Shown here: positions 1-64,000 of the stretch, piece by piece | Numbering within the stretch: position 1 is the first letter of the stretch | Layout: the number at the start of each line of letters is the position of its first letter | Source: a virus | Virus record (IMG/VR): IMGVR_UViG_3300034954_001540 | Coordinates: 1 to 64,000 of that record | DNA: 64,000 bases | Direction: 5' to 3' (one strand) | The notes under the pieces: model-generated | Told to the model about the DNA's origin: nothing | Seen by the model: only the letters and a program-made list of their open reading frames with translations | Databases searched by the model: none | Made by a program: the position numbers and the translations under genes

Positions 1-84
1 GAAGCACAGTGGGACGTAGGTGATGTCTTAGAGTATTCAGAAGACATCGACGGATCTATTATCCTGAAGAAAGTGGTAACCTAA
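1..84 (+). CDS. 3' end of a small protein, possibly AbrB/MazE/SpoVT-like (partial)
   Basis: Frame 1 reads EAQWDVGDVLEYSEDIDGSIILKKVVT-stop. The W-x-x-GD-x-L ... G-x-I-x-L-K pattern fits the C-terminal half of a swapped-hairpin domain. Confidence 0.5.
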   Translation, partial: EAQWDVGDVLEYSEDIDGSIILKKVVT

Positions 85-113
85 AAAATCCGCGAAAAAC
101 CGCGTCCCAAATT

Positions 114-404
114 ATGAATGAAACTCCTAAGTTTGAAACCCTCGAAGATTATACTAATTGGGGGTTTGAGCAACTATCACAAGCATTAGTGCAACTGACT
201 AATCGCGTAACCGCATTAGAGCAGGCACTACAAAAGTTTCCACCGCCTGGTGCGGATATGATCAAATATAAGATTCCCGAGCGTGATGATTACAGTAATC
301 TGAAGGAATTGCTTGATAACCTATACGATCGTATTCGTAACCTAGAAGACCAGAGAGATGAGCTAAGCACCCGTCTAAATACCTTGGAAGGTTTAGACCA
401 CTAA
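114..404 (+). CDS. hypothetical coiled-coil protein
   Basis: 96-aa ATG ORF with heptad-like helices, on the same strand as all neighbours. Confidence 0.75.
   Translation: MNETPKFETLEDYTNWGFEQLSQALVQLTNRVTALEQALQKFPPPGADMIKYKIPERDDYSNLKELLDNLYDRIRNLEDQRDELSTRLNTLEGLDH
375..381 (+). promoter_or_regulatory. putative T4-type late promoter (CTAAATA)
   Basis: TAAATA core 30 nt upstream of the ATG at 411. The same motif precedes other structural genes. Confidence 0.5.
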
Positions 405-410
405 TTTGTA

Positions 411-3400
411 ATGCCTGCTTATCTCCAAGAGTCTGCTCGGAGTTTTCCTAATCCCATTTCGGGAGAAGAGTATAATACAATCTGGAAAAGACCATCTAGT
501 GGAGACTATGAAAGTCACTCCTCTGGTAACGGACTTGGCACGGGCACAGACTATTTCATTACCTTTGAGGGTAGCGGACCTGGCTCCTATCCTCTGGGGA
601 AAGATGCTGTACACTATATCGGTGATCAAGAAGAGACCTGCATAGCAAACTGCGGATATACCCGTGCGCCAGTATACAGATGGTATCGCGGAGCAAAGCG
701 CGATCACAAGTATACAAAGAAACCTGAGATGATCGAGGCAGATGCAGGTTGTGAGAATGAATCGTGGAAGAAGATATCAAGTGGATACAATCATGAGCCT
801 AGGAAAGGCACTCCATACTTCTTCTGTCTAGATCGTCAGCAAGAAGGTGCTGTGCCACTTGTTATGTGGTATTCGTATTGGCCTGACAACTGTGTGTTAG
901 TTGCTGGCACTGGTAACCCACCTGGCGTTAATACAGGTTGCGGGAAAGGAAAGTATTATAAGTGTTACACCCTTGGATATATCTTCACCAATCTATCTGA
1001 TGCACAGGAGTATGGTGATGATGCTGTGCCTCTGTATCACTACCGCTATGGTAGTCAGAGTGCTAGTAAGGGTAAAGATATTGATGACTTCTATACAATC
1101 AACCCTGCTGGTGAGGTCAATCTAGAGGATAACCCTATTCCTTGTAGGAAACCCATGGATAGGGAATACCAGTATCAGGGTATCATTGGGTATGTCTACC
1201 CTGCAGACGCCCCCTCAGCGCCTCAGCAGCAGGTTATAGACGTTGGTAGGATTGGTCCTACTGGTCAGTGTGTAGATAAGACTGGTTGGTATGAGTTTGA
1301 TGACGAGACTGGACCATTTAACTGGAGAGTATACAACCGAGGAGGGTATCCTGGTGGTTATCCTAACGGTCCTGCAGGTGCAACGCCTGGTGTTATCGGT
1401 TTTGGTAACCCAGACAACGCTGAAATCATAAGTGCAGAGGCAAACTTTGAGTGGGCATACGGTCTTAACGGTGCAATCAAGGGAGCAGTGCCTCGTTTCT
1501 TAGGATTTGAGGATTCTTATGACTCACAATTCTATTATTATCTCTACGATACGACATATCCTTGGAATGGACCGCTGTTTGGCATTCAGTATGAGCTGAA
1601 TGACATCCCCTGCTGCCCTAATACTACTTGTAATGACGAGACTAGCGAGAGACCTAGACCCTGTTGTATCCCCAACGAGCATTTCTACTCCCATTTCTAT
1701 CAAATTAGACAAGACTCATGGGAGACTACTAAGACTAGATGTGTTTTGACTGATACATCTACCAATGGAGTTAACGAATCCTTTGAAACTATTGACACAG
1801 ACAGTCCTAGAGTCCTGTTTAGATACACAACACGGACTGGTGACTTCAATAGAGGTGAGGAAATCAACGGTTGGAATATCGTTTCTGTCTTTTATTACGG
1901 TGATCAACTCAAATGCGGGTTGATGGAGCTAGAAGGCGGCAGTAATGCCTTCACTTATCTCCAACAATTCACCTCTACGGACGGTGGCACGGTAGAAATT
2001 CTTGCTGGATACGGCATTGCTAACAAATGTGCGTTTGCTGGTGTGTATGAATTCCCTAAAAGAGTGTCATATTACAAGGTTGAGCTCTCTCCGAAGGCAC
2101 TTGTGCCCAATCGTACTCTAGATGAGGCGAAACTTGAGGCAATTATCAACAACAAAGGCGGGATTTCCGAGGTTGAGATCGTCAATAGCGGACGTGGTTA
2201 CTCTAAAAACGCAAAAGTTACCGCAATTACACCAAAAGTCCTCAACAATTTCTCTCCTACAGACACTACAGAGCACTTAGATGACCTAATCCGCAAAGAT
2301 TACAACGCTGAAGAGGCGATTGGATTCACAGAATCGGAGTTTTCGGGTGATGACCCCATCAAAGATGTGCAAGTTGCGTATGGAACCTTCAGTGGTGCGA
2401 CAGAATTCCCCACTGATCACGATGGAATCGCATCTAAGCTCAAAGCTGCGACACTAGAGATCGCCGCATTCGACGAAATTGGCGGTATTAAGAAGATTAG
2501 AGTGATTGATGGCGGTAGTGGATACTCTCAGGAAGAGCCACCCGACGTGTTTATTAGCGATCCTGAGTATATTGAGTATGAAAGTCCCGACATTGGCGAC
2601 ATTGCTGCGCTTGGACAGGGTATTTCTGACCAGTTTGAGTTTATGAATGACGGTATTCCCGTGGGTGAGGACCAAGATCCTAACTCTTGGATCAATACTA
2701 ACACTGGAAATGACTTTGGTGGCGCACCTACACAGTTTCAGAGTCTAGGTACTACTGGTATTGGCTCTGCAACCTCTCCTAATCAGGTTGCAAACACGGG
2801 TTTCACCATTATGAATACACCTATTGCCTCCGCAGCACCTGATTCCTACATTAGAATGGCGGAGATTGATGAAGAGAATGAGACAAAACTGTGTTTTGAC
2901 CTACCACCTAACTGTTTAGAGGTAGATGGTCGCGGTAATGTGCTCGATGCTATACCAAAAGAGGACTTCTGGGAGTTGGTTAGCGGTGTAAGTCCTGGTG
3001 TACGTGAGTTTGAGTCGCAAGTTATGCCTCAAGTATACCAAGGAGCGAAGGCACTAGACGAATATCAAGAGCAAACGTCGCATGTTTACGGTCCTTTCAA
3101 CAAAGATCGCTGTTTGACCATGGGTCAACCCAAGATTTACAACATCAGACGTTGGTTTGACATGCCATGTGCCTATGTGAGCACCATAGAAAGGGGATCA
3201 CAGACTCTTGACATGATTGAAAAGGGTAGAAACCTCTCTGATGAGCGTGCTTTCGGTTATTTGCCTTACAAATACTGCGCTTCTAAGATCAAAGAGGCAG
3301 AATTTAACGTCAGTATCATGGTTGAAGGTAAAGTTATTGGATCTATGGGTGAAGATTTCATGGATTACATGGATTCTTTCACAAAACCCAAGGTTACACC

Positions 3401-4295
3401 GCGCAGAAAGGTGTCTGGTGGTTACAAAACGTGGAATTGCAACAACGGAGACGTTGATGGACGCTGTTATCGCGATCCTGGCGACCCAAATGACATTATT
3501 TTCGTCCCAGTGGGTCTAGATGAGAATACTTTTGACTATAACCGTAATGGTTTTAGTGAATATGAGCAATTTAGACTTTGGTTGGGTGATAATTTGACTG
3601 GTGGTGGTCTAACTTCTGCTCAAACGACGTTTAGTTGGGTTGATGATGAGACAACTACGACTACAGATGAGAATGGAAATACATCTTCTTCCACTCAGAG
3701 TTACGGTGGCACTAATAGCACAGCGTATACTGCATTCACTGTGGACTGTAGTCCTGATCCTGGCAGCACCAACGTGCCTAACCATGATTGTTGGGATAAG
3801 TATGTGCGTGCCTCAGGAGCGCCCTCAGATGCCCCTCTAGACGTTTATTGTGGTTGGGATGCATCTGGTAACCCAATGTCAGGAGAGCGTTTCTGGGAGA
3901 TCAGAGGACCCGCTAACGGCACGAATCCTAGTGGACACACAACACCTACTGGACCAGTGAATCCCTTCTGTGCTTCTTGTGGAGGATCTGGATATACTGG
4001 TGGTCTGGTTTGGAGTTATCTTGGCGGTGGCGGTGGACCTCCTGCTTGTGGTCTAAGTAGTGTTAATGATGCATCCATCGCTATTGACCCAACGAGGATA
4101 TATCAGAATTCTGATGGAGACAAAGCATTTAAGATGGGATCTTACAGTGGCACAATGCGTGTAAGGAATTGGTTGACTGGTGGTGTCCAAGCACTTAGCA
4201 ACTCTCTTAAAAACTTTGGTAACCCATATTTCTCTGAATGTGATGTTGCTCGCCCAGACGAGGCAGGTAAACGAATTAACCAAGAGTTTGAATAA
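411..4295 (+). CDS. Cys-rich virion structural protein (baseplate hub/tail region)
   Basis: 1294 aa. N-terminal PLY(R/H)Y...YT...GY(I/V) repeats (DUF5648-like). IVNSGRGY and VIDGGSGY repeats are shared with the other structural proteins. Lies directly upstream of the PAAR-like gene and gp25. Confidence 0.7.
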   Translation: MPAYLQESARSFPNPISGEEYNTIWKRPSSGDYESHSSGNGLGTGTDYFITFEGSGPGSYPLGKDAVHYIGDQEETCIANCGYTRAPVYRWYRGAKRDHKYTKKPEMIEADAGCENESWKKISSGYNHEPRKGTPYFFCLDRQQEGAVPLVMWYSYWPDNCVLVAGTGNPPGVNTGCGKGKYYKCYTLGYIFTNLSDAQEYGDDAVPLYHYRYGSQSASKGKDIDDFYTINPAGEVNLEDNPIPCRKPMDREYQYQGIIGYVYPADAPSAPQQQVIDVGRIGPTGQCVDKTGWYEFDDETGPFNWRVYNRGGYPGGYPNGPAGATPGVIGFGNPDNAEIISAEANFEWAYGLNGAIKGAVPRFLGFEDSYDSQFYYYLYDTTYPWNGPLFGIQYELNDIPCCPNTTCNDETSERPRPCCIPNEHFYSHFYQIRQDSWETTKTRCVLTDTSTNGVNESFETIDTDSPRVLFRYTTRTGDFNRGEEINGWNIVSVFYYGDQLKCGLMELEGGSNAFTYLQQFTSTDGGTVEILAGYGIANKCAFAGVYEFPKRVSYYKVELSPKALVPNRTLDEAKLEAIINNKGGISEVEIVNSGRGYSKNAKVTAITPKVLNNFSPTDTTEHLDDLIRKDYNAEEAIGFTESEFSGDDPIKDVQVAYGTFSGATEFPTDHDGIASKLKAATLEIAAFDEIGGIKKIRVIDGGSGYSQEEPPDVFISDPEYIEYESPDIGDIAALGQGISDQFEFMNDGIPVGEDQDPNSWINTNTGNDFGGAPTQFQSLGTTGIGSATSPNQVANTGFTIMNTPIASAAPDSYIRMAEIDEENETKLCFDLPPNCLEVDGRGNVLDAIPKEDFWELVSGVSPGVREFESQVMPQVYQGAKALDEYQEQTSHVYGPFNKDRCLTMGQPKIYNIRRWFDMPCAYVSTIERGSQTLDMIEKGRNLSDERAFGYLPYKYCASKIKEAEFNVSIMVEGKVIGSMGEDFMDYMDSFTKPKVTPRRKVSGGYKTWNCNNGDVDGRCYRDPGDPNDIIFVPVGLDENTFDYNRNGFSEYEQFRLWLGDNLTGGGLTSAQTTFSWVDDETTTTTDENGNTSSSTQSYGGTNSTAYTAFTVDCSPDPGSTNVPNHDCWDKYVRASGAPSDAPLDVYCGWDASGNPMSGERFWEIRGPANGTNPSGHTTPTGPVNPFCASCGGSGYTGGLVWSYLGGGGGPPACGLSSVNDASIAIDPTRIYQNSDGDKAFKMGSYSGTMRVRNWLTGGVQALSNSLKNFGNPYFSECDVARPDEAGKRINQEFE

Positions 4296-4828
4296 TGGCA
4301 TACGGATTTCTTAAACCAGTTGCATCACTGAATGGTCTGCCTTGCTCAGGTCATGGTCTTTGTTTGCCTTCTACTGTCCACTCAGTGCAAGCGTGTGGCA
4401 CCCCTCCAGTGCCCTACAGCATCGTCATTAAGAATTTTACATGTTGGTGGCCACCCACACCTCTAATTCCACTTTCAGCAATTAACCCAATTAGAGCAAC
4501 AGTGCTGGTGCAGTTTATCCCCATCATGATTGGTGGTGATACGTTTACCCCACACATCGCATTGTGTACAAACATTGTGATTTACATCTGCCCTTGTGGT
4601 AAGAGTATGTGTCCTATCCCCACACCTATTGCTTGTAGCATACTGACATCTGAGGACTTTGGTGGTGCAGGACATACTAGGGTCCTCTTCCCAACTACCC
4701 TGACAGTTTTTGCATTTAAGATCCCTATTGCGAGGATCCTAGACCCACTGGGTGTTGGTTTTCCAGGATTCTCATATCCATGCTCTTCGGTGGTTGCATT
4801 TGGGCACCCAACTGTGTTAGCATCATAG
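4295..4828 (+). CDS. PAAR-like baseplate spike-tip protein (T4 gp5.4 analogue)
   Basis: CSGHG near the N-terminus, TVLV...PIMIGGD-x-FTPH, GH-x-R, PIARILD and a C-terminal C...GHPTVL. Position upstream of gp25. Confidence 0.7.
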   Translation: MAYGFLKPVASLNGLPCSGHGLCLPSTVHSVQACGTPPVPYSIVIKNFTCWWPPTPLIPLSAINPIRATVLVQFIPIMIGGDTFTPHIALCTNIVIYICPCGKSMCPIPTPIACSILTSEDFGGAGHTRVLFPTTLTVFAFKIPIARILDPLGVGFPGFSYPCSSVVAFGHPTVLAS

Positions 4829-4847
4829 AGTAGTTTCAAAAAAGGTT

Positions 4848-4997
4848 ATGCCTGCAAAAGCAAAGACTGGTTTGGTAAAAGATGGTTGGCTTCCTGCTAG
4901 ACCCAAGGTAACTCGACAAGGGTCCTCTAAAAATACTAAATATTCGGCAACGTCCCGTAATAGTAAAGGTAAGCGTTATCGTGGTCAGGGTCGATGA
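4848..4997 (+). CDS. small basic hypothetical protein (49 aa)
   Basis: Not in the ORF track. Reads MPAKAKTGLVKDGW...SRNSKGKRYRGQGR and its stop overlaps the next ATG (ATGA). Confidence 0.7.
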   Translation: MPAKAKTGLVKDGWLPARPKVTRQGSSKNTKYSATSRNSKGKRYRGQGR

Positions 4998-5176
4998 GAC
5001 CCGAAACCCGAGAAGCGATGGAAATGCTTTGGAGTGCTAAGTGGAATCTTCCTAAAGCAGCGAAGCATTGTAATCTCACCAATAAAGAGATGAAGATTAC
5101 CTTTAACGAGTATTGTGCTTTCCATCCACCAACATATAGTTATGAAAAGGAAACTGAATTTCATCTCCCAAGATAA
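4994..5176 (+). CDS. small hypothetical protein, possibly helix-turn-helix
   Basis: 60 aa with WNLPKAAKHCNLT-x-KEM. Start coupled to the previous stop. CTAAATA at 4936-4942 upstream. Confidence 0.65.
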   Translation: MRPETREAMEMLWSAKWNLPKAAKHCNLTNKEMKITFNEYCAFHPPTYSYEKETEFHLPR

Positions 5177-5663
5177 AGAGATAGCACTAATTCAGGAAAT
5201 GATCTATAGGATTCAAATGGCGGATCCTGACATTCATCCTAAAAGGACCTGCTTCCTTTGTGTCTCACCTGACTATTCAAGTGTCGTGGCTCAACATCTG
5301 AGCCATGCCCTGAGTAAAGATGGTGAGATTTACCACATAGAAGCAGTAAATGTCCCTTTCCCAGACGAATCACATGAGTCTTATCTTGAGACATTCATTG
5401 ATCGATTCTCGGAATGGACAATCGACTGGGACAACTTTGTATTGATTGAGGCAGGTGTCATCAGAGGTGGCAACTACACTTGGATCACTGAGGCAATGAA
5501 TAAGTATCAGATATACGGTGATCGCCCCAACTACACTGTTGCTCTCTGCGAAAACACTGGAAGCAAATTCAAATCAGATTTTGTTTCTCATTATTATGAC
5601 AATTCCAAGGAAGATTTACACTTCTGGTGGGAACGTCCTAACAACCATTGGGAATGCCCATAA
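5142..5663 (+). CDS. phosphoribosyltransferase-fold protein
   Basis: Likely start is the ATG at 5142. FVLIEAGVIRGGNY resembles the type I PRTase PRPP loop, and the C-terminal SDFV...LHFWWE resembles HPRT/XPRT ends. Confidence 0.55.
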   Translation: MKRKLNFISQDKEIALIQEMIYRIQMADPDIHPKRTCFLCVSPDYSSVVAQHLSHALSKDGEIYHIEAVNVPFPDESHESYLETFIDRFSEWTIDWDNFVLIEAGVIRGGNYTWITEAMNKYQIYGDRPNYTVALCENTGSKFKSDFVSHYYDNSKEDLHFWWERPNNHWECP

Positions 5664-5666
5664 ATA
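5660..5666 (+). promoter_or_regulatory. putative late promoter (ATAAATA)
   Basis: Motif overlaps the stop of the previous ORF, upstream of the GTG at 5691. Confidence 0.55.
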
Positions 5667-5690
5667 AAAATACCGTGTGGAGGAAGAAAA

Positions 5691-5837
5691 GTGGCTAACA
5701 GTCCTGTGCCTGATCAGAGTGCTGATTTCATTAAGTCGGGGATGGTGCTAATAACCGACCCTCGCAGTGATAAATACCTTCATAAGGTGAATCGTAATGT
5801 CCGCCCACCTGAGAGACAAAAGAAAAAAGAGGGTTAA
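5691..5837 (+). CDS. small hypothetical protein (48 aa)
   Basis: GTG start after GGAGG. Reads MANSPVPDQSADFIKSGMVLITDPRSDKYL... and its stop abuts the gp25 ATG. Confidence 0.6.
   Translation: MANSPVPDQSADFIKSGMVLITDPRSDKYLHKVNRNVRPPERQKKKEG
5770..5776 (+). promoter_or_regulatory. putative late promoter for gp25 (ATAAATA)
   Basis: Motif about 60 nt upstream of the gp25 start. Confidence 0.5.
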
Positions 5838-6251
5838 ATGCCTGCTTACAGATTTAGATCAGACCAATACGTCAGTAGAGGATTTAAGGATTTAGCAATT
5901 TCCTTTAATGCCAATCCCTCTACTGACGATTTTGGTGCTGTTAAGAATGAGAGAGCGATCAATCAATCTGTAAGAAATTTATTATTGACTATATTAGGTG
6001 AAAGACCATTTCAACCCAACATCGGGAGTCGGGTGAAAGGTCTTCTTTTTGAGCCATGGGATCCATTCTCTAAAGATGCGATCAAAACTGAAATCAAAGA
6101 TTGTCTCGGAAGACTTGAGCCACGAATCACTGTCCAAGATGTCCGTATTCGTGACAACAGTGATTTGAATGAAATTCAAGTTGAGCTCGAATATAAGATT
6201 ACGGGTGAGAATACTACCCAAGAAGTAACATTCCTCTTAGAGAAGACCTGA
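5838..6251 (+). CDS. g25: baseplate wedge subunit gp25
   Basis: AINQSVRNLLLTILGERPFQPNIGS...LFEP...EPRI is the GPW/gp25 signature. Confidence 0.93.
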   Translation: MPAYRFRSDQYVSRGFKDLAISFNANPSTDDFGAVKNERAINQSVRNLLLTILGERPFQPNIGSRVKGLLFEPWDPFSKDAIKTEIKDCLGRLEPRITVQDVRIRDNSDLNEIQVELEYKITGENTTQEVTFLLEKT

Positions 6252-6252
6252 A

Positions 6253-8415
6253 ATGGCAGCTATCCCATCACAATTAACATCTCTAGACTTCTTTGAGATT
6301 AAGGAGTCTATTAAGTCCTACCTTCGTACTCGTAAAGAGTTTACTGACTACGACTTTGAGGGTAGTGCTGCGTCGTATCTGATCGATATCCTCGCTTATA
6401 ACACATATTATACCGCATTCAACGCAAACATGGCGCTGAATGAGGCATTTCTTGAGACTGCTACGGTTAGAGATAACGTTGTCCGCATTGCAAAGCAGTT
6501 AAATTACACTCCTAGGTCAATTAAAGCGCCAAGAGCGTGTGTAACTATCCGCGTCCAGACACAAGTGTCGCTGAATGGCACTACATATCCTGAATTCTGC
6601 ACTCTAAAAGCGGGAGATGTGTTTGTTGCCCGCAACTTTAATGATACATACACCTTCTGTGTGACTCGTGACCTCCAAACTACCGTAGATCCCGCAACTG
6701 GTATCGCGGTGTTTGACCCTGTGCTCGTTTATCAGGGTAACCTGCTCAAGTATAACTACACAGTTGACTATACGAAGAAGCAAGACTACGTTATCCCCAC
6801 TGAAGATGTAGATACTCAGTTGGTTTACGTCGATATCTCTCCCAACGCACAGTCAACAGAGATTGACACATATAATCTTGCTGCAAACGTAACTACACTC
6901 AACAGCACCTCTCGTGTTTACTTCCTTGAGGAGACTGATGACCTCAGATACCGCCTAGTCTTTGGTGATGGCGTCCTTGGACGTAAATTGATCGATGGTG
7001 AATACATTAGATTGTCGTATGTGACCACTTTTGGTGAAGAAGCAAACGGTTGTAAGGATTTTGCCTTCATTGGCACCATCAGAGACAGTGATGGTCGCGC
7101 AATCGCTCCCGCAAACATCGCAGTTGTTACTAGAGAGTCTGCTGCAGACGGTGAGCAGCGCGAAAGTGCGCTATCAGTCAAGTTTAGAGCGCCAAGATCC
7201 TTCTCTACCCAAAACAGAGCGGTAACGGAAACAGATTATGAGCATATCGTCTCAGAGATCTATCCTCAGGCGGCATCTGTGACCGCATACGGTGGTGAAA
7301 AACTATCTCCACCCATTTACGGTAAAGTTTACGTTGCCATTCGTCCCAAAACAGGAAACAAACTGAATGAGACGACAAAAGCAAAGATTAAAAATGATTT
7401 GAAGCGTTATACGGTTGCATCAATCGATCCTGTGATCATTGATCCTACTATTTTCTACGTTATCCCCAAATCTTACGTTTACTACGACGGAAACAACACT
7501 AATAAGAGTGGTGCTCAACTCGGAAGTGACGTTTTGCGTAATATTGACCAATTTAACAAGAATGGTCAGAATAATCGCTTTGGTGGTCGTATCGATACGT
7601 CGAAATACAACACGATGGTCGATAATAGTGATCCTGCGATCTCTGGCACCGTTACTCAAATGACTATTGGTCAAAATCTTGACCAATTTGAGTTTGGTAG
7701 CGTATTTACTCAATGTCTTGACTTTGGAAACCCACTTTACAATCCTGGCGACTATTCTGGCACCCCAGAAGGTGGAAATACCTGTAGCACTGACTCAGAT
7801 TGCCCAGAAGGTCAAATTTGTAAGGATGGTAAGTGTGTAGACGAGGGAGATAGCGGCACTTGTGCTCCTTCCTTCTCTGTAGTCAAATCTGGCACCTTCT
7901 ATGCAACAGGATACAGCGAAGATCTTGTTAATTTGACTATGGCAGGTAGTGGCACAAATGCTACCACTGCTGTTTCGTCTTCTAACTCCATTACTGGTGA
8001 AAATCAAGTTTTGGTGCCTGTAAACATTAGAGATGACGGTAAAGGCAATCTTATTCTTGTCACCAAAAGAGATGAGGTTGAAGTAACGTTAAATAACTCA
8101 GTTGGTAGCGTTGATTACGGTAGCGGACAAGTTTGTGTTGGTCCTATTGCAATCCAAGGCACTCCTGACGATACTACCCGTCTTCCTATTCAAGTATTGC
8201 CTTATGGTGGATCTATTAACATTCCACCTGGCGTTGATCCCACATTGTTTGATGTTGAGGCTTTCCCAATCGATTGGAAAACCAACGACATCTCAATCCC
8301 CAACTTCGATCCCAACAACTTCAATGGTTATAACTTCGGTGATCCAAGCGGAATAAATATCATTGATTATCCTTCGGATACCTTCACATATCCAGTAGAT
8401 TCCTCCTGTTTCTGA
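6253..8415 (+). CDS. g6: baseplate wedge subunit gp6
   Basis: LDFFEIKESIKSYL...FTDYDFEGS...LAYNTYY...NEAFLETAT, FGDGVLG and QNRAVT-x-x-DY. Confidence 0.93.
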   Translation: MAAIPSQLTSLDFFEIKESIKSYLRTRKEFTDYDFEGSAASYLIDILAYNTYYTAFNANMALNEAFLETATVRDNVVRIAKQLNYTPRSIKAPRACVTIRVQTQVSLNGTTYPEFCTLKAGDVFVARNFNDTYTFCVTRDLQTTVDPATGIAVFDPVLVYQGNLLKYNYTVDYTKKQDYVIPTEDVDTQLVYVDISPNAQSTEIDTYNLAANVTTLNSTSRVYFLEETDDLRYRLVFGDGVLGRKLIDGEYIRLSYVTTFGEEANGCKDFAFIGTIRDSDGRAIAPANIAVVTRESAADGEQRESALSVKFRAPRSFSTQNRAVTETDYEHIVSEIYPQAASVTAYGGEKLSPPIYGKVYVAIRPKTGNKLNETTKAKIKNDLKRYTVASIDPVIIDPTIFYVIPKSYVYYDGNNTNKSGAQLGSDVLRNIDQFNKNGQNNRFGGRIDTSKYNTMVDNSDPAISGTVTQMTIGQNLDQFEFGSVFTQCLDFGNPLYNPGDYSGTPEGGNTCSTDSDCPEGQICKDGKCVDEGDSGTCAPSFSVVKSGTFYATGYSEDLVNLTMAGSGTNATTAVSSSNSITGENQVLVPVNIRDDGKGNLILVTKRDEVEVTLNNSVGSVDYGSGQVCVGPIAIQGTPDDTTRLPIQVLPYGGSINIPPGVDPTLFDVEAFPIDWKTNDISIPNFDPNNFNGYNFGDPSGINIIDYPSDTFTYPVDSSCF

Positions 8416-8420
8416 GATAG

Positions 8421-11400
8421 ATGCCTACAAAAAATATCAATATTTCGGATAGAGTTGAAAATCAACTCCCTGAGTTTATCAGGGAGGAAGATCGACAATT
8501 TGTTGACTTTCTCTTCCAATACTACAAGTCTCAAGAAAAAACAGGTCGTCCTTACGACATTCTGAATAATCTTCTGACTTATTTGGATCTTGACAGTTAT
8601 ACGTCTGACGAACTGTCTAGAGATACTCTTCTGCTGAATGATATTGGGCTGAACGATAAAGATATTAAAATTGAATCGATTGATGGTTTCAAGGAGACCA
8701 ATGGATCGATTATGATCGATAATGAAGTCATTTACTACGAGTCTGTGACTCGTGGTCCTGATGCCATCATTACTCCAGGTGTTTCTCCTGCTCAATTCGA
8801 TAAAAAGAAACAACAACTAGAAAATCCCTTCAGTTTGTTTGATGGGACTAGAAATACTTTCCCTCTCAACTTCCTAGGCACCCCAGTCCGTCCTCCTTCG
8901 GCAGAGCACCTTATCGTTATCACATATAACGATATGCTCATTCCTGGAGTTGATTATTTTGTTGAAGGCGATCAAATTCGCTTTCAAGTTGCTCCTCGTG
9001 CTAGATCTGGTGCTGACGACTCTCAGTTTACTGAAATTACATATCTGGTTGGGTATGCCGATCAAACGATCGTCACAGCTGATGCTGTCCCATACCAAGA
9101 GTATCAAGGTAAGAAAGAATATCCCCTTAGAGTAAATACTCAACCATATACGCCAACTTCGGCAATCGGTCTGATTATTAAAAAGAATAATCGCCAATTA
9201 GAGGCATATACCGATTATACCGTTTTTGAGAATCATGTAATCTTCAGATTCCCTTTGGGTGCTGCTGATAACATTCATGTACGCTCTGTTGAGTATATTG
9301 CACCTCAATTTGGATCTGGAGCATCTGCAGTTGTCTCTGTTGACGCAAATGGTCAAGTTGACCGTCTGATTCCTAAAACTGGTGGTAGTGGTTATAGATT
9401 AGACTTTGAGCCTAAGGTTGTCGTCCAGCATAACAACGGTGCTGGTGCAACTGCCAAAACTTTGGTTAGTGGTATCAAAGATATCACTCTAATTGATGGT
9501 GGACAGGGTTATACGTCATACAACCCACCAATCGCCATTGTAGGCGCTCCTACAGGTGGCACACTGGCAAAAGTTGCTCTGACTGTAGATGACGAATCTG
9601 GTCAGGTCGATAGTCTGACTATTATGAATTCTGGTAGTGGATATGACTTTATCCCTGCTATTTCCTTTGTTAATCCTGGTGGTTGTAAAATTGGACAACC
9701 TACTATTGATAGTGAAGGTCGTGTAAACATCGATAGTATTGTTGTCGAAGAGCAAGGTCTCAACTACAGCAATCCTCCTATTGTTTATCTGGATGAAGCA
9801 CCTGAAGGTGGTATCAATGCTCAGGCAATCTCCAGAATCAACCAAGATGGTCAAGTTTACGAGATCGTTATTACAAATAGAGGTAGAGGGTATGTAACTC
9901 CACCTAGAGCAAGGATTATTCAACCTATTGGTGCTCAGGTGCTTGACGTTACTGTTGCGTCTGGTGCTGTTACTAACATCGAGATGTTGACAGGTGGTAG
10001 AGGTTATACCGACGCTCCTTCTGTTTACATCGTTGACGATAGAAAGGATCCCTATGGTGTGCCTATTGGTGGCACAGGTGCAACTGCTGCTGCAACTATC
10101 TTTAACGGTGAGATCACTGACATTAACATCACCAACTTCGGTACTGGATATTCTGAAACAGAGCCTCCTAAAATTTACATCGCTGAGCCTAAAGCAGCAA
10201 GAGCATCTGTTGCTGTTGGTTTCAATGAGCTGACTGGTTATGAAATCATTGAAGCAGGTAGAGGTTATTCACCTTCTGCATTCCTTGGATGTAGTCGTGG
10301 TGTATCTGGTGCTGTTGGATATGACAACCTACATAACGAGATCTATGCAGGTGAAGCAGCACTGCGTCAGTCTACTCACCCTGCTGCATCTACAGTTATT
10401 AACCTAGACTCTCTGTTTATCAGAGAAGTCTTTGATAAGTTTAGAAGACAATATCTTCCTACTATTGAGATTGATTATTCTTCAATCAATCCTGTCCAAG
10501 TAATTAAAAATATCAGTGACTTCTACATCAGTAAGGGCACTGAGCTTTCCACACAGTATCTGTTTAAGATCATGTTTGGTGAGCAGGTGGATATCTATTA
10601 TCCTAGAGATGAGATCATCTCACCATCTGCTGCTACATGGGTTGTTGACACTGTGTTGCGTGCTGAGTTGATTGAGGGTGATCCTGCCAATCTGATTGAC
10701 TCACAACTTACTCAGTATGCCGATCCTGTTGACCTTAGTGTCAAGAATGCACAGGCACTGATTGAAAACGTCATTACTATTATTGAAGGTAAGGACACTA
10801 TCTACGAATTGGCAATCTCCGAAGAGACCCTGAGTGGTAGTTTTGTCATTCCTTATAAGACGACTCTAGTTGAGCCTTTGTCTACAGAGGGTCAAATTAT
10901 TACCGTTGACTCCACGATCGGATGGCCAGAGAGAAACGGCACCATTCGTATCAACGATGAAGAGGTTGTCCAGTATAAAGAGAAATCACTTAACCAGTTT
11001 ATCGAATGCACCAGATCTAAGAATGGTGTTGTAGAGGATTGGGATCCTGGCACCATTGTCTTCTCTGATATCTTTGTATATGTCAATCAAGGCACTTCCA
11101 CCGAATGTAAACTCAGAGTCCTTGGTATTGCAGAAGCAGGCACAACGATCCTGAATGATACTGGATCTTACTATCTGCAAGGTGACAAGCTGAAGGTTGC
11201 TAAACTCGGATCTTCTGCAATAGATGAGAGACTATCTTCATGGTTGTATAACGTTAAGAAACTAATTCAGGTTACTAGCGTTACTCCTGGTGGTGTTAAT
11301 AACCAGACTGCAACTGTTGTCTGTGGTAACCCCCACGGTCTTCTGGTTTCTGATCAGGTGACGATCTATGGTGCTAACCCTGTTGTGTTTAACGGCACCT

Positions 11401-14400
11401 TTACAGTTACCTCTCGTATTGACGAATTCCAATTTACATATCAAATCAATACTCCCACAGAGATCATTCCTGAAGGTAATATCCTTCTTTCTGTGGACCT
11501 TAACAGAGGTAAGTCCAATGTTAATTCTATCAACAACGTTGTTAGTGAGTTTACAACAAATATCCAAAACTCCTTCTTTAATGATGACTATGTTTATGTT
11601 GCTTCCTCTGGTCTACCCAATTATAAGGTTGGTCCTTTCACTGGGTCGGCACTGATTCCTGGCAACCAGCGTAAACTGCTTAGATTCCCAAGACTTGTCC
11701 AAACTATCTCTGAGCGTCAAGATATTCAAGCAAATACCTCGATTGGTGCTTGGGTGAATGGTGTGTCTATTTGGGCATACAAGTCTGGTGAGTTTGTTAG
11801 ATTTGGTCCTCTGACTGGCATCACTGTTGATAACAGTGGTCAGGATTATGATGCAGGATCTAAACCTGCTCTTGAAATCACTGGTGGTGGCGGCACAGGT
11901 GCTGCTGGTGAAGTTGTTGTTAATGGTAGTCTGACTTCCTTTGTTGTTACCAATCAAGGTAGTGGATATACAGAATCTCCTTTGGTCTCCATCGTTGGCG
12001 GTGGTGGTATTGGAGCAACCGCACAAGCTGTCGTAACTGGTGGTCGCGTCACCAGAATTCTGGTTGAGCAACCAGGCACAGGATATACTTCACAACCTAG
12101 CGTTTCTATTACTGGTGGTGGCGGCACAGGTGCTGAGGCAACTGCAAGTGTCCGTGGTCCTATTCAAAGTGTTAATATTACTTCTGCTGGTACTGGTTAT
12201 ACCTCACTGCCTGCAGTTAGAGTTAACTCTGGTGAAGGTGCTCTGGCACAACCTATTGTTATTAACGGTCGTATCGTTTCTATCGCTATTATTAACTCTG
12301 GTAGTGGATATACCACTGCTCCTGAGATTGTAATCAATGGTGATGGTTTCGGTGCTATTGCAAGAGCAATTATCGGCACTGTTGGTGAGGATAAAGGTAG
12401 AGTCCTCAGTGTTGAGATCACAAACAGAGGTATTGGATATACCCAAGGTCTTACTACTGTTAGACTTGAGTCTGTTGGTGATTTTGCTGAATTTACACCA
12501 CAAGTGTTTGAGTGGAATAGAAACCTTCAATATGATCTTGTCAATAAGTATGACGGAGCAAGAGGATATGTCTTTACTGGTCTGAATAACCAGTTTGGTG
12601 GTGAGTATGCTCACCTTAGTGATCCTAAAGAGCTTCGTTATGTGGTTGGCGATAACGTCTTCCTTAATCCTGTTACACAGCAATTCCAAGAAGTTGCATC
12701 TAACTTTGAGCACTCTCCTATTCTGGGTTGGGCTTATGATGGTAACCCAATCTACGGTCCTTATGGTTACATTGACCCAACTGACCAAAACAGCGGTATT
12801 AGAAGACTTCGCACATCCTATAAGTTAAAGGATAACGTTGTATTTGACGCTGCAACTAACCCTAACCCTGCTCGTATTGATGGACCTGAGTTGTCCACAT
12901 ATCCTGCTGGATCGTTTGTTGCTGACTATACATATGACTTCCAATCTGGTGATCTGGATAACTACAACGGTCGTTTCTGCAAAACACCTCAGTATCCTGA
13001 TGGCACCTATGCATACTTTATTACTATTGATGCATCGGAAGCAGGTGTTGCCGAATTCCCATATATTCTTGGACCTCAGTTTAACTCACTGCCTGATCAA
13101 TGGAACTTTGCTCAGGGAGCAACTCAGGAAAATATTCCTCAAGATGTTGTCCGTTATAGAGATCCTTATGTCAACGTTGACATCGATGTTGATCGTCAAC
13201 CCAACCAAGAAGCAGATGTCCTAACAACTGAAATCGAAGGTTATCCTATTATCTTTGAGATTCAGGACAGTAACAACGACGGAATCATTGATGCTAATGA
13301 GCAGCAAGAGATTCTTGAGATGTCTGAAGAGGCAACTCTGCAAATCTATGATTACTTCCCTCAGGTTTCTGAAGAATCCAGAGTGGACATTGAAGTTGAG
13401 ACAACCACTCAGTTTGAGGATGCTCAGATTGATGGTTTCGTTATTGAGAATCCTGGTGTTTCTTATCAGGTTAATGATACTGTTTTCTTTGACGATGAGG
13501 GCACAGGTGGTTTCGGTGCCTCTGCACTTATCGAATCTGTCAAGGGTCAGAAGATTAACTCCTATTCTAAGGAGATCATTGGCGATCGCCCATATGGTGT
13601 GATTGTTACTAACGCTAACCATGATCTTCGCCAACAAGACGAATTGATTGTCAATTCTTCTCCTGTTATTGACAACACCAATAAAAACTTCAAAGTTAAG
13701 GTTGTTTCTGGTATTGAGCGCATCAATGTATCCCAAGTTGGTGTTGGTTATAACGAAGACATTCCTCCTACTTTTGAGTTGATTACATCCGCTGGTCAAG
13801 ATGGTCAGTTGGAGATTGTATTGGAGAATACTGGTCAAATTAACAGAGTCAACATTATTAACTCTGGTAATGGTTATGATCCTGAGAATCCTCCTCAAAT
13901 TCGTGTATCCCATCCTCAGCAGTTTAAGAAGACTCGCTATTGGTTGACCGAATATATGGAAGCAACTGGTATCATTGAAGTCAATGATATTAAAGTTACT
14001 TCTCAGCGTTTTACATATATCTGCGGTAAGATCACTGAGACAGATGGTGATGAATCTGGTTTCCTTGCTAAGTTTGATGACCTTGGTCAGAAGATTTGGG
14101 AAAGGACCCTTATTCCTATCAATGCCAACCAGAAGAGAGCTGAATTCCTCAAGATGGTTGTCAATGATGCTCCAGAAAACGACCTTATTTACGTTACAGG
14201 CCAAACTAAAAACCCTGACAACGATACATTTAACCCAGATATCTGGTTGGGTCTGTATGAGTCTGGATTCAACAATGCAAACGATCCTGACGGTATTCTG
14301 AAGTGGCAGAGAGCAATCGCTGGTATCTCTGGTAGCACCAGAAGAGATTATGTGACTTCTATCGCTCTGGACCAAGAGCAACGCATCTATCTTTGCGGTT

Positions 14401-17400
14401 ATACTGATACTAACTCTGTCGATCCTGATGATATGTGGATCATTCAGTGTGGTATTGAGGGTGATCTGGTTGAGAAGCGTAAGGTTGCATCTCAGGATGA
14501 TTCTGAGAAGATGCATCAAATCATGATGATCTCCGACGATAGATTCTTCTTTATTGGTGTTAACGACCAAAATGATGACTTGATCTTTGGTGAATTCTTC
14601 TACGATGGTGCAAACCTTGAGATGGATTGGATCAAGCAAGTGCCTACAGTGGGTGGACGTGTTGTCAATCCTAGAATGACTATGGATGACTACGGTGCAG
14701 TCATTGTTGTCTGGGATATCTTTAATTCTGCTGCATCCAAATACGATAAGATTAACGTCAGTAAATTCTTGCTTTCCAAAGCACAAACTGAATGGGAATG
14801 GAGTAAGACAGTCACAACTGCTGGCGATTTCCTTGAAATGCATCATGCTGGCATTTCTTATGATCAGTGGGGTAACTATACTCTCGTTTCTGATGTCATC
14901 GAGGCACAAAATCAGAGATACGCAGTTGTCTCTTATATGAAGTATGACGGCACTTTGCTGTATCAGACAAAGGTTGATGACACTGCAAGTATTGGTTTCC
15001 AAGCATATACTCATGCTCTGGATAACTCTGGTGACACCATTATTGCTGCTAACCGTCAACTCTCCGATCAACTTGTCTCTTGGAGAATGGGTAATGCTGC
15101 AAATCCTGTTGAGGATACCACTAAGCAAGAGCTTGGGACTTACAACTACTTTAGTCAGTCCGATCTTACATTTGATGCCGCTGTCTATAAGTTTGGCACT
15201 GGATCTCTGAAGTTTAACGACGTTGCACCTATCACTATCACCGACTTGGGTCTACAACCAGTTGAGTGGAGTGGCAGAATGTGGATGTCCATGAATACAA
15301 CAGTATGGGGCACTGCTCATGAGCCTACACTGTTGCATGTCAACGATTCTACTAATACTAATTCTATTACTGCAACTATCCAAGGTGATAGCACTGATCC
15401 TGACTACCAGAAGGTTATCCTCTATTTGAATGGCACTCAGGTTGCTTCTTCTGTTGCTGCAACTAACTGGGATGCCTTCGCCGCTGGTGCATGGGTCCAT
15501 GTTACTGTCCAGAAGCGTCAAGAGTCTCTGGGTCTATATCGTTATGAAGTCTTTATCGGTGGTAACCAGCAAGTTAGTTATCAGAGCACCACTGACGTTG
15601 CTCTTGATGATGTTGTTATCTGTGGTCCTTCTAGTCCTCCAAATACAAGCAATTCTTTCCGTGGTAACATCGATGACTTTGTGCTTGATGATATTGCACC
15701 TTATCCTGGCACTTCATACACTGTGCCAACCTCTGAGATTGCAATTACCACATCCAACTCCGATATTGCCCTGATCAAGTTTGATAGAGCACACACTCAG
15801 CGTGCATCTTATACACTGACTGGTCTTAATAAGCACAGCACTATTGAGTTTAGCGATCATACCATCGGTATGACTTGGAATTCTATTAGCACTGGTGCAA
15901 TTAGTGAGTGGGTAGTTGGTCCTGGTGGTTTGCAAATTCTGGATATGTCCCAGACTTTCTCCACGATGATTCCTGGTACATATACACTATCTTCAGTATA
16001 TGATCAGTATGCTTCTAAGACTTCTACCATCCCCTCACCTCGTGGTAAGAGACTGGTTATTTCTGCAGATGTTATTCCTAAATTCTATATTAGAGATGCT
16101 CTGTATCAGAAGGTTGATAACGTCCTTGAGCTGACATTTAACCAAGATGTCAAACTGACTAAGTATTCTATTCTGCAGCAGTTTAATAACCTTGGCACTA
16201 CAACTGCATTTGCAACTATTACAGAGATTCCTGCAGGCACTCTGCAAAATCCTGGCGTTGGCACCAAGTATAGAGTCGGTAAAACCTACGGCACATTCAA
16301 CACTACTGATAGATTCCGCACCACAGCATCCCCTGCTGATGTAAACCAAATTGAAGGCACTTACTTCGATACTATTGAAGAAGAATCACCTTGGCAGGCA
16401 GGCACTGCATATGCACAGGGAGATCGTGTCTATAACCAAAAGAGAATCTATGAGGCACAAGGTGCTGGCACATCTGGCACTATTGCACCTCAGCATAACA
16501 CTGGTGTTGTTTCTGACGGTGTTATCAACTGGGCATTCATCGATGATGCAGGTAAGTTTACTGTTGACCTGACTCAGCATCCTTATCCTAGACCTCAGTA
16601 TACTGGTCTGGATATGCCTGAGTGGTTGCCACATCGTTTGTATGCTGTTGGTCAGCGTGTTTGGTATCGTCTCAACGTTTATGAAGTTGCTGCTGGTGGC
16701 GGTGGCGTTACTACAGCAGTGCCTCCTACTCACACCACTGGTGATGTTTCTGACGGTCAGGTTACTTGGAGTCATGTCTCAACTTCTGAGGCAATTAGTC
16801 TTAAGACCCGTTTGATGGGTTATGACCAAGGTAATAACTACAGCATTGAGATCTTAGAAGTCCATCCTGGATCTAACTTCATTCCTAACGACGTTGTTAG
16901 TGTCAACACTAATAATATCACTTTGGCAGAAGATGAGAAGTCTGTTGAGATCTCTGGTTTTGCATCTGTCAAGAAGATTCGTGTAACAGCACGTCTTGAG
17001 AAAGACATCATCATGACTGGTAGTGTTAGGACTGATAAGGTGTATTTCACATCTAATACTCCTCACTTCTATAAAGCAAACGATATTCTCTTTACCGAAG
17101 GATTCCAAGGTAATCAATTCAACGGATCTTTCTTCGTTGATGATGTTATCGGATCTAGAGAGTTTACACTTGGCATTAGAGCAGCAGCAGTTTCTGATCC
17201 TGCCTTTGTCAATAATGGTATCCAGAATGTAAACGTCTATGCTAAGCATCCTACCCTTCTGTTTACCAGAAATCACCAGTATAACTTCGATGTTGGCGAT
17301 CCTTCCAACTTCGGATACTACCTGTCCTTCTCTCAGGATAACCAGTATAAGTTGGAGTATTCCTTCAATAATACTGTAAGAGATGGCACTCCTGGTATTG

Positions 17401-20400
17401 CAGGTGCTGGTGCAGGAAATCCATTCGTTAAATTCTTGGTGCTGGGCGATGTCACAAACATTTCTTACTACTTCGATCCTTCTAGGACAGGAGCTAATTC
17501 TCCAGTCGGTGATAACTCGTATATTGACGTTATCACAACACCATATCAAGGTAGATTCAGAATCAGCGAAATTGTAAGCGATACTGAATTCAAATTCCCA
17601 CTTAATAGAGAGCCTGAGCGTAATAATGCTGAGATTGGGGCAAATGATCAAGGTCAGGAGTATTCTTTCTACTCTACTACTTCTACAAGAGCAGTTGGAC
17701 CTATCAACTCGATCAAACTGGTTTCTCCTGGTGGATTCTACAAAAAACTACCAATTATCTCCGATATTGCATCCTTCCGTCAAATTGAGAAGGTTGTTAT
17801 CAATGACGGCGGCACAGAATACGCACCTGGCGTCTATTATGACGTTCCTGTTGCTGGAGACGGCGAAGGTGGTAAAGTTACCGTCACAGTTACTCCAGAC
17901 GAGGAAACTGGGTCTGGAGCAATCAGTCTTGTCCAAGTTGCCGATCCAGGCAAAGGTTATACCGTTGCAAGCGTTGATATTGACGCTATTCCTGGCATTC
18001 TTGGTCCCACACTGTCTGGATCTGGTGGATCTGTCACAGTTGTGATTCCTAGCGAAGGTAGTGGTGCATCCGTCTTCTTGACTGGTAAAAATATCGGTAA
18101 GATCAAGAGACTTAAGAATAATGAGTTTGGTTTCGGTTATTCTCACGATTATACTCTGAAACCAGAAATTACCTTCCCTGTTAACCTCCAACTCTTCAAT
18201 ACTTCGATTCTTTCTGAAATTAAGATTATTGATCCAGGTGCTGGTTATACATCGACTCCTGCAGTTGTTATTGAAGGTGGTGGCGGTGAAGGTGCTGATG
18301 CAGTTGCCGTTATCAAGAATAATAGACTCAGTGAGATCATTATTAAGAATCCTGGTGCTGGATACTCATCTGAGCCCACAGTTACGCTGAAGTCCGAGTT
18401 TAACTACGTTGTTAACCTTGACCTCAACTATCTGCAGTTTAACTTCCCTCACGGCATTACAACTGGTGCAGAAATCCAATTCCGTGCTGAAAATGTCGGT
18501 AGCACTGAAGGTATCCTGCCTAAACCCTCTAGCGCAGGTTTGACCTCTTTGGTTGAAGGTCAGATCTACTATGCAATCGCTGGTCAACAAAATTCACTGG
18601 AATCCGACCAAATTCGCTTTGCACTGACTTTACAAGCAGCACAAGCAGGTGATTACATCACATTCCTGACTCAGGGTAGTGGTCGTCAAGTATTGCTCAC
18701 CGAAGTCTTCGGTGGTCGTGCAGAAGCAGTTGTTGAGACATCTCGCTTCCTTGAAGGTGAAGAAGTCTACCAAGGTAGTGCAGTTGAGCTTGCAAGTGCA
18801 ACTGGTAAGGTTTCTACCAATACTGGTTGGCAAATCGGTCCTAAGATCCTTAAAATCGTCGATTACGACGGAGATTGGCAAGTTGGCGAAAAAGTCACTG
18901 GATCTATCTCTAAAGCGTCTGGTGTCATCGATAACTTGAGTATTGCTCGTGGTGTGCTGAATATCGGCTCTCTGACAAGGACTCCTGGTAAGTTTATCGA
19001 TAATGTCGGTAAACCTTCCGAAATTGTCCAAAAAATCCAAGATTCCTTCTTCTATCAAAACTTCTCTTACGTTATCAAGTCTGAGATCCCTATTACCGAA
19101 TGGAAGACTCAAATCCTTGAAAACAACCACCCTGCTGGTTTCAACATGTTTGGTCAGTTGCAACTGGTCGGCGGTAAGGATGTTTCGGGTAGAAAGGTCG
19201 GTACTGAGTTTACGAAGGAAGTTAACATCAATAACTACTCCAACGTTAACCAGATCACATCTTTCGGTGCAGCACAACCAATTTACACCGATTACAACAA
19301 TACTGAAGTCCTCTTCCGTAAAAAGCGTCTGACTTCCTCTGAGGAAATCTTGACCTCTATCGTGAAGAAACTGGATGACATTGCTCCTCAGTTTAACGGT
19401 ATTGACAAGTCCTTCCCAATTACAGTCGAAGGTGAGCAAGTTATCGTCCAGCAGAATCAGTTGATGATTACCATCAACGGTGTGATTCAGGCACCTGGCG
19501 TTTCTTACTCTATTGTTGGTGGCAACATTGTATTCGCTGAGCCTCCCAAACCTGCATCTAGAGTTAACTACAGATCTATAGATATCACTCCTACACCAAT
19601 TTACAGAATTGAGTTGTATTCTGGTCAGGCGGGTCCACCAAACTTCGGTATCTTCCCAACATTGGGTCAGCAAATCCAAGGTGCAGATAGCGACGTTGTT
19701 GCTACTGTTATTGACTCTGGCACAACCCATATTGACGTTATCAACTTGGTTGGTGGCACATTTAACCTGAATGAAGAAATTACTCGTGGCACTCTCTTCT
19801 CAGCACTTGTCCAAAGTGTTACTCAGCTGAATAGCGATACCATCTTCCAGTTTGGTGAGTCTATCACTAACCTTGAGGGTGATACTGCTATCATTGAAGA
19901 AACTAATATTGATGATGCTGGTAATGTCACTGACAGAATTGTGGTCAGTAAGACCTCAGGTACTGCACAGTTTGAAACTGGCATATTTGATCTGAGACTG
20001 AATGAGTATGTTTACTCAGCATCTTCTAAGATTGCAGGTCAGATTACATTCATCTCTCCTTATATTGATCCCGCTACTAGCGACGCTGTTGACGAGTTGA
20101 TCATCAACCCAGGCTCCACTTTCTACGGTCTGCTGTTTGAGCGTCTGGTTAGTATTACTAATCCTAATGTTATCCTTGATAACATTTCACAATCTTCTAT
20201 CACACCTACTGAGCTCTACGATTCTGCCAGCAGAATCAATGCTGACTTCCTTGACTTTGAAGAAGTTAGAAATACTGAAGTCCAGTATACTCAGTTGTCA
20301 GGTGGTAACTTCCAAGAAGGCGACATTGTAATCAACAACAGAGCAAACTACGGCAACCCTGTTTCTGTATTCCATGGTGTTGCTGCAAACAGATTCAAGG

Positions 20401-23400
20401 ATGCTTCGGCAATGATCCTTGGTAACAAGCAGCAAATCATCGATTTTGCTGAGGCAGAGATCGCTGTTAGACATCCTAGATTCTATTTCCCTGGCGATGT
20501 TATTACCAACTCTTGGAGCAGATATTCTGATGCATATCGTCTGATCCAAAGAAACAAGGAATACATTGCTAATAAGGCATACGATGAGATGATGACGCAA
20601 TATACGTCACTCACCGTGCCTGATCCTTCTAAGTGTATCCGTGACCTTGAGTTGTATATCGATGCAATCTCTATCGATATCTTCCGTGGTGGTAACGTCT
20701 ATACTCGTAAACTTTGCCAAAAGTATTTTGATACAAATGGCAACTTTGTGTATGTCAATAATGAGTCTGCTGAGACTCGTTATGGATTTGAGAAGGCAAA
20801 AGATTTGATGAAGTTGGCAATCACCAACAATCTGACTTCTAACTTCACAGCACCATCTGGTCAACCCAATGGTGGCGTTACATTCATTCCTTGGAGTGAA
20901 ATTGATCACGGTGGTTACGATGGTAACGGTATTACTGCTGACCCATCACCTAACGATCCTTACGGCACTAACGGTGCTAACCAGTCTAATAATGGCACTG
21001 ATAACTGCACAGATGTGCAGGCAGCAATCACAACCCTCTATGAAGTTGTTGATGAAACTCTGCTGAATGGCACACTGGCTGACCTCCCTGATGAGTCTCT
21101 TGGCACATATTCTCCTGGTCAAATCAAGTGTCGTCGTGATATCGGTTTGATGATCGATGCTCTTGCAGAAGACGTTTCTCAGGGTGGTAACTACAACATC
21201 ATTGAATTTACCAAGAAGTATTTCGATGCTGCTGGAGCACCTATTACTAACGGTTTGATCGGTGAATATGCAGAATCTTTGACTGCTATTGACAAGGCAA
21301 TGCACTTGTCCTTCCAAGCAATCAACAACCTCCTTTATTATCAGGTCAATAGCAGAACCTCTGTTACTGGTTTCATGCTGAAAGATCCTACAACATATCA
21401 GGGTCCTTACAGTGGTGGTGAAGCAGACCTTGAAGAGTTTGATGTTTCTGCTGCAGTTTACACACCTTCTAATGGTCAGTTGGTGTTGACTATCGGTAAT
21501 CATACTCTGACTACATCCGATACTATTAAGGTTCGTCCACACTCTCTGAAGTTTACCTGTGATGCTGATGGCGATAGGACTTTCCACGATTATCCTCGTG
21601 CTGGAGATCCTGCATTCAATACTGCTGTCGCTATTACTGCCACAACTGGCACTACAATCACAGTAAACATTGGTGCATCTCCTCTGGTCCAATACACACC
21701 AACTGCTGCTACCTACAACCCAGCAACAGGTGATATGGAATTGACCATTGGGTCACACAGTCTTGAGATCAATGACTATGTGACGATTGCCAATGATTCG
21801 TTGACATTTACATGTGACATGGATAGTAATGGATCTAACCATACCTATCCTCGCTCTACTGACCCTGCTTCTGGTAAGCGTCTGTTTATCCATGCTGTAA
21901 CTCCAACTACTATTACAGTTAACGTTGCTGCATCCCCTGCTGATCAGCAGTATGCTCACACCTTTGTTTCTGCCTCTGCTAATGCAGTTAGCAGTGGTGG
22001 TGGATATACTCACCAATTCATCAGCGCACTGCCTAATGCAGTCTTCACTGGCGGTGGCACAACTGCCAAATATTACGACCCGAATTACTACTCAGGCCGA
22101 AATGAGTCGATCCAGAATTGTGCCGATGTCCAAGCATATATCGCTACGCTCGTAGACATCTCTACGACTGCGATTGCAGCACAAAACCTCAACAATATTA
22201 ACGCTCTCGCAAGCATTACTGACGGCACCTTCGTTGCTGGTGAAAATATCCGCACCACGAAGATTGCATATAAGGATAGTCAAGGTGGATTGTTTATTGT
22301 TGGAGATAACATCAGTGGTGTTACTAGCGGTGCAACATTTGAGGCAATCGGATCTAACTCTGGTCTGAAGTGGATCTTTGCTGATCAAGTTACTGGATCC
22401 TTCCAAGAGGGTGAATACATTACTAACTCCACACTCGCTAACCAAAATAACGTTACTCAGAGTGTTATTGAAAAATACTATAGATTGAGTGGTAGCAAGT
22501 CTGTTAGATTCCCATCTAACGGATATCTGGTTACTAGAGATAGTTACGACTTCTCCTTTGGTAACACTGCAGACTTTACCATTCAGGGTTGGTTTAGAGC
22601 AGATAACCTGAGCACAACTCAGCACCTGTTTGACTTCCGTCGTCTTTCTGCTTCCTCTGGTTTGAGAATTACTCTCCAGACCTCTGGTGCAATCACAGTT
22701 TATAACGGCACATCTCAACTACTGACTGGCGGCACATTGCTCGCTAACAACTGGCATCACGTTGCAGTGGTTAGGACATCTAGCGTCCTTCAACTCTATG
22801 TTGATGGCACACAAGTTGGCGGCAACTATGCTGACACTAACGATTACGGTTACGCTGCAATCTACATTGGTGCTGACTTCAACGGTGGTAACCAATTTAC
22901 TGGTTACATGGATAACGTAGTTGTTAAGAATGGTCAGTCTGACTTCAACGCAACATTCGTGCCACCCACGCAGATTGATTACTCTAACCAGTATGTCAAG
23001 TTTGGTCTTGACGGTGAGCAACCCTTCGTCATGGATAATCAGGAAACATATGCTACCTATACAGGTCAGCGTATTTCCTCTGCTGCAGTTAAGGAGCTCA
23101 ACTACGATCTCAACTTTGCAATTATTGAAAACGTTGATCTTGGTAGATCTGCTCACAGAAATTGTGCTGATATTATTGACCTCAACGCAGCATGGATTGC
23201 TGAAGAGGCAGTCGGTAGAATGGAAGCAGCATTCCCTGATTTTGTCATTCCTGGCAACAACGTGGCCGAAGGCACATACCAAGGCACCAACAAGTGTATC
23301 AGGGATACTAAAGACTACATTATCGGCGCTCTTGTTAAGGACTTGAGAGACGGTGGTAACTACAACTCTCTTTACACCGCTCGTACTTACCTTGAGGCAT

Positions 23401-26400
23401 CAGGCAAACTGAAGCACGTTGGTAACGAGATTCTGCAAACTCTGTATGCATGGGATCAAGCATTCGTCCTTTCCAAGTATGTAATTACTACAACTGACAC
23501 AAATCTAACTGGCACCTATACACAGAGACTGAGAATTCCTAACAACTTTGCATCTCCTGCATCTCAAGCCATTCAAGATGAGTTTGATCTGTTGGGTCGT
23601 GAAGTGCTGGAAGTCTTGGCACCTAATCCTGATATCTTCAGAGATACTGGCGTCCTTATCTGGAAAAACCGCAACTATATCGCAGAAGAAGTTGCTGGAT
23701 ATATTCTCGACAAGTATGAGATCAACCTTAATGGCACCGAGACTCAATTCCTCGTTATGCCTGGTTATGGTCAACCATACTGTGAGAGAGACGTTAAAGA
23801 CTTCATTCTCCCTGCTGTAATTGCTGATCTTTGCACTGGTGGCACATATCAGACTGAAGCAGTTATTGATCAGTATCTGGATTCTCAAAACAACATCTTG
23901 CATGTTGAGCATGAGTTGAATCCAATGTTGGACGCATTTGATCACGCTAAGATGCTTGCACAGAAAGCAGGAAACAACTTGCTTCTCTCACCTGGCGAGG
24001 TTTCTGCAGATCTAGGCGCTCCTGGCTGGGCACAAGATGATTATCACACTCCTCTGTATACTTCTCGTGGAGCATATAGAGATGATACCATCACAATCGA
24101 TGACGAAGGTTATCCTCAAGATAACGTTTCTAACTGGAATCGTTTCAAGGATGCTACTAACGCCCTCAAGGCTAACATTGATCTGATTGCTCATGAGGCA
24201 GTTGAGACAATGAATGACATGTCTAAGTATGCACAATTCAAGATCAAGGGTGGTCCTGTAAACTGCACCGATGACGTTAAGGACATCCTTAACGCTATGG
24301 TCCATGACCTCAATTACAACTGTAATGAAAGAACTTGGGATGCTGCAAGTCTCTATGTTGAAACAGAGAATAATTCTCTGAAGCACATTGAAGATGACTG
24401 GGAAGCAACTATTTCTGTCATGAAACTGGTCAGAGATATTGCTACCGTTACCATCAGAAATGGATTCGGTAGAGATTATATTCCTGGCAATGATCCTAAT
24501 AATGTCGATCCTTCTACTTACGAGGCAAACCCCAGAGAGCAAATCTTTGCTGATTGTGCTGATGCTATTGATTCAAATATTCGTTGGATTGCTGAGCAAG
24601 CAGTTAAGGCAGGCACCACACAGTATCCTTCATTGCAAATCAATGGTGGTGCTAGTGCAATGTGGTGGAAGGAATTCACTCCCACCAATGCAACTTATGT
24701 TGCTACCTCTGGTGTATTGACTCTTACAATTCCTGATCATGGACTCAACGTTGGTGAGCATATTAGTATTGCAGCAAATGGTCTTACATTTACCTGCAGT
24801 CAAGATAATTATGGATCTAACCATCCATATCCAAGAAATACTGACCCTGTTTATGAGAAGCGTATCGTAATTACAAGTACAACTCAAGATACAATCTCAG
24901 TAGATGTTGGTGTGTCTCCTGCTGGTCAGCAATATACTCACCAGTTTGTATCTGCAGTCTCTGGCGCTATCCGTTATGGATGGAGCGATGGTGGAGAGCC
25001 CTTTACCCCAACTGCTATTACCTACACAGCAAGCACGGGTGATATGGTAATGACCATCCCCAACCACTCTTTCAACGTTGGTAATAGACTGTCTATTTCT
25101 GAAGATTCTCTGACATTCACTTGCTCTCAGGATGCCTACGGTAGTGAGCATTCTTATCCACGCAAGAGCGATCCTGCATATGGCACAACTCGTGCTGTCA
25201 CTGCAGTTGGCACATCTAGTCAGAATGTTACTGGTGCAACTTACGACCCAGTTTCAGGTCTGATGACAATCACTACGAGTGGTAATCATGGATTGGTAAC
25301 TGGAAACAGAATCAAACTTGCTACTGATTCTCTGACATTTACTTGCACAATGGATGGCAATGGTAGCAACCATGCATATCCTCGCTCTACTGACCCTGCT
25401 GCTAATAAGTGGTTGTTTGTCACTCGCGTTGATGATGATACATTCTCCTGCTATGTGGGTGTTGCTGCAAATTCAAATCAGTATGCACATACATTTGTGA
25501 GTGCTTCTGCTGGTGCAGTTATCAAGCAAGATGGTCAAGTTACAGTCAACGTTGGTGCATCTCCTGCTGGTCAACAGTATACTCACCAGTTTGTGAGTGC
25601 TAGACCAGATGCAATTATCTCCGCTGGAAGTATTGATTGTGTCCATGACGTAACTGATATTCTCAGAGCGTTGGTCTTTAACCTCAAGTATGGTGGTGAC
25701 AACTGGATTAACTGGGTATCTGAATTCTATACAACATACTCTGGATCTCTTGCACACGTTACCTCACTGGCAACAGAAGTTAATTGGATTCTGGAAGAAA
25801 CCAAGAGACTGGTTAAGCGTGCAATGCGTGGTCAGATCATCAATAACGTTGCAAATTATGGTGGATCTCTTGAGACAAATGGTGGGCAGACATTTACAAA
25901 TGCCACACCTAAACCCACCACGGTGCTTCGCAACTCTACACCTGATGGTGGTATTACTCTGGGTGGTGACTATAGCAACACCGTTACCCGCACATTTACT
26001 AACGGCACAAGCAACATTGCAAGTGGATCTGCTTCTGCAACTGGTATAACCAATGATGAAGATCTGGTTGGTAGTTGTGTGACGGTGCTTCCTGCTGGCA
26101 CACCTTCTGATGGTTGCCTCTGGGAGCTTGGTGGTAATGGTGCTGGTTCTTGGCTCGGTATTAGAGACAGCGGCACATACCTCCGTCTCCGTGCTGGTAA
26201 TGGTGCCAACTCTTATTCTGGTGGTGCATCTACCTCTACCGACGCAGGTCTTGCACTCCTTGATGTCCAAGTCTCTAGTCTCTCAGCATACTTTGATGGT
26301 GGTCAGCATGAGATTACTTGGGAAATCAAGATTGGTGGCACAGTTGCCGCTGGAAACGGTCGTGTCAAACTCTGGATTGATGGTAATGAAATCGGTGATG

Positions 26401-29400
26401 CATCAACACCTGGATTGAATGTTGGTCTTTATGAAGCAGGTGGATTGTTGGCAGGTGGATCGCAGGGTGGTTTTGGTAGAGCATCTAGCGATAACAGCGT
26501 CCCACAAGGCGAACCTACTGCAGCATGGGCATACGCAACAGGTGACATGTCTTACTACAGATCACGTCTGGTTGATCCTAACTACACAGGTCAGGAGTCT
26601 GATAGCGTTGCTACTGAGATTGATGATCTGATGGCACTGGTTACAGATGCAATCAGTAATCCTGGTAACGTTGCAAACCGTGTCAGCATCCTACCCTACA
26701 TCTGGCCAATTAAGTATACGCCTGAAATTGCAGTTAGAGACACCACTTTGACATTCGACAGTGCTGCTGCTGAATGGAATCAAACTTGTGCTGAGGTTGC
26801 GTCTGGTATTGATACTTTGATGGATATCTATATCGATACGATTGAAAACGCAGCAAATAACAATACTAATCAGTTGAGCTCTATCTCTAGGACAACTAGA
26901 GCATCACAATACACAAATACTGTATATCAAGCAGGTACATGTGAAGGACCACAATCCGCCATTGATACTCTGTTTGATCTCATGTCAGATACTCTTGGTG
27001 CTGGTTTCAATACCGACAAGGTTATTGCCAACATGATCCTCTTTAATAAGGATGCTATTGCACAGAGAGCATATGATGAGACTCTGGCATATTATGGCAC
27101 CACTAATATGACAGTGGACTTTACTGCCAATATCGTCAAGGCAATCAGATATGACATGATCACCAGCGGTAACGCAGGTGGATTTAGACTGGTCCAAGAT
27201 TGGTTTGATGGTGAGGGCAACTTTATCGCATTCCAAGATGTGTCTCGCACACATCTGATATATGCAACTACTCGCGTGCGTGAGTATGTCAAGTCTGTCT
27301 TGTATCAGTTGACTGAAGATCCTGGTTGGAATACTTACAACACCTATCAGTTGGGTCTGAATGGTCGTTTGGATTACAACCGTGAGGCATCTGAATTTAT
27401 TATTGACTCTTCTATCAACCCTGTCGAGTATGCACTAGAAACATCTAAATTCCCAACAGAAGGTAGTGTTACTTGGGTGCCTAGCAGTGATGTAGAAAAC
27501 ATCAGCACAAAATATGAGTTGGGTTATGACTACAACACTGATCCTGCTCTGGTTACTCTTACTCCTATTGTCCCAGTTGGTTTCGACCGCGCTGAATATA
27601 GAGTTAGAATCAATCGCACCAACTCCTTCCGTCGTGGTGATATCCTCCAGTATATCCCAGCATCTGAGACTTCTGTCAAAGCATTCGCTGGTCAAACTTA
27701 CTGGTATGTGATGACTGCTACTGCACAGTGGTTTGAAATTGGTGCCCATTACATGCACGATGGTAGATTCAGAAAACTTGAAGTTGATACCTCTAATAGT
27801 GGTCAACAAATTTTCTCTGTCGTCAGACGTAGTGGTATCTCTAGGAATGCTCCTAAGTATCCTGCAGATCCTTCACAGACACCTATTCAGGGTGGATTCA
27901 ACCCCGCAGACGTTATCTACGGCACCACCTCCGAGTCCTCTTCTGAAATTGGTAGCGTTTCGCTCAACCAAGCAGAAATCAACAGACTCTATACTCGTTA
28001 CGAGTTGGATAATGTCAGTCAGAATCTGGGTGTATATGAAAACTTCATTAACGGTGAGCAAGTCACTGTCCAAGCAAATCCTGCCGTTTCAGGCACGATT
28101 CTCCAGACAGGTAAGACAAATCTCGATGGCGAAAACTTCGTTAATCTGATTACTGTCGCAGGCGTTATTAACGTGGGTGATGTCTTGGTTGGTGCTGATA
28201 GTGGCACGACTGCTGAGGTTGCATCCTTCGATTCTCGCATGTTGATCAACGTGGAGAGAGGATCATTCGCACAAGGCGACTGGTTGTTTGATAAGGATTC
28301 TGCGACTGAAGCATACGCTAACACATACCTCAACAAGTCTGGATCTCTTACAGGTAATGACGGTGGTCGTATCACGATTGACGTTGAGACCATTGGCGAT
28401 GCATGGGAAGCTGGTGATGTTATCTACGGTAGCGTCACTGATTACATCCTTGAAGTTAAGGGTCTCTCTGGCACACAGATTCAACTTAACCAGTATATCC
28501 ACGGCACCAACGTTTACCAGTTGGAGCTTGGTCCTCCAATTATTGACACGGGTATCTCTGATACATTCCGTGTGGGTGATGAAGTTGTCCTCCTGCAGGG
28601 CACCACACGCAAAGATCCTGGATTCTCTGCAACTGTCACAGAATACATTAACGGACTTGATATCACTGATAGCAACGATCCTAACTATCAGATTCACCGA
28701 CTCTTTATCGGTAACTTGCGTGATATTGGCACTGGCGAACCTATCTCCGCTGTCACTCAACCTGCTAACAACATCGGTAAACTTGACCTTGGATCTAACT
28801 TCCCAAGCATTTATGCCAACGTTACATCCTACACCGACACTGGATATACATCCTACGGGCGCGTGGCAGCGATTGAGCAATCTGGTATTACTGCAACTAT
28901 CTGGGTTGAAAATGCTCAGGGTGCATTTGTTGATAACATGTCTGTCATCTCTGACTATGGTTGGGGTGGTGCAGTTGCTAAGGCACGCACGCTTGAGGGT
29001 CGTGTTGATCGTTACTTCCGTGGTTTCGACGGTGATCAGACACAGTTTGATCTCACGATCAGTAATGGTGAAGCATACTTCCCAGATCCTGCTGGTCACA
29101 TGCTCATCTTCGTCAACGGTATCCTACAACCACCTGGCGGTAACAATTCCTACGTCGCATTCTCTGACAAGATTAACTTCTCCGAGGCACCTGAAATTGG
29201 ATCCGAATTCGTTGGTTACTATGTTGGTAAACTCCGTCAGATGGATGACATCAGCTTCGAGTTTGACTCCTTGCGCTCGTCCTTCAACCTCAGACGTGAA
29301 GGTCTCTTCTACTCACTGACTCTGACTGAGGGTGTTTCTTCTAACGTGATCCGCCCAGAAAACAACATCATTGTTTCACTCAACGGTATCATTCAGGAAC

Positions 29401-30308
29401 CTGGCGTCGCATACGAGATCGTCGGATCTAGAATCATCTTCGCTGAAGTGCCTCGCGCAGGATCAACCTTCGTTGGATTCTCCTACATTGGATCTGACAC
29501 AGACGTGATCGCTGCAACCGTTGTGCCTCCTGTGGAAGCAGGTGACAAACTTGAGATTGACGGTGAGGAATTTGCTCGTGACGTTGCTCTGATCGAATCT
29601 TCCAACTCCTTGATTACCTTTGAATACACAGGATCTGTTAAGGGTCGTAACGCTGCTGCACTGGCAACTATCCGCTCTGGTCAGTTAACAAGTGCGATTC
29701 TCACCAATCCTGGTGATGGTTACACCTCACGTCCTAACGTGGATGTGATCTCCTCCTCTGGTTTCGACGGTCGCATTAAGGCACTCATGGGTGTTACACG
29801 CATTGACGTGAAGACTCCTGGCACTTCTTATCTAAATCCAATCGTCCAGATCGACAACGTTGTCCCTGATGACTTTGTTAATCCTTCAGGCACGCCCGTG
29901 AATGGTGGTAGAGACATCTACGACGCCTCTGAATCTGGTGGTGAGGGTGGTGTCACTATCGATCCTGGCACGATTGCAATCACTCAGGATCCTGTCAACG
30001 TTACTGTTAACCAAGGTCAGACTGCATCCTTTACGGTTGCTGCTACTGTCACCAACGGTCAGCAACTTAACTACCAGTGGCAGAAGAAGGAGTATGGCAC
30101 AACTACTTGGAGCAATATCATTGGCGCTAACCAAGCAACCTACAATACCAGCAATGCCGCTCAGGCAGACGATGGTGATGAATACAGAGTTGCAATTACT
30201 GCTGCAGGTGCTACACCTGTCTACTCACTGTCTGCTATCCTCACGGTCCAGACTGGTGCTACGGTAATTTCTAACTTCAGTCCAGTACAAATCTTCGACG
30301 ACATCTAA
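8421..30308 (+). CDS. giant multidomain baseplate/structural protein in the gp7 position (7295 aa)
   Basis: Follows gp6. N-terminal QLPEFIRE...FLFQYY and IKNISDFYISKGT...LFKIMFG as in gp7-like wedge proteins. Contains G-x-GY-x-x-x-P repeats, a YHYH-like segment, beta-propeller-like and two LamG-like segments, CBM-like repeats, helical CxRD repeats and a C-terminal Ig-like domain. Confidence 0.85.
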   Translation: MPTKNINISDRVENQLPEFIREEDRQFVDFLFQYYKSQEKTGRPYDILNNLLTYLDLDSYTSDELSRDTLLLNDIGLNDKDIKIESIDGFKETNGSIMIDNEVIYYESVTRGPDAIITPGVSPAQFDKKKQQLENPFSLFDGTRNTFPLNFLGTPVRPPSAEHLIVITYNDMLIPGVDYFVEGDQIRFQVAPRARSGADDSQFTEITYLVGYADQTIVTADAVPYQEYQGKKEYPLRVNTQPYTPTSAIGLIIKKNNRQLEAYTDYTVFENHVIFRFPLGAADNIHVRSVEYIAPQFGSGASAVVSVDANGQVDRLIPKTGGSGYRLDFEPKVVVQHNNGAGATAKTLVSGIKDITLIDGGQGYTSYNPPIAIVGAPTGGTLAKVALTVDDESGQVDSLTIMNSGSGYDFIPAISFVNPGGCKIGQPTIDSEGRVNIDSIVVEEQGLNYSNPPIVYLDEAPEGGINAQAISRINQDGQVYEIVITNRGRGYVTPPRARIIQPIGAQVLDVTVASGAVTNIEMLTGGRGYTDAPSVYIVDDRKDPYGVPIGGTGATAAATIFNGEITDINITNFGTGYSETEPPKIYIAEPKAARASVAVGFNELTGYEIIEAGRGYSPSAFLGCSRGVSGAVGYDNLHNEIYAGEAALRQSTHPAASTVINLDSLFIREVFDKFRRQYLPTIEIDYSSINPVQVIKNISDFYISKGTELSTQYLFKIMFGEQVDIYYPRDEIISPSAATWVVDTVLRAELIEGDPANLIDSQLTQYADPVDLSVKNAQALIENVITIIEGKDTIYELAISEETLSGSFVIPYKTTLVEPLSTEGQIITVDSTIGWPERNGTIRINDEEVVQYKEKSLNQFIECTRSKNGVVEDWDPGTIVFSDIFVYVNQGTSTECKLRVLGIAEAGTTILNDTGSYYLQGDKLKVAKLGSSAIDERLSSWLYNVKKLIQVTSVTPGGVNNQTATVVCGNPHGLLVSDQVTIYGANPVVFNGTFTVTSRIDEFQFTYQINTPTEIIPEGNILLSVDLNRGKSNVNSINNVVSEFTTNIQNSFFNDDYVYVASSGLPNYKVGPFTGSALIPGNQRKLLRFPRLVQTISERQDIQANTSIGAWVNGVSIWAYKSGEFVRFGPLTGITVDNSGQDYDAGSKPALEITGGGGTGAAGEVVVNGSLTSFVVTNQGSGYTESPLVSIVGGGGIGATAQAVVTGGRVTRILVEQPGTGYTSQPSVSITGGGGTGAEATASVRGPIQSVNITSAGTGYTSLPAVRVNSGEGALAQPIVINGRIVSIAIINSGSGYTTAPEIVINGDGFGAIARAIIGTVGEDKGRVLSVEITNRGIGYTQGLTTVRLESVGDFAEFTPQVFEWNRNLQYDLVNKYDGARGYVFTGLNNQFGGEYAHLSDPKELRYVVGDNVFLNPVTQQFQEVASNFEHSPILGWAYDGNPIYGPYGYIDPTDQNSGIRRLRTSYKLKDNVVFDAATNPNPARIDGPELSTYPAGSFVADYTYDFQSGDLDNYNGRFCKTPQYPDGTYAYFITIDASEAGVAEFPYILGPQFNSLPDQWNFAQGATQENIPQDVVRYRDPYVNVDIDVDRQPNQEADVLTTEIEGYPIIFEIQDSNNDGIIDANEQQEILEMSEEATLQIYDYFPQVSEESRVDIEVETTTQFEDAQIDGFVIENPGVSYQVNDTVFFDDEGTGGFGASALIESVKGQKINSYSKEIIGDRPYGVIVTNANHDLRQQDELIVNSSPVIDNTNKNFKVKVVSGIERINVSQVGVGYNEDIPPTFELITSAGQDGQLEIVLENTGQINRVNIINSGNGYDPENPPQIRVSHPQQFKKTRYWLTEYMEATGIIEVNDIKVTSQRFTYICGKITETDGDESGFLAKFDDLGQKIWERTLIPINANQKRAEFLKMVVNDAPENDLIYVTGQTKNPDNDTFNPDIWLGLYESGFNNANDPDGILKWQRAIAGISGSTRRDYVTSIALDQEQRIYLCGYTDTNSVDPDDMWIIQCGIEGDLVEKRKVASQDDSEKMHQIMMISDDRFFFIGVNDQNDDLIFGEFFYDGANLEMDWIKQVPTVGGRVVNPRMTMDDYGAVIVVWDIFNSAASKYDKINVSKFLLSKAQTEWEWSKTVTTAGDFLEMHHAGISYDQWGNYTLVSDVIEAQNQRYAVVSYMKYDGTLLYQTKVDDTASIGFQAYTHALDNSGDTIIAANRQLSDQLVSWRMGNAANPVEDTTKQELGTYNYFSQSDLTFDAAVYKFGTGSLKFNDVAPITITDLGLQPVEWSGRMWMSMNTTVWGTAHEPTLLHVNDSTNTNSITATIQGDSTDPDYQKVILYLNGTQVASSVAATNWDAFAAGAWVHVTVQKRQESLGLYRYEVFIGGNQQVSYQSTTDVALDDVVICGPSSPPNTSNSFRGNIDDFVLDDIAPYPGTSYTVPTSEIAITTSNSDIALIKFDRAHTQRASYTLTGLNKHSTIEFSDHTIGMTWNSISTGAISEWVVGPGGLQILDMSQTFSTMIPGTYTLSSVYDQYASKTSTIPSPRGKRLVISADVIPKFYIRDALYQKVDNVLELTFNQDVKLTKYSILQQFNNLGTTTAFATITEIPAGTLQNPGVGTKYRVGKTYGTFNTTDRFRTTASPADVNQIEGTYFDTIEEESPWQAGTAYAQGDRVYNQKRIYEAQGAGTSGTIAPQHNTGVVSDGVINWAFIDDAGKFTVDLTQHPYPRPQYTGLDMPEWLPHRLYAVGQRVWYRLNVYEVAAGGGGVTTAVPPTHTTGDVSDGQVTWSHVSTSEAISLKTRLMGYDQGNNYSIEILEVHPGSNFIPNDVVSVNTNNITLAEDEKSVEISGFASVKKIRVTARLEKDIIMTGSVRTDKVYFTSNTPHFYKANDILFTEGFQGNQFNGSFFVDDVIGSREFTLGIRAAAVSDPAFVNNGIQNVNVYAKHPTLLFTRNHQYNFDVGDPSNFGYYLSFSQDNQYKLEYSFNNTVRDGTPGIAGAGAGNPFVKFLVLGDVTNISYYFDPSRTGANSPVGDNSYIDVITTPYQGRFRISEIVSDTEFKFPLNREPERNNAEIGANDQGQEYSFYSTTSTRAVGPINSIKLVSPGGFYKKLPIISDIASFRQIEKVVINDGGTEYAPGVYYDVPVAGDGEGGKVTVTVTPDEETGSGAISLVQVADPGKGYTVASVDIDAIPGILGPTLSGSGGSVTVVIPSEGSGASVFLTGKNIGKIKRLKNNEFGFGYSHDYTLKPEITFPVNLQLFNTSILSEIKIIDPGAGYTSTPAVVIEGGGGEGADAVAVIKNNRLSEIIIKNPGAGYSSEPTVTLKSEFNYVVNLDLNYLQFNFPHGITTGAEIQFRAENVGSTEGILPKPSSAGLTSLVEGQIYYAIAGQQNSLESDQIRFALTLQAAQAGDYITFLTQGSGRQVLLTEVFGGRAEAVVETSRFLEGEEVYQGSAVELASATGKVSTNTGWQIGPKILKIVDYDGDWQVGEKVTGSISKASGVIDNLSIARGVLNIGSLTRTPGKFIDNVGKPSEIVQKIQDSFFYQNFSYVIKSEIPITEWKTQILENNHPAGFNMFGQLQLVGGKDVSGRKVGTEFTKEVNINNYSNVNQITSFGAAQPIYTDYNNTEVLFRKKRLTSSEEILTSIVKKLDDIAPQFNGIDKSFPITVEGEQVIVQQNQLMITINGVIQAPGVSYSIVGGNIVFAEPPKPASRVNYRSIDITPTPIYRIELYSGQAGPPNFGIFPTLGQQIQGADSDVVATVIDSGTTHIDVINLVGGTFNLNEEITRGTLFSALVQSVTQLNSDTIFQFGESITNLEGDTAIIEETNIDDAGNVTDRIVVSKTSGTAQFETGIFDLRLNEYVYSASSKIAGQITFISPYIDPATSDAVDELIINPGSTFYGLLFERLVSITNPNVILDNISQSSITPTELYDSASRINADFLDFEEVRNTEVQYTQLSGGNFQEGDIVINNRANYGNPVSVFHGVAANRFKDASAMILGNKQQIIDFAEAEIAVRHPRFYFPGDVITNSWSRYSDAYRLIQRNKEYIANKAYDEMMTQYTSLTVPDPSKCIRDLELYIDAISIDIFRGGNVYTRKLCQKYFDTNGNFVYVNNESAETRYGFEKAKDLMKLAITNNLTSNFTAPSGQPNGGVTFIPWSEIDHGGYDGNGITADPSPNDPYGTNGANQSNNGTDNCTDVQAAITTLYEVVDETLLNGTLADLPDESLGTYSPGQIKCRRDIGLMIDALAEDVSQGGNYNIIEFTKKYFDAAGAPITNGLIGEYAESLTAIDKAMHLSFQAINNLLYYQVNSRTSVTGFMLKDPTTYQGPYSGGEADLEEFDVSAAVYTPSNGQLVLTIGNHTLTTSDTIKVRPHSLKFTCDADGDRTFHDYPRAGDPAFNTAVAITATTGTTITVNIGASPLVQYTPTAATYNPATGDMELTIGSHSLEINDYVTIANDSLTFTCDMDSNGSNHTYPRSTDPASGKRLFIHAVTPTTITVNVAASPADQQYAHTFVSASANAVSSGGGYTHQFISALPNAVFTGGGTTAKYYDPNYYSGRNESIQNCADVQAYIATLVDISTTAIAAQNLNNINALASITDGTFVAGENIRTTKIAYKDSQGGLFIVGDNISGVTSGATFEAIGSNSGLKWIFADQVTGSFQEGEYITNSTLANQNNVTQSVIEKYYRLSGSKSVRFPSNGYLVTRDSYDFSFGNTADFTIQGWFRADNLSTTQHLFDFRRLSASSGLRITLQTSGAITVYNGTSQLLTGGTLLANNWHHVAVVRTSSVLQLYVDGTQVGGNYADTNDYGYAAIYIGADFNGGNQFTGYMDNVVVKNGQSDFNATFVPPTQIDYSNQYVKFGLDGEQPFVMDNQETYATYTGQRISSAAVKELNYDLNFAIIENVDLGRSAHRNCADIIDLNAAWIAEEAVGRMEAAFPDFVIPGNNVAEGTYQGTNKCIRDTKDYIIGALVKDLRDGGNYNSLYTARTYLEASGKLKHVGNEILQTLYAWDQAFVLSKYVITTTDTNLTGTYTQRLRIPNNFASPASQAIQDEFDLLGREVLEVLAPNPDIFRDTGVLIWKNRNYIAEEVAGYILDKYEINLNGTETQFLVMPGYGQPYCERDVKDFILPAVIADLCTGGTYQTEAVIDQYLDSQNNILHVEHELNPMLDAFDHAKMLAQKAGNNLLLSPGEVSADLGAPGWAQDDYHTPLYTSRGAYRDDTITIDDEGYPQDNVSNWNRFKDATNALKANIDLIAHEAVETMNDMSKYAQFKIKGGPVNCTDDVKDILNAMVHDLNYNCNERTWDAASLYVETENNSLKHIEDDWEATISVMKLVRDIATVTIRNGFGRDYIPGNDPNNVDPSTYEANPREQIFADCADAIDSNIRWIAEQAVKAGTTQYPSLQINGGASAMWWKEFTPTNATYVATSGVLTLTIPDHGLNVGEHISIAANGLTFTCSQDNYGSNHPYPRNTDPVYEKRIVITSTTQDTISVDVGVSPAGQQYTHQFVSAVSGAIRYGWSDGGEPFTPTAITYTASTGDMVMTIPNHSFNVGNRLSISEDSLTFTCSQDAYGSEHSYPRKSDPAYGTTRAVTAVGTSSQNVTGATYDPVSGLMTITTSGNHGLVTGNRIKLATDSLTFTCTMDGNGSNHAYPRSTDPAANKWLFVTRVDDDTFSCYVGVAANSNQYAHTFVSASAGAVIKQDGQVTVNVGASPAGQQYTHQFVSARPDAIISAGSIDCVHDVTDILRALVFNLKYGGDNWINWVSEFYTTYSGSLAHVTSLATEVNWILEETKRLVKRAMRGQIINNVANYGGSLETNGGQTFTNATPKPTTVLRNSTPDGGITLGGDYSNTVTRTFTNGTSNIASGSASATGITNDEDLVGSCVTVLPAGTPSDGCLWELGGNGAGSWLGIRDSGTYLRLRAGNGANSYSGGASTSTDAGLALLDVQVSSLSAYFDGGQHEITWEIKIGGTVAAGNGRVKLWIDGNEIGDASTPGLNVGLYEAGGLLAGGSQGGFGRASSDNSVPQGEPTAAWAYATGDMSYYRSRLVDPNYTGQESDSVATEIDDLMALVTDAISNPGNVANRVSILPYIWPIKYTPEIAVRDTTLTFDSAAAEWNQTCAEVASGIDTLMDIYIDTIENAANNNTNQLSSISRTTRASQYTNTVYQAGTCEGPQSAIDTLFDLMSDTLGAGFNTDKVIANMILFNKDAIAQRAYDETLAYYGTTNMTVDFTANIVKAIRYDMITSGNAGGFRLVQDWFDGEGNFIAFQDVSRTHLIYATTRVREYVKSVLYQLTEDPGWNTYNTYQLGLNGRLDYNREASEFIIDSSINPVEYALETSKFPTEGSVTWVPSSDVENISTKYELGYDYNTDPALVTLTPIVPVGFDRAEYRVRINRTNSFRRGDILQYIPASETSVKAFAGQTYWYVMTATAQWFEIGAHYMHDGRFRKLEVDTSNSGQQIFSVVRRSGISRNAPKYPADPSQTPIQGGFNPADVIYGTTSESSSEIGSVSLNQAEINRLYTRYELDNVSQNLGVYENFINGEQVTVQANPAVSGTILQTGKTNLDGENFVNLITVAGVINVGDVLVGADSGTTAEVASFDSRMLINVERGSFAQGDWLFDKDSATEAYANTYLNKSGSLTGNDGGRITIDVETIGDAWEAGDVIYGSVTDYILEVKGLSGTQIQLNQYIHGTNVYQLELGPPIIDTGISDTFRVGDEVVLLQGTTRKDPGFSATVTEYINGLDITDSNDPNYQIHRLFIGNLRDIGTGEPISAVTQPANNIGKLDLGSNFPSIYANVTSYTDTGYTSYGRVAAIEQSGITATIWVENAQGAFVDNMSVISDYGWGGAVAKARTLEGRVDRYFRGFDGDQTQFDLTISNGEAYFPDPAGHMLIFVNGILQPPGGNNSYVAFSDKINFSEAPEIGSEFVGYYVGKLRQMDDISFEFDSLRSSFNLRREGLFYSLTLTEGVSSNVIRPENNIIVSLNGIIQEPGVAYEIVGSRIIFAEVPRAGSTFVGFSYIGSDTDVIAATVVPPVEAGDKLEIDGEEFARDVALIESSNSLITFEYTGSVKGRNAAALATIRSGQLTSAILTNPGDGYTSRPNVDVISSSGFDGRIKALMGVTRIDVKTPGTSYLNPIVQIDNVVPDDFVNPSGTPVNGGRDIYDASESGGEGGVTIDPGTIAITQDPVNVTVNQGQTASFTVAATVTNGQQLNYQWQKKEYGTTTWSNIIGANQATYNTSNAAQADDGDEYRVAITAAGATPVYSLSAILTVQTGATVISNFSPVQIFDDI

Positions 30309-30311
30309 ATA
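30305..30311 (+). promoter_or_regulatory. putative late promoter (CTAAATA)
   Basis: Overlaps the giant gene's stop, 11 nt before the next ATG. Confidence 0.6.
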
Positions 30312-30322
30312 AAAGTAAAACC

Positions 30323-31915
30323 ATGGGAGCAACGGCAAGTTTTAACGATGCCACTGACATTCTTACGGTAGCGGCGGACGGTCTCCCCGCTCCTGTAAGT
30401 TTTGGCACGTTTCCTAATGAAAACAACCCTAACACGGTAGCAGAGCAGGACTTTGATCATGCTTTCACTTACCGTGGTGGATCCTTTGGTATTAGTCGTA
30501 CTTTCGATTCTGCTACTTGGAATCAAGATGGATTCATTAGATCCATCACTATATCTTTGAATGACAATTCTTTGTTTGGAGATGAGATTCAGGTAGGTGA
30601 CAGACTAATGTTTACCTTTAGTGATGGCATTAAAAGAGTATTCCTTTATAAGGGCACTACTTTTACATCTATTGAAGATGAATGTTGGTTGGCAACATCG
30701 GATAGACTTGACTTGATTATGAGAGACCAAGAGTCTCTTACAACAGGCACTTATGAGTACTATGATCAACGGAATGGCAGAGGTGCAACTCCTCTGGGCA
30801 CTATTGGCATTGCCGCTAACGGCGTTGCTTTGTTTAACCCTTCTGCGGGTAATGGTGGTAACCCGCCAGTAGGATTCAGTTGGAATGCCCACTACCCACA
30901 ATCCCCCGTGGACTTTGGTGATGATGATTGTGGTGGGCATCCTGAGCAGAATGGACAGTATCACTATCATGACACGCACTTTCTAGATTGTTGGCGTGCT
31001 GGATCAGCGATGGCAGGATACAATGATTATTATGGAAGCACACAATATAATGGTGACAACCTGAGACATCCTGACGGTCATTCTAAGATCGTTGGTATTG
31101 CGTTTGATGGATTCCCCATCTATGGACCTTATGCTTACGATTCACCTTGGGATAATCTGAGTGGTCCTAGAATTATGTCATCTTCCTATGCAACTAAATC
31201 AGTTGAGGCAGATGGGAGACCTGACTATGGTAATACTATCCAAAACCCTCCCGCAGGGGCACTGGTCGAAGACTGGGAGTATGTAGAGGCAACTGGTGAC
31301 CTTGACTACCATAATGGTAGATTTTGTATCACACCAGAATTTCAGAATGGCACATATGCATATTTCTTATCTGTAGATCCAGAAGATCTTGATGCTCCTG
31401 AGTTTCCATACATGATTGGAAAGTCTACTAGAGAGACTATCAATACAAACTTTACATTACAACCACCAACAACTCCTGGCGGTGGTGGCGGTGGTGGAGG
31501 GACACCACCTCCTGCTGCAACTCTGGTGTTTACACAACAACCTCAGAATGCAACAACAAATCCTGGCGAGACAGCAACGTTTACTGTGCAGGCAGAGATT
31601 ACTCCAGAAAACGGACCTATTGCATATCAGTGGTATCGATCCACAGATGGTGGTTTCGCATTTGCTGCTATCACAGGCGCGACCACAAACTCTTACACTC
31701 TCAGCACCCTAGGATACATGACGGGATACAGATTCCGTTGCCGTATCATTGGACCTTTGGGAGTCCCAACCCAAGCGGAAAACTCACCTCTTGACTCCAA
31801 TGCAGCAGTATTAACTGTCACTGGATCTGGTGGTGGTAGCGGATCTACCGCTAATAGATTCGACAGCACGCAGAGCACACTGGACTCTACGGCGCAAACC
31901 TTCGATGGCACCTAA
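30323..31915 (+). CDS. YHYH-domain structural protein with Ig-like domain
   Basis: IGIAANGV, GGHPEQNGQYHYH, HSKIVGIAFDGFPIYGPY and DLDYHNGRF. Ig-like FTQQPQNAT...YQWYRS...YRFRC. Confidence 0.85.
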   Translation: MGATASFNDATDILTVAADGLPAPVSFGTFPNENNPNTVAEQDFDHAFTYRGGSFGISRTFDSATWNQDGFIRSITISLNDNSLFGDEIQVGDRLMFTFSDGIKRVFLYKGTTFTSIEDECWLATSDRLDLIMRDQESLTTGTYEYYDQRNGRGATPLGTIGIAANGVALFNPSAGNGGNPPVGFSWNAHYPQSPVDFGDDDCGGHPEQNGQYHYHDTHFLDCWRAGSAMAGYNDYYGSTQYNGDNLRHPDGHSKIVGIAFDGFPIYGPYAYDSPWDNLSGPRIMSSSYATKSVEADGRPDYGNTIQNPPAGALVEDWEYVEATGDLDYHNGRFCITPEFQNGTYAYFLSVDPEDLDAPEFPYMIGKSTRETINTNFTLQPPTTPGGGGGGGGTPPPAATLVFTQQPQNATTNPGETATFTVQAEITPENGPIAYQWYRSTDGGFAFAAITGATTNSYTLSTLGYMTGYRFRCRIIGPLGVPTQAENSPLDSNAAVLTVTGSGGGSGSTANRFDSTQSTLDSTAQTFDGT

Positions 31916-31918
31916 ATA
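31912..31918 (+). promoter_or_regulatory. putative late promoter (CTAAATA)
   Basis: At the gene junction, 22 nt before the ATG at 31941. Confidence 0.6.
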
Positions 31919-31940
31919 ACACTGTAGAAATCTACCAACC

Positions 31941-33425
31941 ATGGCAAAGCAGAATCTTAGTATTGGAGCGTCAGCAAACGACGGGACAGGTGATAGTCTC
32001 AGAGATGGTGCTATCAAGCTGAATAGCGTTATTGACGAGATCTATACCGCTCTTGGTAATGACACCAACTTGTTGGTGAATGTCGGCACTCCTGCCTCAG
32101 GGCAAGTGTTGAAATGGAATGGATCTCAATTTGCTGAGGGACATTTTGATGCACTGAGTGCAGACCTCAACGTCAAGACACATAAAATTGTGTCTGAAAG
32201 TAATGGAGATATTAACATCCAACCTGATGGTAGTGGTGATATTAAATTCTGGCGTGGTGGTGCTGGTAGCGCACTGGCATATGTTGACGGTGCTGATGGA
32301 TACTTTAAGTGGTCTGCTCCATATGCAACCTTGGCAGATCTACCTGATGTAGCAACACACCATGGTATGTTTGCTCATGTCCACGCTGAGGGACATGGTT
32401 ACATGGCACATGGATCTTGGATTCAGTTGATTGATTCCACATCATCCATTGGTGAGTTGACTGACGTTGACATGACAGTCGGCGGTGGTCCTTCTGATGG
32501 TCAGGTCCTTAAATGGTCTGCTGCTAATAGCCACTGGTATCCAGACAATGATGAAACTGGATCTGGCGGTGGTGGTGGCACTACACAGAATTTATTTGAA
32601 GGTATCAATGCTGATTCGGGGTCTACTACTGCGAGTGCTCCTACTGATGTGCTTACTGTTGCTGGTGGCACTAACATCTCCACATCTATTGCTGGAGATA
32701 CCCTAACAATCAACATGACGGGGACGTTGGGCGATGAAGATCAAAACCTCTTCTCTGTTATCGGCTCTGACTCAGGGTCGAAGACGGCTAATTCTACTAC
32801 TACTGCTATTAACTTTATCGGTGGCACTGGGATCACCACTGCTATTTCTGGTGATAATCTGACGATCACAAATAGCTCACCCAACGCGGACCAGTTTATT
32901 ATTCAAGGTGTTAATGGTGACAGTGGATCTTATACCTCTGCTGATGTTGAAGGGGTAATCACGGTCGCTGGTGGTAATGGTATTACTACATCCGTTTCTG
33001 GTAGCACAGTTTCTATTGTTGCTGATCTGTATCTTACCAGTGGCACAACCCTGTCGGAAAATCAGAATTTCATTACTAATGCGTCTGGTGAGGTTGAAGC
33101 AGTTGCAACTCCTGCTGTTGGTTTTGAGATTTCTGGAAGCACAAGTACTGGTTATAACTTCAGCAATAATGGTTGGAATGGTAGTGGTAACCCAACAATC
33201 TATGTCTATCGTGGATTCACTTATAGGTTTAATAACACCACTGGATCTGGTCACCCATTTGCTCTGAGACAAACAAATGGTGGATCTGCTGTAACTGCTG
33301 GTGTGAGTGGATCTCAAACTGGTGTCCAATATTGGACCGTGCCCATGTCTCTTGCAGCGGGCACAACATATGTCTATCAATGCACCATCCATGGTGGGAT
33401 GGTCGGTAATCTCGTAGTTGTCTAA
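31941..33425 (+). CDS. gp9/gp10-like baseplate-fibre connector with C-terminal cupredoxin-like domain
   Basis: N-terminal MAKQ...G...NDGTGDSLRDG-x-x-KLN matches the T4 gp9/10 N-terminus. GQVLKW and GGTNI/GGTGI/GGNGI fibre repeats. Ends GHPF...YQCTIHGGMVG. Confidence 0.75.
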   Translation: MAKQNLSIGASANDGTGDSLRDGAIKLNSVIDEIYTALGNDTNLLVNVGTPASGQVLKWNGSQFAEGHFDALSADLNVKTHKIVSESNGDINIQPDGSGDIKFWRGGAGSALAYVDGADGYFKWSAPYATLADLPDVATHHGMFAHVHAEGHGYMAHGSWIQLIDSTSSIGELTDVDMTVGGGPSDGQVLKWSAANSHWYPDNDETGSGGGGGTTQNLFEGINADSGSTTASAPTDVLTVAGGTNISTSIAGDTLTINMTGTLGDEDQNLFSVIGSDSGSKTANSTTTAINFIGGTGITTAISGDNLTITNSSPNADQFIIQGVNGDSGSYTSADVEGVITVAGGNGITTSVSGSTVSIVADLYLTSGTTLSENQNFITNASGEVEAVATPAVGFEISGSTSTGYNFSNNGWNGSGNPTIYVYRGFTYRFNNTTGSGHPFALRQTNGGSAVTAGVSGSQTGVQYWTVPMSLAAGTTYVYQCTIHGGMVGNLVVV

Positions 33426-35308
33426 TGCCAAGAACAGTTCCTGGATCTGGTGCCGCTATCTTCCCCGTATTCAATAGTATATTCGGGGTAAGAGAGGTTT
33501 ACGTTACTGCTGGAGGTAGCGGGTATGACCCTGCTGATCCTCCTAGACTTCGTATTGAAAATTGTGGCACACCAATTAGGGATGCTGTGCTTAGACCAGT
33601 TATTGAAGGTGATGCTGGAGAGATCACTGCTGTTGAAGTGCTTGATCCAGGCGAGGGATATGATCCCATGCGTTTGGAAATTGAAGATGATGGTGCAACT
33701 GTCCCTGCAGAAGGTAAGATTTTCCTGAAGCCAGACGGTGGTATTGACTTCATCCAGATGACTCAGTTTGGTGATGAATATTTTAATGCTACTGCACAAG
33801 TTAGAGGTGGTGGTGGATCTGGATCTGAATTGGTGCCTATCACAGGTCTGGTTACAGGTCTTGCTATTGAAGAGTTTGGTAGAAACTATACAGAAGAAGA
33901 CGTTAATATCATCATCTCAGGTGGTGGTGGATCTGGTGCAACTGGTGTTGCTGGCGTCAACCCATTCGGTAAAGTTACTGCAATCACACTTACCAATGCT
34001 GGTGAATTCTTTGAAGACCCACCTCTGATTCAAATTATTGGTGGTGGTGGATCTGGTGCTAGTGCTCAGGCATATATTGATCTTGGTGCTATCACAACCA
34101 TTGACCTGCTAACAGGTGGTGATGGTTATGTTAACGCTCCTCAGGTTATCTTTACTAGAGATACAAACCTGATTAAGACTGCACGAAACAGACAGTCTCT
34201 AAACTCTGTTGTTTACAATTTGTCAGGTATTCTTACCGACGTAACCACTGGTGCTCAGACAATCTATACTGAGTCAACTGCACCTTATCCAGGATCTGGT
34301 AAGGTTTTGCTAGGTAGAGAGATTGTCAGATATACAGGTAAAACTGCAAACTCTTTCACTGGATGTGATAGAGGCACAAACTTCCGTTTTGATCAGAAGG
34401 TCATTCTCGACACATTGCAGAATGATCCTATCACCAATGAAACACTTTATTCTTTTCAGGTTACTGACAAAGTAAGACGTGTAGTTGAATCTGCAACTAA
34501 CAGAGTCGCTATCGTTTATGACTGGGATCCTGTTGAGAGAGCACTTTATCTGACCTTTGAGGTTGATGAATTGGCATTTATTGATGCTGGTAGATCAAAC
34601 GAGAAGTCTAAAATTATTGCATTCTTTGCAGGTACATCTGCATCTTCAGGCACTGGTGTTGCACCACATACTTTGGTTGAAGTAGAAGGTGAAGATATTG
34701 TTGCATTTACTAACCCTTTGTCAATCATTCAAAACAGAAAGTTTGAGGATGATGACGAAGAGTTTACAGATGCTAATGGTGTGCAACAGTTTGGAGATGG
34801 TATTCCCGATCTTCTCAATACTGGCACGGACTATGAAAACCAGATCAATCTAGATGGGGGCATCGCCTCGTCTAAATATGGTATTGAGGAAGAATTAGGT
34901 GGCACCAACACTACGCTCTTCCAAGTGGGTGATCAGATCTATGATGGTAGTCCTAACCAGTTGGTTGCTACTGTCCAATCTGCAGGTGCTCTGGGTGATG
35001 GAGATGCTCACATCTCTACTGCAACTATTACTATTGAATATATTACTGCATCTCTGTTTAATGTTCCTGGTGCTGGTGGCGAAGAGACAGTCACTGGTCA
35101 AACCTCGGGTATTGCAGCAACAACTACAAATAGAAGACTTGGACCTAAGGCAGGTCAATTCTATCTAGACGTTAAGTCACTGGTTGCTAATGACCCAACT
35201 TATAAGTTTACTCCTGGTGAGCAACTTAACGGAAACTCCTCTGGCGCTCAAGCAAGAGTGCTTGCTGTCGAGTATAACAACTTCCTCAGAAATGAGGGCG
35301 AGTATTAA
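33425..35308 (+). CDS. virion structural protein
   Basis: 627 aa with GGGGSGA and G-x-GY-x-x-x-P repeats like those in the giant protein. Coupled start (TAATG). Confidence 0.75.
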   Translation: MPRTVPGSGAAIFPVFNSIFGVREVYVTAGGSGYDPADPPRLRIENCGTPIRDAVLRPVIEGDAGEITAVEVLDPGEGYDPMRLEIEDDGATVPAEGKIFLKPDGGIDFIQMTQFGDEYFNATAQVRGGGGSGSELVPITGLVTGLAIEEFGRNYTEEDVNIIISGGGGSGATGVAGVNPFGKVTAITLTNAGEFFEDPPLIQIIGGGGSGASAQAYIDLGAITTIDLLTGGDGYVNAPQVIFTRDTNLIKTARNRQSLNSVVYNLSGILTDVTTGAQTIYTESTAPYPGSGKVLLGREIVRYTGKTANSFTGCDRGTNFRFDQKVILDTLQNDPITNETLYSFQVTDKVRRVVESATNRVAIVYDWDPVERALYLTFEVDELAFIDAGRSNEKSKIIAFFAGTSASSGTGVAPHTLVEVEGEDIVAFTNPLSIIQNRKFEDDDEEFTDANGVQQFGDGIPDLLNTGTDYENQINLDGGIASSKYGIEEELGGTNTTLFQVGDQIYDGSPNQLVATVQSAGALGDGDAHISTATITIEYITASLFNVPGAGGEETVTGQTSGIAATTTNRRLGPKAGQFYLDVKSLVANDPTYKFTPGEQLNGNSSGAQARVLAVEYNNFLRNEGEY

Positions 35309-35312
35309 CCCC

Positions 35313-35319
35313 ATAAATA
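35313..35319 (+). promoter_or_regulatory. putative late promoter (ATAAATA)
   Basis: Intergenic, 24 nt before gp8. Confidence 0.7.
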
Positions 35320-35343
35320 AATCTATAGGATAATTGGTAACAA

Positions 35344-36879
35344 ATGGCGCTACTAACCGACCAATTTAGAATTTTTACTGCCAGCCGACTTATTAAGTCC
35401 CTGCAAGGTCCTGACCCTGCTCAGTCTGATAACGATGCTGGAAGTAGTCGTGACCGTCTGTACGTTTTCATTGGTCGTCCCCAACCATGGGATAACGAGA
35501 ATGCAGCGCCAGACCCCGTGGACTCTTTCCAAGAGTTTAGTGATGACTTCGCTGACATGATCTCCATGAAGCGTGTCCTCGCAAATGACACCATCCAAGT
35601 CATTCGTCGTACTGACTGGATTCCCCCAGAGCAAACCACTGGTGGTCTGGGTTATGTTTATGATATGTATCGCCATGATTACAGCGCAACCAAAACGGCA
35701 TCGTCGGGTGCTACGAAACTTTACGACGCAGATTTCTACGTTGTTAACTCGTCCTATCAAGTTTACAAGTGCATTTACAACGGGACATCTCCTTCTGATC
35801 CTAACGGTAAACCTTCTACTGTTGAGCCTACTGGCACCTCCACTAGCATTATCACAACTGCTGATGGTTACCGTTGGAAGTATATGTATACGATCCCTGT
35901 TGGTCTAGTCCTTAAATTCTTCTCCAACGAATACATGCCAGTGCTGGAAGATACCGCTGTGGTGTCTGATGCAATCGGTGGTGAGATTGATACTGTTATT
36001 ATTTCTTCTTCTGGTGCAGGATACAACAATGGCACTTATGAAAATGTCCCCATTAAAGGTGATGGCGTTGGCGGGCGTGTTTCGCTTGTTGTTGATGGTG
36101 GTCGCATTGTGTCTGCCACTGTTACGTCAGGTGGATCGGGATACACCTTCGGAAAAGTCATCATCGATGAAGTCAACGGTATCGGTGCAGGTGCAGGATC
36201 AGGCGGCACCGTCGAAGTGATTATTCCTCCTACCACAGGTCATGGTGCAGAGCCAGCGACTGAGATGGGTGGATATCGAGTAATGATCAACACGAAGTTT
36301 ACCTACGCTGAAGGTAGCGGTGACTTCCCAACTGATAACGATTACCGTCGTATCGGTTTGGTGATCAATCCTAACAAATACGGTACAACAGAATTGGCAG
36401 CAGATCTTACTCTGTCTGCTACAAAGTCAGTGATCTTTGCTCCTACCTTTACAGGTAACTTTGCTACTGACGAAATTATCACACAGTCCCGCACGATTGG
36501 TGGTCAGCAAGTGACTGCTCGTGGACGTGTTATCTCATGGAATAGCACTACTAAAGTGCTCAAGTATTACCAGAATAGAATCGATGGTGTCTTCCCAGAA
36601 TTCACTGGTAGTCTGATTGAATTTGAGGGTGGTAACCCTGTCGTGGGTGCAACATCTGGTGCATCTGCTGACCCTGATATCAACTTCCCCATTGTCTCAG
36701 GATCCTCTACTCGTGTTATTAACAACACTGAGTATGACTTGGGTATGTCCTTTACCAACGGTTATGCAAAACCAGAGGTTGAGCCAAACTCGGGTCGGGT
36801 TATTTACATAGATAATAGAGGTGCGATTACTCGTGCTGGTGACCAAATTGAAGACATTAAGATCGTAGTAGAGTTCTAA
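35344..36879 (+). CDS. g8: baseplate wedge subunit gp8
   Basis: LYVFIGRPQPW, YDMYRHDY, FYVVN...VYKCIYN, DGYRWKYMY, DYRRIGL and YIDNR...EDIKIVVEF. Confidence 0.92.
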   Translation: MALLTDQFRIFTASRLIKSLQGPDPAQSDNDAGSSRDRLYVFIGRPQPWDNENAAPDPVDSFQEFSDDFADMISMKRVLANDTIQVIRRTDWIPPEQTTGGLGYVYDMYRHDYSATKTASSGATKLYDADFYVVNSSYQVYKCIYNGTSPSDPNGKPSTVEPTGTSTSIITTADGYRWKYMYTIPVGLVLKFFSNEYMPVLEDTAVVSDAIGGEIDTVIISSSGAGYNNGTYENVPIKGDGVGGRVSLVVDGGRIVSATVTSGGSGYTFGKVIIDEVNGIGAGAGSGGTVEVIIPPTTGHGAEPATEMGGYRVMINTKFTYAEGSGDFPTDNDYRRIGLVINPNKYGTTELAADLTLSATKSVIFAPTFTGNFATDEIITQSRTIGGQQVTARGRVISWNSTTKVLKYYQNRIDGVFPEFTGSLIEFEGGNPVVGATSGASADPDINFPIVSGSSTRVINNTEYDLGMSFTNGYAKPEVEPNSGRVIYIDNRGAITRAGDQIEDIKIVVEF

Positions 36880-36882
36880 CCG

Positions 36883-39800
36883 ATGCCCCAGAATACCAAT
36901 CTAAATATTGCTCCTTATTTTGACGACTTCGATAAGGACAAGAATTTCTACCGAGTGCTATTCCGTCCTGGTTATCCTATTCAGGCGCGTGAATTAACTA
37001 CTCTACAATCTATTCTACAGAATCAGATTGAATCCATTGGTCAGCACTTCTTCAAAGAAGGTGCCATGGTTATTCCTGGTCAGGTTGGTTATGACCTGAA
37101 TGTGCAGGCAATTATTCTGCAACAATCTTTCTTGGGTGTCGATGTTGAAACCTACAGGACTCAACTTCACGGTCAGATCGTTGAGGGCATCACGACTGGT
37201 GTGAAGGCGAAAGTCTTGTACTCTATCTCTGCTGCAGAATCTGAGAGAGGTTACGTCACCCTATACGTTAAGTATATCGAGTCTGGCGATACAGTTTCTG
37301 ATACTACTATCAAAGGTTTCCAACCTAACGAGCAGTTGCTTGCTGAAAACGAAATCACTTTCGGCACTACACTGATTGAAATCGGATCTCCCTTTGCACA
37401 ACTTCTTCCTGTTGATTCTACTGCAGTTGCATCTGCAGCATACATCAATAATGGTGTGTACTTTATTAGAGGTCACTTTGTTGATGTCCAATCAGCAAAC
37501 CTGATCCTTGAGCAATATAGCAATAATCCTTCTTATAGAATTGGTCTTGAGGTTAGTGAATCTATCGTCACTCCAGAAGACGATCCATCACTGAATGACA
37601 ACGCTGCAGGCACTTCAAACTACTCAGCACCTGGCGGTCACAGATTTAAGATTAAGACCTCTCTAGTCAAGAAAGCAATCAATGATTCAACTGACAAAAA
37701 CTTCGTTGAATTGCTACGAATCAACAATAGTAAGGTTGAGCAGTTTGTTGATTCTACTGCATACTCTGAGCTTGAGAAGTCTCTTGCACGTCGGACCTAC
37801 GAAGAGTCTGGTGACTATGTTATCGACACTTTCAGTATTAAGGCAAGAGAGTGTCTGGATGATGGTTTTAACAACGGCGTCTACACTCCTACTCAGACGA
37901 CTCAGCAAAACAATACTCCTACAGATGATCTCCTAACATATGAGATCTCACCAGGTAGAGCATACGTTAAAGGTTACAGGACTGAATTCCTTACACCTCA
38001 ATATGTTGATGCTGCTAAACCTAGAGATTTTGCTTGTGTAGAAAACGGCATTATTCACTTTAGACTTGGTAACTTTGTTAAGGTATACGATCAGTATGGT
38101 TGGCCTAACCTGACTGGTGAGGGTGTGTCTGATGCATATCAAGTTATTGAATTGTATGATGACTGGAATACTGGTGTATCTAACTCTGTAGTTGGTAACC
38201 AAATCGGTCGTGCTCGTGTTGTCCAGATTCAGATCGATCAAGTAAACCAGTATGACATGTGGTTCTTTGACCCACAGATGTTTACTGCTATCAACTTTGC
38301 AGCTGGTAATAACTCTGTTTCTATTGGTGATGTGCTTAGAGGTCGCACCTCTGGTGCTCGTGGTTTCGTTGCTGACAATGGTAGCGGCACCCACTGTAAA
38401 CTGGAGCAGGTCTCTGGTGTCTTCCTGAATAACGAAGTTATTGAAAGAGACGGTCGTGTGATCGGCACCTTGGAAGCAGCACATACCTATAACTTGTCTG
38501 ATGTCCGTCGTTGTCTTGGTAGAAACTCTAGCAACGTTGTGACATTTGCAGCAAACTGGTTGCTCAACGATAACGCTTCTATTGAATCTTCTACTGTTAC
38601 TCTTAGCGGTAGTGGCACTCTTGCTACAGGTTTCAGGACCAAGTTTGCACAGGATCTACGTCCTGGCGATGTTGTTACTACAACTGCATCTGGTCTGAAT
38701 GGTAGCAATACTGTAAGAATTAAGAGAGTTGACCCAACTCTGATTGCTACTAACACTGGTAACATTGCTACTGGTGGCACACCAATCTTTGACTACCTCA
38801 ACCAAACTGCTATTGTTGATGCTTCTCTGAAGAAGGGCACTGGTAACGCAGACGGTGAATACGCTGAGATGGTTAGGATGCGTCCTTTCATCTTCCAGAA
38901 AGATTATCAGAATGGTGAGTTGTCGATTGACACACCTCGCACATCGATGAAGTCGATCTCTGATGAATCATTCTTTGTCTATAGGACATTTGCTAACAAG
39001 ACTGTTGTGTCTGGTGGTGTTACTGTGTCTCTGCCTGAATCAGAGCAGTTTGCATCTCTTGACAACGAAAACTATGTCTTGACGATTGTTGCTGAGTCTG
39101 GATCTTCTTATAGTGTTGGTGACAACCTTGACATTGATAACCTCAATGACCTTGGATCTCTTACTGTTACCTTCGGTGCTGATGCACAGTCTATTACCAT
39201 CTCTGGTTTGACTAACGTCAACACTGTTAAGTTGACCGCTCTGATCTCTAAGAATATCGTCACCAGAAAGATTAAGACTGCCGCTAAGATGCGTGCATTG
39301 AAGGTGACCCGCACAAGAATTAACAATGACCAAACCAAGTATGGTCTGGCATATGGTAACCTCTACGGCACCCGTATTGAAGACGAAGAGATTTCATTCG
39401 CACTGAATGATGTTTATAAGATTCATGCTGTATATGAATCAGAAGATGACAACGATGCCGAATCACCTTATATGGTGTTGTCGGAATCTACCTTCTTCGA
39501 TAATGGATCAGTTGTTGTTGGTAAGACATCGGGTGCTCGTGGTCGAGTCATTCAGTTTGTTAACGCAACACTGAGACTATATTTTGTTGCCTTGAATGAG
39601 ATTCCATTCATTCCTGGTGAGACCATCGATGGTGTTGATGATGATGGCAATCCTCTGCAGGCAATCGTTGATGACTCTGAAGGATCTGTTTCTAAAGGAT
39701 CTAAAGTTATCACAACTCAATTTGAGTTGGAGTCTGGTCAGAAGGCACACTTCTATGATGTTTGTAAACTGACTCGTCTTCCTGGTTTCTCTCCCCCAAT

Positions 39801-42800
39801 CCGTAAGATGCTGGTAGTCTTTGACTACTTCTTGCATGAGTCTTCAGGTGACTATTTCTCCTCCCAGTCTTATACTGGTATCCTTTATAAGGAGATTCCA
39901 AAATATAAACTGGATGGATCGATTAACTACCTCCGTGACCAGATTGACTTCCGTCCTGGCATCGGTGAATTGGCATCTGGATCAGGTACGATTACTGCAC
40001 CTTTCTTTGTGAATTGTGCTTCGCTTGATTTTGGATCTAGACAGTTTGATACCTCTGGTGGTGTTGGTGGATCTACTATCTTCGATATTCCTAAGGTTAA
40101 CACAGAATTTAGATGTGACTACTGTTTCTATCTTCCTAGAGCAGACAAGTTGTATCTGACACACGACAATCAACTGAAGATTGTGAAGGGTGTGTCCTCC
40201 GAGGATCTTCCTCATCCTGATAAGATTGACAATGCGATGCTTCTCGCAACGATTGAGATGCGTCCTTATGTCTATGACGTTGAGCGTGATGTCCTGATCT
40301 ATCCTGAGATCATCCGTCGCTATACCATGAAGGACATTGGCGATCTGGAGACTAGACTCTCTCACGTTGAATACTATACTTCACTTTCTCTGCTGGAAGT
40401 ACAAGCAGACAATACTAAGACATACGATGACAACGGTTTCGACCGTCTGAAGAATGGTTATGTTGTGGATGACTTCACCGACCACACTGTTGGTGACGTG
40501 CTCAACATTGACTATAAGTGCTCTATGGACTTCAAAGAGGGTCACCTCCGTCCTTCGCACTACACTACTAACGTGCCTCTGCAGATCAACATGGCTGCAT
40601 CCAGCAACGTCGTTAAGACTGCTGGAAACATGGTGATGCTTCCTTATGAAGATCTTGCAGTTATCACACAACCTTATGCATCTAGGACTGAGAATGTTAA
40701 CCCATTCAACGTCTTTACCTTCATCGGTCGTATCGACCTAACACCTGCATCTGACGACTGGATTGATATTGAGCGTCTTCCTGCTCGTGTTGAAAACGTT
40801 GAAGGTGACTTCTCTGCTGTTGCTAGAGACCTTCAGATTGACCAGAATGGTTTTGCTCCTATCCAATGGGGTGGTTGGCAAACTAACTGGACTGGTGAAT
40901 CACTGCAGTCTACTTCTAGATTCTCTAACAGATCTGGTAGTTTCTCTGCTGGTGGTCGTAGACTCGGTAGATTGGGTCATGGTCAGGGTCGTCAGCCTCT
41001 CTTCTTGCATGAGAGACGCACCTATCGTGTTGTTAACAACCAAGCACGTCAAGGCGTGAGAACTCGCGTTACGCCCAAGATTGATAGAAAGTCTTTGGGT
41101 GATAGCATCCTGTCACAAACAGCAATCCCTTGGATTAGATCCAGAAATATCGGTTTCAACATTGACCGTCTTAAGCCTCGCACAAGAATGTATTTCTTCT
41201 TCGATGGCGTTAACGTGACTGGTTATGTGACACCTAAAGTTATTGAGCTTACTAAGTCTTCTACTTCTGATCCTAACTCCAACGAGACACCTTTCGTTGT
41301 TGGTGAGACCGTAGTGGGTCAGACCTCTGGCGCAAGACTTAAGGTTGCCGCTGCCAACGATGGTTATAAGACTGACCCTTATGGTGTTGGCGATGGTGCT
41401 CTTGCAGAATCTTATGCATCGCAGACTAGCTTCCTTAACATTGACATCACTGCAATGGCAGAGACAGTCAACCCTAACTTCTACGGTAACGTTAACGTGG
41501 GTGAAGTCCTTCTTGGACTGACCTCTGGTGCTCGTGCTGTTGTTAGAGATCGTCGTCTGCTGTCTGATAACATTGGTAACCTGCAGGGCACTCTATTCAT
41601 TCCTTCTCCTAAGAATGATTCTAACCCACGTTGGGCAACTGGCACAAGGACAGTTAGAGTTACGACTTCTGATGTGAATGATCGTACACCTGGCAACGTG
41701 GACTCCTCTGCTGATGCTACTTACTCGGCAAGCGGCACATTGCAGACAGTTAGAGAAAATATCCTTGCTGTCCGTAACGCTGAAATCGTCCGTGACACGG
41801 TTAACGATGAGAGGACTGTTATTACAACTAGGACTGAGCAACGTCAGATTGGTTGGTATGACCCTCTTGCACAATCCTTCATTGTTGACGAAGAAGGTGG
41901 TAGTTATCTGACTGGTGTTGATGTCTTCTTCAGGACTAAGGATGCCAACATTCCTATCTCTATTCAGATCAGGACCATGGAGAATGGTTATCCTACTAAG
42001 GATATTCTTCCTTTCTCTGATACTACTATCGATCCTGACACTGTTGAGTTGTCGGAAAACGCAAGTATTCCTACTAGATTTACATTCAGATCTCCTGTTT
42101 ATATTAAGTCAAACATTGAATATTGTTTCGTCCTTCTGTCTGACTCCAACGAATATAACGTTTGGATCTCCAGAATGGGTGACATCGATGTATCTGGCAC
42201 AAGGACTATCTCTGAGCAACCATATGCTGGTGTGCTCTTCAAGTCACAAAACGCATCTACATGGACTGCTGACCAGTATGAAGATTTGAAGTTTACCATG
42301 TATCGTGCTGAGTTTACTCAGAATCTGGGCACCGCGCTGTTTAACAACGCTGAGCTTGGTAAGGGTAACGGTGGTATTCACAGACTGATTGAGAATCCAA
42401 TCCAGACTCTGAAACCTAAGCAAACTCTCACACTCCCTGTTGGTGGTAACTATACATTCACAGTTGGTGCAAGAATCGTCCAGACACCTTCTGGTGCAGA
42501 AGGCACGATTACTGAATTCGATGCTGTGTCTGATCCTGAGACTATCACCATTACTGATATTGAAGGTATCTGGTCATCTGGTTTCTTGGATGCTAACAAT
42601 AATCCTTTCCAAGGTATCGCCTCATCTCAATCTGTCGCCACGATTGTATTGTCTGCAATCTTCAACGGCACCTTTGAGATTGGTGATGTGGTCAGTGGAT
42701 CTACATCTTCTGCAACTGGTGTTGTCACAGCATATGACGTTGGCACTCAGACTCTGACACTTAACTACATTACTAGAGCATTCGATGTTTCGGATACTCT

Positions 42801-44190
42801 GTCTGAGCCAGGCGGCACATCTGCAACGATTACCAGCATTAACTATAGCGGTGACTCCTACGACGCATATCCTACTGCTGCTCCTTCTTATCCTAATGAT
42901 GACAAGGAAGTGTTGGTTTATCACAGAAACCACGGTATGCACCAACGTAGTAACAACGTTGAGGTTGAGGGCATTATCTCTGAAGTGCCTCCTACCACAC
43001 TAACAACTACTTTGACTGCTGGCGCTACTTCGATTCAGGTCAACGATGCATCTCAATTCCACACCATTATTGGTGGTGCTCCTATCGGTAACCTCAATCA
43101 GGGTTATCTGATGATCGATGATGAGATCATTCAATACTCTGCAATCTCTGCTAACGGGCAGGTGATCACAGTTGCTACCTCTGGTAGAGGTAATAACGGC
43201 ACTGCTGATGTTGAGCACGCCTCTGGCGCAGTTGTGAAGTGTTACAACCTTGATGGTATTCCTCTAACAGAAATCAATAAGGTCCACACTAGCATCTCCT
43301 GCCCATGGTTGGATACCTACATGCTGCACATTGATCATGTTGCAACTAATGGTATTCGTGGCGGCGGCACAGATGTGTATGCTTCTCAGAATGTCCAGTT
43401 TGAAACCATCACACCTACTGTGTCTACGATGGTCTTACCTGACACTCAGATTAGTGCTCGCTTGAATACTACCACTGCTACATCTGTCGGAGACGGATCT
43501 ACTGTGGTTGATCAAAACTCTTTCATCAACAACGGCACTTATGTGGACATTGTGTTGAATGAGCAAAACCAGTTTACTGCTCCTCAGATGGTTGCATCTA
43601 AGATCAACGAGCAAAACAAACTGGATGGTAACAAGTCTCTTACCATGTCGATCATGCTTGAGACTGACAGGACAAACCTTTCTCCTGCTATTGACCTTGA
43701 CCGTGTGTCACTGATTACAACATCTAACCGCGTGAATATGTGGCCAGGTGGACAATCAACTTATGGTCAGCAATCTCAGATTGATAGAGATCAAGATGTT
43801 TCTACTCTTGCTATCGGTGATCAAAATGATGCTGTCTATATTACACGTCTCGCCCGCTTGGGTAGAGAAGCACGCTCACTGAAGATTGACTTCCAAGTCA
43901 CCCGTCACCCTGCTACCGAGCTTCGTATTTACTACAAGGCATTCAAGGTTGGCGACGCGACCGATCCTAATACTATTGGTTGGACACAAATGGGTCTACC
44001 CACTTCTAACCAAAACTTGGGTGAAGCATATGACACGACTCCTACAGAAGAGTATCTCTGGAAGGATTATACATATGAAGCAAGGGGACTTAACTTCAAC
44101 GCCTTCCAAGTGAAGATCGTGATGAGATCTAAGAATCAGGCTCGAGTACCACTTATAGCTGACTTAAGGTCTATTGCTCTTGCAACCTAA
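36883..44190 (+). CDS. VrlC-like (DUF4815-type) large virion structural protein
   Basis: MPQNTNLNIAPYFDDFD...FYRVLFRPG...QARELT, ARRTYEESGDY, DPLAQSF and LFKSQN are hallmarks of this cyanophage family. Confidence 0.85.
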   Translation: MPQNTNLNIAPYFDDFDKDKNFYRVLFRPGYPIQARELTTLQSILQNQIESIGQHFFKEGAMVIPGQVGYDLNVQAIILQQSFLGVDVETYRTQLHGQIVEGITTGVKAKVLYSISAAESERGYVTLYVKYIESGDTVSDTTIKGFQPNEQLLAENEITFGTTLIEIGSPFAQLLPVDSTAVASAAYINNGVYFIRGHFVDVQSANLILEQYSNNPSYRIGLEVSESIVTPEDDPSLNDNAAGTSNYSAPGGHRFKIKTSLVKKAINDSTDKNFVELLRINNSKVEQFVDSTAYSELEKSLARRTYEESGDYVIDTFSIKARECLDDGFNNGVYTPTQTTQQNNTPTDDLLTYEISPGRAYVKGYRTEFLTPQYVDAAKPRDFACVENGIIHFRLGNFVKVYDQYGWPNLTGEGVSDAYQVIELYDDWNTGVSNSVVGNQIGRARVVQIQIDQVNQYDMWFFDPQMFTAINFAAGNNSVSIGDVLRGRTSGARGFVADNGSGTHCKLEQVSGVFLNNEVIERDGRVIGTLEAAHTYNLSDVRRCLGRNSSNVVTFAANWLLNDNASIESSTVTLSGSGTLATGFRTKFAQDLRPGDVVTTTASGLNGSNTVRIKRVDPTLIATNTGNIATGGTPIFDYLNQTAIVDASLKKGTGNADGEYAEMVRMRPFIFQKDYQNGELSIDTPRTSMKSISDESFFVYRTFANKTVVSGGVTVSLPESEQFASLDNENYVLTIVAESGSSYSVGDNLDIDNLNDLGSLTVTFGADAQSITISGLTNVNTVKLTALISKNIVTRKIKTAAKMRALKVTRTRINNDQTKYGLAYGNLYGTRIEDEEISFALNDVYKIHAVYESEDDNDAESPYMVLSESTFFDNGSVVVGKTSGARGRVIQFVNATLRLYFVALNEIPFIPGETIDGVDDDGNPLQAIVDDSEGSVSKGSKVITTQFELESGQKAHFYDVCKLTRLPGFSPPIRKMLVVFDYFLHESSGDYFSSQSYTGILYKEIPKYKLDGSINYLRDQIDFRPGIGELASGSGTITAPFFVNCASLDFGSRQFDTSGGVGGSTIFDIPKVNTEFRCDYCFYLPRADKLYLTHDNQLKIVKGVSSEDLPHPDKIDNAMLLATIEMRPYVYDVERDVLIYPEIIRRYTMKDIGDLETRLSHVEYYTSLSLLEVQADNTKTYDDNGFDRLKNGYVVDDFTDHTVGDVLNIDYKCSMDFKEGHLRPSHYTTNVPLQINMAASSNVVKTAGNMVMLPYEDLAVITQPYASRTENVNPFNVFTFIGRIDLTPASDDWIDIERLPARVENVEGDFSAVARDLQIDQNGFAPIQWGGWQTNWTGESLQSTSRFSNRSGSFSAGGRRLGRLGHGQGRQPLFLHERRTYRVVNNQARQGVRTRVTPKIDRKSLGDSILSQTAIPWIRSRNIGFNIDRLKPRTRMYFFFDGVNVTGYVTPKVIELTKSSTSDPNSNETPFVVGETVVGQTSGARLKVAAANDGYKTDPYGVGDGALAESYASQTSFLNIDITAMAETVNPNFYGNVNVGEVLLGLTSGARAVVRDRRLLSDNIGNLQGTLFIPSPKNDSNPRWATGTRTVRVTTSDVNDRTPGNVDSSADATYSASGTLQTVRENILAVRNAEIVRDTVNDERTVITTRTEQRQIGWYDPLAQSFIVDEEGGSYLTGVDVFFRTKDANIPISIQIRTMENGYPTKDILPFSDTTIDPDTVELSENASIPTRFTFRSPVYIKSNIEYCFVLLSDSNEYNVWISRMGDIDVSGTRTISEQPYAGVLFKSQNASTWTADQYEDLKFTMYRAEFTQNLGTALFNNAELGKGNGGIHRLIENPIQTLKPKQTLTLPVGGNYTFTVGARIVQTPSGAEGTITEFDAVSDPETITITDIEGIWSSGFLDANNNPFQGIASSQSVATIVLSAIFNGTFEIGDVVSGSTSSATGVVTAYDVGTQTLTLNYITRAFDVSDTLSEPGGTSATITSINYSGDSYDAYPTAAPSYPNDDKEVLVYHRNHGMHQRSNNVEVEGIISEVPPTTLTTTLTAGATSIQVNDASQFHTIIGGAPIGNLNQGYLMIDDEIIQYSAISANGQVITVATSGRGNNGTADVEHASGAVVKCYNLDGIPLTEINKVHTSISCPWLDTYMLHIDHVATNGIRGGGTDVYASQNVQFETITPTVSTMVLPDTQISARLNTTTATSVGDGSTVVDQNSFINNGTYVDIVLNEQNQFTAPQMVASKINEQNKLDGNKSLTMSIMLETDRTNLSPAIDLDRVSLITTSNRVNMWPGGQSTYGQQSQIDRDQDVSTLAIGDQNDAVYITRLARLGREARSLKIDFQVTRHPATELRIYYKAFKVGDATDPNTIGWTQMGLPTSNQNLGEAYDTTPTEEYLWKDYTYEARGLNFNAFQVKIVMRSKNQARVPLIADLRSIALAT

Positions 44191-44220
44191 CACGGTTGAT
44201 TATAATAATTATTCTTTGAT

Positions 44221-44490
44221 ATGTCAAGCGAAGATTACATCAAACCCTTCAAAGAAGACCTAATCCCTGTCGAGGGCAGGGAAGGTTGGTTTCGAGATCC
44301 TGACAGTAATGCAATCGTAAATTGCAATCAGTCGGAGTATGACAATTATATGGCAGCATATAAGCGTCGCGAAGCTAAAGAAAAGAAGATGACCACTTTA
44401 CAAGATGAGGTATCTGAGTTAAAATCAGATATAGGTGAAATCAAAAACTTACTTAAATCATTACTACACGGAGACAACAATGCCAGCTGA
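44221..44490 (+). CDS. hypothetical protein with C-terminal coiled coil
   Basis: VEG...RDP-x-S-x-AIVN...LKSDIGEIKNLL, a small protein type commonly found after VrlC-like genes. Confidence 0.75.
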   Translation: MSSEDYIKPFKEDLIPVEGREGWFRDPDSNAIVNCNQSEYDNYMAAYKRREAKEKKMTTLQDEVSELKSDIGEIKNLLKSLLHGDNNAS

Positions 44491-44725
44491 TGTGACTGAA
44501 ACTGCATCTCAAGAAGAGCTTCTTGAGCAATTCAAAACTCGTTATCAGAATCTCTTGAAAGAGAATCGCGAGTTGTCAGAAAAAATTAAGAGTAACGAGG
44601 CAACTGCTCTTAAACTTCTCGGTGCTATTGAGACTCTGGAATATCTCAATCCACCTGCTGCCGAAGAAGAAATCGAGCCTCGACCAGATGGGACTATCGA
44701 TCCCGACGATCTGGATAAGACTTGA
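44480..44725 (+). CDS. hypothetical coiled-coil protein
   Basis: ATG at 44480 after GGAG. Reads MPADVTETASQEELL...KLLGAIETLEYL. Confidence 0.7.
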   Translation: MPADVTETASQEELLEQFKTRYQNLLKENRELSEKIKSNEATALKLLGAIETLEYLNPPAAEEEIEPRPDGTIDPDDLDKT

Positions 44726-44731
44726 CCCCTT

Positions 44732-44753
44732 GCCCCCGTTAAGGGGGTTTTTT
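44732..44753 (+). terminator. rho-independent terminator
   Basis: CCCCC-GTTAA-GGGGG stem-loop followed by TTTTTT, just after the stop at 44725. Confidence 0.85.
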
Positions 44754-44759
44754 CGTGAC

Positions 44760-44766
44760 ATAAATA
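44760..44766 (+). promoter_or_regulatory. putative late promoter (ATAAATA)
   Basis: Directly after the terminator and upstream of the fibre gene. Confidence 0.75.
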
Positions 44767-44807
44767 AGTCAGACAGACTAACTGTTGTGCTAGGATCCTT
44801 TTAAGCA

Positions 44808-47800
44808 ATGGCAAATAGAATTCAATTAAGACGTGACGGTGCTCAGCAGTGGGCAAACGTCAACCCTATTCTCGCTCAAGGTGAGTTAGGTATCGAAATT
44901 GATACTTCGCGTATCAAGATCGGTGATGGCGTCACCGCATGGAACTCTCTGAAGTATGAGAGACCGATCGAGACCGAATCAAACACCGCTAACACGTTGG
45001 TGAAACGTGATGCTGACGGTAACTTTGAGGCGGGTGCGATTACTGCTTCGTTGGTGGGTAACGCTGCCACGGCAACACGACTGGCAAACGCAAGACAGAT
45101 CGCTCTGGGTGGCGACATGTCTGGTGCAGGTACTTTTGATGGATCCTCTAACCTCACCATTACTGCCGAATTGAATTATGTGGTGGCACTTCCCCACTAC
45201 GATGAGAATGACCTAGCAGCAACAGGACAGTATACCCGTATCACAGTTGACTCTCGTGGTCGTATTGTGGATGCTGATAACCCAACATCACTGGGTGCAT
45301 TCGGTATTACTGACGCACAACCTTTGGATACTGATCTAACCTCACTTGCTAACATGGCAGGTTTTGGTCTTATCTCTAGACAGTCTGAAGGCACACTGGT
45401 CAACCGCAGTATTACTGGTGGTAGTGGTCGTATCATTGTACAGAATGGTAACGCTCAGTCTTCCAACCCATTTATTGACTTAGCAGATACCACAGTTGTG
45501 GTGGGTAAGTATAATACCCTCAACTCAATGGATCCTCTGGTCAATCCTTTGATCAGTGCTACAACTGGTGAGCAGACTGTTAACACTGTCAACATTCAAG
45601 TTGACAGATATGGTCGTTTAGTTTATGCTAATACTTCCCCTATCGCTACAGCAACGGAGGGCGCGAAGTCTGGCACATCTTTCACCACTTACGATAACGC
45701 TACTGTCTATCCTAGATTTTCAAAGGTTATTGCTTCTAACGGTCGCTGCTACCAAGCGGCTATTAGGGATATCCCTGCAGGACTCGGAGAGCCATCACAT
45801 AACATCCAAAATGGTGATGCAGACGATCAAGGTGGATGGAGAGATCTGGGTACTGATGGCATCGAGCAAAAAGGTCTGGCGAGTTTCGACCAAGAAGACT
45901 TCGATGTAGATGCTAACGGTCATGTAACAATCGCTGCAAACGCTATTGAGAATTCTCAACTACAATCGTTGGGTCGTCTCATGTTTACTGACCAAAATGC
46001 TACGGAGACTTTTGAGCTTGACCCCGAAAGGACAACTGATAATGCTTATCATGGCATTACCAAGCTTAATCACATTAACATTAACAACAGAACTGGCGGT
46101 AGCGTATTCCGTATCGTTGGTTACGATACTTCTGAATATCCTTTCCAACCTGGCATTCTGGATCAGGGCAATTCCTATCCTGCTGTTAATGCTGACGACG
46201 CTAACGGTAACGGTAGTGCCACCAGTGGATCATCTCTCACTGGCGCTGTTGACATTAACCTCGACACTACCATCGCTGGTAACATTACTCTTGATGTTAC
46301 AAAAGCCGACCAGTTTATTAAGCGAACGTCGGGTAATCTAGAGATTGCTCTAGAAGTTAATGAAGCGAATAATCGCTCTATGGACATCAACGTCACCAAT
46401 GCTGGTGGTGGAGATGCGACTTTCAACCTGACTGCTGATCAGGACATCACAATCAACGTGACTGATGTTGACCACAGAGTCAACATTGAGGACTTCCATA
46501 TTCAGGATAACGTCCTCTCAACTACAAACTCCACGATGATCCTTGATCCCAATGATGACGATGATGCCACTGGCGTCGTCAGAGTCCGTGGTGATCTTAC
46601 TGTTGATGGCACAACCACAACAGTTAACTCAACTGTGGTGACTATCCAAGACCCCATCATGACGCTGGGTGGTGAGGATACTCTTACAACAGATGACAAT
46701 AAGGACCGTGGTATCGAATTTAGATACTATGATAGCCAAGAGAGATTTGGTTTCTATGGGTGGGACGAAGATTACGCGGACGCTAACATATGGTCTGGCA
46801 CTGGCGGGTATCGCTTCCTCTACAACGCGACTAACTCAAGCGAAGTTTATTCTGGCACTGACGCTCCTATCATTGCTGGTAACCTCCGACTAACTACAAA
46901 TACTTCTTCTACTTGGAAGACACCTACAACTGGCACCTTGGTGGTGACTGGTGGCACAGGTATCTCTGAGAATCTTAACGTCGGTGGCACGACTCACCTG
47001 AATGGTAACGTTGAGATTGATGGCACAGTTGACATCGATGCCAACTTCGCTGTTAGAAACAATACTACTGACAAGTTTACTATCGAGAGTGCAACTGGTA
47101 ACACAGTTATCGAAGGCACACTAGATATCCAACTTGAAACAGAGATTACAGATAACCTGATTATCTCTGCAGATAATAAAGAATTCATTATCCGCACTGC
47201 TGGTAATGTCAATAAGTTTACTGTTGATACTGATAACGGTAACACTGAAATTCAGGGCACAGTCCACGTCATCAATGCCGTTGACTTCGATTCAACTCTT
47301 AACGTTGATGACGATGTTACATTCAACGCCAACTTTGATCTGGATGGCACTGCGCTCTTCCATAACGATATTACTCTTGATACCACTGGTAAGTATTTCA
47401 CTATTACCAATGGCAGTAGTCAAACATTCCGAGTCCTAAGCACTAATGGAAACACTGACATCGAAGGTAGTCTTAATGTTGGTGGTGTCAACACTTTTGA
47501 GCGCACTAACAATATCACTGTTGCTACGACTGACTCAGACATCACTCTGAGCAGCGGCGGCAATGCCACCTTTGCTGGTGGTGTCAACATGGATAAGGAT
47601 CTCCGTGTTGGTGGTGACATCTATCTGGCAGACCGTCTGGTCGTCAAAGATGCTGGCACAGCACGCACACGTCCTTCTCTGCTCAACAACGTTGATGTCT
47701 TGTATCGCACCTATATGGGTGGTGGCACAGCACACAACGCATCCTTTGCAGATGATGCTGATGCTCAGTTGAGAGTTGCTGGTGGTGTTGGTATTGTCCA

Positions 47801-50800
47801 AGACCTGCATGTTGGCGATGACTTCTACATTGGCAAGGTCAACACTAACGACAACGTTGAATTCTCTGTCCTTGGCGAATCTGGTTTCACAACCATCGGT
47901 CGTGTGGGTCAGGGTAACGCTACTGATGGTGCTATCGTTGTCCACGGTTACGCTACATTCAACGAGAGATTTACAATCAATGGTCCTCTGACCACGATTG
48001 GTGATTCTGCTACTGATGTGTTGACAGTCAACGCTGTCTCTACATTCACCGATAACGTTACTATCAATGGTGACTTCGACATCGATGGCAATGCCATTAT
48101 CGAAGGTAACTTGACAGTTAACGGAGTTACGACTACAGTAAATAGCACAGTAATGACGCTGGATGATCCTGTCATTACTTTAGGTGGGGACACTGCTCCT
48201 ACCCAGTCGGATGCTAAAGATCGTGGTATCGAATTCCGATACTACGATTCGACTGCCCGTGTTGGTTTCTTCGGTTGGGATAACTCCGCTTCGCGTTACG
48301 CTCTTTACCATAATGCAACCAACTCTAGTGAAGCATTCAGCGGCACAAGATCGGGTCTTGACGCTGGCTCACTTAAATTATTTGATACAACAAATGCAAC
48401 CAACTCTTCTTCTGGTACTCTCATCGTTGGCGGTGGCGCTGGTATCGGTCTTGATCTTTATGTTGGGGACGATCTTATCGTTACCGACAATGGCTCCTTC
48501 GGGGGTAACGTTGGGATCACTGGCACATTGGATGTTGCCGATGACTTCGCAGTTGCCTCTACATTTACTGTAGATGCACAGACTGGTAATACATTTGCTA
48601 ATGGCACATTTACTGTCAACGGCAACTCTATAATTGGTAACCAGTCCTCTGACTCCCACACAGTAAACGGCACAGTCCAGTTTAACGAAGCAGTTACTGG
48701 TGCTGCAAGATTCAACATTCGCGATCTTAAGATCGGCACAGATGCTGCTAACGAGATTGGCACTACTTCTGGTAACCTGATTCTCGATTCTGCTGGTGGC
48801 ACTGTCAACATCACAGATAATGCTGACGTAGACGGTAACCTCAATGTTGATGGCAATACACAGATTGATGGCACGCTCACGGTCGATGGCAACGCAACTA
48901 TCGGTAATGCTGCTGGGGATGCTCACAGCGTCACGGGTACTGTCCAATTCAACCAAGCGATTACTTCCACCGACATCACGGCGGATAACATCAAGATCGG
49001 CGTTGATGGTGCGACCGAAATCTCCACCACAGCGGGAGATCTAATTCTCGATTCTGCTGAAGGTAAAGTCCACATCACAGATAATGCTGAGATTGATGGA
49101 GCACTTACAGTTGATGGAAACACTCAACTTGGTGACTCTTCTGGCGACACTCTGACAGTTAACGCTACATCTACATTTAATGCTGCAATCACCTCCACAG
49201 ACATCACTGCTGACTCTGTAAGAATTGGTGTTGCTGCTTCTAACGAGATTGATACCTCCGCTGGTAACCTTGTCCTTGACTCTGCTGGTGGCACAGTCAA
49301 CATTACTGACGATGCTACAGTCAGCGGCACTCTGGTAGTTAGCAATCAGGCAACTATCAATGATACTCTGCTTGTAGATGCTACCAATGAAAACTTTGTC
49401 ATCAGATCTTCTCTGGTTGATAGATTCACTGTTGATACTGACAATGGTAACACCTTCATTGCTGGCACAACTCAGATCGAAGGTCTGACAACCATCAATG
49501 ATAATCTTGACCTCAACGGTAACATCGATGTATCTGGCACGTCTCAGTTTGGTGGTCGTGCAGAATTCAACGGCATCGTTGATATTGATAATAATTTTGC
49601 AGTCCGCTCTGGCACTACTGATAAGTTTACTATTGAGAATGCCTCTGGTAATTTCTCCACTGCTGGTAACGGTAGTATCACAGGCACTCTGGCAGTTACA
49701 AACACTGCTGCCTTTGCTGAGAAGGTCACACTCAGTGCTAATGAAACCGCTAACCGTCTAACTGCTAACGCAGCATTGATGGTCCCCAACGGTGGTATCG
49801 CAGTTTATGAAGATTCTTACTTCGGTGAGGATGTATTCATCGGACCTGACCAGAATGAAACCATCACCCTCTTCGGTGCTACAGGTAATATCACTGCAGA
49901 TGGCACAATCACCTCTGCCACAATGGTTGCTACTACAGCAAACATTGCTACCGTCAACACGACTTCTAACGTCAACGTTGGTGGATCGATTCTTGTTAAC
50001 ACTAACAAGTTTATTGTCCAAGGATCTACAGGTAACGTTACTGTTGCTGGCACCCTAGATGTTGCAGGCAGGACTATCATCGATGATACCCTGAATGTTA
50101 CTCAGAATGTTGACTTCGATGCTGACTTGAATGTTGATGGTAATCAGCAACTGGACGGCACACTGACTGTTGACAGCACCTCACTGTTTAAGGACAGCAT
50201 GGTCCTCCGTGGTGCTACTAAGACACTCAAGTTGCAGAATGGTAGCGGCACTGACAAGATCACCCTGCACTCCACATCTGGTAATGCAGAGATCACAGGC
50301 ACCTCTACTCTGGGCACTCTGGCAGTCACCAACAACACCACTATCGGTGGCACACTAGGCGTTACAGGACAGATCACTGGTGATATTACTGGTGACCTGA
50401 CAGGTACTGCAGACAAGGCAAATCTGGTTGATGTTACTGAAACTGGATCTTCTAACCTTACTTACTATCCTGTCTTTGTTTCTGCTAACACAGGTCACAC
50501 TGAAATCAGGACTGACTCTCAGCAACTCCAGTACAATCCATACGAAAACAGACTTACTGTTACTAACTTCAGATCAACCACTGACTTTGAAGTCCAAGGT
50601 AACTTGAATGTTACTGGTGCTTTGACATTCATGCAGTCACAGGTTGGTAGTATTGCTAACCATGATACTGACGCTCTGTCAGAAGGCACTACTAATCTCT
50701 ACTTCACTAACGAGAGAGTTGATGATCGTGTTGCTGCACTAATCGATGGCGGCACAGGTATTTCGGCAACGTATAATGATGCTGGTAACCTTCTGTCTCT

Positions 50801-51812
50801 TGCTGTTGACTTCGGTGAGATCAACACTGACAATCTGACTGAGGGCAGCACCAATAGATTCCATACTCAAGCGAGGGTCAGAAATGCGTTTACTTATGGC
50901 ACTGGTATACAGCACGACGGCAGTGGCGGTCTTTCAGTTACTCAGTCGGATATCAATACTGATAACGTCACAGAAGGATCAACCAACATCTTCTTTACTA
51001 ACGCCCGCACTCGTGGTGCATTGTCTGTTAGTGGCGACCTCGGTTACAATGCTTCTACTGGTGTCTTCTCCTTCACCGAGCGCACTGATGCTGAGGTAAA
51101 TGGACTTGCTGATGCTCGTATTGCACTGAATGTTGGCACAAACCTTGACCTGAGCAATCAGGATACTGGTGACCTTGCAGAGGGCACAAACCTCTACTAC
51201 ACCAACGCTCGTGCTGATGCTCGCATTGCACTTCAAGTTGGTGCAAACCTTGATATTAGCAACCAGTCCACAAGCGACCTGTCTGAGGGCACTAACCTCT
51301 ACTTTACTAACGCTCGTGCTGATGCTAGAGCAGATGCAAGAATTGCTGCTTCAGATACGAATAATCTTAGTGAAGGATCTAATAACCTTTACTACACCGA
51401 TGCTCGTGCTGACGCTCGTATTGCTAATGCTGCAGGTAACTATGCAACTGCTGCACAAGGCACGCTGGCAGATTCCGCTACACAACCAGGAGATCTGGCA
51501 ACTGTAGCAACCAGCGGATCTTACAATGATCTGTCTAACTTGCCTACGCTCTTCTCTGGAGCATATGCTGACCTGACTGGTAAACCTACATTATTCTCTG
51601 GTGCTTATGCTGACCTGACTGGCAAACCTACATTGGGCACTGCCGCTGCTACTGACAGCACTGCATATGCAACTGCTGCACAAGGCACACAGGCAAACAC
51701 CAATGATACTGACATTGATGATCTCTACACCGCTCTCAATGCGATCGGTAATGATGCTTCTATCACCAATATGACTCAACTCAAGGCTGCTCTTGCCGCT
51801 CTCACTCGCTGA
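44808..51812 (+). CDS. long tail-fibre-like protein (2334 aa)
   Basis: N-terminal RIQLRRD...W...NPILAQGELGIE-x-DT...KIGDG...W (Mtd/hyaluronidase-type N-terminus). Long G-x-L-x-V-x-G beta repeats, with EGTNLY(F/Y)T and YADLTGKP repeats at the C-terminus. Confidence 0.8.
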   Translation: MANRIQLRRDGAQQWANVNPILAQGELGIEIDTSRIKIGDGVTAWNSLKYERPIETESNTANTLVKRDADGNFEAGAITASLVGNAATATRLANARQIALGGDMSGAGTFDGSSNLTITAELNYVVALPHYDENDLAATGQYTRITVDSRGRIVDADNPTSLGAFGITDAQPLDTDLTSLANMAGFGLISRQSEGTLVNRSITGGSGRIIVQNGNAQSSNPFIDLADTTVVVGKYNTLNSMDPLVNPLISATTGEQTVNTVNIQVDRYGRLVYANTSPIATATEGAKSGTSFTTYDNATVYPRFSKVIASNGRCYQAAIRDIPAGLGEPSHNIQNGDADDQGGWRDLGTDGIEQKGLASFDQEDFDVDANGHVTIAANAIENSQLQSLGRLMFTDQNATETFELDPERTTDNAYHGITKLNHININNRTGGSVFRIVGYDTSEYPFQPGILDQGNSYPAVNADDANGNGSATSGSSLTGAVDINLDTTIAGNITLDVTKADQFIKRTSGNLEIALEVNEANNRSMDINVTNAGGGDATFNLTADQDITINVTDVDHRVNIEDFHIQDNVLSTTNSTMILDPNDDDDATGVVRVRGDLTVDGTTTTVNSTVVTIQDPIMTLGGEDTLTTDDNKDRGIEFRYYDSQERFGFYGWDEDYADANIWSGTGGYRFLYNATNSSEVYSGTDAPIIAGNLRLTTNTSSTWKTPTTGTLVVTGGTGISENLNVGGTTHLNGNVEIDGTVDIDANFAVRNNTTDKFTIESATGNTVIEGTLDIQLETEITDNLIISADNKEFIIRTAGNVNKFTVDTDNGNTEIQGTVHVINAVDFDSTLNVDDDVTFNANFDLDGTALFHNDITLDTTGKYFTITNGSSQTFRVLSTNGNTDIEGSLNVGGVNTFERTNNITVATTDSDITLSSGGNATFAGGVNMDKDLRVGGDIYLADRLVVKDAGTARTRPSLLNNVDVLYRTYMGGGTAHNASFADDADAQLRVAGGVGIVQDLHVGDDFYIGKVNTNDNVEFSVLGESGFTTIGRVGQGNATDGAIVVHGYATFNERFTINGPLTTIGDSATDVLTVNAVSTFTDNVTINGDFDIDGNAIIEGNLTVNGVTTTVNSTVMTLDDPVITLGGDTAPTQSDAKDRGIEFRYYDSTARVGFFGWDNSASRYALYHNATNSSEAFSGTRSGLDAGSLKLFDTTNATNSSSGTLIVGGGAGIGLDLYVGDDLIVTDNGSFGGNVGITGTLDVADDFAVASTFTVDAQTGNTFANGTFTVNGNSIIGNQSSDSHTVNGTVQFNEAVTGAARFNIRDLKIGTDAANEIGTTSGNLILDSAGGTVNITDNADVDGNLNVDGNTQIDGTLTVDGNATIGNAAGDAHSVTGTVQFNQAITSTDITADNIKIGVDGATEISTTAGDLILDSAEGKVHITDNAEIDGALTVDGNTQLGDSSGDTLTVNATSTFNAAITSTDITADSVRIGVAASNEIDTSAGNLVLDSAGGTVNITDDATVSGTLVVSNQATINDTLLVDATNENFVIRSSLVDRFTVDTDNGNTFIAGTTQIEGLTTINDNLDLNGNIDVSGTSQFGGRAEFNGIVDIDNNFAVRSGTTDKFTIENASGNFSTAGNGSITGTLAVTNTAAFAEKVTLSANETANRLTANAALMVPNGGIAVYEDSYFGEDVFIGPDQNETITLFGATGNITADGTITSATMVATTANIATVNTTSNVNVGGSILVNTNKFIVQGSTGNVTVAGTLDVAGRTIIDDTLNVTQNVDFDADLNVDGNQQLDGTLTVDSTSLFKDSMVLRGATKTLKLQNGSGTDKITLHSTSGNAEITGTSTLGTLAVTNNTTIGGTLGVTGQITGDITGDLTGTADKANLVDVTETGSSNLTYYPVFVSANTGHTEIRTDSQQLQYNPYENRLTVTNFRSTTDFEVQGNLNVTGALTFMQSQVGSIANHDTDALSEGTTNLYFTNERVDDRVAALIDGGTGISATYNDAGNLLSLAVDFGEINTDNLTEGSTNRFHTQARVRNAFTYGTGIQHDGSGGLSVTQSDINTDNVTEGSTNIFFTNARTRGALSVSGDLGYNASTGVFSFTERTDAEVNGLADARIALNVGTNLDLSNQDTGDLAEGTNLYYTNARADARIALQVGANLDISNQSTSDLSEGTNLYFTNARADARADARIAASDTNNLSEGSNNLYYTDARADARIANAAGNYATAAQGTLADSATQPGDLATVATSGSYNDLSNLPTLFSGAYADLTGKPTLFSGAYADLTGKPTLGTAAATDSTAYATAAQGTQANTNDTDIDDLYTALNAIGNDASITNMTQLKAALAALTR
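51552..51635 (+). repeat. 42-bp tandem duplication (FSGAYADLTGKPTL x2) in the fibre C-terminus
   Basis: Units start at 51552 and 51594 and differ only at synonymous sites. Confidence 0.9.
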
Positions 51813-51818
51813 TAACTA

Positions 51819-52622
51819 ATGGCTAAACCTACTTCTAAAGCAGAATTAAAGGAGTACTGCCTCCGTAGACTGGGTAAACCAGTCTTGGAGATCAATGTCT
51901 CCGATGATCAGATCGATGATGCTATCGATTATACCCTGCAGAAATTCCAACAGTTTCACTACGATGGATGTGAAAAGGTTTATCTGAAGCATCAACTTAC
52001 TCAGGATGATATTGACAGAGCAAAGCTCGTCACTAACACAACTGGTGATGGTGCTAACGCATCTATTTGGTCGGAGTATCGCAGCTACATTGAGATTCCT
52101 GAGCACATTCTTTCTGTTGAAGGTCTCTTCGGTTTTACCGACAAGGGCACCAGAAACATGTTTGATATTCGTTATCAGATGAGACTGAATGATTTGTATG
52201 ACTTTACGTCTACACAGTTTTATCATTACTATATGATCCAGCAACATCTGGAAACGATTGACTTCTTGCTGGAAGGTATGAAACCAGTTAGATATAGTGC
52301 TGTCCAAGACAGACTTTATATTGACTTTGACTGGAAGGCAGATGCTCTGGTTGATCAGTATATTGTTATCAAAGCATATCGTGCTCTGGACCCTGACACA
52401 TGGACAGAGATTTACGACCAGATGTGGGTCAAAGATTATGCCTCTGCTAAAATTAAAAAGCAATGGGGCACAAACCTCACCAAGTTTACTGGAGTCCAAA
52501 TGCCAGGTGGCGTGACTCTGAATGGTGAGATGATTTATAACGATGCTGTAGATGAGCTCAAGAATCTAGAAGAGCAACTACGCACCGAATGGGAATTACC
52601 ACCACTAGACATGATCGGCTGA
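51819..52622 (+). CDS. g13: neck protein gp13
   Basis: ELKEYCLRRLGKPVLEINV...QIDD and KKQWG-x-NL-x-KF-x-GVQMPGGVTLNG. Confidence 0.95.
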   Translation: MAKPTSKAELKEYCLRRLGKPVLEINVSDDQIDDAIDYTLQKFQQFHYDGCEKVYLKHQLTQDDIDRAKLVTNTTGDGANASIWSEYRSYIEIPEHILSVEGLFGFTDKGTRNMFDIRYQMRLNDLYDFTSTQFYHYYMIQQHLETIDFLLEGMKPVRYSAVQDRLYIDFDWKADALVDQYIVIKAYRALDPDTWTEIYDQMWVKDYASAKIKKQWGTNLTKFTGVQMPGGVTLNGEMIYNDAVDELKNLEEQLRTEWELPPLDMIG

Positions 52623-52623
52623 T

Positions 52624-53505
52624 ATGGCAACTAACTCCTACTTTACACAAGGCACAACTGGGGAGCAGGATCTCACAGAGAATCTTGTCATCGAGCAGAT
52701 CAAGATGTTCGGTAAAGATGTGTACTATATCCCGAGGACGTTGGTCAATGAGGATACTGTTTTTGGAGAGGATAATCTATCAGCATTCAATGGCGCTCAT
52801 CTTATTGAGGCGTACATCGAAGACGCGAATGGCTTCCGTGGTGATGGAGACATGTTTAGTAAATTCGGAGTCAGAATCTCCGACCAAGTAACGTTTATTA
52901 TTTCACGGAAAAGGTTTACTGAAGAAGTAGACGACAACGCACAACTTATAGTAGAAGGACGACCAAATGAAGGTGACCTCGTATATTTCCCCCTTGCTAA
53001 CAAAACTTTTGAAATCCAATTCGTTGAGCACGAAGTACCCTTCTATCAGCTCGGAAAGATTCATGTCTGGGGTTTACGTTGTGAGCTCTTTGAGTACTCT
53101 GACGAAGACTTCAATACAGGAGTCGCAGAGGTCGATGCTATCGAGCTCAACTTTGCCAACGCTATCACCGTCACCCTCGCTTCGGGTGGGTCAGGAGACT
53201 TTACCGTTGGTGAGACTGTTACGGGCGGTACCACCAACACTACTGCTGATGTGAAGTCTTGGGATTCTGCAACTGGTAGACTCGTTGTTATCAACAGGTC
53301 TGGCAGATTTACTATCCCTGAGACTATTACTGGCAATACCTCCAGTGCATCTTGGACGAGTGCAAATTACAACACCCTAAATAATGTGAATACTTCTGAC
53401 ACAATCGATACCAACTGGACCATCGAAACACAGGCAGATGGAATCATCGACTTCACTGAGGGTAATCCCTTTGGTGAGTTTGGTAACTCTGGAGGCACTC
53501 TGTAA
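52624..53505 (+). CDS. g14: neck protein gp14
   Basis: EQIKMFG-x-DVYYIPR, SKFG, RPNEGDLVYFP and FEIQFVEHE-x-PFYQLGK. Confidence 0.93.
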   Translation: MATNSYFTQGTTGEQDLTENLVIEQIKMFGKDVYYIPRTLVNEDTVFGEDNLSAFNGAHLIEAYIEDANGFRGDGDMFSKFGVRISDQVTFIISRKRFTEEVDDNAQLIVEGRPNEGDLVYFPLANKTFEIQFVEHEVPFYQLGKIHVWGLRCELFEYSDEDFNTGVAEVDAIELNFANAITVTLASGGSGDFTVGETVTGGTTNTTADVKSWDSATGRLVVINRSGRFTIPETITGNTSSASWTSANYNTLNNVNTSDTIDTNWTIETQADGIIDFTEGNPFGEFGNSGGTL

Positions 53506-54302
53506 TGCTAGGCACTTACACATATCACGAAATTATTAGAAAGACAGTTGTCGGATTCGGCACACTGTTTAATAACATCGAGCTTCGTCGCACAAAGGGA
53601 TCGAAGACTGAAGTTATGAAGGTGCCTCTGGCATACGGTCCCAAGCAGAAATTCTTGGCACGTCTCCGCCAAGTCGGTGATCTGACTACACAAGATCAGG
53701 CACAGATCACACTTCCTAGAATCTCCTTTGAGATTCAGGGTATCTCGTATGATCCTACTAGGAAGTTGTCTCCCATCTCTGCTATCAGAAACACTAAGTC
53801 TGATGGTAACGAGGCAAAGTCTTTCATGCCTGTGCCATATAACGTGAATTTTGAATTGGCAATTCTGGCAAAGAATCAGGATGACTCTCTACAAATTCTG
53901 GAGCAGATTCTTCCTTATTTCCAACCCAGTTTTAATCTCACCATGAATCTGATTCCAGATCTGGGTGAGAAGAGAGACTACCCAGTGACCCTTACGTCAG
54001 TGGATTACAGTGATGAATATGAGGGTGACTATGACACACGTCGCACACTTGTATATACGCTGCAATTCGTTGCTAAGACCTACCTGTACGGTCCTGTAAA
54101 CGACGCAACAGGCGAAGTCATCAAGAAAGTCCAAGTGGACTATTCAACCGAGGTAGATCGCACAGCACCTCGCGAAGTGCGCTACACGGTCCAACCAGAT
54201 CCTCTTACTGCGGATCCTACAGACGATTTCGGATTCAACGAGTTTACATCAGTCTTCGTTGATTCTAAAGATTATAACCCAGTCACAGGACAAGATGAAT
54301 AA
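53505..54302 (+). CDS. g15: tail sheath stabiliser/completion protein gp15
   Basis: YHEIIRK-x-VVGFGTLFNNI, VPLAYGPKQKFLARL, LPRISFE and QILEQILPYFQP. Confidence 0.95.
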   Translation: MLGTYTYHEIIRKTVVGFGTLFNNIELRRTKGSKTEVMKVPLAYGPKQKFLARLRQVGDLTTQDQAQITLPRISFEIQGISYDPTRKLSPISAIRNTKSDGNEAKSFMPVPYNVNFELAILAKNQDDSLQILEQILPYFQPSFNLTMNLIPDLGEKRDYPVTLTSVDYSDEYEGDYDTRRTLVYTLQFVAKTYLYGPVNDATGEVIKKVQVDYSTEVDRTAPREVRYTVQPDPLTADPTDDFGFNEFTSVFVDSKDYNPVTGQDE

Positions 54303-54711
54303 TTTTGAAGGTATCGAAGACGCTCTTGATGTTGCTAGTGATATCGTCCCAGCATCAAAACCTGCACCTCCAGTGCCAGTAGAAGAGTTTGCTTCCACAA
54401 AGGAGCAACTCAAGAAAGATTATGAATACACAAGAGGCAACCTATACTCTCTCATTGAGAAAGGACAGGAAGCAGTTGACGGTATCCTTGATCTTGCTCA
54501 ACAGTCTGATCAACCAAGAGCATTTGAAGTTGCTGGTCAGTTGATCAAACACGTTGGTGATGTAGCAGACAAACTCGTAGATCTTCAAAAGAAAGTTAAC
54601 GAGATTGAAAATCCCAAAAAGTCCAAAGAAGTTAATACCACAAACAATACTATGTTTGTAGGTAGCACAGCAGATCTCGCTAAGTTTCTAAAACAACAAC
54701 GCGATAAATAG
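54295..54711 (+). CDS. g16: terminase small subunit gp16
   Basis: ATG at 54295. DYEYTRGNLYSLIEKGQEA, PRAFEVAGQLIK and FVGSTADL. Confidence 0.93.
   Translation: MNNFEGIEDALDVASDIVPASKPAPPVPVEEFASTKEQLKKDYEYTRGNLYSLIEKGQEAVDGILDLAQQSDQPRAFEVAGQLIKHVGDVADKLVDLQKKVNEIENPKKSKEVNTTNNTMFVGSTADLAKFLKQQRDK
54704..54710 (+). promoter_or_regulatory. putative late promoter (ATAAATA)
   Basis: At the gp16 stop, upstream of AGGAG and the ATG at 54736. Confidence 0.65.
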
Positions 54712-54735
54712 TAATCGTAGGAGTACGTATTAACA

Positions 54736-55269
54736 ATGTCAGTATTAAATGTCCTTGACACCCAAACTATTTCAGGAAGTGGCACTGGCTACGTCGTAGT
54801 GAAATCGGGTGTTGTCCGCTGCTATGCAGCATCCGCGTCTTCGATTCAATTTGACGCTGGTCCTGCGATCACTTTGGCAGCAGGTGAAGCATTGCTCCTC
54901 TCCGTGGGTAAAGCAAAGAATGCATCTATCAGTGCAGGCACAAACGCTGCTACTAGCGTGTTGACCGTATTGGGTGGTGGCACCCCCGCACACAGGTTTG
55001 TCGTTGGCGATTATATTCAGACCGCTGCAAATGGAGACACCGCTTTTACGAGTGATTTTGTTTCTGCAGCATCTGCTGGTAAGAAGGTAACTGCTGTTTC
55101 CGATACCACTATCACCACCGATATTGATGCGTCTGGTGCAGGAGGTAACTATGCATTATCTGAAGCCGATGTCATTGCTGGGACCGTCCCAGTATTGCAG
55201 CGAGCAGTCAAACTCACCGCTGGATCTGCCGACGTTGTTGTCGAGCAAGTCCAAGTCGTCGGAGGATGA
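54736..55269 (+). CDS. hypothetical beta-rich protein, probably virion-associated
   Basis: 177 aa, Ala/Gly/Ser/Thr/Val-rich, with a late-promoter motif upstream. Confidence 0.7.
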   Translation: MSVLNVLDTQTISGSGTGYVVVKSGVVRCYAASASSIQFDAGPAITLAAGEALLLSVGKAKNASISAGTNAATSVLTVLGGGTPAHRFVVGDYIQTAANGDTAFTSDFVSAASAGKKVTAVSDTTITTDIDASGAGGNYALSEADVIAGTVPVLQRAVKLTAGSADVVVEQVQVVGG

Positions 55270-55272
55270 CGA

Positions 55273-57567
55273 ATGCCAGCAGTCTCAAGAGCCCAACAAA
55301 GATTCTTCGGGATGGTTAGAGCGGCTCAAAAGGGGGATCTCAAATCGCCGTCGCCACAGGTTCAAAGAACTGCTGCCAGCATAAAGAAAAAGGATGCTAA
55401 GGATTTTGCATCCACCAAACATAAAGGTTTACCAGAGAAAAAAATGAAATCTTTTTCCGAAATGCAACACATCCCTGAAGAGGGATATGATCACTGGCGT
55501 GATAAGCAACTTGAGAAGTATGGCTCAGGTTATAGATCTGCAGGTAGTCGCCGCAGTGTTGCAAGGTCTGGTGGGACGCAACCAAAACCCATGCCTAAGA
55601 AGAAAGAGGGTGGTGACTCTGCTCTTGACTATGTGAAGAAGTCCATCGAAGCAAAGTATGGCAAGGGTGCCATCATGGATACTTCTAAGAAAAAGAATGA
55701 AGAGGTTGTAACTGAGAAGAAGAAAGGTCTCTGGGACAACATTCACGCTAAGAGAAAGCGTGGTGAGAAACCTGCTAAGCCTGGTGATAAAGATTATCCT
55801 AAGACTCTCAACGTCGAAGGTTATGATAAACCAGACGAGAAGTTGAAGACTGATCGGGATATGTTTAACATCCCTAAGGAAAAGCAGAATGCTGCAAAGG
55901 AGCGTCTTCTCGCTAAAGCAAAAGCAAAGCGTGCAAAACTGAAAGAAGATGTTTGGGATCAGGTTGACATCTTTGCAGAGATGAATGACTGGGAGATCTC
56001 ACTCCTTAATGATACTATTATCGAAGATATCATTACTGATGTCTTCATCGAAGAATTACAAGAAGGTAGAGATATTGATAGCGTCACAGATATGCTCTGT
56101 GAGTCTGTTGATTACTCTCTTAATCTCTTGACAGAAGTATCAGATAAGTATTATGATAGTGCTGTTGCTTCTTCTAAAGCAGCAAGCAGGACTCCTGAAG
56201 TAAAGGCTGCTAACCGCAGACAAAAACTTGAAAAGGTTAAGAGTGCTGCTAAGAAGGTTGGATCTGCACTGAAGTCTGGTCTTAAGACTGGCGCTAAACT
56301 TGCACGCAAAGGTGCTGTTAAGGGTGCTGAAGTTGCTGGTAAGGCAGCAGGTCACGCGAAAAATCTCGCGAAAGACATGGGTAGTGCCGCTAAGAAAGGT
56401 TACCAGTCCACTCAAAAGGACTCATCTTCTAGCGACTCTGATTCCTCCTCTTCTTCTTCCTCATCTTCATCCTCCTCTTCTTCTAGCGAGTCCAAGCCTA
56501 AGAAGCCTGGTCTGCTCAGCAGAATTGGTAGCAAACTGAAGCGTGGTATCAAGAAGGCAGTTGGTGCTGGTGCAAGAGCTCTCTCCCGTGGCGCACGCAA
56601 TGTTGCACGCCGTCTGGGTGAAGAGACTCTCCTAGAGAAAGGAATGTCCGAGAAGGATATGGATTCTGCTCTTAAGGGTCACAAGTACAGTAAGAAGCAA
56701 CTCATGGACATGAGTAAGAAGTCTACTAAAGAAGGTAGACACGGTGAAGCACAGTCCATGTATAAGGCTGCCCGTGCCATGAAGGAAGACACCATCAATG
56801 AGCGTGGTGATTTCTGGCATCCTGATCCTGAGAAGGATCGTAAACTGGGTGGTCCTGGCGCTAACCAGCGTGCTCGTGAAGATCGTGCTGCTGCATCTAA
56901 ACCTGCTGCTAAGAAGGAAGATCCTAAGAAACTGCGTAAGGGTGAGTCCTACATGGACTATGCCAAGCGTCAGCCAGGTTACAAAGCACCCGCTAAGAAA
57001 GAAGGTTTGCGTGACAAGATCAAGCGTAAGCTTGGTTTGAAGAGAGAGGAAGTCGAAGTCCTTTCTTTCAATGCATATCTCTCAGAGGGTAACCGCACTG
57101 GTCGTATGATGCAGAAGTCCAAGACTCAGGTCACTGGACACATCTCTGCTGACAGGGGGTCCGACGAAAAAAAGAATCGTGAGGGTCGTAAGTCTCTAGA
57201 GAAGGATCTCAAGAAGCATGGCATCGGTCACAAGAAAGGTGTCGGTGAGTATAAGTATGACAGTGGAGAAACTGGCCGAGAAGTTTCCTATCAGACTTCA
57301 AAACCTGATAAGATGTCAAAACGCCGTTTCGGAAAGGTCATGCGTCGCATGGGACGCAAGCACGGGCAAGAATCCGTGATCACTAAAGACAAAGACAAAC
57401 CTGCAAAATTGCATTATACTGAGAAAGGTAGTAAAGCAAAATCCGATAGTATCGGAAAGACTAAGGCAGGTAAGCATCCCGAAGGTTATGGTGAAACTTC
57501 TGGCACCAAAGTCAGAGGTGGTAAGCTTCCCAAGAAAACTAACAAATCATCTTATCATTATGGCTGA
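55273..57567 (+). CDS. Lys-rich modular protein, putative capsid-internal polyprotein with C-terminal SAM-lyase-like domain
   Basis: 764 aa. Short modules are separated by hydrophobic-x-E sites, and there is a poly-Ser tract. The last about 160 aa carry SADR, G-x-Y, E-x-S and QESV motifs. Confidence 0.6.
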   Translation: MPAVSRAQQRFFGMVRAAQKGDLKSPSPQVQRTAASIKKKDAKDFASTKHKGLPEKKMKSFSEMQHIPEEGYDHWRDKQLEKYGSGYRSAGSRRSVARSGGTQPKPMPKKKEGGDSALDYVKKSIEAKYGKGAIMDTSKKKNEEVVTEKKKGLWDNIHAKRKRGEKPAKPGDKDYPKTLNVEGYDKPDEKLKTDRDMFNIPKEKQNAAKERLLAKAKAKRAKLKEDVWDQVDIFAEMNDWEISLLNDTIIEDIITDVFIEELQEGRDIDSVTDMLCESVDYSLNLLTEVSDKYYDSAVASSKAASRTPEVKAANRRQKLEKVKSAAKKVGSALKSGLKTGAKLARKGAVKGAEVAGKAAGHAKNLAKDMGSAAKKGYQSTQKDSSSSDSDSSSSSSSSSSSSSSSESKPKKPGLLSRIGSKLKRGIKKAVGAGARALSRGARNVARRLGEETLLEKGMSEKDMDSALKGHKYSKKQLMDMSKKSTKEGRHGEAQSMYKAARAMKEDTINERGDFWHPDPEKDRKLGGPGANQRAREDRAAASKPAAKKEDPKKLRKGESYMDYAKRQPGYKAPAKKEGLRDKIKRKLGLKREEVEVLSFNAYLSEGNRTGRMMQKSKTQVTGHISADRGSDEKKNREGRKSLEKDLKKHGIGHKKGVGEYKYDSGETGREVSYQTSKPDKMSKRRFGKVMRRMGRKHGQESVITKDKDKPAKLHYTEKGSKAKSDSIGKTKAGKHPEGYGETSGTKVRGGKLPKKTNKSSYHYG
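56419..56487 (+). repeat. poly-serine (TCN-rich) low-complexity tract
   Basis: Encodes DSSSSDSDSSSSSSSSSSSSSSS with mixed TCT/TCC/TCA codons. Confidence 0.9.
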
Positions 57568-57688
57568 AGAAAAACGCAAGTGTAAGTATTGTGGCATCAC
57601 TGCCCCTCTTGGGCATCACCGTCCTACCACATGGATGGAGAAGCACGAGTTGAATTGTGCCAGAAACCCTAAGAATAAAGAAGAATGA
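57560..57688 (+). CDS. small zinc-finger-like protein (42 aa)
   Basis: CKYC...HELNC pattern. Overlaps both neighbours. Confidence 0.6.
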   Translation: MAEEKRKCKYCGITAPLGHHRPTTWMEKHELNCARNPKNKEE

Positions 57689-58158
57689 AATCCTTTTCCC
57701 AATTCGTAGCAGAGCAAGACAACGTAGATGAAGCCGTTGGTCTAGCAATCGCGAGAGCGATTGATAAGACTAATCCCCCATTGGGTAGACCTTCTAGACG
57801 TAGAGATCTTTCTCATGCTCTGAAGATGAGGGAGGTGCTTAAAGGTGCCAAGAAGAGGAAGGATGATAAGAAAAAATCTCCTGTTAATTTCATGCAGGAT
57901 AAGAAAGAAACAAATGAAGACTGGCAGAAAAAGTCAGGCAAAAACCCTGAAGGCGGATTAAATGAAAAAGGTAGAAAGTCGTATGAGCGTGAAAACCCAG
58001 GAAGCGATCTTAAGGCACCTTCAAAAAAAGTTGGGAACCCTCGTAGAGCGAGCTTTTGTGCGCGAATGAAAGGGATGAAGAGGAAACTCACATCTAAGAA
58101 GACAGCGAGCGATCCTGATAGTAGAATTAACAAATCACTTAGAGCTTGGAATTGTTGA
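57685..58158 (+). CDS. DUF6321-like basic protein with MKSF-type leader
   Basis: WQKKSGKNPEGGLNEKGRKSY...GSDLKAP...RRASFCARM...SLRAWNC. Confidence 0.75.
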   Translation: MKSFSQFVAEQDNVDEAVGLAIARAIDKTNPPLGRPSRRRDLSHALKMREVLKGAKKRKDDKKKSPVNFMQDKKETNEDWQKKSGKNPEGGLNEKGRKSYERENPGSDLKAPSKKVGNPRRASFCARMKGMKRKLTSKKTASDPDSRINKSLRAWNC

Positions 58159-58169
58159 GGTATTAGATT

Positions 58170-58466
58170 ATGTCAAACGATAAGGAGTTCTCTGACTTTA
58201 AGTTGGAGAGGAAGGAGTGTGAGAAGTGTGGTGCAACTTGGATTAACGGACAACATGTCTGGAGGGGCACAGGTGCTCAGACAAAGGACAGTGAGTTAGA
58301 TCTTGCTGGTCTAGTCTGCAATAAACTTGGCAATCATCAGTGCATCAATCCTAAGAAAGGAGAGGATGGTGGACAGACTTGGGAGTATCGTGCTGGATAT
58401 ATTGATGGTCTGATTAGAGGTAAAACAGACACTATGAAAGAGTTAGGAAAGCTTGACAATTCATAG
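58170..58466 (+). CDS. conserved cyanophage-type hypothetical protein (Cys motifs)
   Basis: CEKCGATWINGQH-x-W...DLAGLVCN...CINP. Confidence 0.75.
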   Translation: MSNDKEFSDFKLERKECEKCGATWINGQHVWRGTGAQTKDSELDLAGLVCNKLGNHQCINPKKGEDGGQTWEYRAGYIDGLIRGKTDTMKELGKLDNS

Positions 58467-58513
58467 TATTACTACCTAAAAACGTAGCTATATAAGGCAG
58501 TTAGTAACAAGGT

Positions 58514-58837
58514 ATGAAGTTTCTAATTGCTTTTTTCGCTTCAATTTTTCTCGCTGCTCCAGCGTTTGCCGTCGATGTCCAAATGGGATACGACGGTAAT
58601 CTTGTATTTGAGCCTGCCGAGGTTACAATCTCCGCTGGAGAATCAGTCCATTTCGTCAACAACATGTTGCCACCTCACAACGTTATTGTAGAGGATCATC
58701 CTGAATTGGGTCATGAAGCCCTTGCAATGATGCCTGGTGAGGAGTTTGATGTTGCATTTCCTGAAGCAGGGGTGTATACTTATTGGTGCGGTCCCCATAA
58801 AGGGGCTGGTATGATAGGCACTGTAACCGTTGAATAA
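58514..58837 (+). CDS. petE: plastocyanin
   Basis: Signal peptide ending PAFA, LVFEP, PPHN and YWCGPHKGAGM (His/Cys/His/Met copper ligands). Confidence 0.97.
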   Translation: MKFLIAFFASIFLAAPAFAVDVQMGYDGNLVFEPAEVTISAGESVHFVNNMLPPHNVIVEDHPELGHEALAMMPGEEFDVAFPEAGVYTYWCGPHKGAGMIGTVTVE

Positions 58838-59493
58838 TGAAAATCTTTTTAGATACTGCTGATGTCTCTGAAATTAAAAAGGCATACAGCACAGGTTTGA
58901 TTGATGGAGTAACAACAAACCCGACACTGATTTTGAGATCGGGGGATACACTTTATAATGTAGCATCAAGACTACTTAAAGAATGTCCAGACTTTATCAG
59001 CGTCTCCACGGAGGTGGTTGCAGAGACAGCTGACGAAATGATTGAGCAAGCAAAAACTTATTTTCCACTAGGTGATGCAGTTACAATCAAAGTCCCTTGC
59101 ACTGTTGAGGGACTGAAAGCATGTAAGATCCTTTCGGATCAAGGCGTCAAGGTCAATGTAACTCTCATCTTCTCAGTGGCACAAGCATTGTTGGCAGCAA
59201 AGGCAGGGGCAGCATATGTCTCTCCCTTTGTTGGTCGCTGCAATGACAACTCATTTAGTGGAGTTGAGTTGGTCCGTGCAATCGCTAATGCATTTAGTGT
59301 GCAGATGATGACCACTGAAATCCTCGCAGCATCACTGCGAGATGTCCATCACGTTTCTCGCTGCTACACATATGGTGCGAGTGTTGTGACTATGCCACCT
59401 AAGGTATTCTGGAAAATGTATGATCATGTGTTGACTAGAGAGGGACTTGATCTTTTCCAAAAAGATTGGGAATCTGCTAATGCAAACACTTAA
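58837..59493 (+). CDS. talC: transaldolase (TalC/FSA-type fold)
   Basis: IFLDTAD, GVTTNP, Schiff-base Lys in TIKVP, NVTLIFS and YVSPFVGR. Glu in STEV and Phe in SPF favour transaldolase over FSA. Confidence 0.95.
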   Translation: MKIFLDTADVSEIKKAYSTGLIDGVTTNPTLILRSGDTLYNVASRLLKECPDFISVSTEVVAETADEMIEQAKTYFPLGDAVTIKVPCTVEGLKACKILSDQGVKVNVTLIFSVAQALLAAKAGAAYVSPFVGRCNDNSFSGVELVRAIANAFSVQMMTTEILAASLRDVHHVSRCYTYGASVVTMPPKVFWKMYDHVLTREGLDLFQKDWESANANT

Positions 59494-59983
59494 TAAATTC
59501 GCAATCGCGATAAGTATCGGTATCCTTGACTTCCTTTATGAAGGTAGGGATTACCAACGTTTCTGGGTGCTTGAGGAAATTGCTCGCGCACCCTATTTTG
59601 CTTTCCTAAGTGTGTTACATCTTCGTGAAAGCATGGGACTTCGTGGTCCTGACCATCTATATTTGATGAAGCAGCACTTCGAGCAGAGCGTCAATGAAAC
59701 TGAGCATCTGGAGTATATGGAAAGTCGGCACGGTAATCGTTATTGGATCGATCGCTTTGTTGCCCGACACCTCGTACTCCTATATTATTGGATCAACGTG
59801 GCTTATTACTGGTTGGCTCCTCGCGCTGCATACCATCTGTCATATGAAATAGAAATCCATGCGGCAACTACATACGGTAAGTATATTGCAAAGAATGGGA
59901 AGGATGAAAAGATCCTTGAGATCTTAAATGATGAATTGCACCACTCAACAGAATTGAAAGAAGCTATGGAGATGATTAAATGA
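59480..59983 (+). CDS. ptoX: plastoquinol terminal oxidase
   Basis: ATG at 59480. RFWVLEEIARAPYFAF, NETEHL, EIHAATTY and DELHH are the di-iron carboxylate motifs. Confidence 0.95.
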   Translation: MQTLNKFAIAISIGILDFLYEGRDYQRFWVLEEIARAPYFAFLSVLHLRESMGLRGPDHLYLMKQHFEQSVNETEHLEYMESRHGNRYWIDRFVARHLVLLYYWINVAYYWLAPRAAYHLSYEIEIHAATTYGKYIAKNGKDEKILEILNDELHHSTELKEAMEMIK

Positions 59984-61038
59984 AAGTAGGACTTATCGGT
60001 CTCGGACGTATGGGCGAGGGTATGTCTCGCCGTATGATGGCAGCAGGTCATGAAGTCTGGGGATATCGTCGCAACCTAAAGAAAGCAGAAGAGGCATACG
60101 AAAAAGGGTATGTCAGTGGCATCGCTTATGGACTGCAGCAACTGTCTGAAGTAGTGCATAGAGGGACTTCCATTTATGGAGAGAAGTCTGGAGAAACTGT
60201 CTATAAACCAGCAGTTTTTATGATGGTTATTCCAGCAGAATTAGTCGAGGACACACTCAATGAGTTACTACAGTTTTGTAACGAGGGAGATATTATTGTT
60301 GATCATGGCAATAGTAATTTTAAGGATAGCAGGAGGAGGGCAGAGAAACTTGCTAAACTGGGTATCCAATACATTGACTGTGGCACTAGCGGTGGTGTTT
60401 ACGGTTTGGAGCGTGGATACTGTCTTATGGTTGGTGGTACAGATACTGCAGTATCCGTCTGCTCTCCACTCTTTAATGCACTCGCACCAGGAATTGCTGC
60501 TGCCCCACGCACCCGCGATGGCGACTTCGTTAGGCAGTCTGAGTTAGGATGGTTGAGATGTGGTGGTCCTGGTGCAGGACACTTCACTAAGATGGTCCAC
60601 AATGGTGTTGAATATGGCATTATGCAAGCATATGCAGAGGGTTTTAATATCCTTAAAGAGGCTAATGCAGGAAGAGCTTATGTTGCTGAGGGTGATGCCG
60701 AGGTGGCTCCCATGGAATGCCCCGAGGATTATTGCTACGACATTGATGTACCTGAGGTTGCTGAGCTATGGCGTCGCGGTAGCGTGGTTGGGTCTTGGTT
60801 ACTTGATCTTAGTGCGGATGTATTATACGGCAATGGTGAGCTTGATAAGTTTGACGGCGGTGTCTCCGATAGTGGGGAAGGTCGTTGGACTGTGCATACC
60901 GCTGTGGACCTTGGCGTACCCGCCCCTGTATTATCTGCAGCGTTATATGAAAGATTCACTTCCCGTGGTCTAGGGAAGTATGCAAATAAAATCCTTAACG
61001 GGATGCGTTACATGTTTGGAGGACACAACGTACGATGA
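59980..61038 (+). CDS. gnd: 6-phosphogluconate dehydrogenase (short form)
   Basis: GLGRMG, DHGNS, DCGTSGG, GAGHFTKMVHNGVEYG, DSGEGRW and FGGH. Confidence 0.97.
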   Translation: MKVGLIGLGRMGEGMSRRMMAAGHEVWGYRRNLKKAEEAYEKGYVSGIAYGLQQLSEVVHRGTSIYGEKSGETVYKPAVFMMVIPAELVEDTLNELLQFCNEGDIIVDHGNSNFKDSRRRAEKLAKLGIQYIDCGTSGGVYGLERGYCLMVGGTDTAVSVCSPLFNALAPGIAAAPRTRDGDFVRQSELGWLRCGGPGAGHFTKMVHNGVEYGIMQAYAEGFNILKEANAGRAYVAEGDAEVAPMECPEDYCYDIDVPEVAELWRRGSVVGSWLLDLSADVLYGNGELDKFDGGVSDSGEGRWTVHTAVDLGVPAPVLSAALYERFTSRGLGKYANKILNGMRYMFGGHNVR

Positions 61039-61262
61039 AACAAACTGAGTCAAATACTCAACTTCTAGAGAGGTTTGAAAAAAGAATCAAACAACTCTCA
61101 GAAGAGCAAGGCAAACTTGATGTTGCCTACCAACGGTGGTTGGAATTGGATGTGATGCTGAATCGTCTGGAAGGATCGAAGCAAGCGATTGAATATCTGG
61201 AGTATGGTAGACTCCCTAATGATGGTCAGCACACTGGCATGGAGGATCATGCACCTAGGTGA
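61035..61262 (+). CDS. hypothetical coiled-coil protein
   Basis: 75 aa, coupled to the gnd stop. RLEGSKQAIEYL resembles the end of the 44480 protein. Confidence 0.65.
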   Translation: MKQTESNTQLLERFEKRIKQLSEEQGKLDVAYQRWLELDVMLNRLEGSKQAIEYLEYGRLPNDGQHTGMEDHAPR

Positions 61263-61380
61263 CTTCTTACTTTGGATCTCAATACCCTTTGTATGTGCCA
61301 CCATCACATTTGGAAGACTTAAAGGTGAAAATGACTATTACGAAACTGACAAATATGACGGAAACGGCACCGCTCACTAG
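61249..61380 (+). CDS. small membrane protein (43 aa)
   Basis: ATG at 61249 after GGAGG. Hydrophobic N-terminus, then KGENDYYETDKYDGNGTAH. Confidence 0.6.
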   Translation: MHLGDFLLWISIPFVCATITFGRLKGENDYYETDKYDGNGTAH

Positions 61381-62695
61381 GGGCATTGTTATCTTCGGAG
61401 CAACGGGAGACCTATGCAAGAAGAAACTAATCCCCGCACTATACAAACTCTGGCAGAAGGAATTGCTGCCAGAGAATTTTCTTATCACTGGAAGTGCTAG
61501 GAGAGAGCCTACTACACAGATGTGGAAGGAATCTCTTGGTGACTATCCAGATGATTTTTTACAGAATTTAGACTACCAATGTGCTGATCTGGAGAATGTA
61601 GAGTCTCTTAGGAATCTCCCAGCATACATTGATGACATGACATATTTCCTCTCAGTCCCACCTGAGAGATATGCTGCAGCAATTCAAAATCTAAAGGAGG
61701 CAGGTTGCCTTGAAGACCCAGAAAGATCCCGTGTGGTTGTGGAGAAACCCTTTGGGCACGATTATAAATCTGCTCATCATCTACAGTCAGTGGTGGAGCG
61801 ACATCTACGCGAAAAACAAATTTATCGCATTGACCATTATCTCGGTAAAGATACTGTTAATAACATTATCACCACTCGCTTTGGTAATATTCTACTGGAG
61901 CCGCTATGGAATAGGGACTATGTAGAAGAGATTCAGATCTTTGCATCCGAGACAATCGGATGTGAGGGTAGATCACAATACTATGAAACCGCAGGTGCAG
62001 TAAGGGACATGCTGCAAAACCATATCCTGCAAGTGTTGGCACTCATTGCCATGGAGCCACCTGTCAAAATGAATGCTAGGGAACTCAGACGTGAGAAGAC
62101 AAAACTATTGTCCGCAACTAGACTTTCCACAGATGTTATCTTAGGTCAATATGAATCCTATAAATCTGAAGACGGTGTTGATCCTAGGAGTCACACTCCT
62201 ACCTATTTTGCTGGCACTCTATTCATCGATAACTGGCGTTGGTCGGGAGTACCTTTTCGTGTCATGACAGGTAAGCAACTACCCTATGCATGTGTTGAGG
62301 TAGTTGTTAAACTCAAGACACCCACTATTCAACTGTACGAGGGGGAGCATGGAGATCGCATTGTCATTAGGCTTCAGCCTAATCCTCATCTGGATATTCG
62401 CATGGATATGAAAACGCCAGGTTTGACAAACTTAGTTGAGCACGCTACACTTACCTATGATTACCCTCAAGAGAGGGCGATTGATGGTTATGAAAAACTG
62501 CTCTACGACGCTATCGAAGGAGATCAAAGTCACTTTATCCATGCTGATGAGGTCATGGAGTCATGGCGCATCGTTGATGATCTTCTTTGCACTGGTGATT
62601 CTTGTCCTATTCGTACAACCCCTTATCTATATAAAGGAGGATGGGGTCCACAATACAAAGTAGATTTCATTACCAACTGGGATTATCCACAATGA
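61355..62695 (+). CDS. zwf: glucose-6-phosphate 1-dehydrogenase
   Basis: Likely start is the ATG at 61355. IFGATGDL, EKPFG, RIDHYLGK and RDMLQNH. Confidence 0.97.
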   Translation: MTETAPLTRGIVIFGATGDLCKKKLIPALYKLWQKELLPENFLITGSARREPTTQMWKESLGDYPDDFLQNLDYQCADLENVESLRNLPAYIDDMTYFLSVPPERYAAAIQNLKEAGCLEDPERSRVVVEKPFGHDYKSAHHLQSVVERHLREKQIYRIDHYLGKDTVNNIITTRFGNILLEPLWNRDYVEEIQIFASETIGCEGRSQYYETAGAVRDMLQNHILQVLALIAMEPPVKMNARELRREKTKLLSATRLSTDVILGQYESYKSEDGVDPRSHTPTYFAGTLFIDNWRWSGVPFRVMTGKQLPYACVEVVVKLKTPTIQLYEGEHGDRIVIRLQPNPHLDIRMDMKTPGLTNLVEHATLTYDYPQERAIDGYEKLLYDAIEGDQSHFIHADEVMESWRIVDDLLCTGDSCPIRTTPYLYKGGWGPQYKVDFITNWDYPQ

Positions 62696-62892
62696 GAAAC
62701 GAAATTCTTACTGCTCTCAGGACAGACGCTGAGGGCAACATTCAAAAAGCAAGACTCAACATTGAGATCTATCTAAAAAATCCTGTAGGTATCGGTGAGC
62801 ATCCCGATGTCCTCGGTGCTATTCAAGAGCAACTGGATATCATTGCCCACGAGCAAGAGCGCATTGATATGCTGCAGAAATACTTCTCATGA
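62692..62892 (+). CDS. conserved phage hypothetical protein
   Basis: ATG at 62692. NIEIYLKNPVGIGEHPD. Confidence 0.75.
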   Translation: MRNEILTALRTDAEGNIQKARLNIEIYLKNPVGIGEHPDVLGAIQEQLDIIAHEQERIDMLQKYFS

Positions 62893-63059
62893 ATTTCTTC
62901 CATGCTGCAGGACACTTCTCTGCTTGGGTCCTAAATACTTGGTGGACTATGGCAATTCTAGGATGGTCATTGGTCTTCGTGCCTATCATAGGTATGCATC
63001 TTGTCCACAAGTATGGGTGGGAGCATTGGCAACCCTTCACTAAAAAGCATGGAAAATGA
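62889..63059 (+). CDS. small membrane protein (56 aa)
   Basis: Not in the ORF track. Reads MNFFHAAGHFSAWVLN...LVFVPIIGM-x-LVHKYGWEHWQPF, with an ATGA overlap. Confidence 0.65.
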   Translation: MNFFHAAGHFSAWVLNTWWTMAILGWSLVFVPIIGMHLVHKYGWEHWQPFTKKHGK

Positions 63060-63258
63060 AGAGAGTAGTTTCGGCTACGAGTGGACTATACAGGACATAT
63101 ATCTCCTGTACCACTGTGTATGCGAAACGATTAGGATGTGGCCAGGGGCACCTGCTCGACCAGCAGAAGAGCAGGAGCATCTGAGAATATTGAGAGACGA
63201 GCTATATAAGGGAGTATTAGACTACAAATTTCACCACATGGATGTTGATGAAAAATGA
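63049..63258 (+). CDS. hypothetical protein
   Basis: ATG at 63049. WPGAPARPAEEQEHL. Confidence 0.65.
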   Translation: MENEESSFGYEWTIQDIYLLYHCVCETIRMWPGAPARPAEEQEHLRILRDELYKGVLDYKFHHMDVDEK

Positions 63259-63461
63259 GTGCAAAACTTCTCCTATGTCTAGCACCTCTTGGTATAATTT
63301 TTATTATGATGAAACTTGCTGTTTGGTTGAGTGCCGTTAATGAGGAATCTAATTATGTCATTAGAGAACCTTTACGAAAGCGAGGACCCTTCGTGGCAAA
63401 TCCATATGAGGATGTTGACCAAGAGGAAGAGGAATATGGAGATCGCACAGACTATAGATAA
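63255..63461 (+). CDS. small membrane protein
   Basis: N-terminal hydrophobic helix, acidic tail and coupled start. Confidence 0.6.
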   Translation: MSAKLLLCLAPLGIIFIMMKLAVWLSAVNEESNYVIREPLRKRGPFVANPYEDVDQEEEEYGDRTDYR

Positions 63462-63582
63462 GGCACTCAAGGAGTGGTATGGTGAAAGGGGACTTGATGT
63501 GCCCGAGTGGAAGCAATGTAGAAATCCACAATGGTGGACTGACTACCTAAAAGAATTAGGAATAGATCCCCAAAATCCGTGA
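63436..63582 (+). CDS. small hypothetical protein
   Basis: ATG at 63436 after GAGG. VPEWK...PQWWTDYLKELGIDP. Confidence 0.55.
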   Translation: MEIAQTIDKALKEWYGERGLDVPEWKQCRNPQWWTDYLKELGIDPQNP

Positions 63583-63785
63583 ATTTATTTTTACGTCCAT
63601 TAGAAGATTACAATGACCCCACTTGGAGCATAATTATCATGCTGATAATGCTCCTTGCTGGGGTATTATATGTTGTTGTCTATATACTAGGTATAGATGA
63701 GCGAGAATCACATGGGAGCCATGACACCCCCGAGCAGGAAGAGCTGCTACACATTCCGAGTGACGGAGATCAATCGTGTTCTTGA
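63579..63785 (+). CDS. small membrane protein
   Basis: GTG start. MNLFLRPL...DPTWSII followed by a transmembrane helix. Confidence 0.55.
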   Translation: MNLFLRPLEDYNDPTWSIIIMLIMLLAGVLYVVVYILGIDERESHGSHDTPEQEELLHIPSDGDQSCS

Positions 63786-64000
63786 CGGCGATACTATTGA
63801 TGTCACCATTGATCTTGGGTTTGACTTATACAAGAAAGAAAGAGTTAGAGTTGCAGGCGTTGATACGCCAGAAAAAAGGACAAGGGATCTCGAAGAAAAG
63901 GAGTTAGGCATTGACGCAACCAACTGGCTCAAAGAAAAACTGGAAGGTGCCATTTCTGGTGACGATGACCTTGTTATTAGGACTGAACTTGTTGGCGGGG
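63712..64000 (+). CDS. thermonuclease (staphylococcal nuclease-like), truncated by window end
   Basis: Not in the ORF track. Reads MGAMTPPSRKSCY...RVLDGDTIDV-x-IDLGF...RVRVAGVDTPE, carrying the DGDT and R-x-x-G-x-DTPE catalytic motifs. Confidence 0.9.
   Translation, partial: MGAMTPPSRKSCYTFRVTEINRVLDGDTIDVTIDLGFDLYKKERVRVAGVDTPEKRTRDLEEKELGIDATNWLKEKLEGAISGDDDLVIRTELVGG

Follow-up and report, generated by a model that had tools for sequence, protein, structure and literature searches.

Avoidance of GAAC/GTTC and GTAC in marine T4-like cyanophages follows a putative phage-borne restriction–modification gene pair

The DNA discussed here, called the window, is a stretch of 64,000 nucleotides (positions 1 to 64,000 of the IMG/VR record IMGVR_UViG_3300034954_001540) within an 80.9-kb contig that belongs to a marine T4-like cyanophage of the P-TIM40 clade. 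The window holds a baseplate region with a giant virion structural gene and, further downstream, a block of host-like metabolic genes (Table 1). When the zwf gene was used as a query against genome contigs, the only match was a contig of cyanophage-like character that had been assigned to a planctomycete MAG.

Table 1. Features of the window and their content of the avoided words (observed versus expected counts, or observed/expected ratio, O/E)
Feature	Position	Strand	Observation
Window-wide purge	1..64000	.	GAAC/GTTC 31 vs ~525 expected; GTAC 54 vs ~216; GATC 432
Baseplate and giant structural gene region	1..52000	+	Most strongly purged: GAAC/GTTC O/E 0.05, GTAC O/E 0.20
1294-aa gene	411..4295	+	Protein 99% identical to a gene on IMGVR_UViG_3300037847_005284
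Giant structural gene of the virion (7295 aa), homologous to P-TIM40 gp099	8421..30308	+	11 GAAC/GTTC and 10 GTAC in 21.9 kb
Host-like metabolic block: plastocyanin (petE), transaldolase talC, PTOX, gnd, zwf	58514..62695	+	GAAC/GTTC 1 vs 30; GTAC 8 vs 10

The most conspicuous property of this DNA is the near-absence of the words GAAC and GTTC and the scarcity of GTAC, while GATC is kept. The original prediction had described this pattern from hand counts in two short intervals, which proved exact (1 GAAC, 0 GTTC, 1 GTAC and 8 GATC in 12001-13200; GAAC, GTTC and GTAC all absent from 47041-48000). Under a second-order Markov model, the window contains 20 GAAC against 277 expected, 11 GTTC against 249, 54 GTAC against 216 and 432 GATC against 457, and 4-kb bins over its whole length have from 0 to 4 GAAC/GTTC sites each. 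The same holds for the whole contig, where the combined count of GAAC and GTTC is 55, with about 635-667 expected; with the strands pooled, the values are 55 versus 667 for GAAC/GTTC (O/E 0.08, z -23.7) and 70 versus 269 for GTAC (O/E 0.26, z -12.1), the latter expectation ranging from about 250 to 300 across models. The contig is also low in CCGG (0 sites), GGCC, RGCY, CAATTG and ATTAAT. The claim that the talC/PTOX stretch shares the bias held for GAAC/GTTC and failed for GTAC, which is not purged in the metabolic block (Table 1).

The contribution of codon usage was evaluated by 100 synonymous-codon shuffles that preserved the proteins and the codon usage of each gene. Compared with these, GAAC was found 35 times (307±14 expected), GTTC 18 times (328±14) and GTAC 65 times (300±13), corresponding to O/E values of 0.05-0.11 for the first two words and 0.22 for GTAC, with z of about -19 to -23, whereas GATC was at 533 (411±15). 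Since the depletion persists under both the shuffles and the Markov models, codon usage and di- or trinucleotide content are not its cause. A longer recognition site was ruled out as well, because 5-mers containing GAAC or GTAC are depleted in every context and no pair-specific 5-mer exceeds them. Thus, about 90% of the GAAC/GTTC sites and 75% of the GTAC sites have been removed through synonymous codon choice, which supports selection on the DNA words themselves.

Further support for this view was provided by the codon contexts, most of which come from the 7295-aa structural gene and in which all the shifts named in the original prediction were recovered. Glycine before threonine is encoded by GGC 202 times and by GGT 19 times, whereas elsewhere GGT dominates (1295 versus 236 for GGC); before the TCN serine codons, GGA is used 92 times and GGT twice. 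Glutamate before a codon that starts with C is GAG in 169 cases and GAA in 10, and valine before C is GTT in only 10 of 235. After a codon ending in G, asparagine is AAT rather than AAC (197 versus 12), phenylalanine is TTT rather than TTC (176 versus 6) and tyrosine is TAT rather than TAC (180 versus 18). The corresponding controls for GATC, namely the isoleucine codon ATC after G and the aspartate codon GAT before C, are unshifted. The changes that avoid the words thus affect each of the four positions and each codon phase (GGT to GGC, GAA to GAG, AAC to AAT). Among close relatives, substitutions that create GWAC number 142 against 235±15 expected, a deficit in the direction expected of selection against the word but a crude count to which little weight is given, as it uses single-change contexts and counts sites repeatedly across relatives.

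Comparison with related cyanophages revealed that the purge is not a general trait of cyanomyoviruses. Purged genomes are this contig and the other members of the P-TIM40 clade and, separate from these, Syn9, S-MbCM6, S-H35/S-RIM4 and S-MS29. Among 60 metagenomic TerL loci, the GAAC/GTTC O/E is bimodal, with values of 0.05-0.35 or 1.1-1.6 and few between, and a quick TerL tree places the purge at two separate points, one being the clade of P-TIM40 and the record G000, the other Syn9 with loci L053, L054 and L070; the groups beside both purged clades are unpurged. The purge is therefore lineage-specific, and its distribution matches that of a gene pair borne by the phages.

The first member of the pair encodes a putative nuclease of about 200 aa, hereafter the nuclease, whose gene overlaps that of a PF01555 methyltransferase in P-TIM40, in the complete relative G001 and in IMGVR_UViG_3300037847_005284. 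The methylase belongs to the N6_N4_Mtase family (E 4e-41 to 4e-40), is of the beta-class N6/N4 type and carries the motif TSPPY, which we take to suggest N4-methylcytosine. The nuclease family, represented by gp059 of P-TIM40 and gp61 of Syn9, is found in only 17 of 50,697 phage records (P-TIM40, S-MbCM6/25, S-MS29, Syn9/Syn10, S-H35 and S-RIM4), and in all 17 of these isolate records it adjoins the methylase (76-78% identity). The pair is absent from the 80.9-kb contig, which CheckV rates as 45% complete. A related contig, IMGVR_UViG_3300037847_005284, has DNA 98.2% identical to window positions 369-10180 and carries an intact nuclease and methylase at its own positions 10016-10621 and 10536-11441, about 11.8 kb upstream of the point that matches base 1 of the window and hence beyond the 5' end of this contig. 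Judging from this 98%-identical relative, the phage studied here probably has the pair too.

All six carrier lineages whose genomes were analysed are purged, with O/E values of 0.03-0.29 for GAAC/GTTC and 0.15-0.44 for GTAC. Conversely, a whole-record profile search, of the same kind as that which detected the positive controls, found no member of the nuclease family in six unpurged isolates (S-WAM1, S-SZBM1, P-RSM6, S-ShM2, S-SSM4 and S-SM1; GAAC/GTTC 1.01-1.30). Two complete records behave in the same way: G001 has the pair and an O/E of 0.21, and G005, which lacks it in a protein search, has 1.16. Hence 6 of 6 lineages with the pair are purged and 7 of 7 without it (the six isolates and G005) are not, and each of the 27 metagenomic loci recovered by searching with the nuclease gene shows the GAAC/GTTC purge (0.00-0.28). 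When 453 kb from carriers were compared with 257 kb from phages treated as pair-free, the clearest contrasts were those of GAAC/GTTC (ratio 0.09) and GTAC (0.24), the size of which is partly built in because 6 of the 10 pair-free loci had been picked for being unpurged; in the same comparison, both sets have almost no CCGG, and for GGCC and RGCY the carriers are only modestly lower (0.68-0.76). Behind this association stands a small number of independent evolutionary contrasts, no fewer than two according to the quick TerL tree, and the carriers fall into four ICTV genera, with S-MS29 unassigned.

The purges of GTAC and of GAAC/GTTC are not always coupled. GTAC is kept despite the GAAC/GTTC purge in four metagenomic loci (L007, L008, L053 and L139), as in the metabolic block of this contig, and S-SM1, which is without the pair, has 0 GTAC against 80 expected, so that part of the GTAC signal may have another source.

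The structure of the nuclease was modeled with AlphaFold2. An alignment of 12 close sequences gave a poor model (pLDDT 59.6), and an alignment of 57 sequences, used instead, gave a pLDDT of 94.4 and a pTM of 0.90. A D-x8-E-x-K motif lies on the adjacent strands 83-87 and 90-98 of this model, and its residues are conserved among the 57 diverse homologues (D84 in 55, E93 in 51 and K95 in 55). In Foldseek searches the top matches are nearly all type II restriction enzymes, NaeI being first (E 3e-3, probability 0.98-0.99), followed by EcoRV, ThaI, PvuII and DpnI. Likewise, the best 11 matches of VIA-align are all restriction enzymes, among them NaeI (Z 9.8), BglI and ThaI (both 7.4), DpnI (7.2), SwaI (7.1) and SfiI (7.0). 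These scores are moderate, as the Foldseek E value is about 3e-3 and Z exceeds 8 for NaeI alone, and on this footing the model assigns the protein a restriction-endonuclease fold with a PD-(D/E)XK catalytic motif. The family had no match in Pfam at E values up to 10 and nothing meaningful in the PDB by sequence and profile searches; the 66 representatives and the 10 clusters sampled consist throughout of metagenomic proteins without a name, and a related-locus search with a distant member (P0113) returned none. The family is widespread in marine viral contigs, where it forms 103 clusters at 90% identity, some present on more than 50 contigs, and its carriers span several cyanophage genera. No description of this purge or of this enzyme in cyanophages was found in a literature search.

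Taken together, we consider it rather probable, on an argument from correlation, that GAAC/GTTC and, less strictly, GTAC (jointly GWAC) are selected against because the lineage carries its own type II restriction–modification pair. The specificity is read only from the purge of the carriers and would be GAAC/GTTC, whether GTAC is included or not, and we infer likewise that the protein cleaves DNA, that GWAC is its site, that the adjoining methylase is cognate and that the enzyme is used as follows. The nuclease would be produced during infection and would cut unmodified GWAC-type sites in the DNA of the host and perhaps of co-infecting phages. The methylase would give the fast-replicating DNA of the phage itself part of its protection, and the near-absence of sites would give most of it; a new GAAC/GTTC site would then be a liability, to be removed by synonymous codon choice. 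GATC would be retained because it is not a target or because the Dam-family methylase, frequent in these phages, covers it. Some considerations speak against attributing the purge to the phage's own enzyme. A cognate and efficient methylase should make a 10-fold purge needless, and GAAC/GTTC is not palindromic, whereas a symmetric site would be the more natural one for a small EcoRV/NaeI-type enzyme paired with a single small methylase. To our knowledge, no restriction enzyme has GAAC/GTTC specificity.

The classical explanation for such a loss is avoidance driven by the host, and this is where the original prediction had placed the pressure, as a defence of Dnd or other type acting on GWWC-like sites. 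A host restriction or Dnd/Ssp system would target GAAC/GTTC (and GTAC), and the phage pair would be a captured copy or a counter-measure marking the same niche and not the cause. Dnd modifies only a minority of its consensus sites, and we know neither of GTAC as a Dnd consensus nor of cleavage by DndFGH at Dnd consensus sites. The phosphorothioate consensus of Escherichia coli B7A and Salmonella Cerro 87, GpsAAC/GpsTTC (PMC4507180, PMC6459556), matches GAAC/GTTC but not the co-purged GTAC. Moreover, host-driven avoidance clearly operates here for CCGG, GGCC and RGCY, depleted with or without the pair, and the main natural hosts may differ from the laboratory isolation hosts. However, phages of the same host differ: among those of Prochlorococcus NATL2A, P-TIM40 has an O/E of 0.03-0.11 and P-RSM6 of 1.09, and among those linked to Synechococcus WH8102, S-H35 (0.17), Syn9 (0.15-0.29) and P-TIM40 are purged and S-ShM2 (1.25) is not (PMC6708340). 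The purge instead follows the phage gene without exception in the lineages and metagenomic loci listed above, and none of the papers listed by a literature search brings up Prochlorococcus alongside phosphorothioation or dndFGH. Because the purge appears among relatives only with the phage-borne pair, an enzyme of the phage itself is the probable source of the pressure rather than a phosphorothioate system of the host, and we regard host defence as unlikely. A nuclease that reads GWWC-like sites and leaves GATC alone thus survives from the original prediction as the likely agent, and its assignment to the host is not supported. Still less probable is a role of the pair in competition between phages, in which site loss would protect against the same enzyme in co-infecting relatives or resident elements, pair and site loss forming one strategy and self-cutting not being the main cost. 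The abundance of the family makes co-infection with a carrier plausible, yet pair-free phages that share hosts with carriers show no purge (O/E 1.0-1.3), which is unexpected if attack by carriers is strong and general. Mutational decay, by which methylation by the phage enzyme would make the modified base more mutable and let the word erode without selection, would account for the co-occurrence of purge and methylase gene, but the sites have been lost through changes at each of their positions, as selection on the word would produce and deamination of one methylated base would not, and a 10-fold depletion has been reached with the amino-acid sequences kept. The modification suggested by TSPPY, presumably N4-methylcytosine, is not known to us as strongly mutagenic, and we give this process hardly any chance.

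The retention of GATC bears on a further alternative. The original prediction had GATC spared by a phage Dam-like enzyme, and Dam-family proteins (PF02086, E 2e-31 to 6e-32) indeed occur in P-TIM40, G001 and Syn9, all three complete pair-carrying relatives tested, while none was found in the 80.9-kb contig, 45% complete. However, the unpurged, pair-free G005 also has PF02086, and GATC is at or above expectation (O/E 1.05-1.5) in most cyanomyoviruses, purged or unpurged. Its retention is therefore the default state and not a special sparing, so that Dam is a weak explanation. The same enzyme is central to the idea that the phage nuclease reads GWWC, a self-complementary pattern for which one methylase would cover both strands, with GATC blocked by the phage Dam. 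A symmetric site of this kind better fits a small EcoRV/NaeI-type enzyme with a single methylase than GAAC alone does, Dam is present in the three relatives, and three loci of the clade of this contig (L009, L014 and L016, on short contigs) have lost GATC too (0.00-0.20), as expected if Dam were lost. Against it, a model of independent half-sites predicts a purge of GAAC between those of GTAC and GATC, whereas the purge is strongest for GAAC and varies for GTAC; in another locus (L059) GATC is purged though GAAC is normal. We judge this reading improbable.

In its broader form, selection by the phage's own enzyme leads to a proposal that we offer tentatively, as a possibility not quite reaching an even chance. 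Several genera of marine T4-like cyanophages, including Syn9 and P-TIM40, would share small type II restriction endonucleases of an uncharacterised family with a predicted asymmetric GAAC/GTTC site, relaxed to GWAC, and would use them to attack the DNA of hosts or rivals, and self-protection would be achieved chiefly by genome-wide site loss and not by methylation alone. If true, ecologically important ocean viruses carry their own restriction enzyme, whose cost is written genome-wide in codon choice. This would offer a concrete candidate for host-DNA destruction by cyanophages without the modified bases of T4, and a restriction specificity that is probably new (GAAC/GTTC or GWAC), possibly useful as a reagent. 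It would also mean that word avoidance in a phage is not automatically the footprint of a host defence, which bears on host prediction and on the inference of defences from viromes. The reading can be tested directly with Syn9 and P-TIM40 in culture.

Among known systems, the nuclease is closest in structure to the EcoRV-like branch of PD-(D/E)XK enzymes (NaeI, EcoRV, PvuII, ThaI and DpnI), which provide the best matches (NaeI with Z 9.8 and an rmsd of 3.7 over 155 residues) and share the D...ExK arrangement on adjacent strands. It differs from them in sequence, with an identity of 7-14%, and a fold match alone proves neither nuclease activity nor specificity. With Dnd there is in common the identical non-palindromic pair of 4-bp words, GAAC/GTTC; opposite to Dnd, GTAC is co-purged, the associated protein is of the PD-(D/E)XK restriction type next to a methylase and not DndFGH or SspE, and no dnd genes were seen in the phage records examined. 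Chloroviruses encode restriction–modification systems such as R.CviQI/M.CviQI (GTAC), CviJI (RGCY) and CviAII, which are used to degrade host DNA. Like them, the cyanophages are lytic viruses of a phototroph with a small type II nuclease and a methylase, GTAC is involved and host DNA is the presumed target. The chloroviruses, however, protect themselves by heavy methylation, and we know of no report of site purging in them. Host-driven site avoidance in phages was reportedly described by Sharp in 1986, by Bancroft and Smith for Anabaena/Nostoc cyanophages and in a survey by Rusinov et al. in 2018. Short words are lost there by synonymous choice, as for CCGG, GGCC, RGCY, CAATTG and ATTAAT in this contig, whereas the purge of GAAC/GTTC and GTAC tracks a phage gene and is absent from pair-free phages of the same hosts. 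The closest parallel is the avoidance of restriction sites in genomes that carry the system, an effect that Gelfand and Koonin (1997), Rocha et al. (2001) and Rusinov et al. (2015) are said to have reported. In both cases a genome with genes for a type II restriction-type nuclease and a methylase has far fewer copies of a short word than its composition and codon usage predict. In the cyanophages, however, the carrier is a virulent T4-like phage and not a bacterium, the avoided words are a non-palindromic 4-mer, GAAC/GTTC, together with GTAC, with the specificity deduced from the purge, and the purge, about 10-fold, is much deeper than in the typical bacterial case.

The depletion of GAAC/GTTC and of GTAC extends along the whole 80,864-bp viral contig (G000; 45% complete by CheckV), of which the window is the first 64 kb. 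With both strands pooled and a maximal-order Markov model, GAAC/GTTC occurs 55 times in the contig against 667 expected and GTAC 70 times against 269. GATC is not depleted, with 432 observed versus 457 expected in the window (second-order model) and 548 versus 389 in the contig (first-order model). The same picture emerged when synonymous codons were permuted within each gene, a procedure that keeps every protein and the codon usage of each gene: GAAC was found 35 times versus 307 ± 14, GTTC 18 times versus 328 ± 14 and GTAC 65 times versus 300 ± 13, whereas GATC was slightly enriched (533 versus 411).

The avoidance is visible in codon choice. Glycine before threonine is encoded by GGC 202 times and by GGT 19 times, whereas GGT dominates elsewhere; glutamate before a codon starting with C is GAG 169 times and GAA 10 times; and, after a codon ending in G, the ratios AAT:AAC, TTT:TTC and TAT:TAC are 197:12, 176:6 and 180:18, respectively. 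The matching codon contexts of GATC show no shift. Furthermore, every 5-mer context is depleted, so that the avoided words are true 4-mers. The hand counts behind the original prediction were exact on recount, and each of its codon-context claims was borne out by these tables; the depletion persists after control for composition and is not explained by a longer site.

The window contains the structural module of a T4-like cyanomyovirus (see table). The giant structural genes show the deepest depletion, with an observed/expected ratio (O/E) for GAAC/GTTC of 0.05, and the scaffold and capsid genes beyond the window show the shallowest. Of the 55 GAAC/GTTC sites left in the contig, nine lie in the scaffold and major capsid genes, at densities of 4.8 and 2.9 per kb, respectively, versus about 0.4 per kb in other regions; possible reasons are that codon choice is strongly constrained there or that recombination with unpurged phages has occurred. 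The C-terminal part of a 764-aa protein gave a borderline match to the S-adenosylmethionine (SAM) lyase family PF23780 (28.6 bits versus a cutoff of 28, E 1.5e-6); such a putative domain for SAM degradation would merit a closer look, as the phage is also predicted to rely on a methylase that uses SAM.

Features of the contig, its relatives and the gene pair
Feature	Coordinates	Record and remarks
gp25 and gp6 baseplate genes		Window
7295-aa virion protein	8421-30308	Window; further giant structural genes besides
Neck genes and small terminase subunit		Window
764-aa protein, borderline PF23780 match	55273-57567 (+)	Window; match at residues 624-732
Host-like genes: plastocyanin, transaldolase, PTOX, gnd, zwf	58514-62695	Window
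TerL, tail sheath, portal and capsid genes		G000, just past the window end
Scaffold (gp22-like) and major capsid (gp23-like) genes	72990-75431	G000 (L001:10990-13431)
Intact nuclease gene (putative)	10016-10621	L109; overlaps the methylase gene
PF01555 methylase gene	10536-11441	L109; overlaps the nuclease gene
Second PF01555 methylase	51559-52470	P-TIM40 (L087:1559-2470)
Second PF01555 methylase	67654-68397	G001

The nearest isolate to the contig is cyanophage P-TIM40 (84.7% TerL identity), a generalist able to infect both Prochlorococcus NATL2A and Synechococcus WH8102 (PMC6708340). Its genome is purged throughout, with O/E of 0.03-0.11 for GAAC/GTTC and 0.15-0.29 for GTAC, whereas the next-nearest isolates by TerL, S-WAM1, S-SZBM1 and P-RSM6, are unpurged (1.07-1.19); P-RSM6 and P-TIM40 share their isolation host. 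Among 60 metagenomic loci found via TerL, the GAAC/GTTC ratio is bimodal: the closest relatives, together with a small number of other loci, have 0.05-0.35, and the remainder have 1.1-1.6, apart from four intermediate loci at 0.47-0.61 (L020, L029, L031 and L070). These four may either have lost the gene pair described below and be regaining sites, or have acquired it recently. A quick TerL tree placed the contig and P-TIM40 in one well-supported purged clade of 24 rows and Syn9, with L053, L054 and L070, in a second purged placement on the other side; the groups beside both are unpurged. One 24-kb contig assigned to a planctomycete MAG (L089, NZVD01000078.1, labelled "MAG: Rhodopirellula sp. 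isolate NAT69") has a zwf with 79% identity to the phage zwf, and its TerL nests among cyanomyoviruses; it is probably a mis-binned cyanophage contig.

The purge follows a pair of phage genes. In P-TIM40, gp059, encoding a 206-aa hypothetical protein, overlaps by 17 bases gp060, which encodes a PF01555 N6/N4 methyltransferase. A tblastn search of 50,697 phage records detected homologues of gp059 in only 17 (P-TIM40, S-MbCM6/25, S-MS29, Syn9/Syn10, S-H35 and S-RIM4), spread over four ICTV genera, with the S-MS29 record lacking a genus, and they always adjoin a 76-78%-identical methylase; the Syn9 member of the family is gp61. All five other carrier lineages, sampled over about 20-40 kb each, are purged (GAAC/GTTC 0.14-0.19, GTAC 0.20-0.36), and the TerL region of Syn9 has values of 0.29 and 0.44. 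Three further isolates without a family member are not purged of GAAC/GTTC (S-ShM2 1.25, S-SSM4 1.01, S-SM1 1.30). A family profile found no member in the whole records of these and the three unpurged isolates named above, and did find one in Syn9, S-MbCM6, S-H35 and S-MS29. Likewise, the pair is present in G001, a purged and complete 186-kb metagenomic relative, and was not found in G005, a complete, unpurged ACG-2014d-like record. Metagenomic loci selected for the nuclease gene are purged of GAAC/GTTC (0.00-0.28) in 19 of 19 P-TIM40-type and 8 of 8 S-H35-type cases. When 453 kb of sequence from pair carriers was set against 257 kb from phages taken to be pair-free, the clearest differences were those of GAAC/GTTC (ratio of O/E 0.09) and GTAC (0.24), a contrast whose size is partly built in, as 6 of the 10 pair-free loci were picked as unpurged.

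The contig itself begins just downstream of the position expected for the pair. A relative, IMGVR_UViG_3300037847_005284 (L109), whose DNA is 98.2% identical to window positions 369-10180, carries both genes about 11.8 kb upstream of its counterpart to window base 1, which strongly suggests that the phage studied here has the pair off the 5' end of the contig.

The putative nuclease has no sequence match in Pfam or the PDB, and its 66 relatives among 1.84 billion representative proteins are all unnamed. Aligning 57 of these relatives revealed a D-x8-E-x-K motif with nearly invariant residues (D84 in 55, E93 in 51 and K95 in 55 of the 57 sequences). An AlphaFold2 model built from the 57-sequence alignment was confident (pLDDT 94.4, pTM 0.90), and its best Foldseek matches in the PDB were nearly all type II restriction endonucleases, led by NaeI (E 3e-3, probability 0.98-0.99) and followed by EcoRV, ThaI, PvuII, DpnI and NhoI. 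An independent search with VIA-align returned restriction enzymes at ranks 1-11 (Z scores: NaeI 9.8, BglI 7.4, ThaI 7.4, DpnI 7.2, SwaI 7.1, SfiI 7.0). These scores, obtained with a predicted model, are moderate, yet mutually coherent and in line with the motif. The partner is a beta-class methylase with TSPPY as motif IV, and among solved structures it matches N4-cytosine methylases and M.MboIIA. Together, the features point to a type II restriction-modification pair whose cleavage and specificity are predicted.

We consider it fairly probable that the phage avoids the site of its own predicted enzyme. The nuclease would cut GAAC/GTTC-type sites in unmodified host DNA, and possibly in the DNA of competing phages; the phage genome would be safe chiefly through the near-absence of sites, and the methylase would cover those that remain. 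Degradation of cyanobacterial DNA after infection with Syn9 and P-TIM40 has been measured (PMC6708340). A mutational origin of the purge is unlikely, because all positions of the word took part in the changes that eliminated sites. The original prediction had proposed a nuclease acting on GWWC-like words, which the present results support, and had attributed it to a host defence, either Dnd-type or another nuclease, which they do not: phage isolates from the same host differ in purge status, and the purge follows the phage gene pair without exception in either direction, although across few independent contrasts. Restriction systems are, in addition, reported to be uncommon in marine picocyanobacteria (PMC6708340), which also argues against a purely host-driven pressure.

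A live alternative to avoidance of a GAAC/GTTC-type site is an enzyme with the symmetric site GWWC, whose action at GATC would be blocked by a Dam-family methylase. It is unusual for one methylase to serve a non-palindromic 4-mer, and a Dam-family methylase is encoded by P-TIM40, G001 and Syn9; however, one is also present in the unpurged G005. In its stated form, the original suggestion that Dam spares GATC is weak, since these phages retain GATC by default.

The exact recognition site of the putative nuclease is uncertain; GTAC can be uncoupled from GAAC/GTTC. In pair carriers GAAC/GTTC is always purged, and GTAC is purged on average; four loci (L007, L008, L053 and L139) and window positions 58514-62695 are purged of GAAC/GTTC with GTAC at or near expectation (0.77-1.08). 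Conversely, S-SM1 (L117, NC_015282.1 89928-121574), which has normal GAAC/GTTC and no nuclease-family member, has 0 GTAC versus 80 expected, indicating a separate GTAC-specific pressure among cyanomyoviruses; locus L041 was recorded alongside S-SM1 for GTAC loss. Thus, GTAC is either a weaker secondary target of the predicted enzyme, or its depletion derives partly from another system.

Other words, which the original prediction did not mention, are avoided as well. In the contig, CCGG is absent (about 98-155 expected), GGCC occurs 12 times versus 98, and the RGCY words AGCT and GGCT/AGCC are depleted 3- to 4-fold. Unlike GAAC/GTTC and GTAC, these words are low in almost all sampled cyanomyoviruses (L002-L145) with or without the pair, CCGG being near zero, and their depletion must therefore have a different, family-wide cause; in the carrier comparison both sets almost lacked CCGG, and carriers had only modestly lower GGCC and RGCY (0.68-0.76). 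Four hexamer palindromes are also lost, CAATTG (0 versus 35), ATTAAT (0 versus 25), GACGTC (0 versus 16) and GTGCAC (1 versus 15, all codon-shuffle expectations). P-TIM40 has only the CAATTG loss, and the ATTAAT loss is common to the closest relatives L109, L110, L112, L119 and L128; these purges are young and sub-lineage-specific. A second PF01555 methylase is encoded by P-TIM40 and G001 and is absent from Syn9, the same distribution as that of the CAATTG purge among the three, so a link is possible. GATC is nearly gone (O/E 0.00-0.20) from L009, L014 and L016 of the contig's own clade, whose relatives have an excess, and from L059, in which GAAC is normal.

A literature search found no paper describing this purge or enzyme in cyanophages. 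Avoidance of restriction sites, self-avoidance in carriers of restriction systems and virus-borne restriction systems, such as those of chloroviruses, are known phenomena. Several aspects look new: a virulent T4-like phage combines these phenomena, the purge is unusually deep, the predicted enzyme belongs to an uncharacterized family, and its specificity, as deduced from the purge, is probably novel.

Follow-up and report, generated by a model that had tools for sequence, protein, structure and literature searches.

Judged from sequence and a structure model, a 764-residue protein from a T4-like marine cyanophage ends in a genuine SAM lyase domain of the T3 type, 159 residues long, for which catalysis is predicted. 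Directly in front of the domain lies a stretch that resembles the capsid-targeting leader of T4 internal proteins and ends in a gp21-type cut site. The best explanation of the whole, with a probability of roughly 0.6, is that the SAM lyase is made late, cut free by the gp21-type protease, carried in the head and ejected with the DNA, weakening SAM-dependent defences.

The genome is represented by an 80.9-kb contig, of which the first 64,000 nt are the window, the whole stretch of DNA that was analysed. The g16-g17 variable region starts with the gp16 homologue and also holds the metabolic genes petE, talC, PTOX, gnd and zwf. The features are listed below in window positions, apart from the protease, which is placed on the contig.

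54259 to 54711, + strand: small terminase subunit, homologue of T4 gp16 (PF11053, E 8e-6; phrog_445 terminase small subunit, E 4e-55)
54704 to 54710, + strand: late-promoter-like ATAAATA, overlapping the gp16 stop, 32 nt upstream of the DUF7243 start
54736 to 55269, + strand: DUF7243 protein (T4-GC403), first gene of the presumed late unit (PF23891, E 3e-53)
55273 to 57567, + strand: 764-residue mosaic protein with the SAM lyase at its C-terminus (ORF; phrog_26015, E 8e-160)
57058 to 57087, + strand: internal capsid-targeting-like leader with gp21-type cut site, VLSFNAYLSE/G, residues 596-605 (pattern and conservation in homologues; the slash marks the cut)
57088 to 57564, + strand: SAM lyase domain, residues 606-764 (PF23780, family profile, AF2 model, fold comparison)
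57244 to 57252, + strand: Gly53-Glu54-Tyr55 of the domain, equivalents of Svi3-3 Gly56 and Tyr58 (alignment to Svi3-3 and T3)
57280 to 57282, + strand: Glu65 of the domain, equivalent of Svi3-3 Glu69 (alignment; invariant)
57367 to 57372, + strand: Gln94-Glu95 of the domain, equivalents of Svi3-3 Gln104-Glu105 (alignment; Gln94 invariant)
57685 to 58158, + strand: gene with N-terminal CTS-like leader MKSFSQFVAE and DUF6321 tail (PF19846, E 8.5e-24; strict CTS pattern at residue 3)
72320 to 72796 of the contig: gp21-type protease, Peptidase_S77 (PF03420, E 1e-34)

The gene for the 764-residue protein starts 4 nt past the stop of the DUF7243 gene, and its product is very basic (computed pI 9.9). 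Its N-terminal modules are common to the virion protein T4-GC119. Residues ~489-596 match Syn9 gp114, and the same WHPDP-type block is found in S-SM1_115. In S-SM1 and Syn9, T4-GC119 is a single protein whose C-terminus, by comparison with S-SM1_115 and Syn9 gp114, is the DUF6321 tail of the gene at 57685-58158. These comparisons suggest that here the SAM lyase cassette interrupts the GC119 gene, leaving it as two ORFs. The fusion itself is real, because RNA-library contigs from two studies, on independent samples, span the junction between the N-terminal part and the domain; such contigs speak for presence and for bridging of the junction, carry no strand, start or timing, and may include DNA carry-over. 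The labels phrog_764 "cytidyltransferase" and phrog_2226 "methyltransferase" are taken to be annotation carry-over. When the phage zwf gene was used to look for host genomes, the only match was a phage-like contig that had been binned in a Rhodopirellula MAG.

The original prediction had recognised a SAM-lyase-like module from short motifs. Translation of 57088-57567 gives 159 residues (GNRTGR...SSYHYG) and a stop, directly behind ...AYLSE, and contains every string on which that reading was built (TGHISADRG, KNREGRKSLEKDL, GVGEYKYDSGETGREVSY, MGRKHGQESVIT and AKLHY). The resemblance is not due to chance. Pfam family PF23780 matches the domain with E 1e-7 and 32.4 bits, so that this subfamily scores only just above the family cut-off of 28, and a profile of 34 family members matches T3 SAMase (7ock_L, E 2.6e-7) and Svi3-3 (6zm9, E 3e-3). 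The profile was needed because a single-sequence phmmer search of the PDB with the domain gave only chance matches to G proteins. T3 SAM lyase (gene 0.3; 7OCK, 8BB1) and Svi3-3 (6ZM9, 6ZNB) belong to the same PF23780 family and share the Gly/Tyr/Glu/Gln-Glu set.

The expected structural match was also found. The AF2 model of the domain (pLDDT 86) has the ferredoxin-like alpha/beta fold of solved SAM lyases, which take all of the first seven ranks in a Foldseek search of the PDB. VIA-align superposes the model on T3 SAM lyase (7ock_J, 8bb1_E) with Z 13.2 and rmsd 3.0 Å over 132 aligned residues (model residues 9-159). The fold is the same over the entire 159 residues, with only 12-14% identity in the structural alignment. 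Svi3-3 scores Z 8.1 and the next unrelated fold Z 7.3. The SAM-AMP lyase 9gad is also among the fold matches.

The domain corresponds to cluster T4-GC110, a hypothetical protein in the annotations of P-SSM2, P-SSM4, P-RSM4, P-SSM7 and S-SSM5. Sullivan et al. 2010 list both T4-GC110 (P-SSM2_114, P-SSM4_093) and T4-GC119 (S-SM1_115, Syn9 gp114) as hypothetical; here, unlike in those clusters, T4-GC110 is fused to T4-GC119 modules. In the size class of 420-1337 residues alone, 716 clusters formed at 90% protein identity contain the domain; among the 120 such clusters listed it is 94-100% identical in proteins of 420-947 residues. The gene is accessory, since many cyanomyoviruses do not have it. 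Between this phage and S-WAM1 the domain is under purifying selection (dN/dS 0.03, dS ~1.4).

Active SAMases share strictly conserved Gly56, Glu69 and Gln104, together with Tyr58 and Glu105, in Svi3-3 numbering, and replacing Glu69 of Svi3-3 by Gln or Ala lowers activity 1500- to 4500-fold (PMC7877911). All five substrate-binding residues are kept in the domain. Across the 34 sequences, down to 21% identity, Gly53, Glu65 and Gln94 are invariant and Tyr55 is present in at least 90%; Glu95 is present as well. The codons earlier named for Tyr55 (57250-57252), Glu65 (57280-57282) and Glu95 (57370-57372) proved correct. With every SAM-binding residue in place, the domain is expected to be catalytic on SAM. 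SAM lyases of this family form homo-oligomers whose active site lies between the subunits.

The predicted mature product, of 17.7 kDa, has a pI of 10.2, with 43 Lys and Arg among its 159 residues, and is much more basic than the T3 enzyme. T4 IPII and IPIII come near this value (pI 9.3-9.5). Such a charge would suit a catalytically idle internal head protein that kept the SAM lyase fold for DNA packing or charge neutralisation. This explanation is very improbable: an idle protein would not be expected to hold its three strict substrate-binding residues invariant, to keep the Tyr and the Glu after Gln, and to show a dN/dS as low as that given above.

A prohead-protease-like site had been proposed at the start of the domain, and the comparison of homologues bears this out. 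The gp21 protease cuts after L/I-x-E; residues 4 and 7 of the capsid targeting sequence (CTS) target the protein, and residues 8 and 10 direct processing (PMC9026906). VLSFNAYLSE follows the pattern of T4 MKTYQEFIAE: positions 4 and 7 are aromatic, 8 is Leu and 10 is Glu. IPII and IPIII of T4 start with MKTYQEFIAE/A, and IPI with MKTFKEF...ITE/A. At the domain boundary, [ILMV]-x-E is present in 73 of 76 distinct upstream contexts of homologues, and 60 fit a strict T4-CTS-like pattern. Some homologues read KTYKEFIAE/GNRTGR or KSFKQFLDE/G at this same boundary. Stand-alone homologues start with the leader: MKTFQEF..., MRTFQEFLQLCE/GG in P-SSM2_114, and MKTFSEFLGE/SG in Paraglaciecola phage GD1 gp48. 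On this sequence evidence, YLSE/G is more than a bare L-x-E: it belongs to a copy of the T4 internal-protein CTS that has diverged. The argument rests on position and conservation, because the pattern count over the 80.9-kb contig is weak when taken alone (2 observed, 0.70 expected, P = 0.16, not significant). An AF2 model across the junction (residues 560-764) is poor, with mean pLDDT 62.6 and a low-confidence short helix over FNAYLSE.

The protease that would make the cut is encoded in the genome. A Peptidase_S77 gene is present in the contig and in all four other carriers tested, and the gp23 cut site of the contig, VTE/A, aligns with LTE/A of T4. The T4 proteins IPI, IPII and IPIII share the leader pattern ending in L/I-x-E, the gp21-type protease in the genome and the basic cargo. 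They also resemble the leader-bearing homologues of the present protein in that variable cargo stands behind a conserved leader. T4 internal proteins carry a CTS, are processed by gp21 and are injected, and IPI* blocks GmrSD restriction. The cargo here differs in being a known enzyme family, and the leader differs in lying at a polyprotein junction (596-605 of 764) rather than at the N-terminus, where P-SSM2_114, GD1 gp48 and S-CREM2 ORF6 have it. Because the leader is internal, the domain would work like an internal protein and is not filed as one. In the T4 experiments on targeting the leader was N-terminal, so targeting may here depend on the N-terminal part of the protein instead.

A late transcript after gp16 had been proposed. 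The small terminase gene does precede the unit, and ATAAATA stands ahead of it. The motif resembles the T4 late promoter TATAAAT (PMC3037559). Six copies occur in the window, all on the + strand and just upstream of structural gene starts (5838, 8421, 35344, 44808, 54736). A search of the window for the T4 late promoter in its exact form, TATAAATA, found nothing; only the 7-mer ATAAATA is there. No terminator-like site was found on the + strand between 54711 and 57567. These features suggest that DUF7243 and the 764-residue protein form a two-gene unit transcribed late.

T3 SAMase, by comparison, is made as a free early protein. The domain described here is the C-terminal module of a 764-residue, putatively late protein and stands behind a head-targeting-like leader. 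If expressed late, an active SAM lyase might also work only in the producing cell, unpackaged, with the leader-like motif as a mere linker. There it might serve to recycle SAM, to stop methylation that depends on SAM, or to shut out superinfecting phages. The internal position of the leader and the metabolic genes of the g16-g17 region fit such a role, and the virion proteomes of Sullivan et al. 2010 are silent on T4-GC110, because S-SM1, S-PM2 and Syn9 do not have the gene. Action in the producing cell alone is nonetheless unlikely. Homologues conserve the boundary motif, which in some of them almost equals the T4 CTS, stand-alone homologues have it at the N-terminus, and both the neighbouring T4-GC403 and T4-GC119 are virion proteins, with 60 and 13 peptide counts, respectively, in S-SM1 virions (PMC3037559 Table S8).

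Evidence against restriction to the producing cell also comes from S-CREM2, another T4-like cyanophage. Mass spectrometry of its virions identified ORF6, annotated "SAM hydrolase", with 19 peptides (PMC10665884, Front Microbiol 2023). ORF6 belongs to PF23780 (E 2e-19), is 38% identical to the domain and starts with the CTS-like leader MKDFDSFLEE. It differs in having the domain at the N-terminus, followed by a C-terminal extension of 250 residues, and its gene lies among DNA-metabolism genes, unlike here. That a T4-like cyanophage may carry a SAM hydrolase in its virion is thus an idea in print since 2023; the authors suggested that the protein comes in with the DNA and counteracts restriction (PMC10665884). 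A full-text search of that paper found no mention of a capsid targeting sequence or of gp21 processing. Standing directly behind a leader and cut site of the T4 head-targeting kind, the present SAM lyase probably travels in the virion and enters the cell with the DNA. Indirect support for its packaging comes from ORF6 and from the T4-GC119 and T4-GC403 proteins of S-SM1 virions.

The preferred explanation, of a late-made and head-carried enzyme, would proceed as follows. Late transcription from the promoter-like ATAAATA in front of DUF7243 would yield the 764-residue protein. This very basic, T4-GC119-related polyprotein would enter the prohead core, where the gp21-type prohead protease would cut after Glu605 (L-S-E/G), at the end of the internal CTS copy, and free the T3-type SAM lyase. 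The lyase would stay in the head with the DNA and be ejected into the next host, where, ahead of all phage gene expression, it may split SAM into methylthioadenosine and homoserine lactone. The phage would most likely gain from this by a weakening of defences that depend on SAM, for example type I/III restriction and BREX.

One consideration against this mechanism is that a folded oligomer must dissociate or unfold to exit through the tail.

The anti-defence target is the weakest and least certain step. Synechococcus WH8102 has no recognisable defence system, and in WH5701 a knockout of type I R-M or of Gabija still improved infection by P-TIM40 somewhat (PMC11726456). Both observations speak against the target, the second because P-TIM40 was helped although it has a domain 94% identical to this one.

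A packaged and injected lyase might have another main role, such as shutting down the SAM metabolism of the host through inhibition of MetK, or breakdown of a SAM-derived signal (SAM-AMP). T3 SAMase binds and inhibits the SAM synthetase MetK. The model is far closer to this enzyme, which was solved with MetK (7ock, 8bb1), than to Svi3-3, and the match to 9gad and the hosts in which defence systems are not recognised point the same way. The expectation of catalysis on SAM, from the retained residues, weighs on the other side, and a main role of this kind is considered improbable.

Anti-defence delivery remains the favoured reading, and under it the timing of the enzyme would matter. Anti-restriction SAM lyases are known as products of early expression; a lyase brought in by the virion would be at work before transcription, at the time when restriction acts. 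The practical weight of this is limited, since the idea is partly published. Sequence comparison also provides a putative function, SAM lyase, for the hypothetical cluster T4-GC110, and the leader offers a mechanistic account of the SAM hydrolase in S-CREM2 virions.

The shared leader ties the classic internal-protein system of T4 to abundant ocean phages, and suggests a sequence rule by which other injected effectors may be found. A broader reading, put forward tentatively and at somewhat less than even odds, is that T4-like phages of many hosts use the T4 CTS as a portable address label; those named are cyanophages and the phages of Paraglaciecola, Alishewanella, Campylobacter and Microcystis. 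The label would load interchangeable enzyme cargo into the head. Cyanophages would string several such cargoes into one gp21-cut polyprotein, with the SAM lyase as a swappable cassette. If this is true, searching for the leader would be a general route to injected counter-defence enzymes.

The last 159 residues (606-764) of the 764-aa protein are a real SAM lyase, judging by homology, model fold and a conserved site, and they are under strong selection. Translation of 57088-57567 exactly reproduces the residues quoted in the original prediction, directly behind ...AYLSE. The SAM-lyase likeness proposed there is borne out by Pfam, the family profile, Foldseek and structure alignment, which all agree. 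With Pfam PF23780 (S-AdoMet_lyase) the domain scores 32.4 bits (E 1e-7), above the cut-off of 28. Searching 1.84 billion representatives yielded 111 relatives, 34 of which were used for the family profile A1. This profile matches T3 SAMase (7ock_L, E 2.6e-7) and Svi3-3 (6zm9, E 3e-3), with no other credible match. The original prediction had also proposed a Foldseek comparison; the seven top matches of the AlphaFold model (pLDDT 86) are all SAM lyases. Model positions 9-159 align with T3 SAM lyase over 132 residues (Z 13.2, rmsd 3.0 A), compared with Z 7.3 for the best unrelated fold.

In active SAMases, only Gly56, Glu69 and Gln104 are strictly conserved; the rest of the site is formed by Tyr58 and Glu105, and activity falls 1500- to 4500-fold with E69Q/A (Guo et al., PMC7877911). 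The invariant columns of A1 are exactly G53, E65 and Q94 (domain numbering); at least 90% of the sequences have Y55, and E95 directly follows Q94. The codons predicted to encode the active site (57250, 57280 and 57370) do carry the conserved SAMase residues. Relative to Synechococcus phage S-WAM1, dN/dS is 0.03 at a dS of about 1.4. Among 120 listed protein clusters the domain is 94-100% identical, despite total lengths of 420-947 aa.

The window comes from a T4-like cyanomyovirus (Kyanoviridae) contig of 80.9 kb in IMG/VR, its completeness estimated at 45%, and the domain is encoded in the g16-g17 variable region. The closest isolate is S-WAM1, with about 84% nucleotide identity across the 3' third of the 764-aa gene. 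Every large gene of the window lies on the + strand. The order is as follows:

before gp16: neck and tail-sheath-stabiliser homologues, positionally gp13-gp15
54259-54711, +, small terminase gp16
54736-55269, +, DUF7243 gene
55273-57567, +, 764-aa ORF, SAM lyase at C-terminus
57560-57688, +, micro-ORF, 42 aa
57685-58158, +, DUF6321 protein, 157 aa
3' of the DUF6321 gene: petE, talC, PTOX, gnd and zwf, in that order

A giant ORF of 7295 aa (8421-30308, +) lies amid structural genes, and two more occupy 36883-44190 (2435 aa) and 44808-51812 (2334 aa). A zwf on the 24-kb contig NZVD01000078.1 of a planctomycete MAG labelled Rhodopirellula sp., probably a misbinned cyanophage contig, is 79% identical to the phage copy.

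The reading of YLSE/G (the slash marks the presumed cut) as a prohead-protease-like site holds, since it matches the T4-type leader pattern and is kept across homologues. The T4 prohead protease gp21 cleaves after L/I-x-E; the capsid targeting sequence (CTS) is residues 1-10 of IPIII, of which positions 4 and 7 matter to targeting and 8 and 10 to processing (PMC9026906). In the T4 record, IPIII and IPII start MKTYQEFIAE/A, and IPI starts MKTFKEF...ITE/A. The window has LSFNAYLSE/G ahead of the domain, and homologues have KTYKEFIAE/GNRTGR, KTYREFIAE/G, KSFKQFLDE/G or KTFAQFLEE/G. The boundary reads [ILMV]-x-E in 73 of 76 distinct upstream contexts, and 60 of the 76 fit the strict CTS pattern. 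Across the whole contig this pattern is present only twice, once at the domain boundary and once at residue 3 of the downstream DUF6321 protein, which starts MKSFSQFVAE, a sequence similar to the T4 CTS. Two occurrences against 0.70 expected (P = 0.16) are not significant alone, and the case for a leader rests on positions and conservation. A Peptidase_S77 (gp21) gene lies on the contig at 72320-72796 and in all four other carriers tested. The gp23 maturation site VTE/A aligns with T4 LTE/A.

The core idea, a virion-borne SAM lyase entering with the DNA, is already in print for a homologue, because S-CREM2 ORF6 was found in virions (19 peptides, 26% coverage) and its authors proposed that it enters with DNA and protects against restriction (PMC10665884). 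ORF6 matches PF23780 at E 2e-19 and is 38% identical to the window domain. The CTS/gp21 explanation of virion loading appears to be new; a full-text search on capsid targeting with cyanophage returned a T4 review only. In S-SM1 virions, cluster T4-GC119 was detected with 13 counts and T4-GC403, to which the DUF7243 neighbour belongs, with 60 (Sullivan et al. 2010). The SAM lyase cluster, T4-GC110, is absent from all three phages with proteomes in that study.

The 605 N-terminal residues are a mosaic. Residues ~489-596 match Syn9 gp114, and this WHPDP-type block is shared with S-SM1_115; both proteins belong to T4-GC119. In these two, the block is followed by another leader-like motif (LSFQDFQE, LTFQQFQE) and a DUF6321 tail in one chain. 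In the window, by contrast, the DUF6321 tail is a separate downstream gene, so a SAM lyase cassette seems to have inserted into a GC119-type gene and split it in two. In P-RSM4 and S-SSM5, T4-GC110 and T4-GC119 are neighbouring genes in reversed order, and P-SSM4 has a short N-terminal piece, then MYYQDFIKLVE/G, then the domain. RNA-library contigs (two runs) join 55944 to 56785, leaving out 840 nt, and one has 147 other letters in place of 56974-57083. They appear to be naturally occurring length variants of the mosaic in which the SAM lyase is kept, in agreement with the length span of homologues.

The micro-ORF reads MAEEKRKCKYCG...H...C, C2HC-like. Its ATG overlaps the 764-aa gene stop (ATGGCTGA) and its TGA the next ATG (ATGA), which suggests translational coupling of the three genes. 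S-WAM1 has an annotated CDS of equal length (129 nt) there.

The window has six copies of ATAAATA, a 7-mer variant of T4 TATAAATA, always on the + strand (5660, 5770, 8353, 35313, 44760 and 54704) and 31-180 nt ahead of the start of a structural gene. They may act as late promoters. The copy at 54704 lies 32 nt ahead of the DUF7243 start, the 764-aa gene begins 4 nt past the DUF7243 stop, and no + strand terminator-like site lies between; this arrangement fits a late unit. Contigs from four metatranscriptome runs (three studies; DNA carry-over possible) cover the 764-aa gene. They bridge both the DUF7243 junction and the N-part/domain junction, so the fusion exists in independent samples, with no bearing on timing. 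A near-consensus sigma-70-type promoter (TTGACA-18-TATGAT, 11/12; 56128-56157, +) lies within the 764-aa ORF, some 930 nt ahead of the domain, and might let the 3' part be transcribed on its own, possibly early.

In the proposed mechanism, the 764-aa protein would be made late and enter the prohead within a basic polyprotein. There gp21 would cut after Glu605, and the 17.7-kDa enzyme (computed pI 10.2) would be retained with the DNA, ejected into the next host and cleave SAM at once. The anti-defence target is the least firm step. P-TIM40, whose domain is 94% identical, was still aided somewhat when WH5701 lost type I R-M or Gabija, and WH8102 has no recognisable defence system (PMC11726456). 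The gain in WH5701 came despite P-TIM40's own SAM lyase domain. The enzyme may instead inhibit MetK, as in T3, or act on SAM-derived signals.

In stand-alone homologues the protein itself begins with the leader:

P-SSM2_114: MRTFQEFLQLCE/GG
Paraglaciecola GD1 gp48: MKTFSEFLGE/SG
S-CREM2 ORF6: MKDFDSFLEE
Microcystis phage Mel-JY01 homologue: MQFKQYILGE/SS
Campylobacter phage CP220 homologue: MKFKDY...FNE/SS

Prevotella Lak megaphages, T4-like phages of Campylobacter and a Microcystis phage encode relatives of GD1 gp48, and the CP220 and Mel-JY01 leaders end x-x-E/SSL(S/A)R. The predicted system would combine a SAM lyase of the T3 type with delivery in the manner of T4 internal proteins. With these homologues, the leader-plus-SAM-lyase combination reaches far beyond cyanophages.
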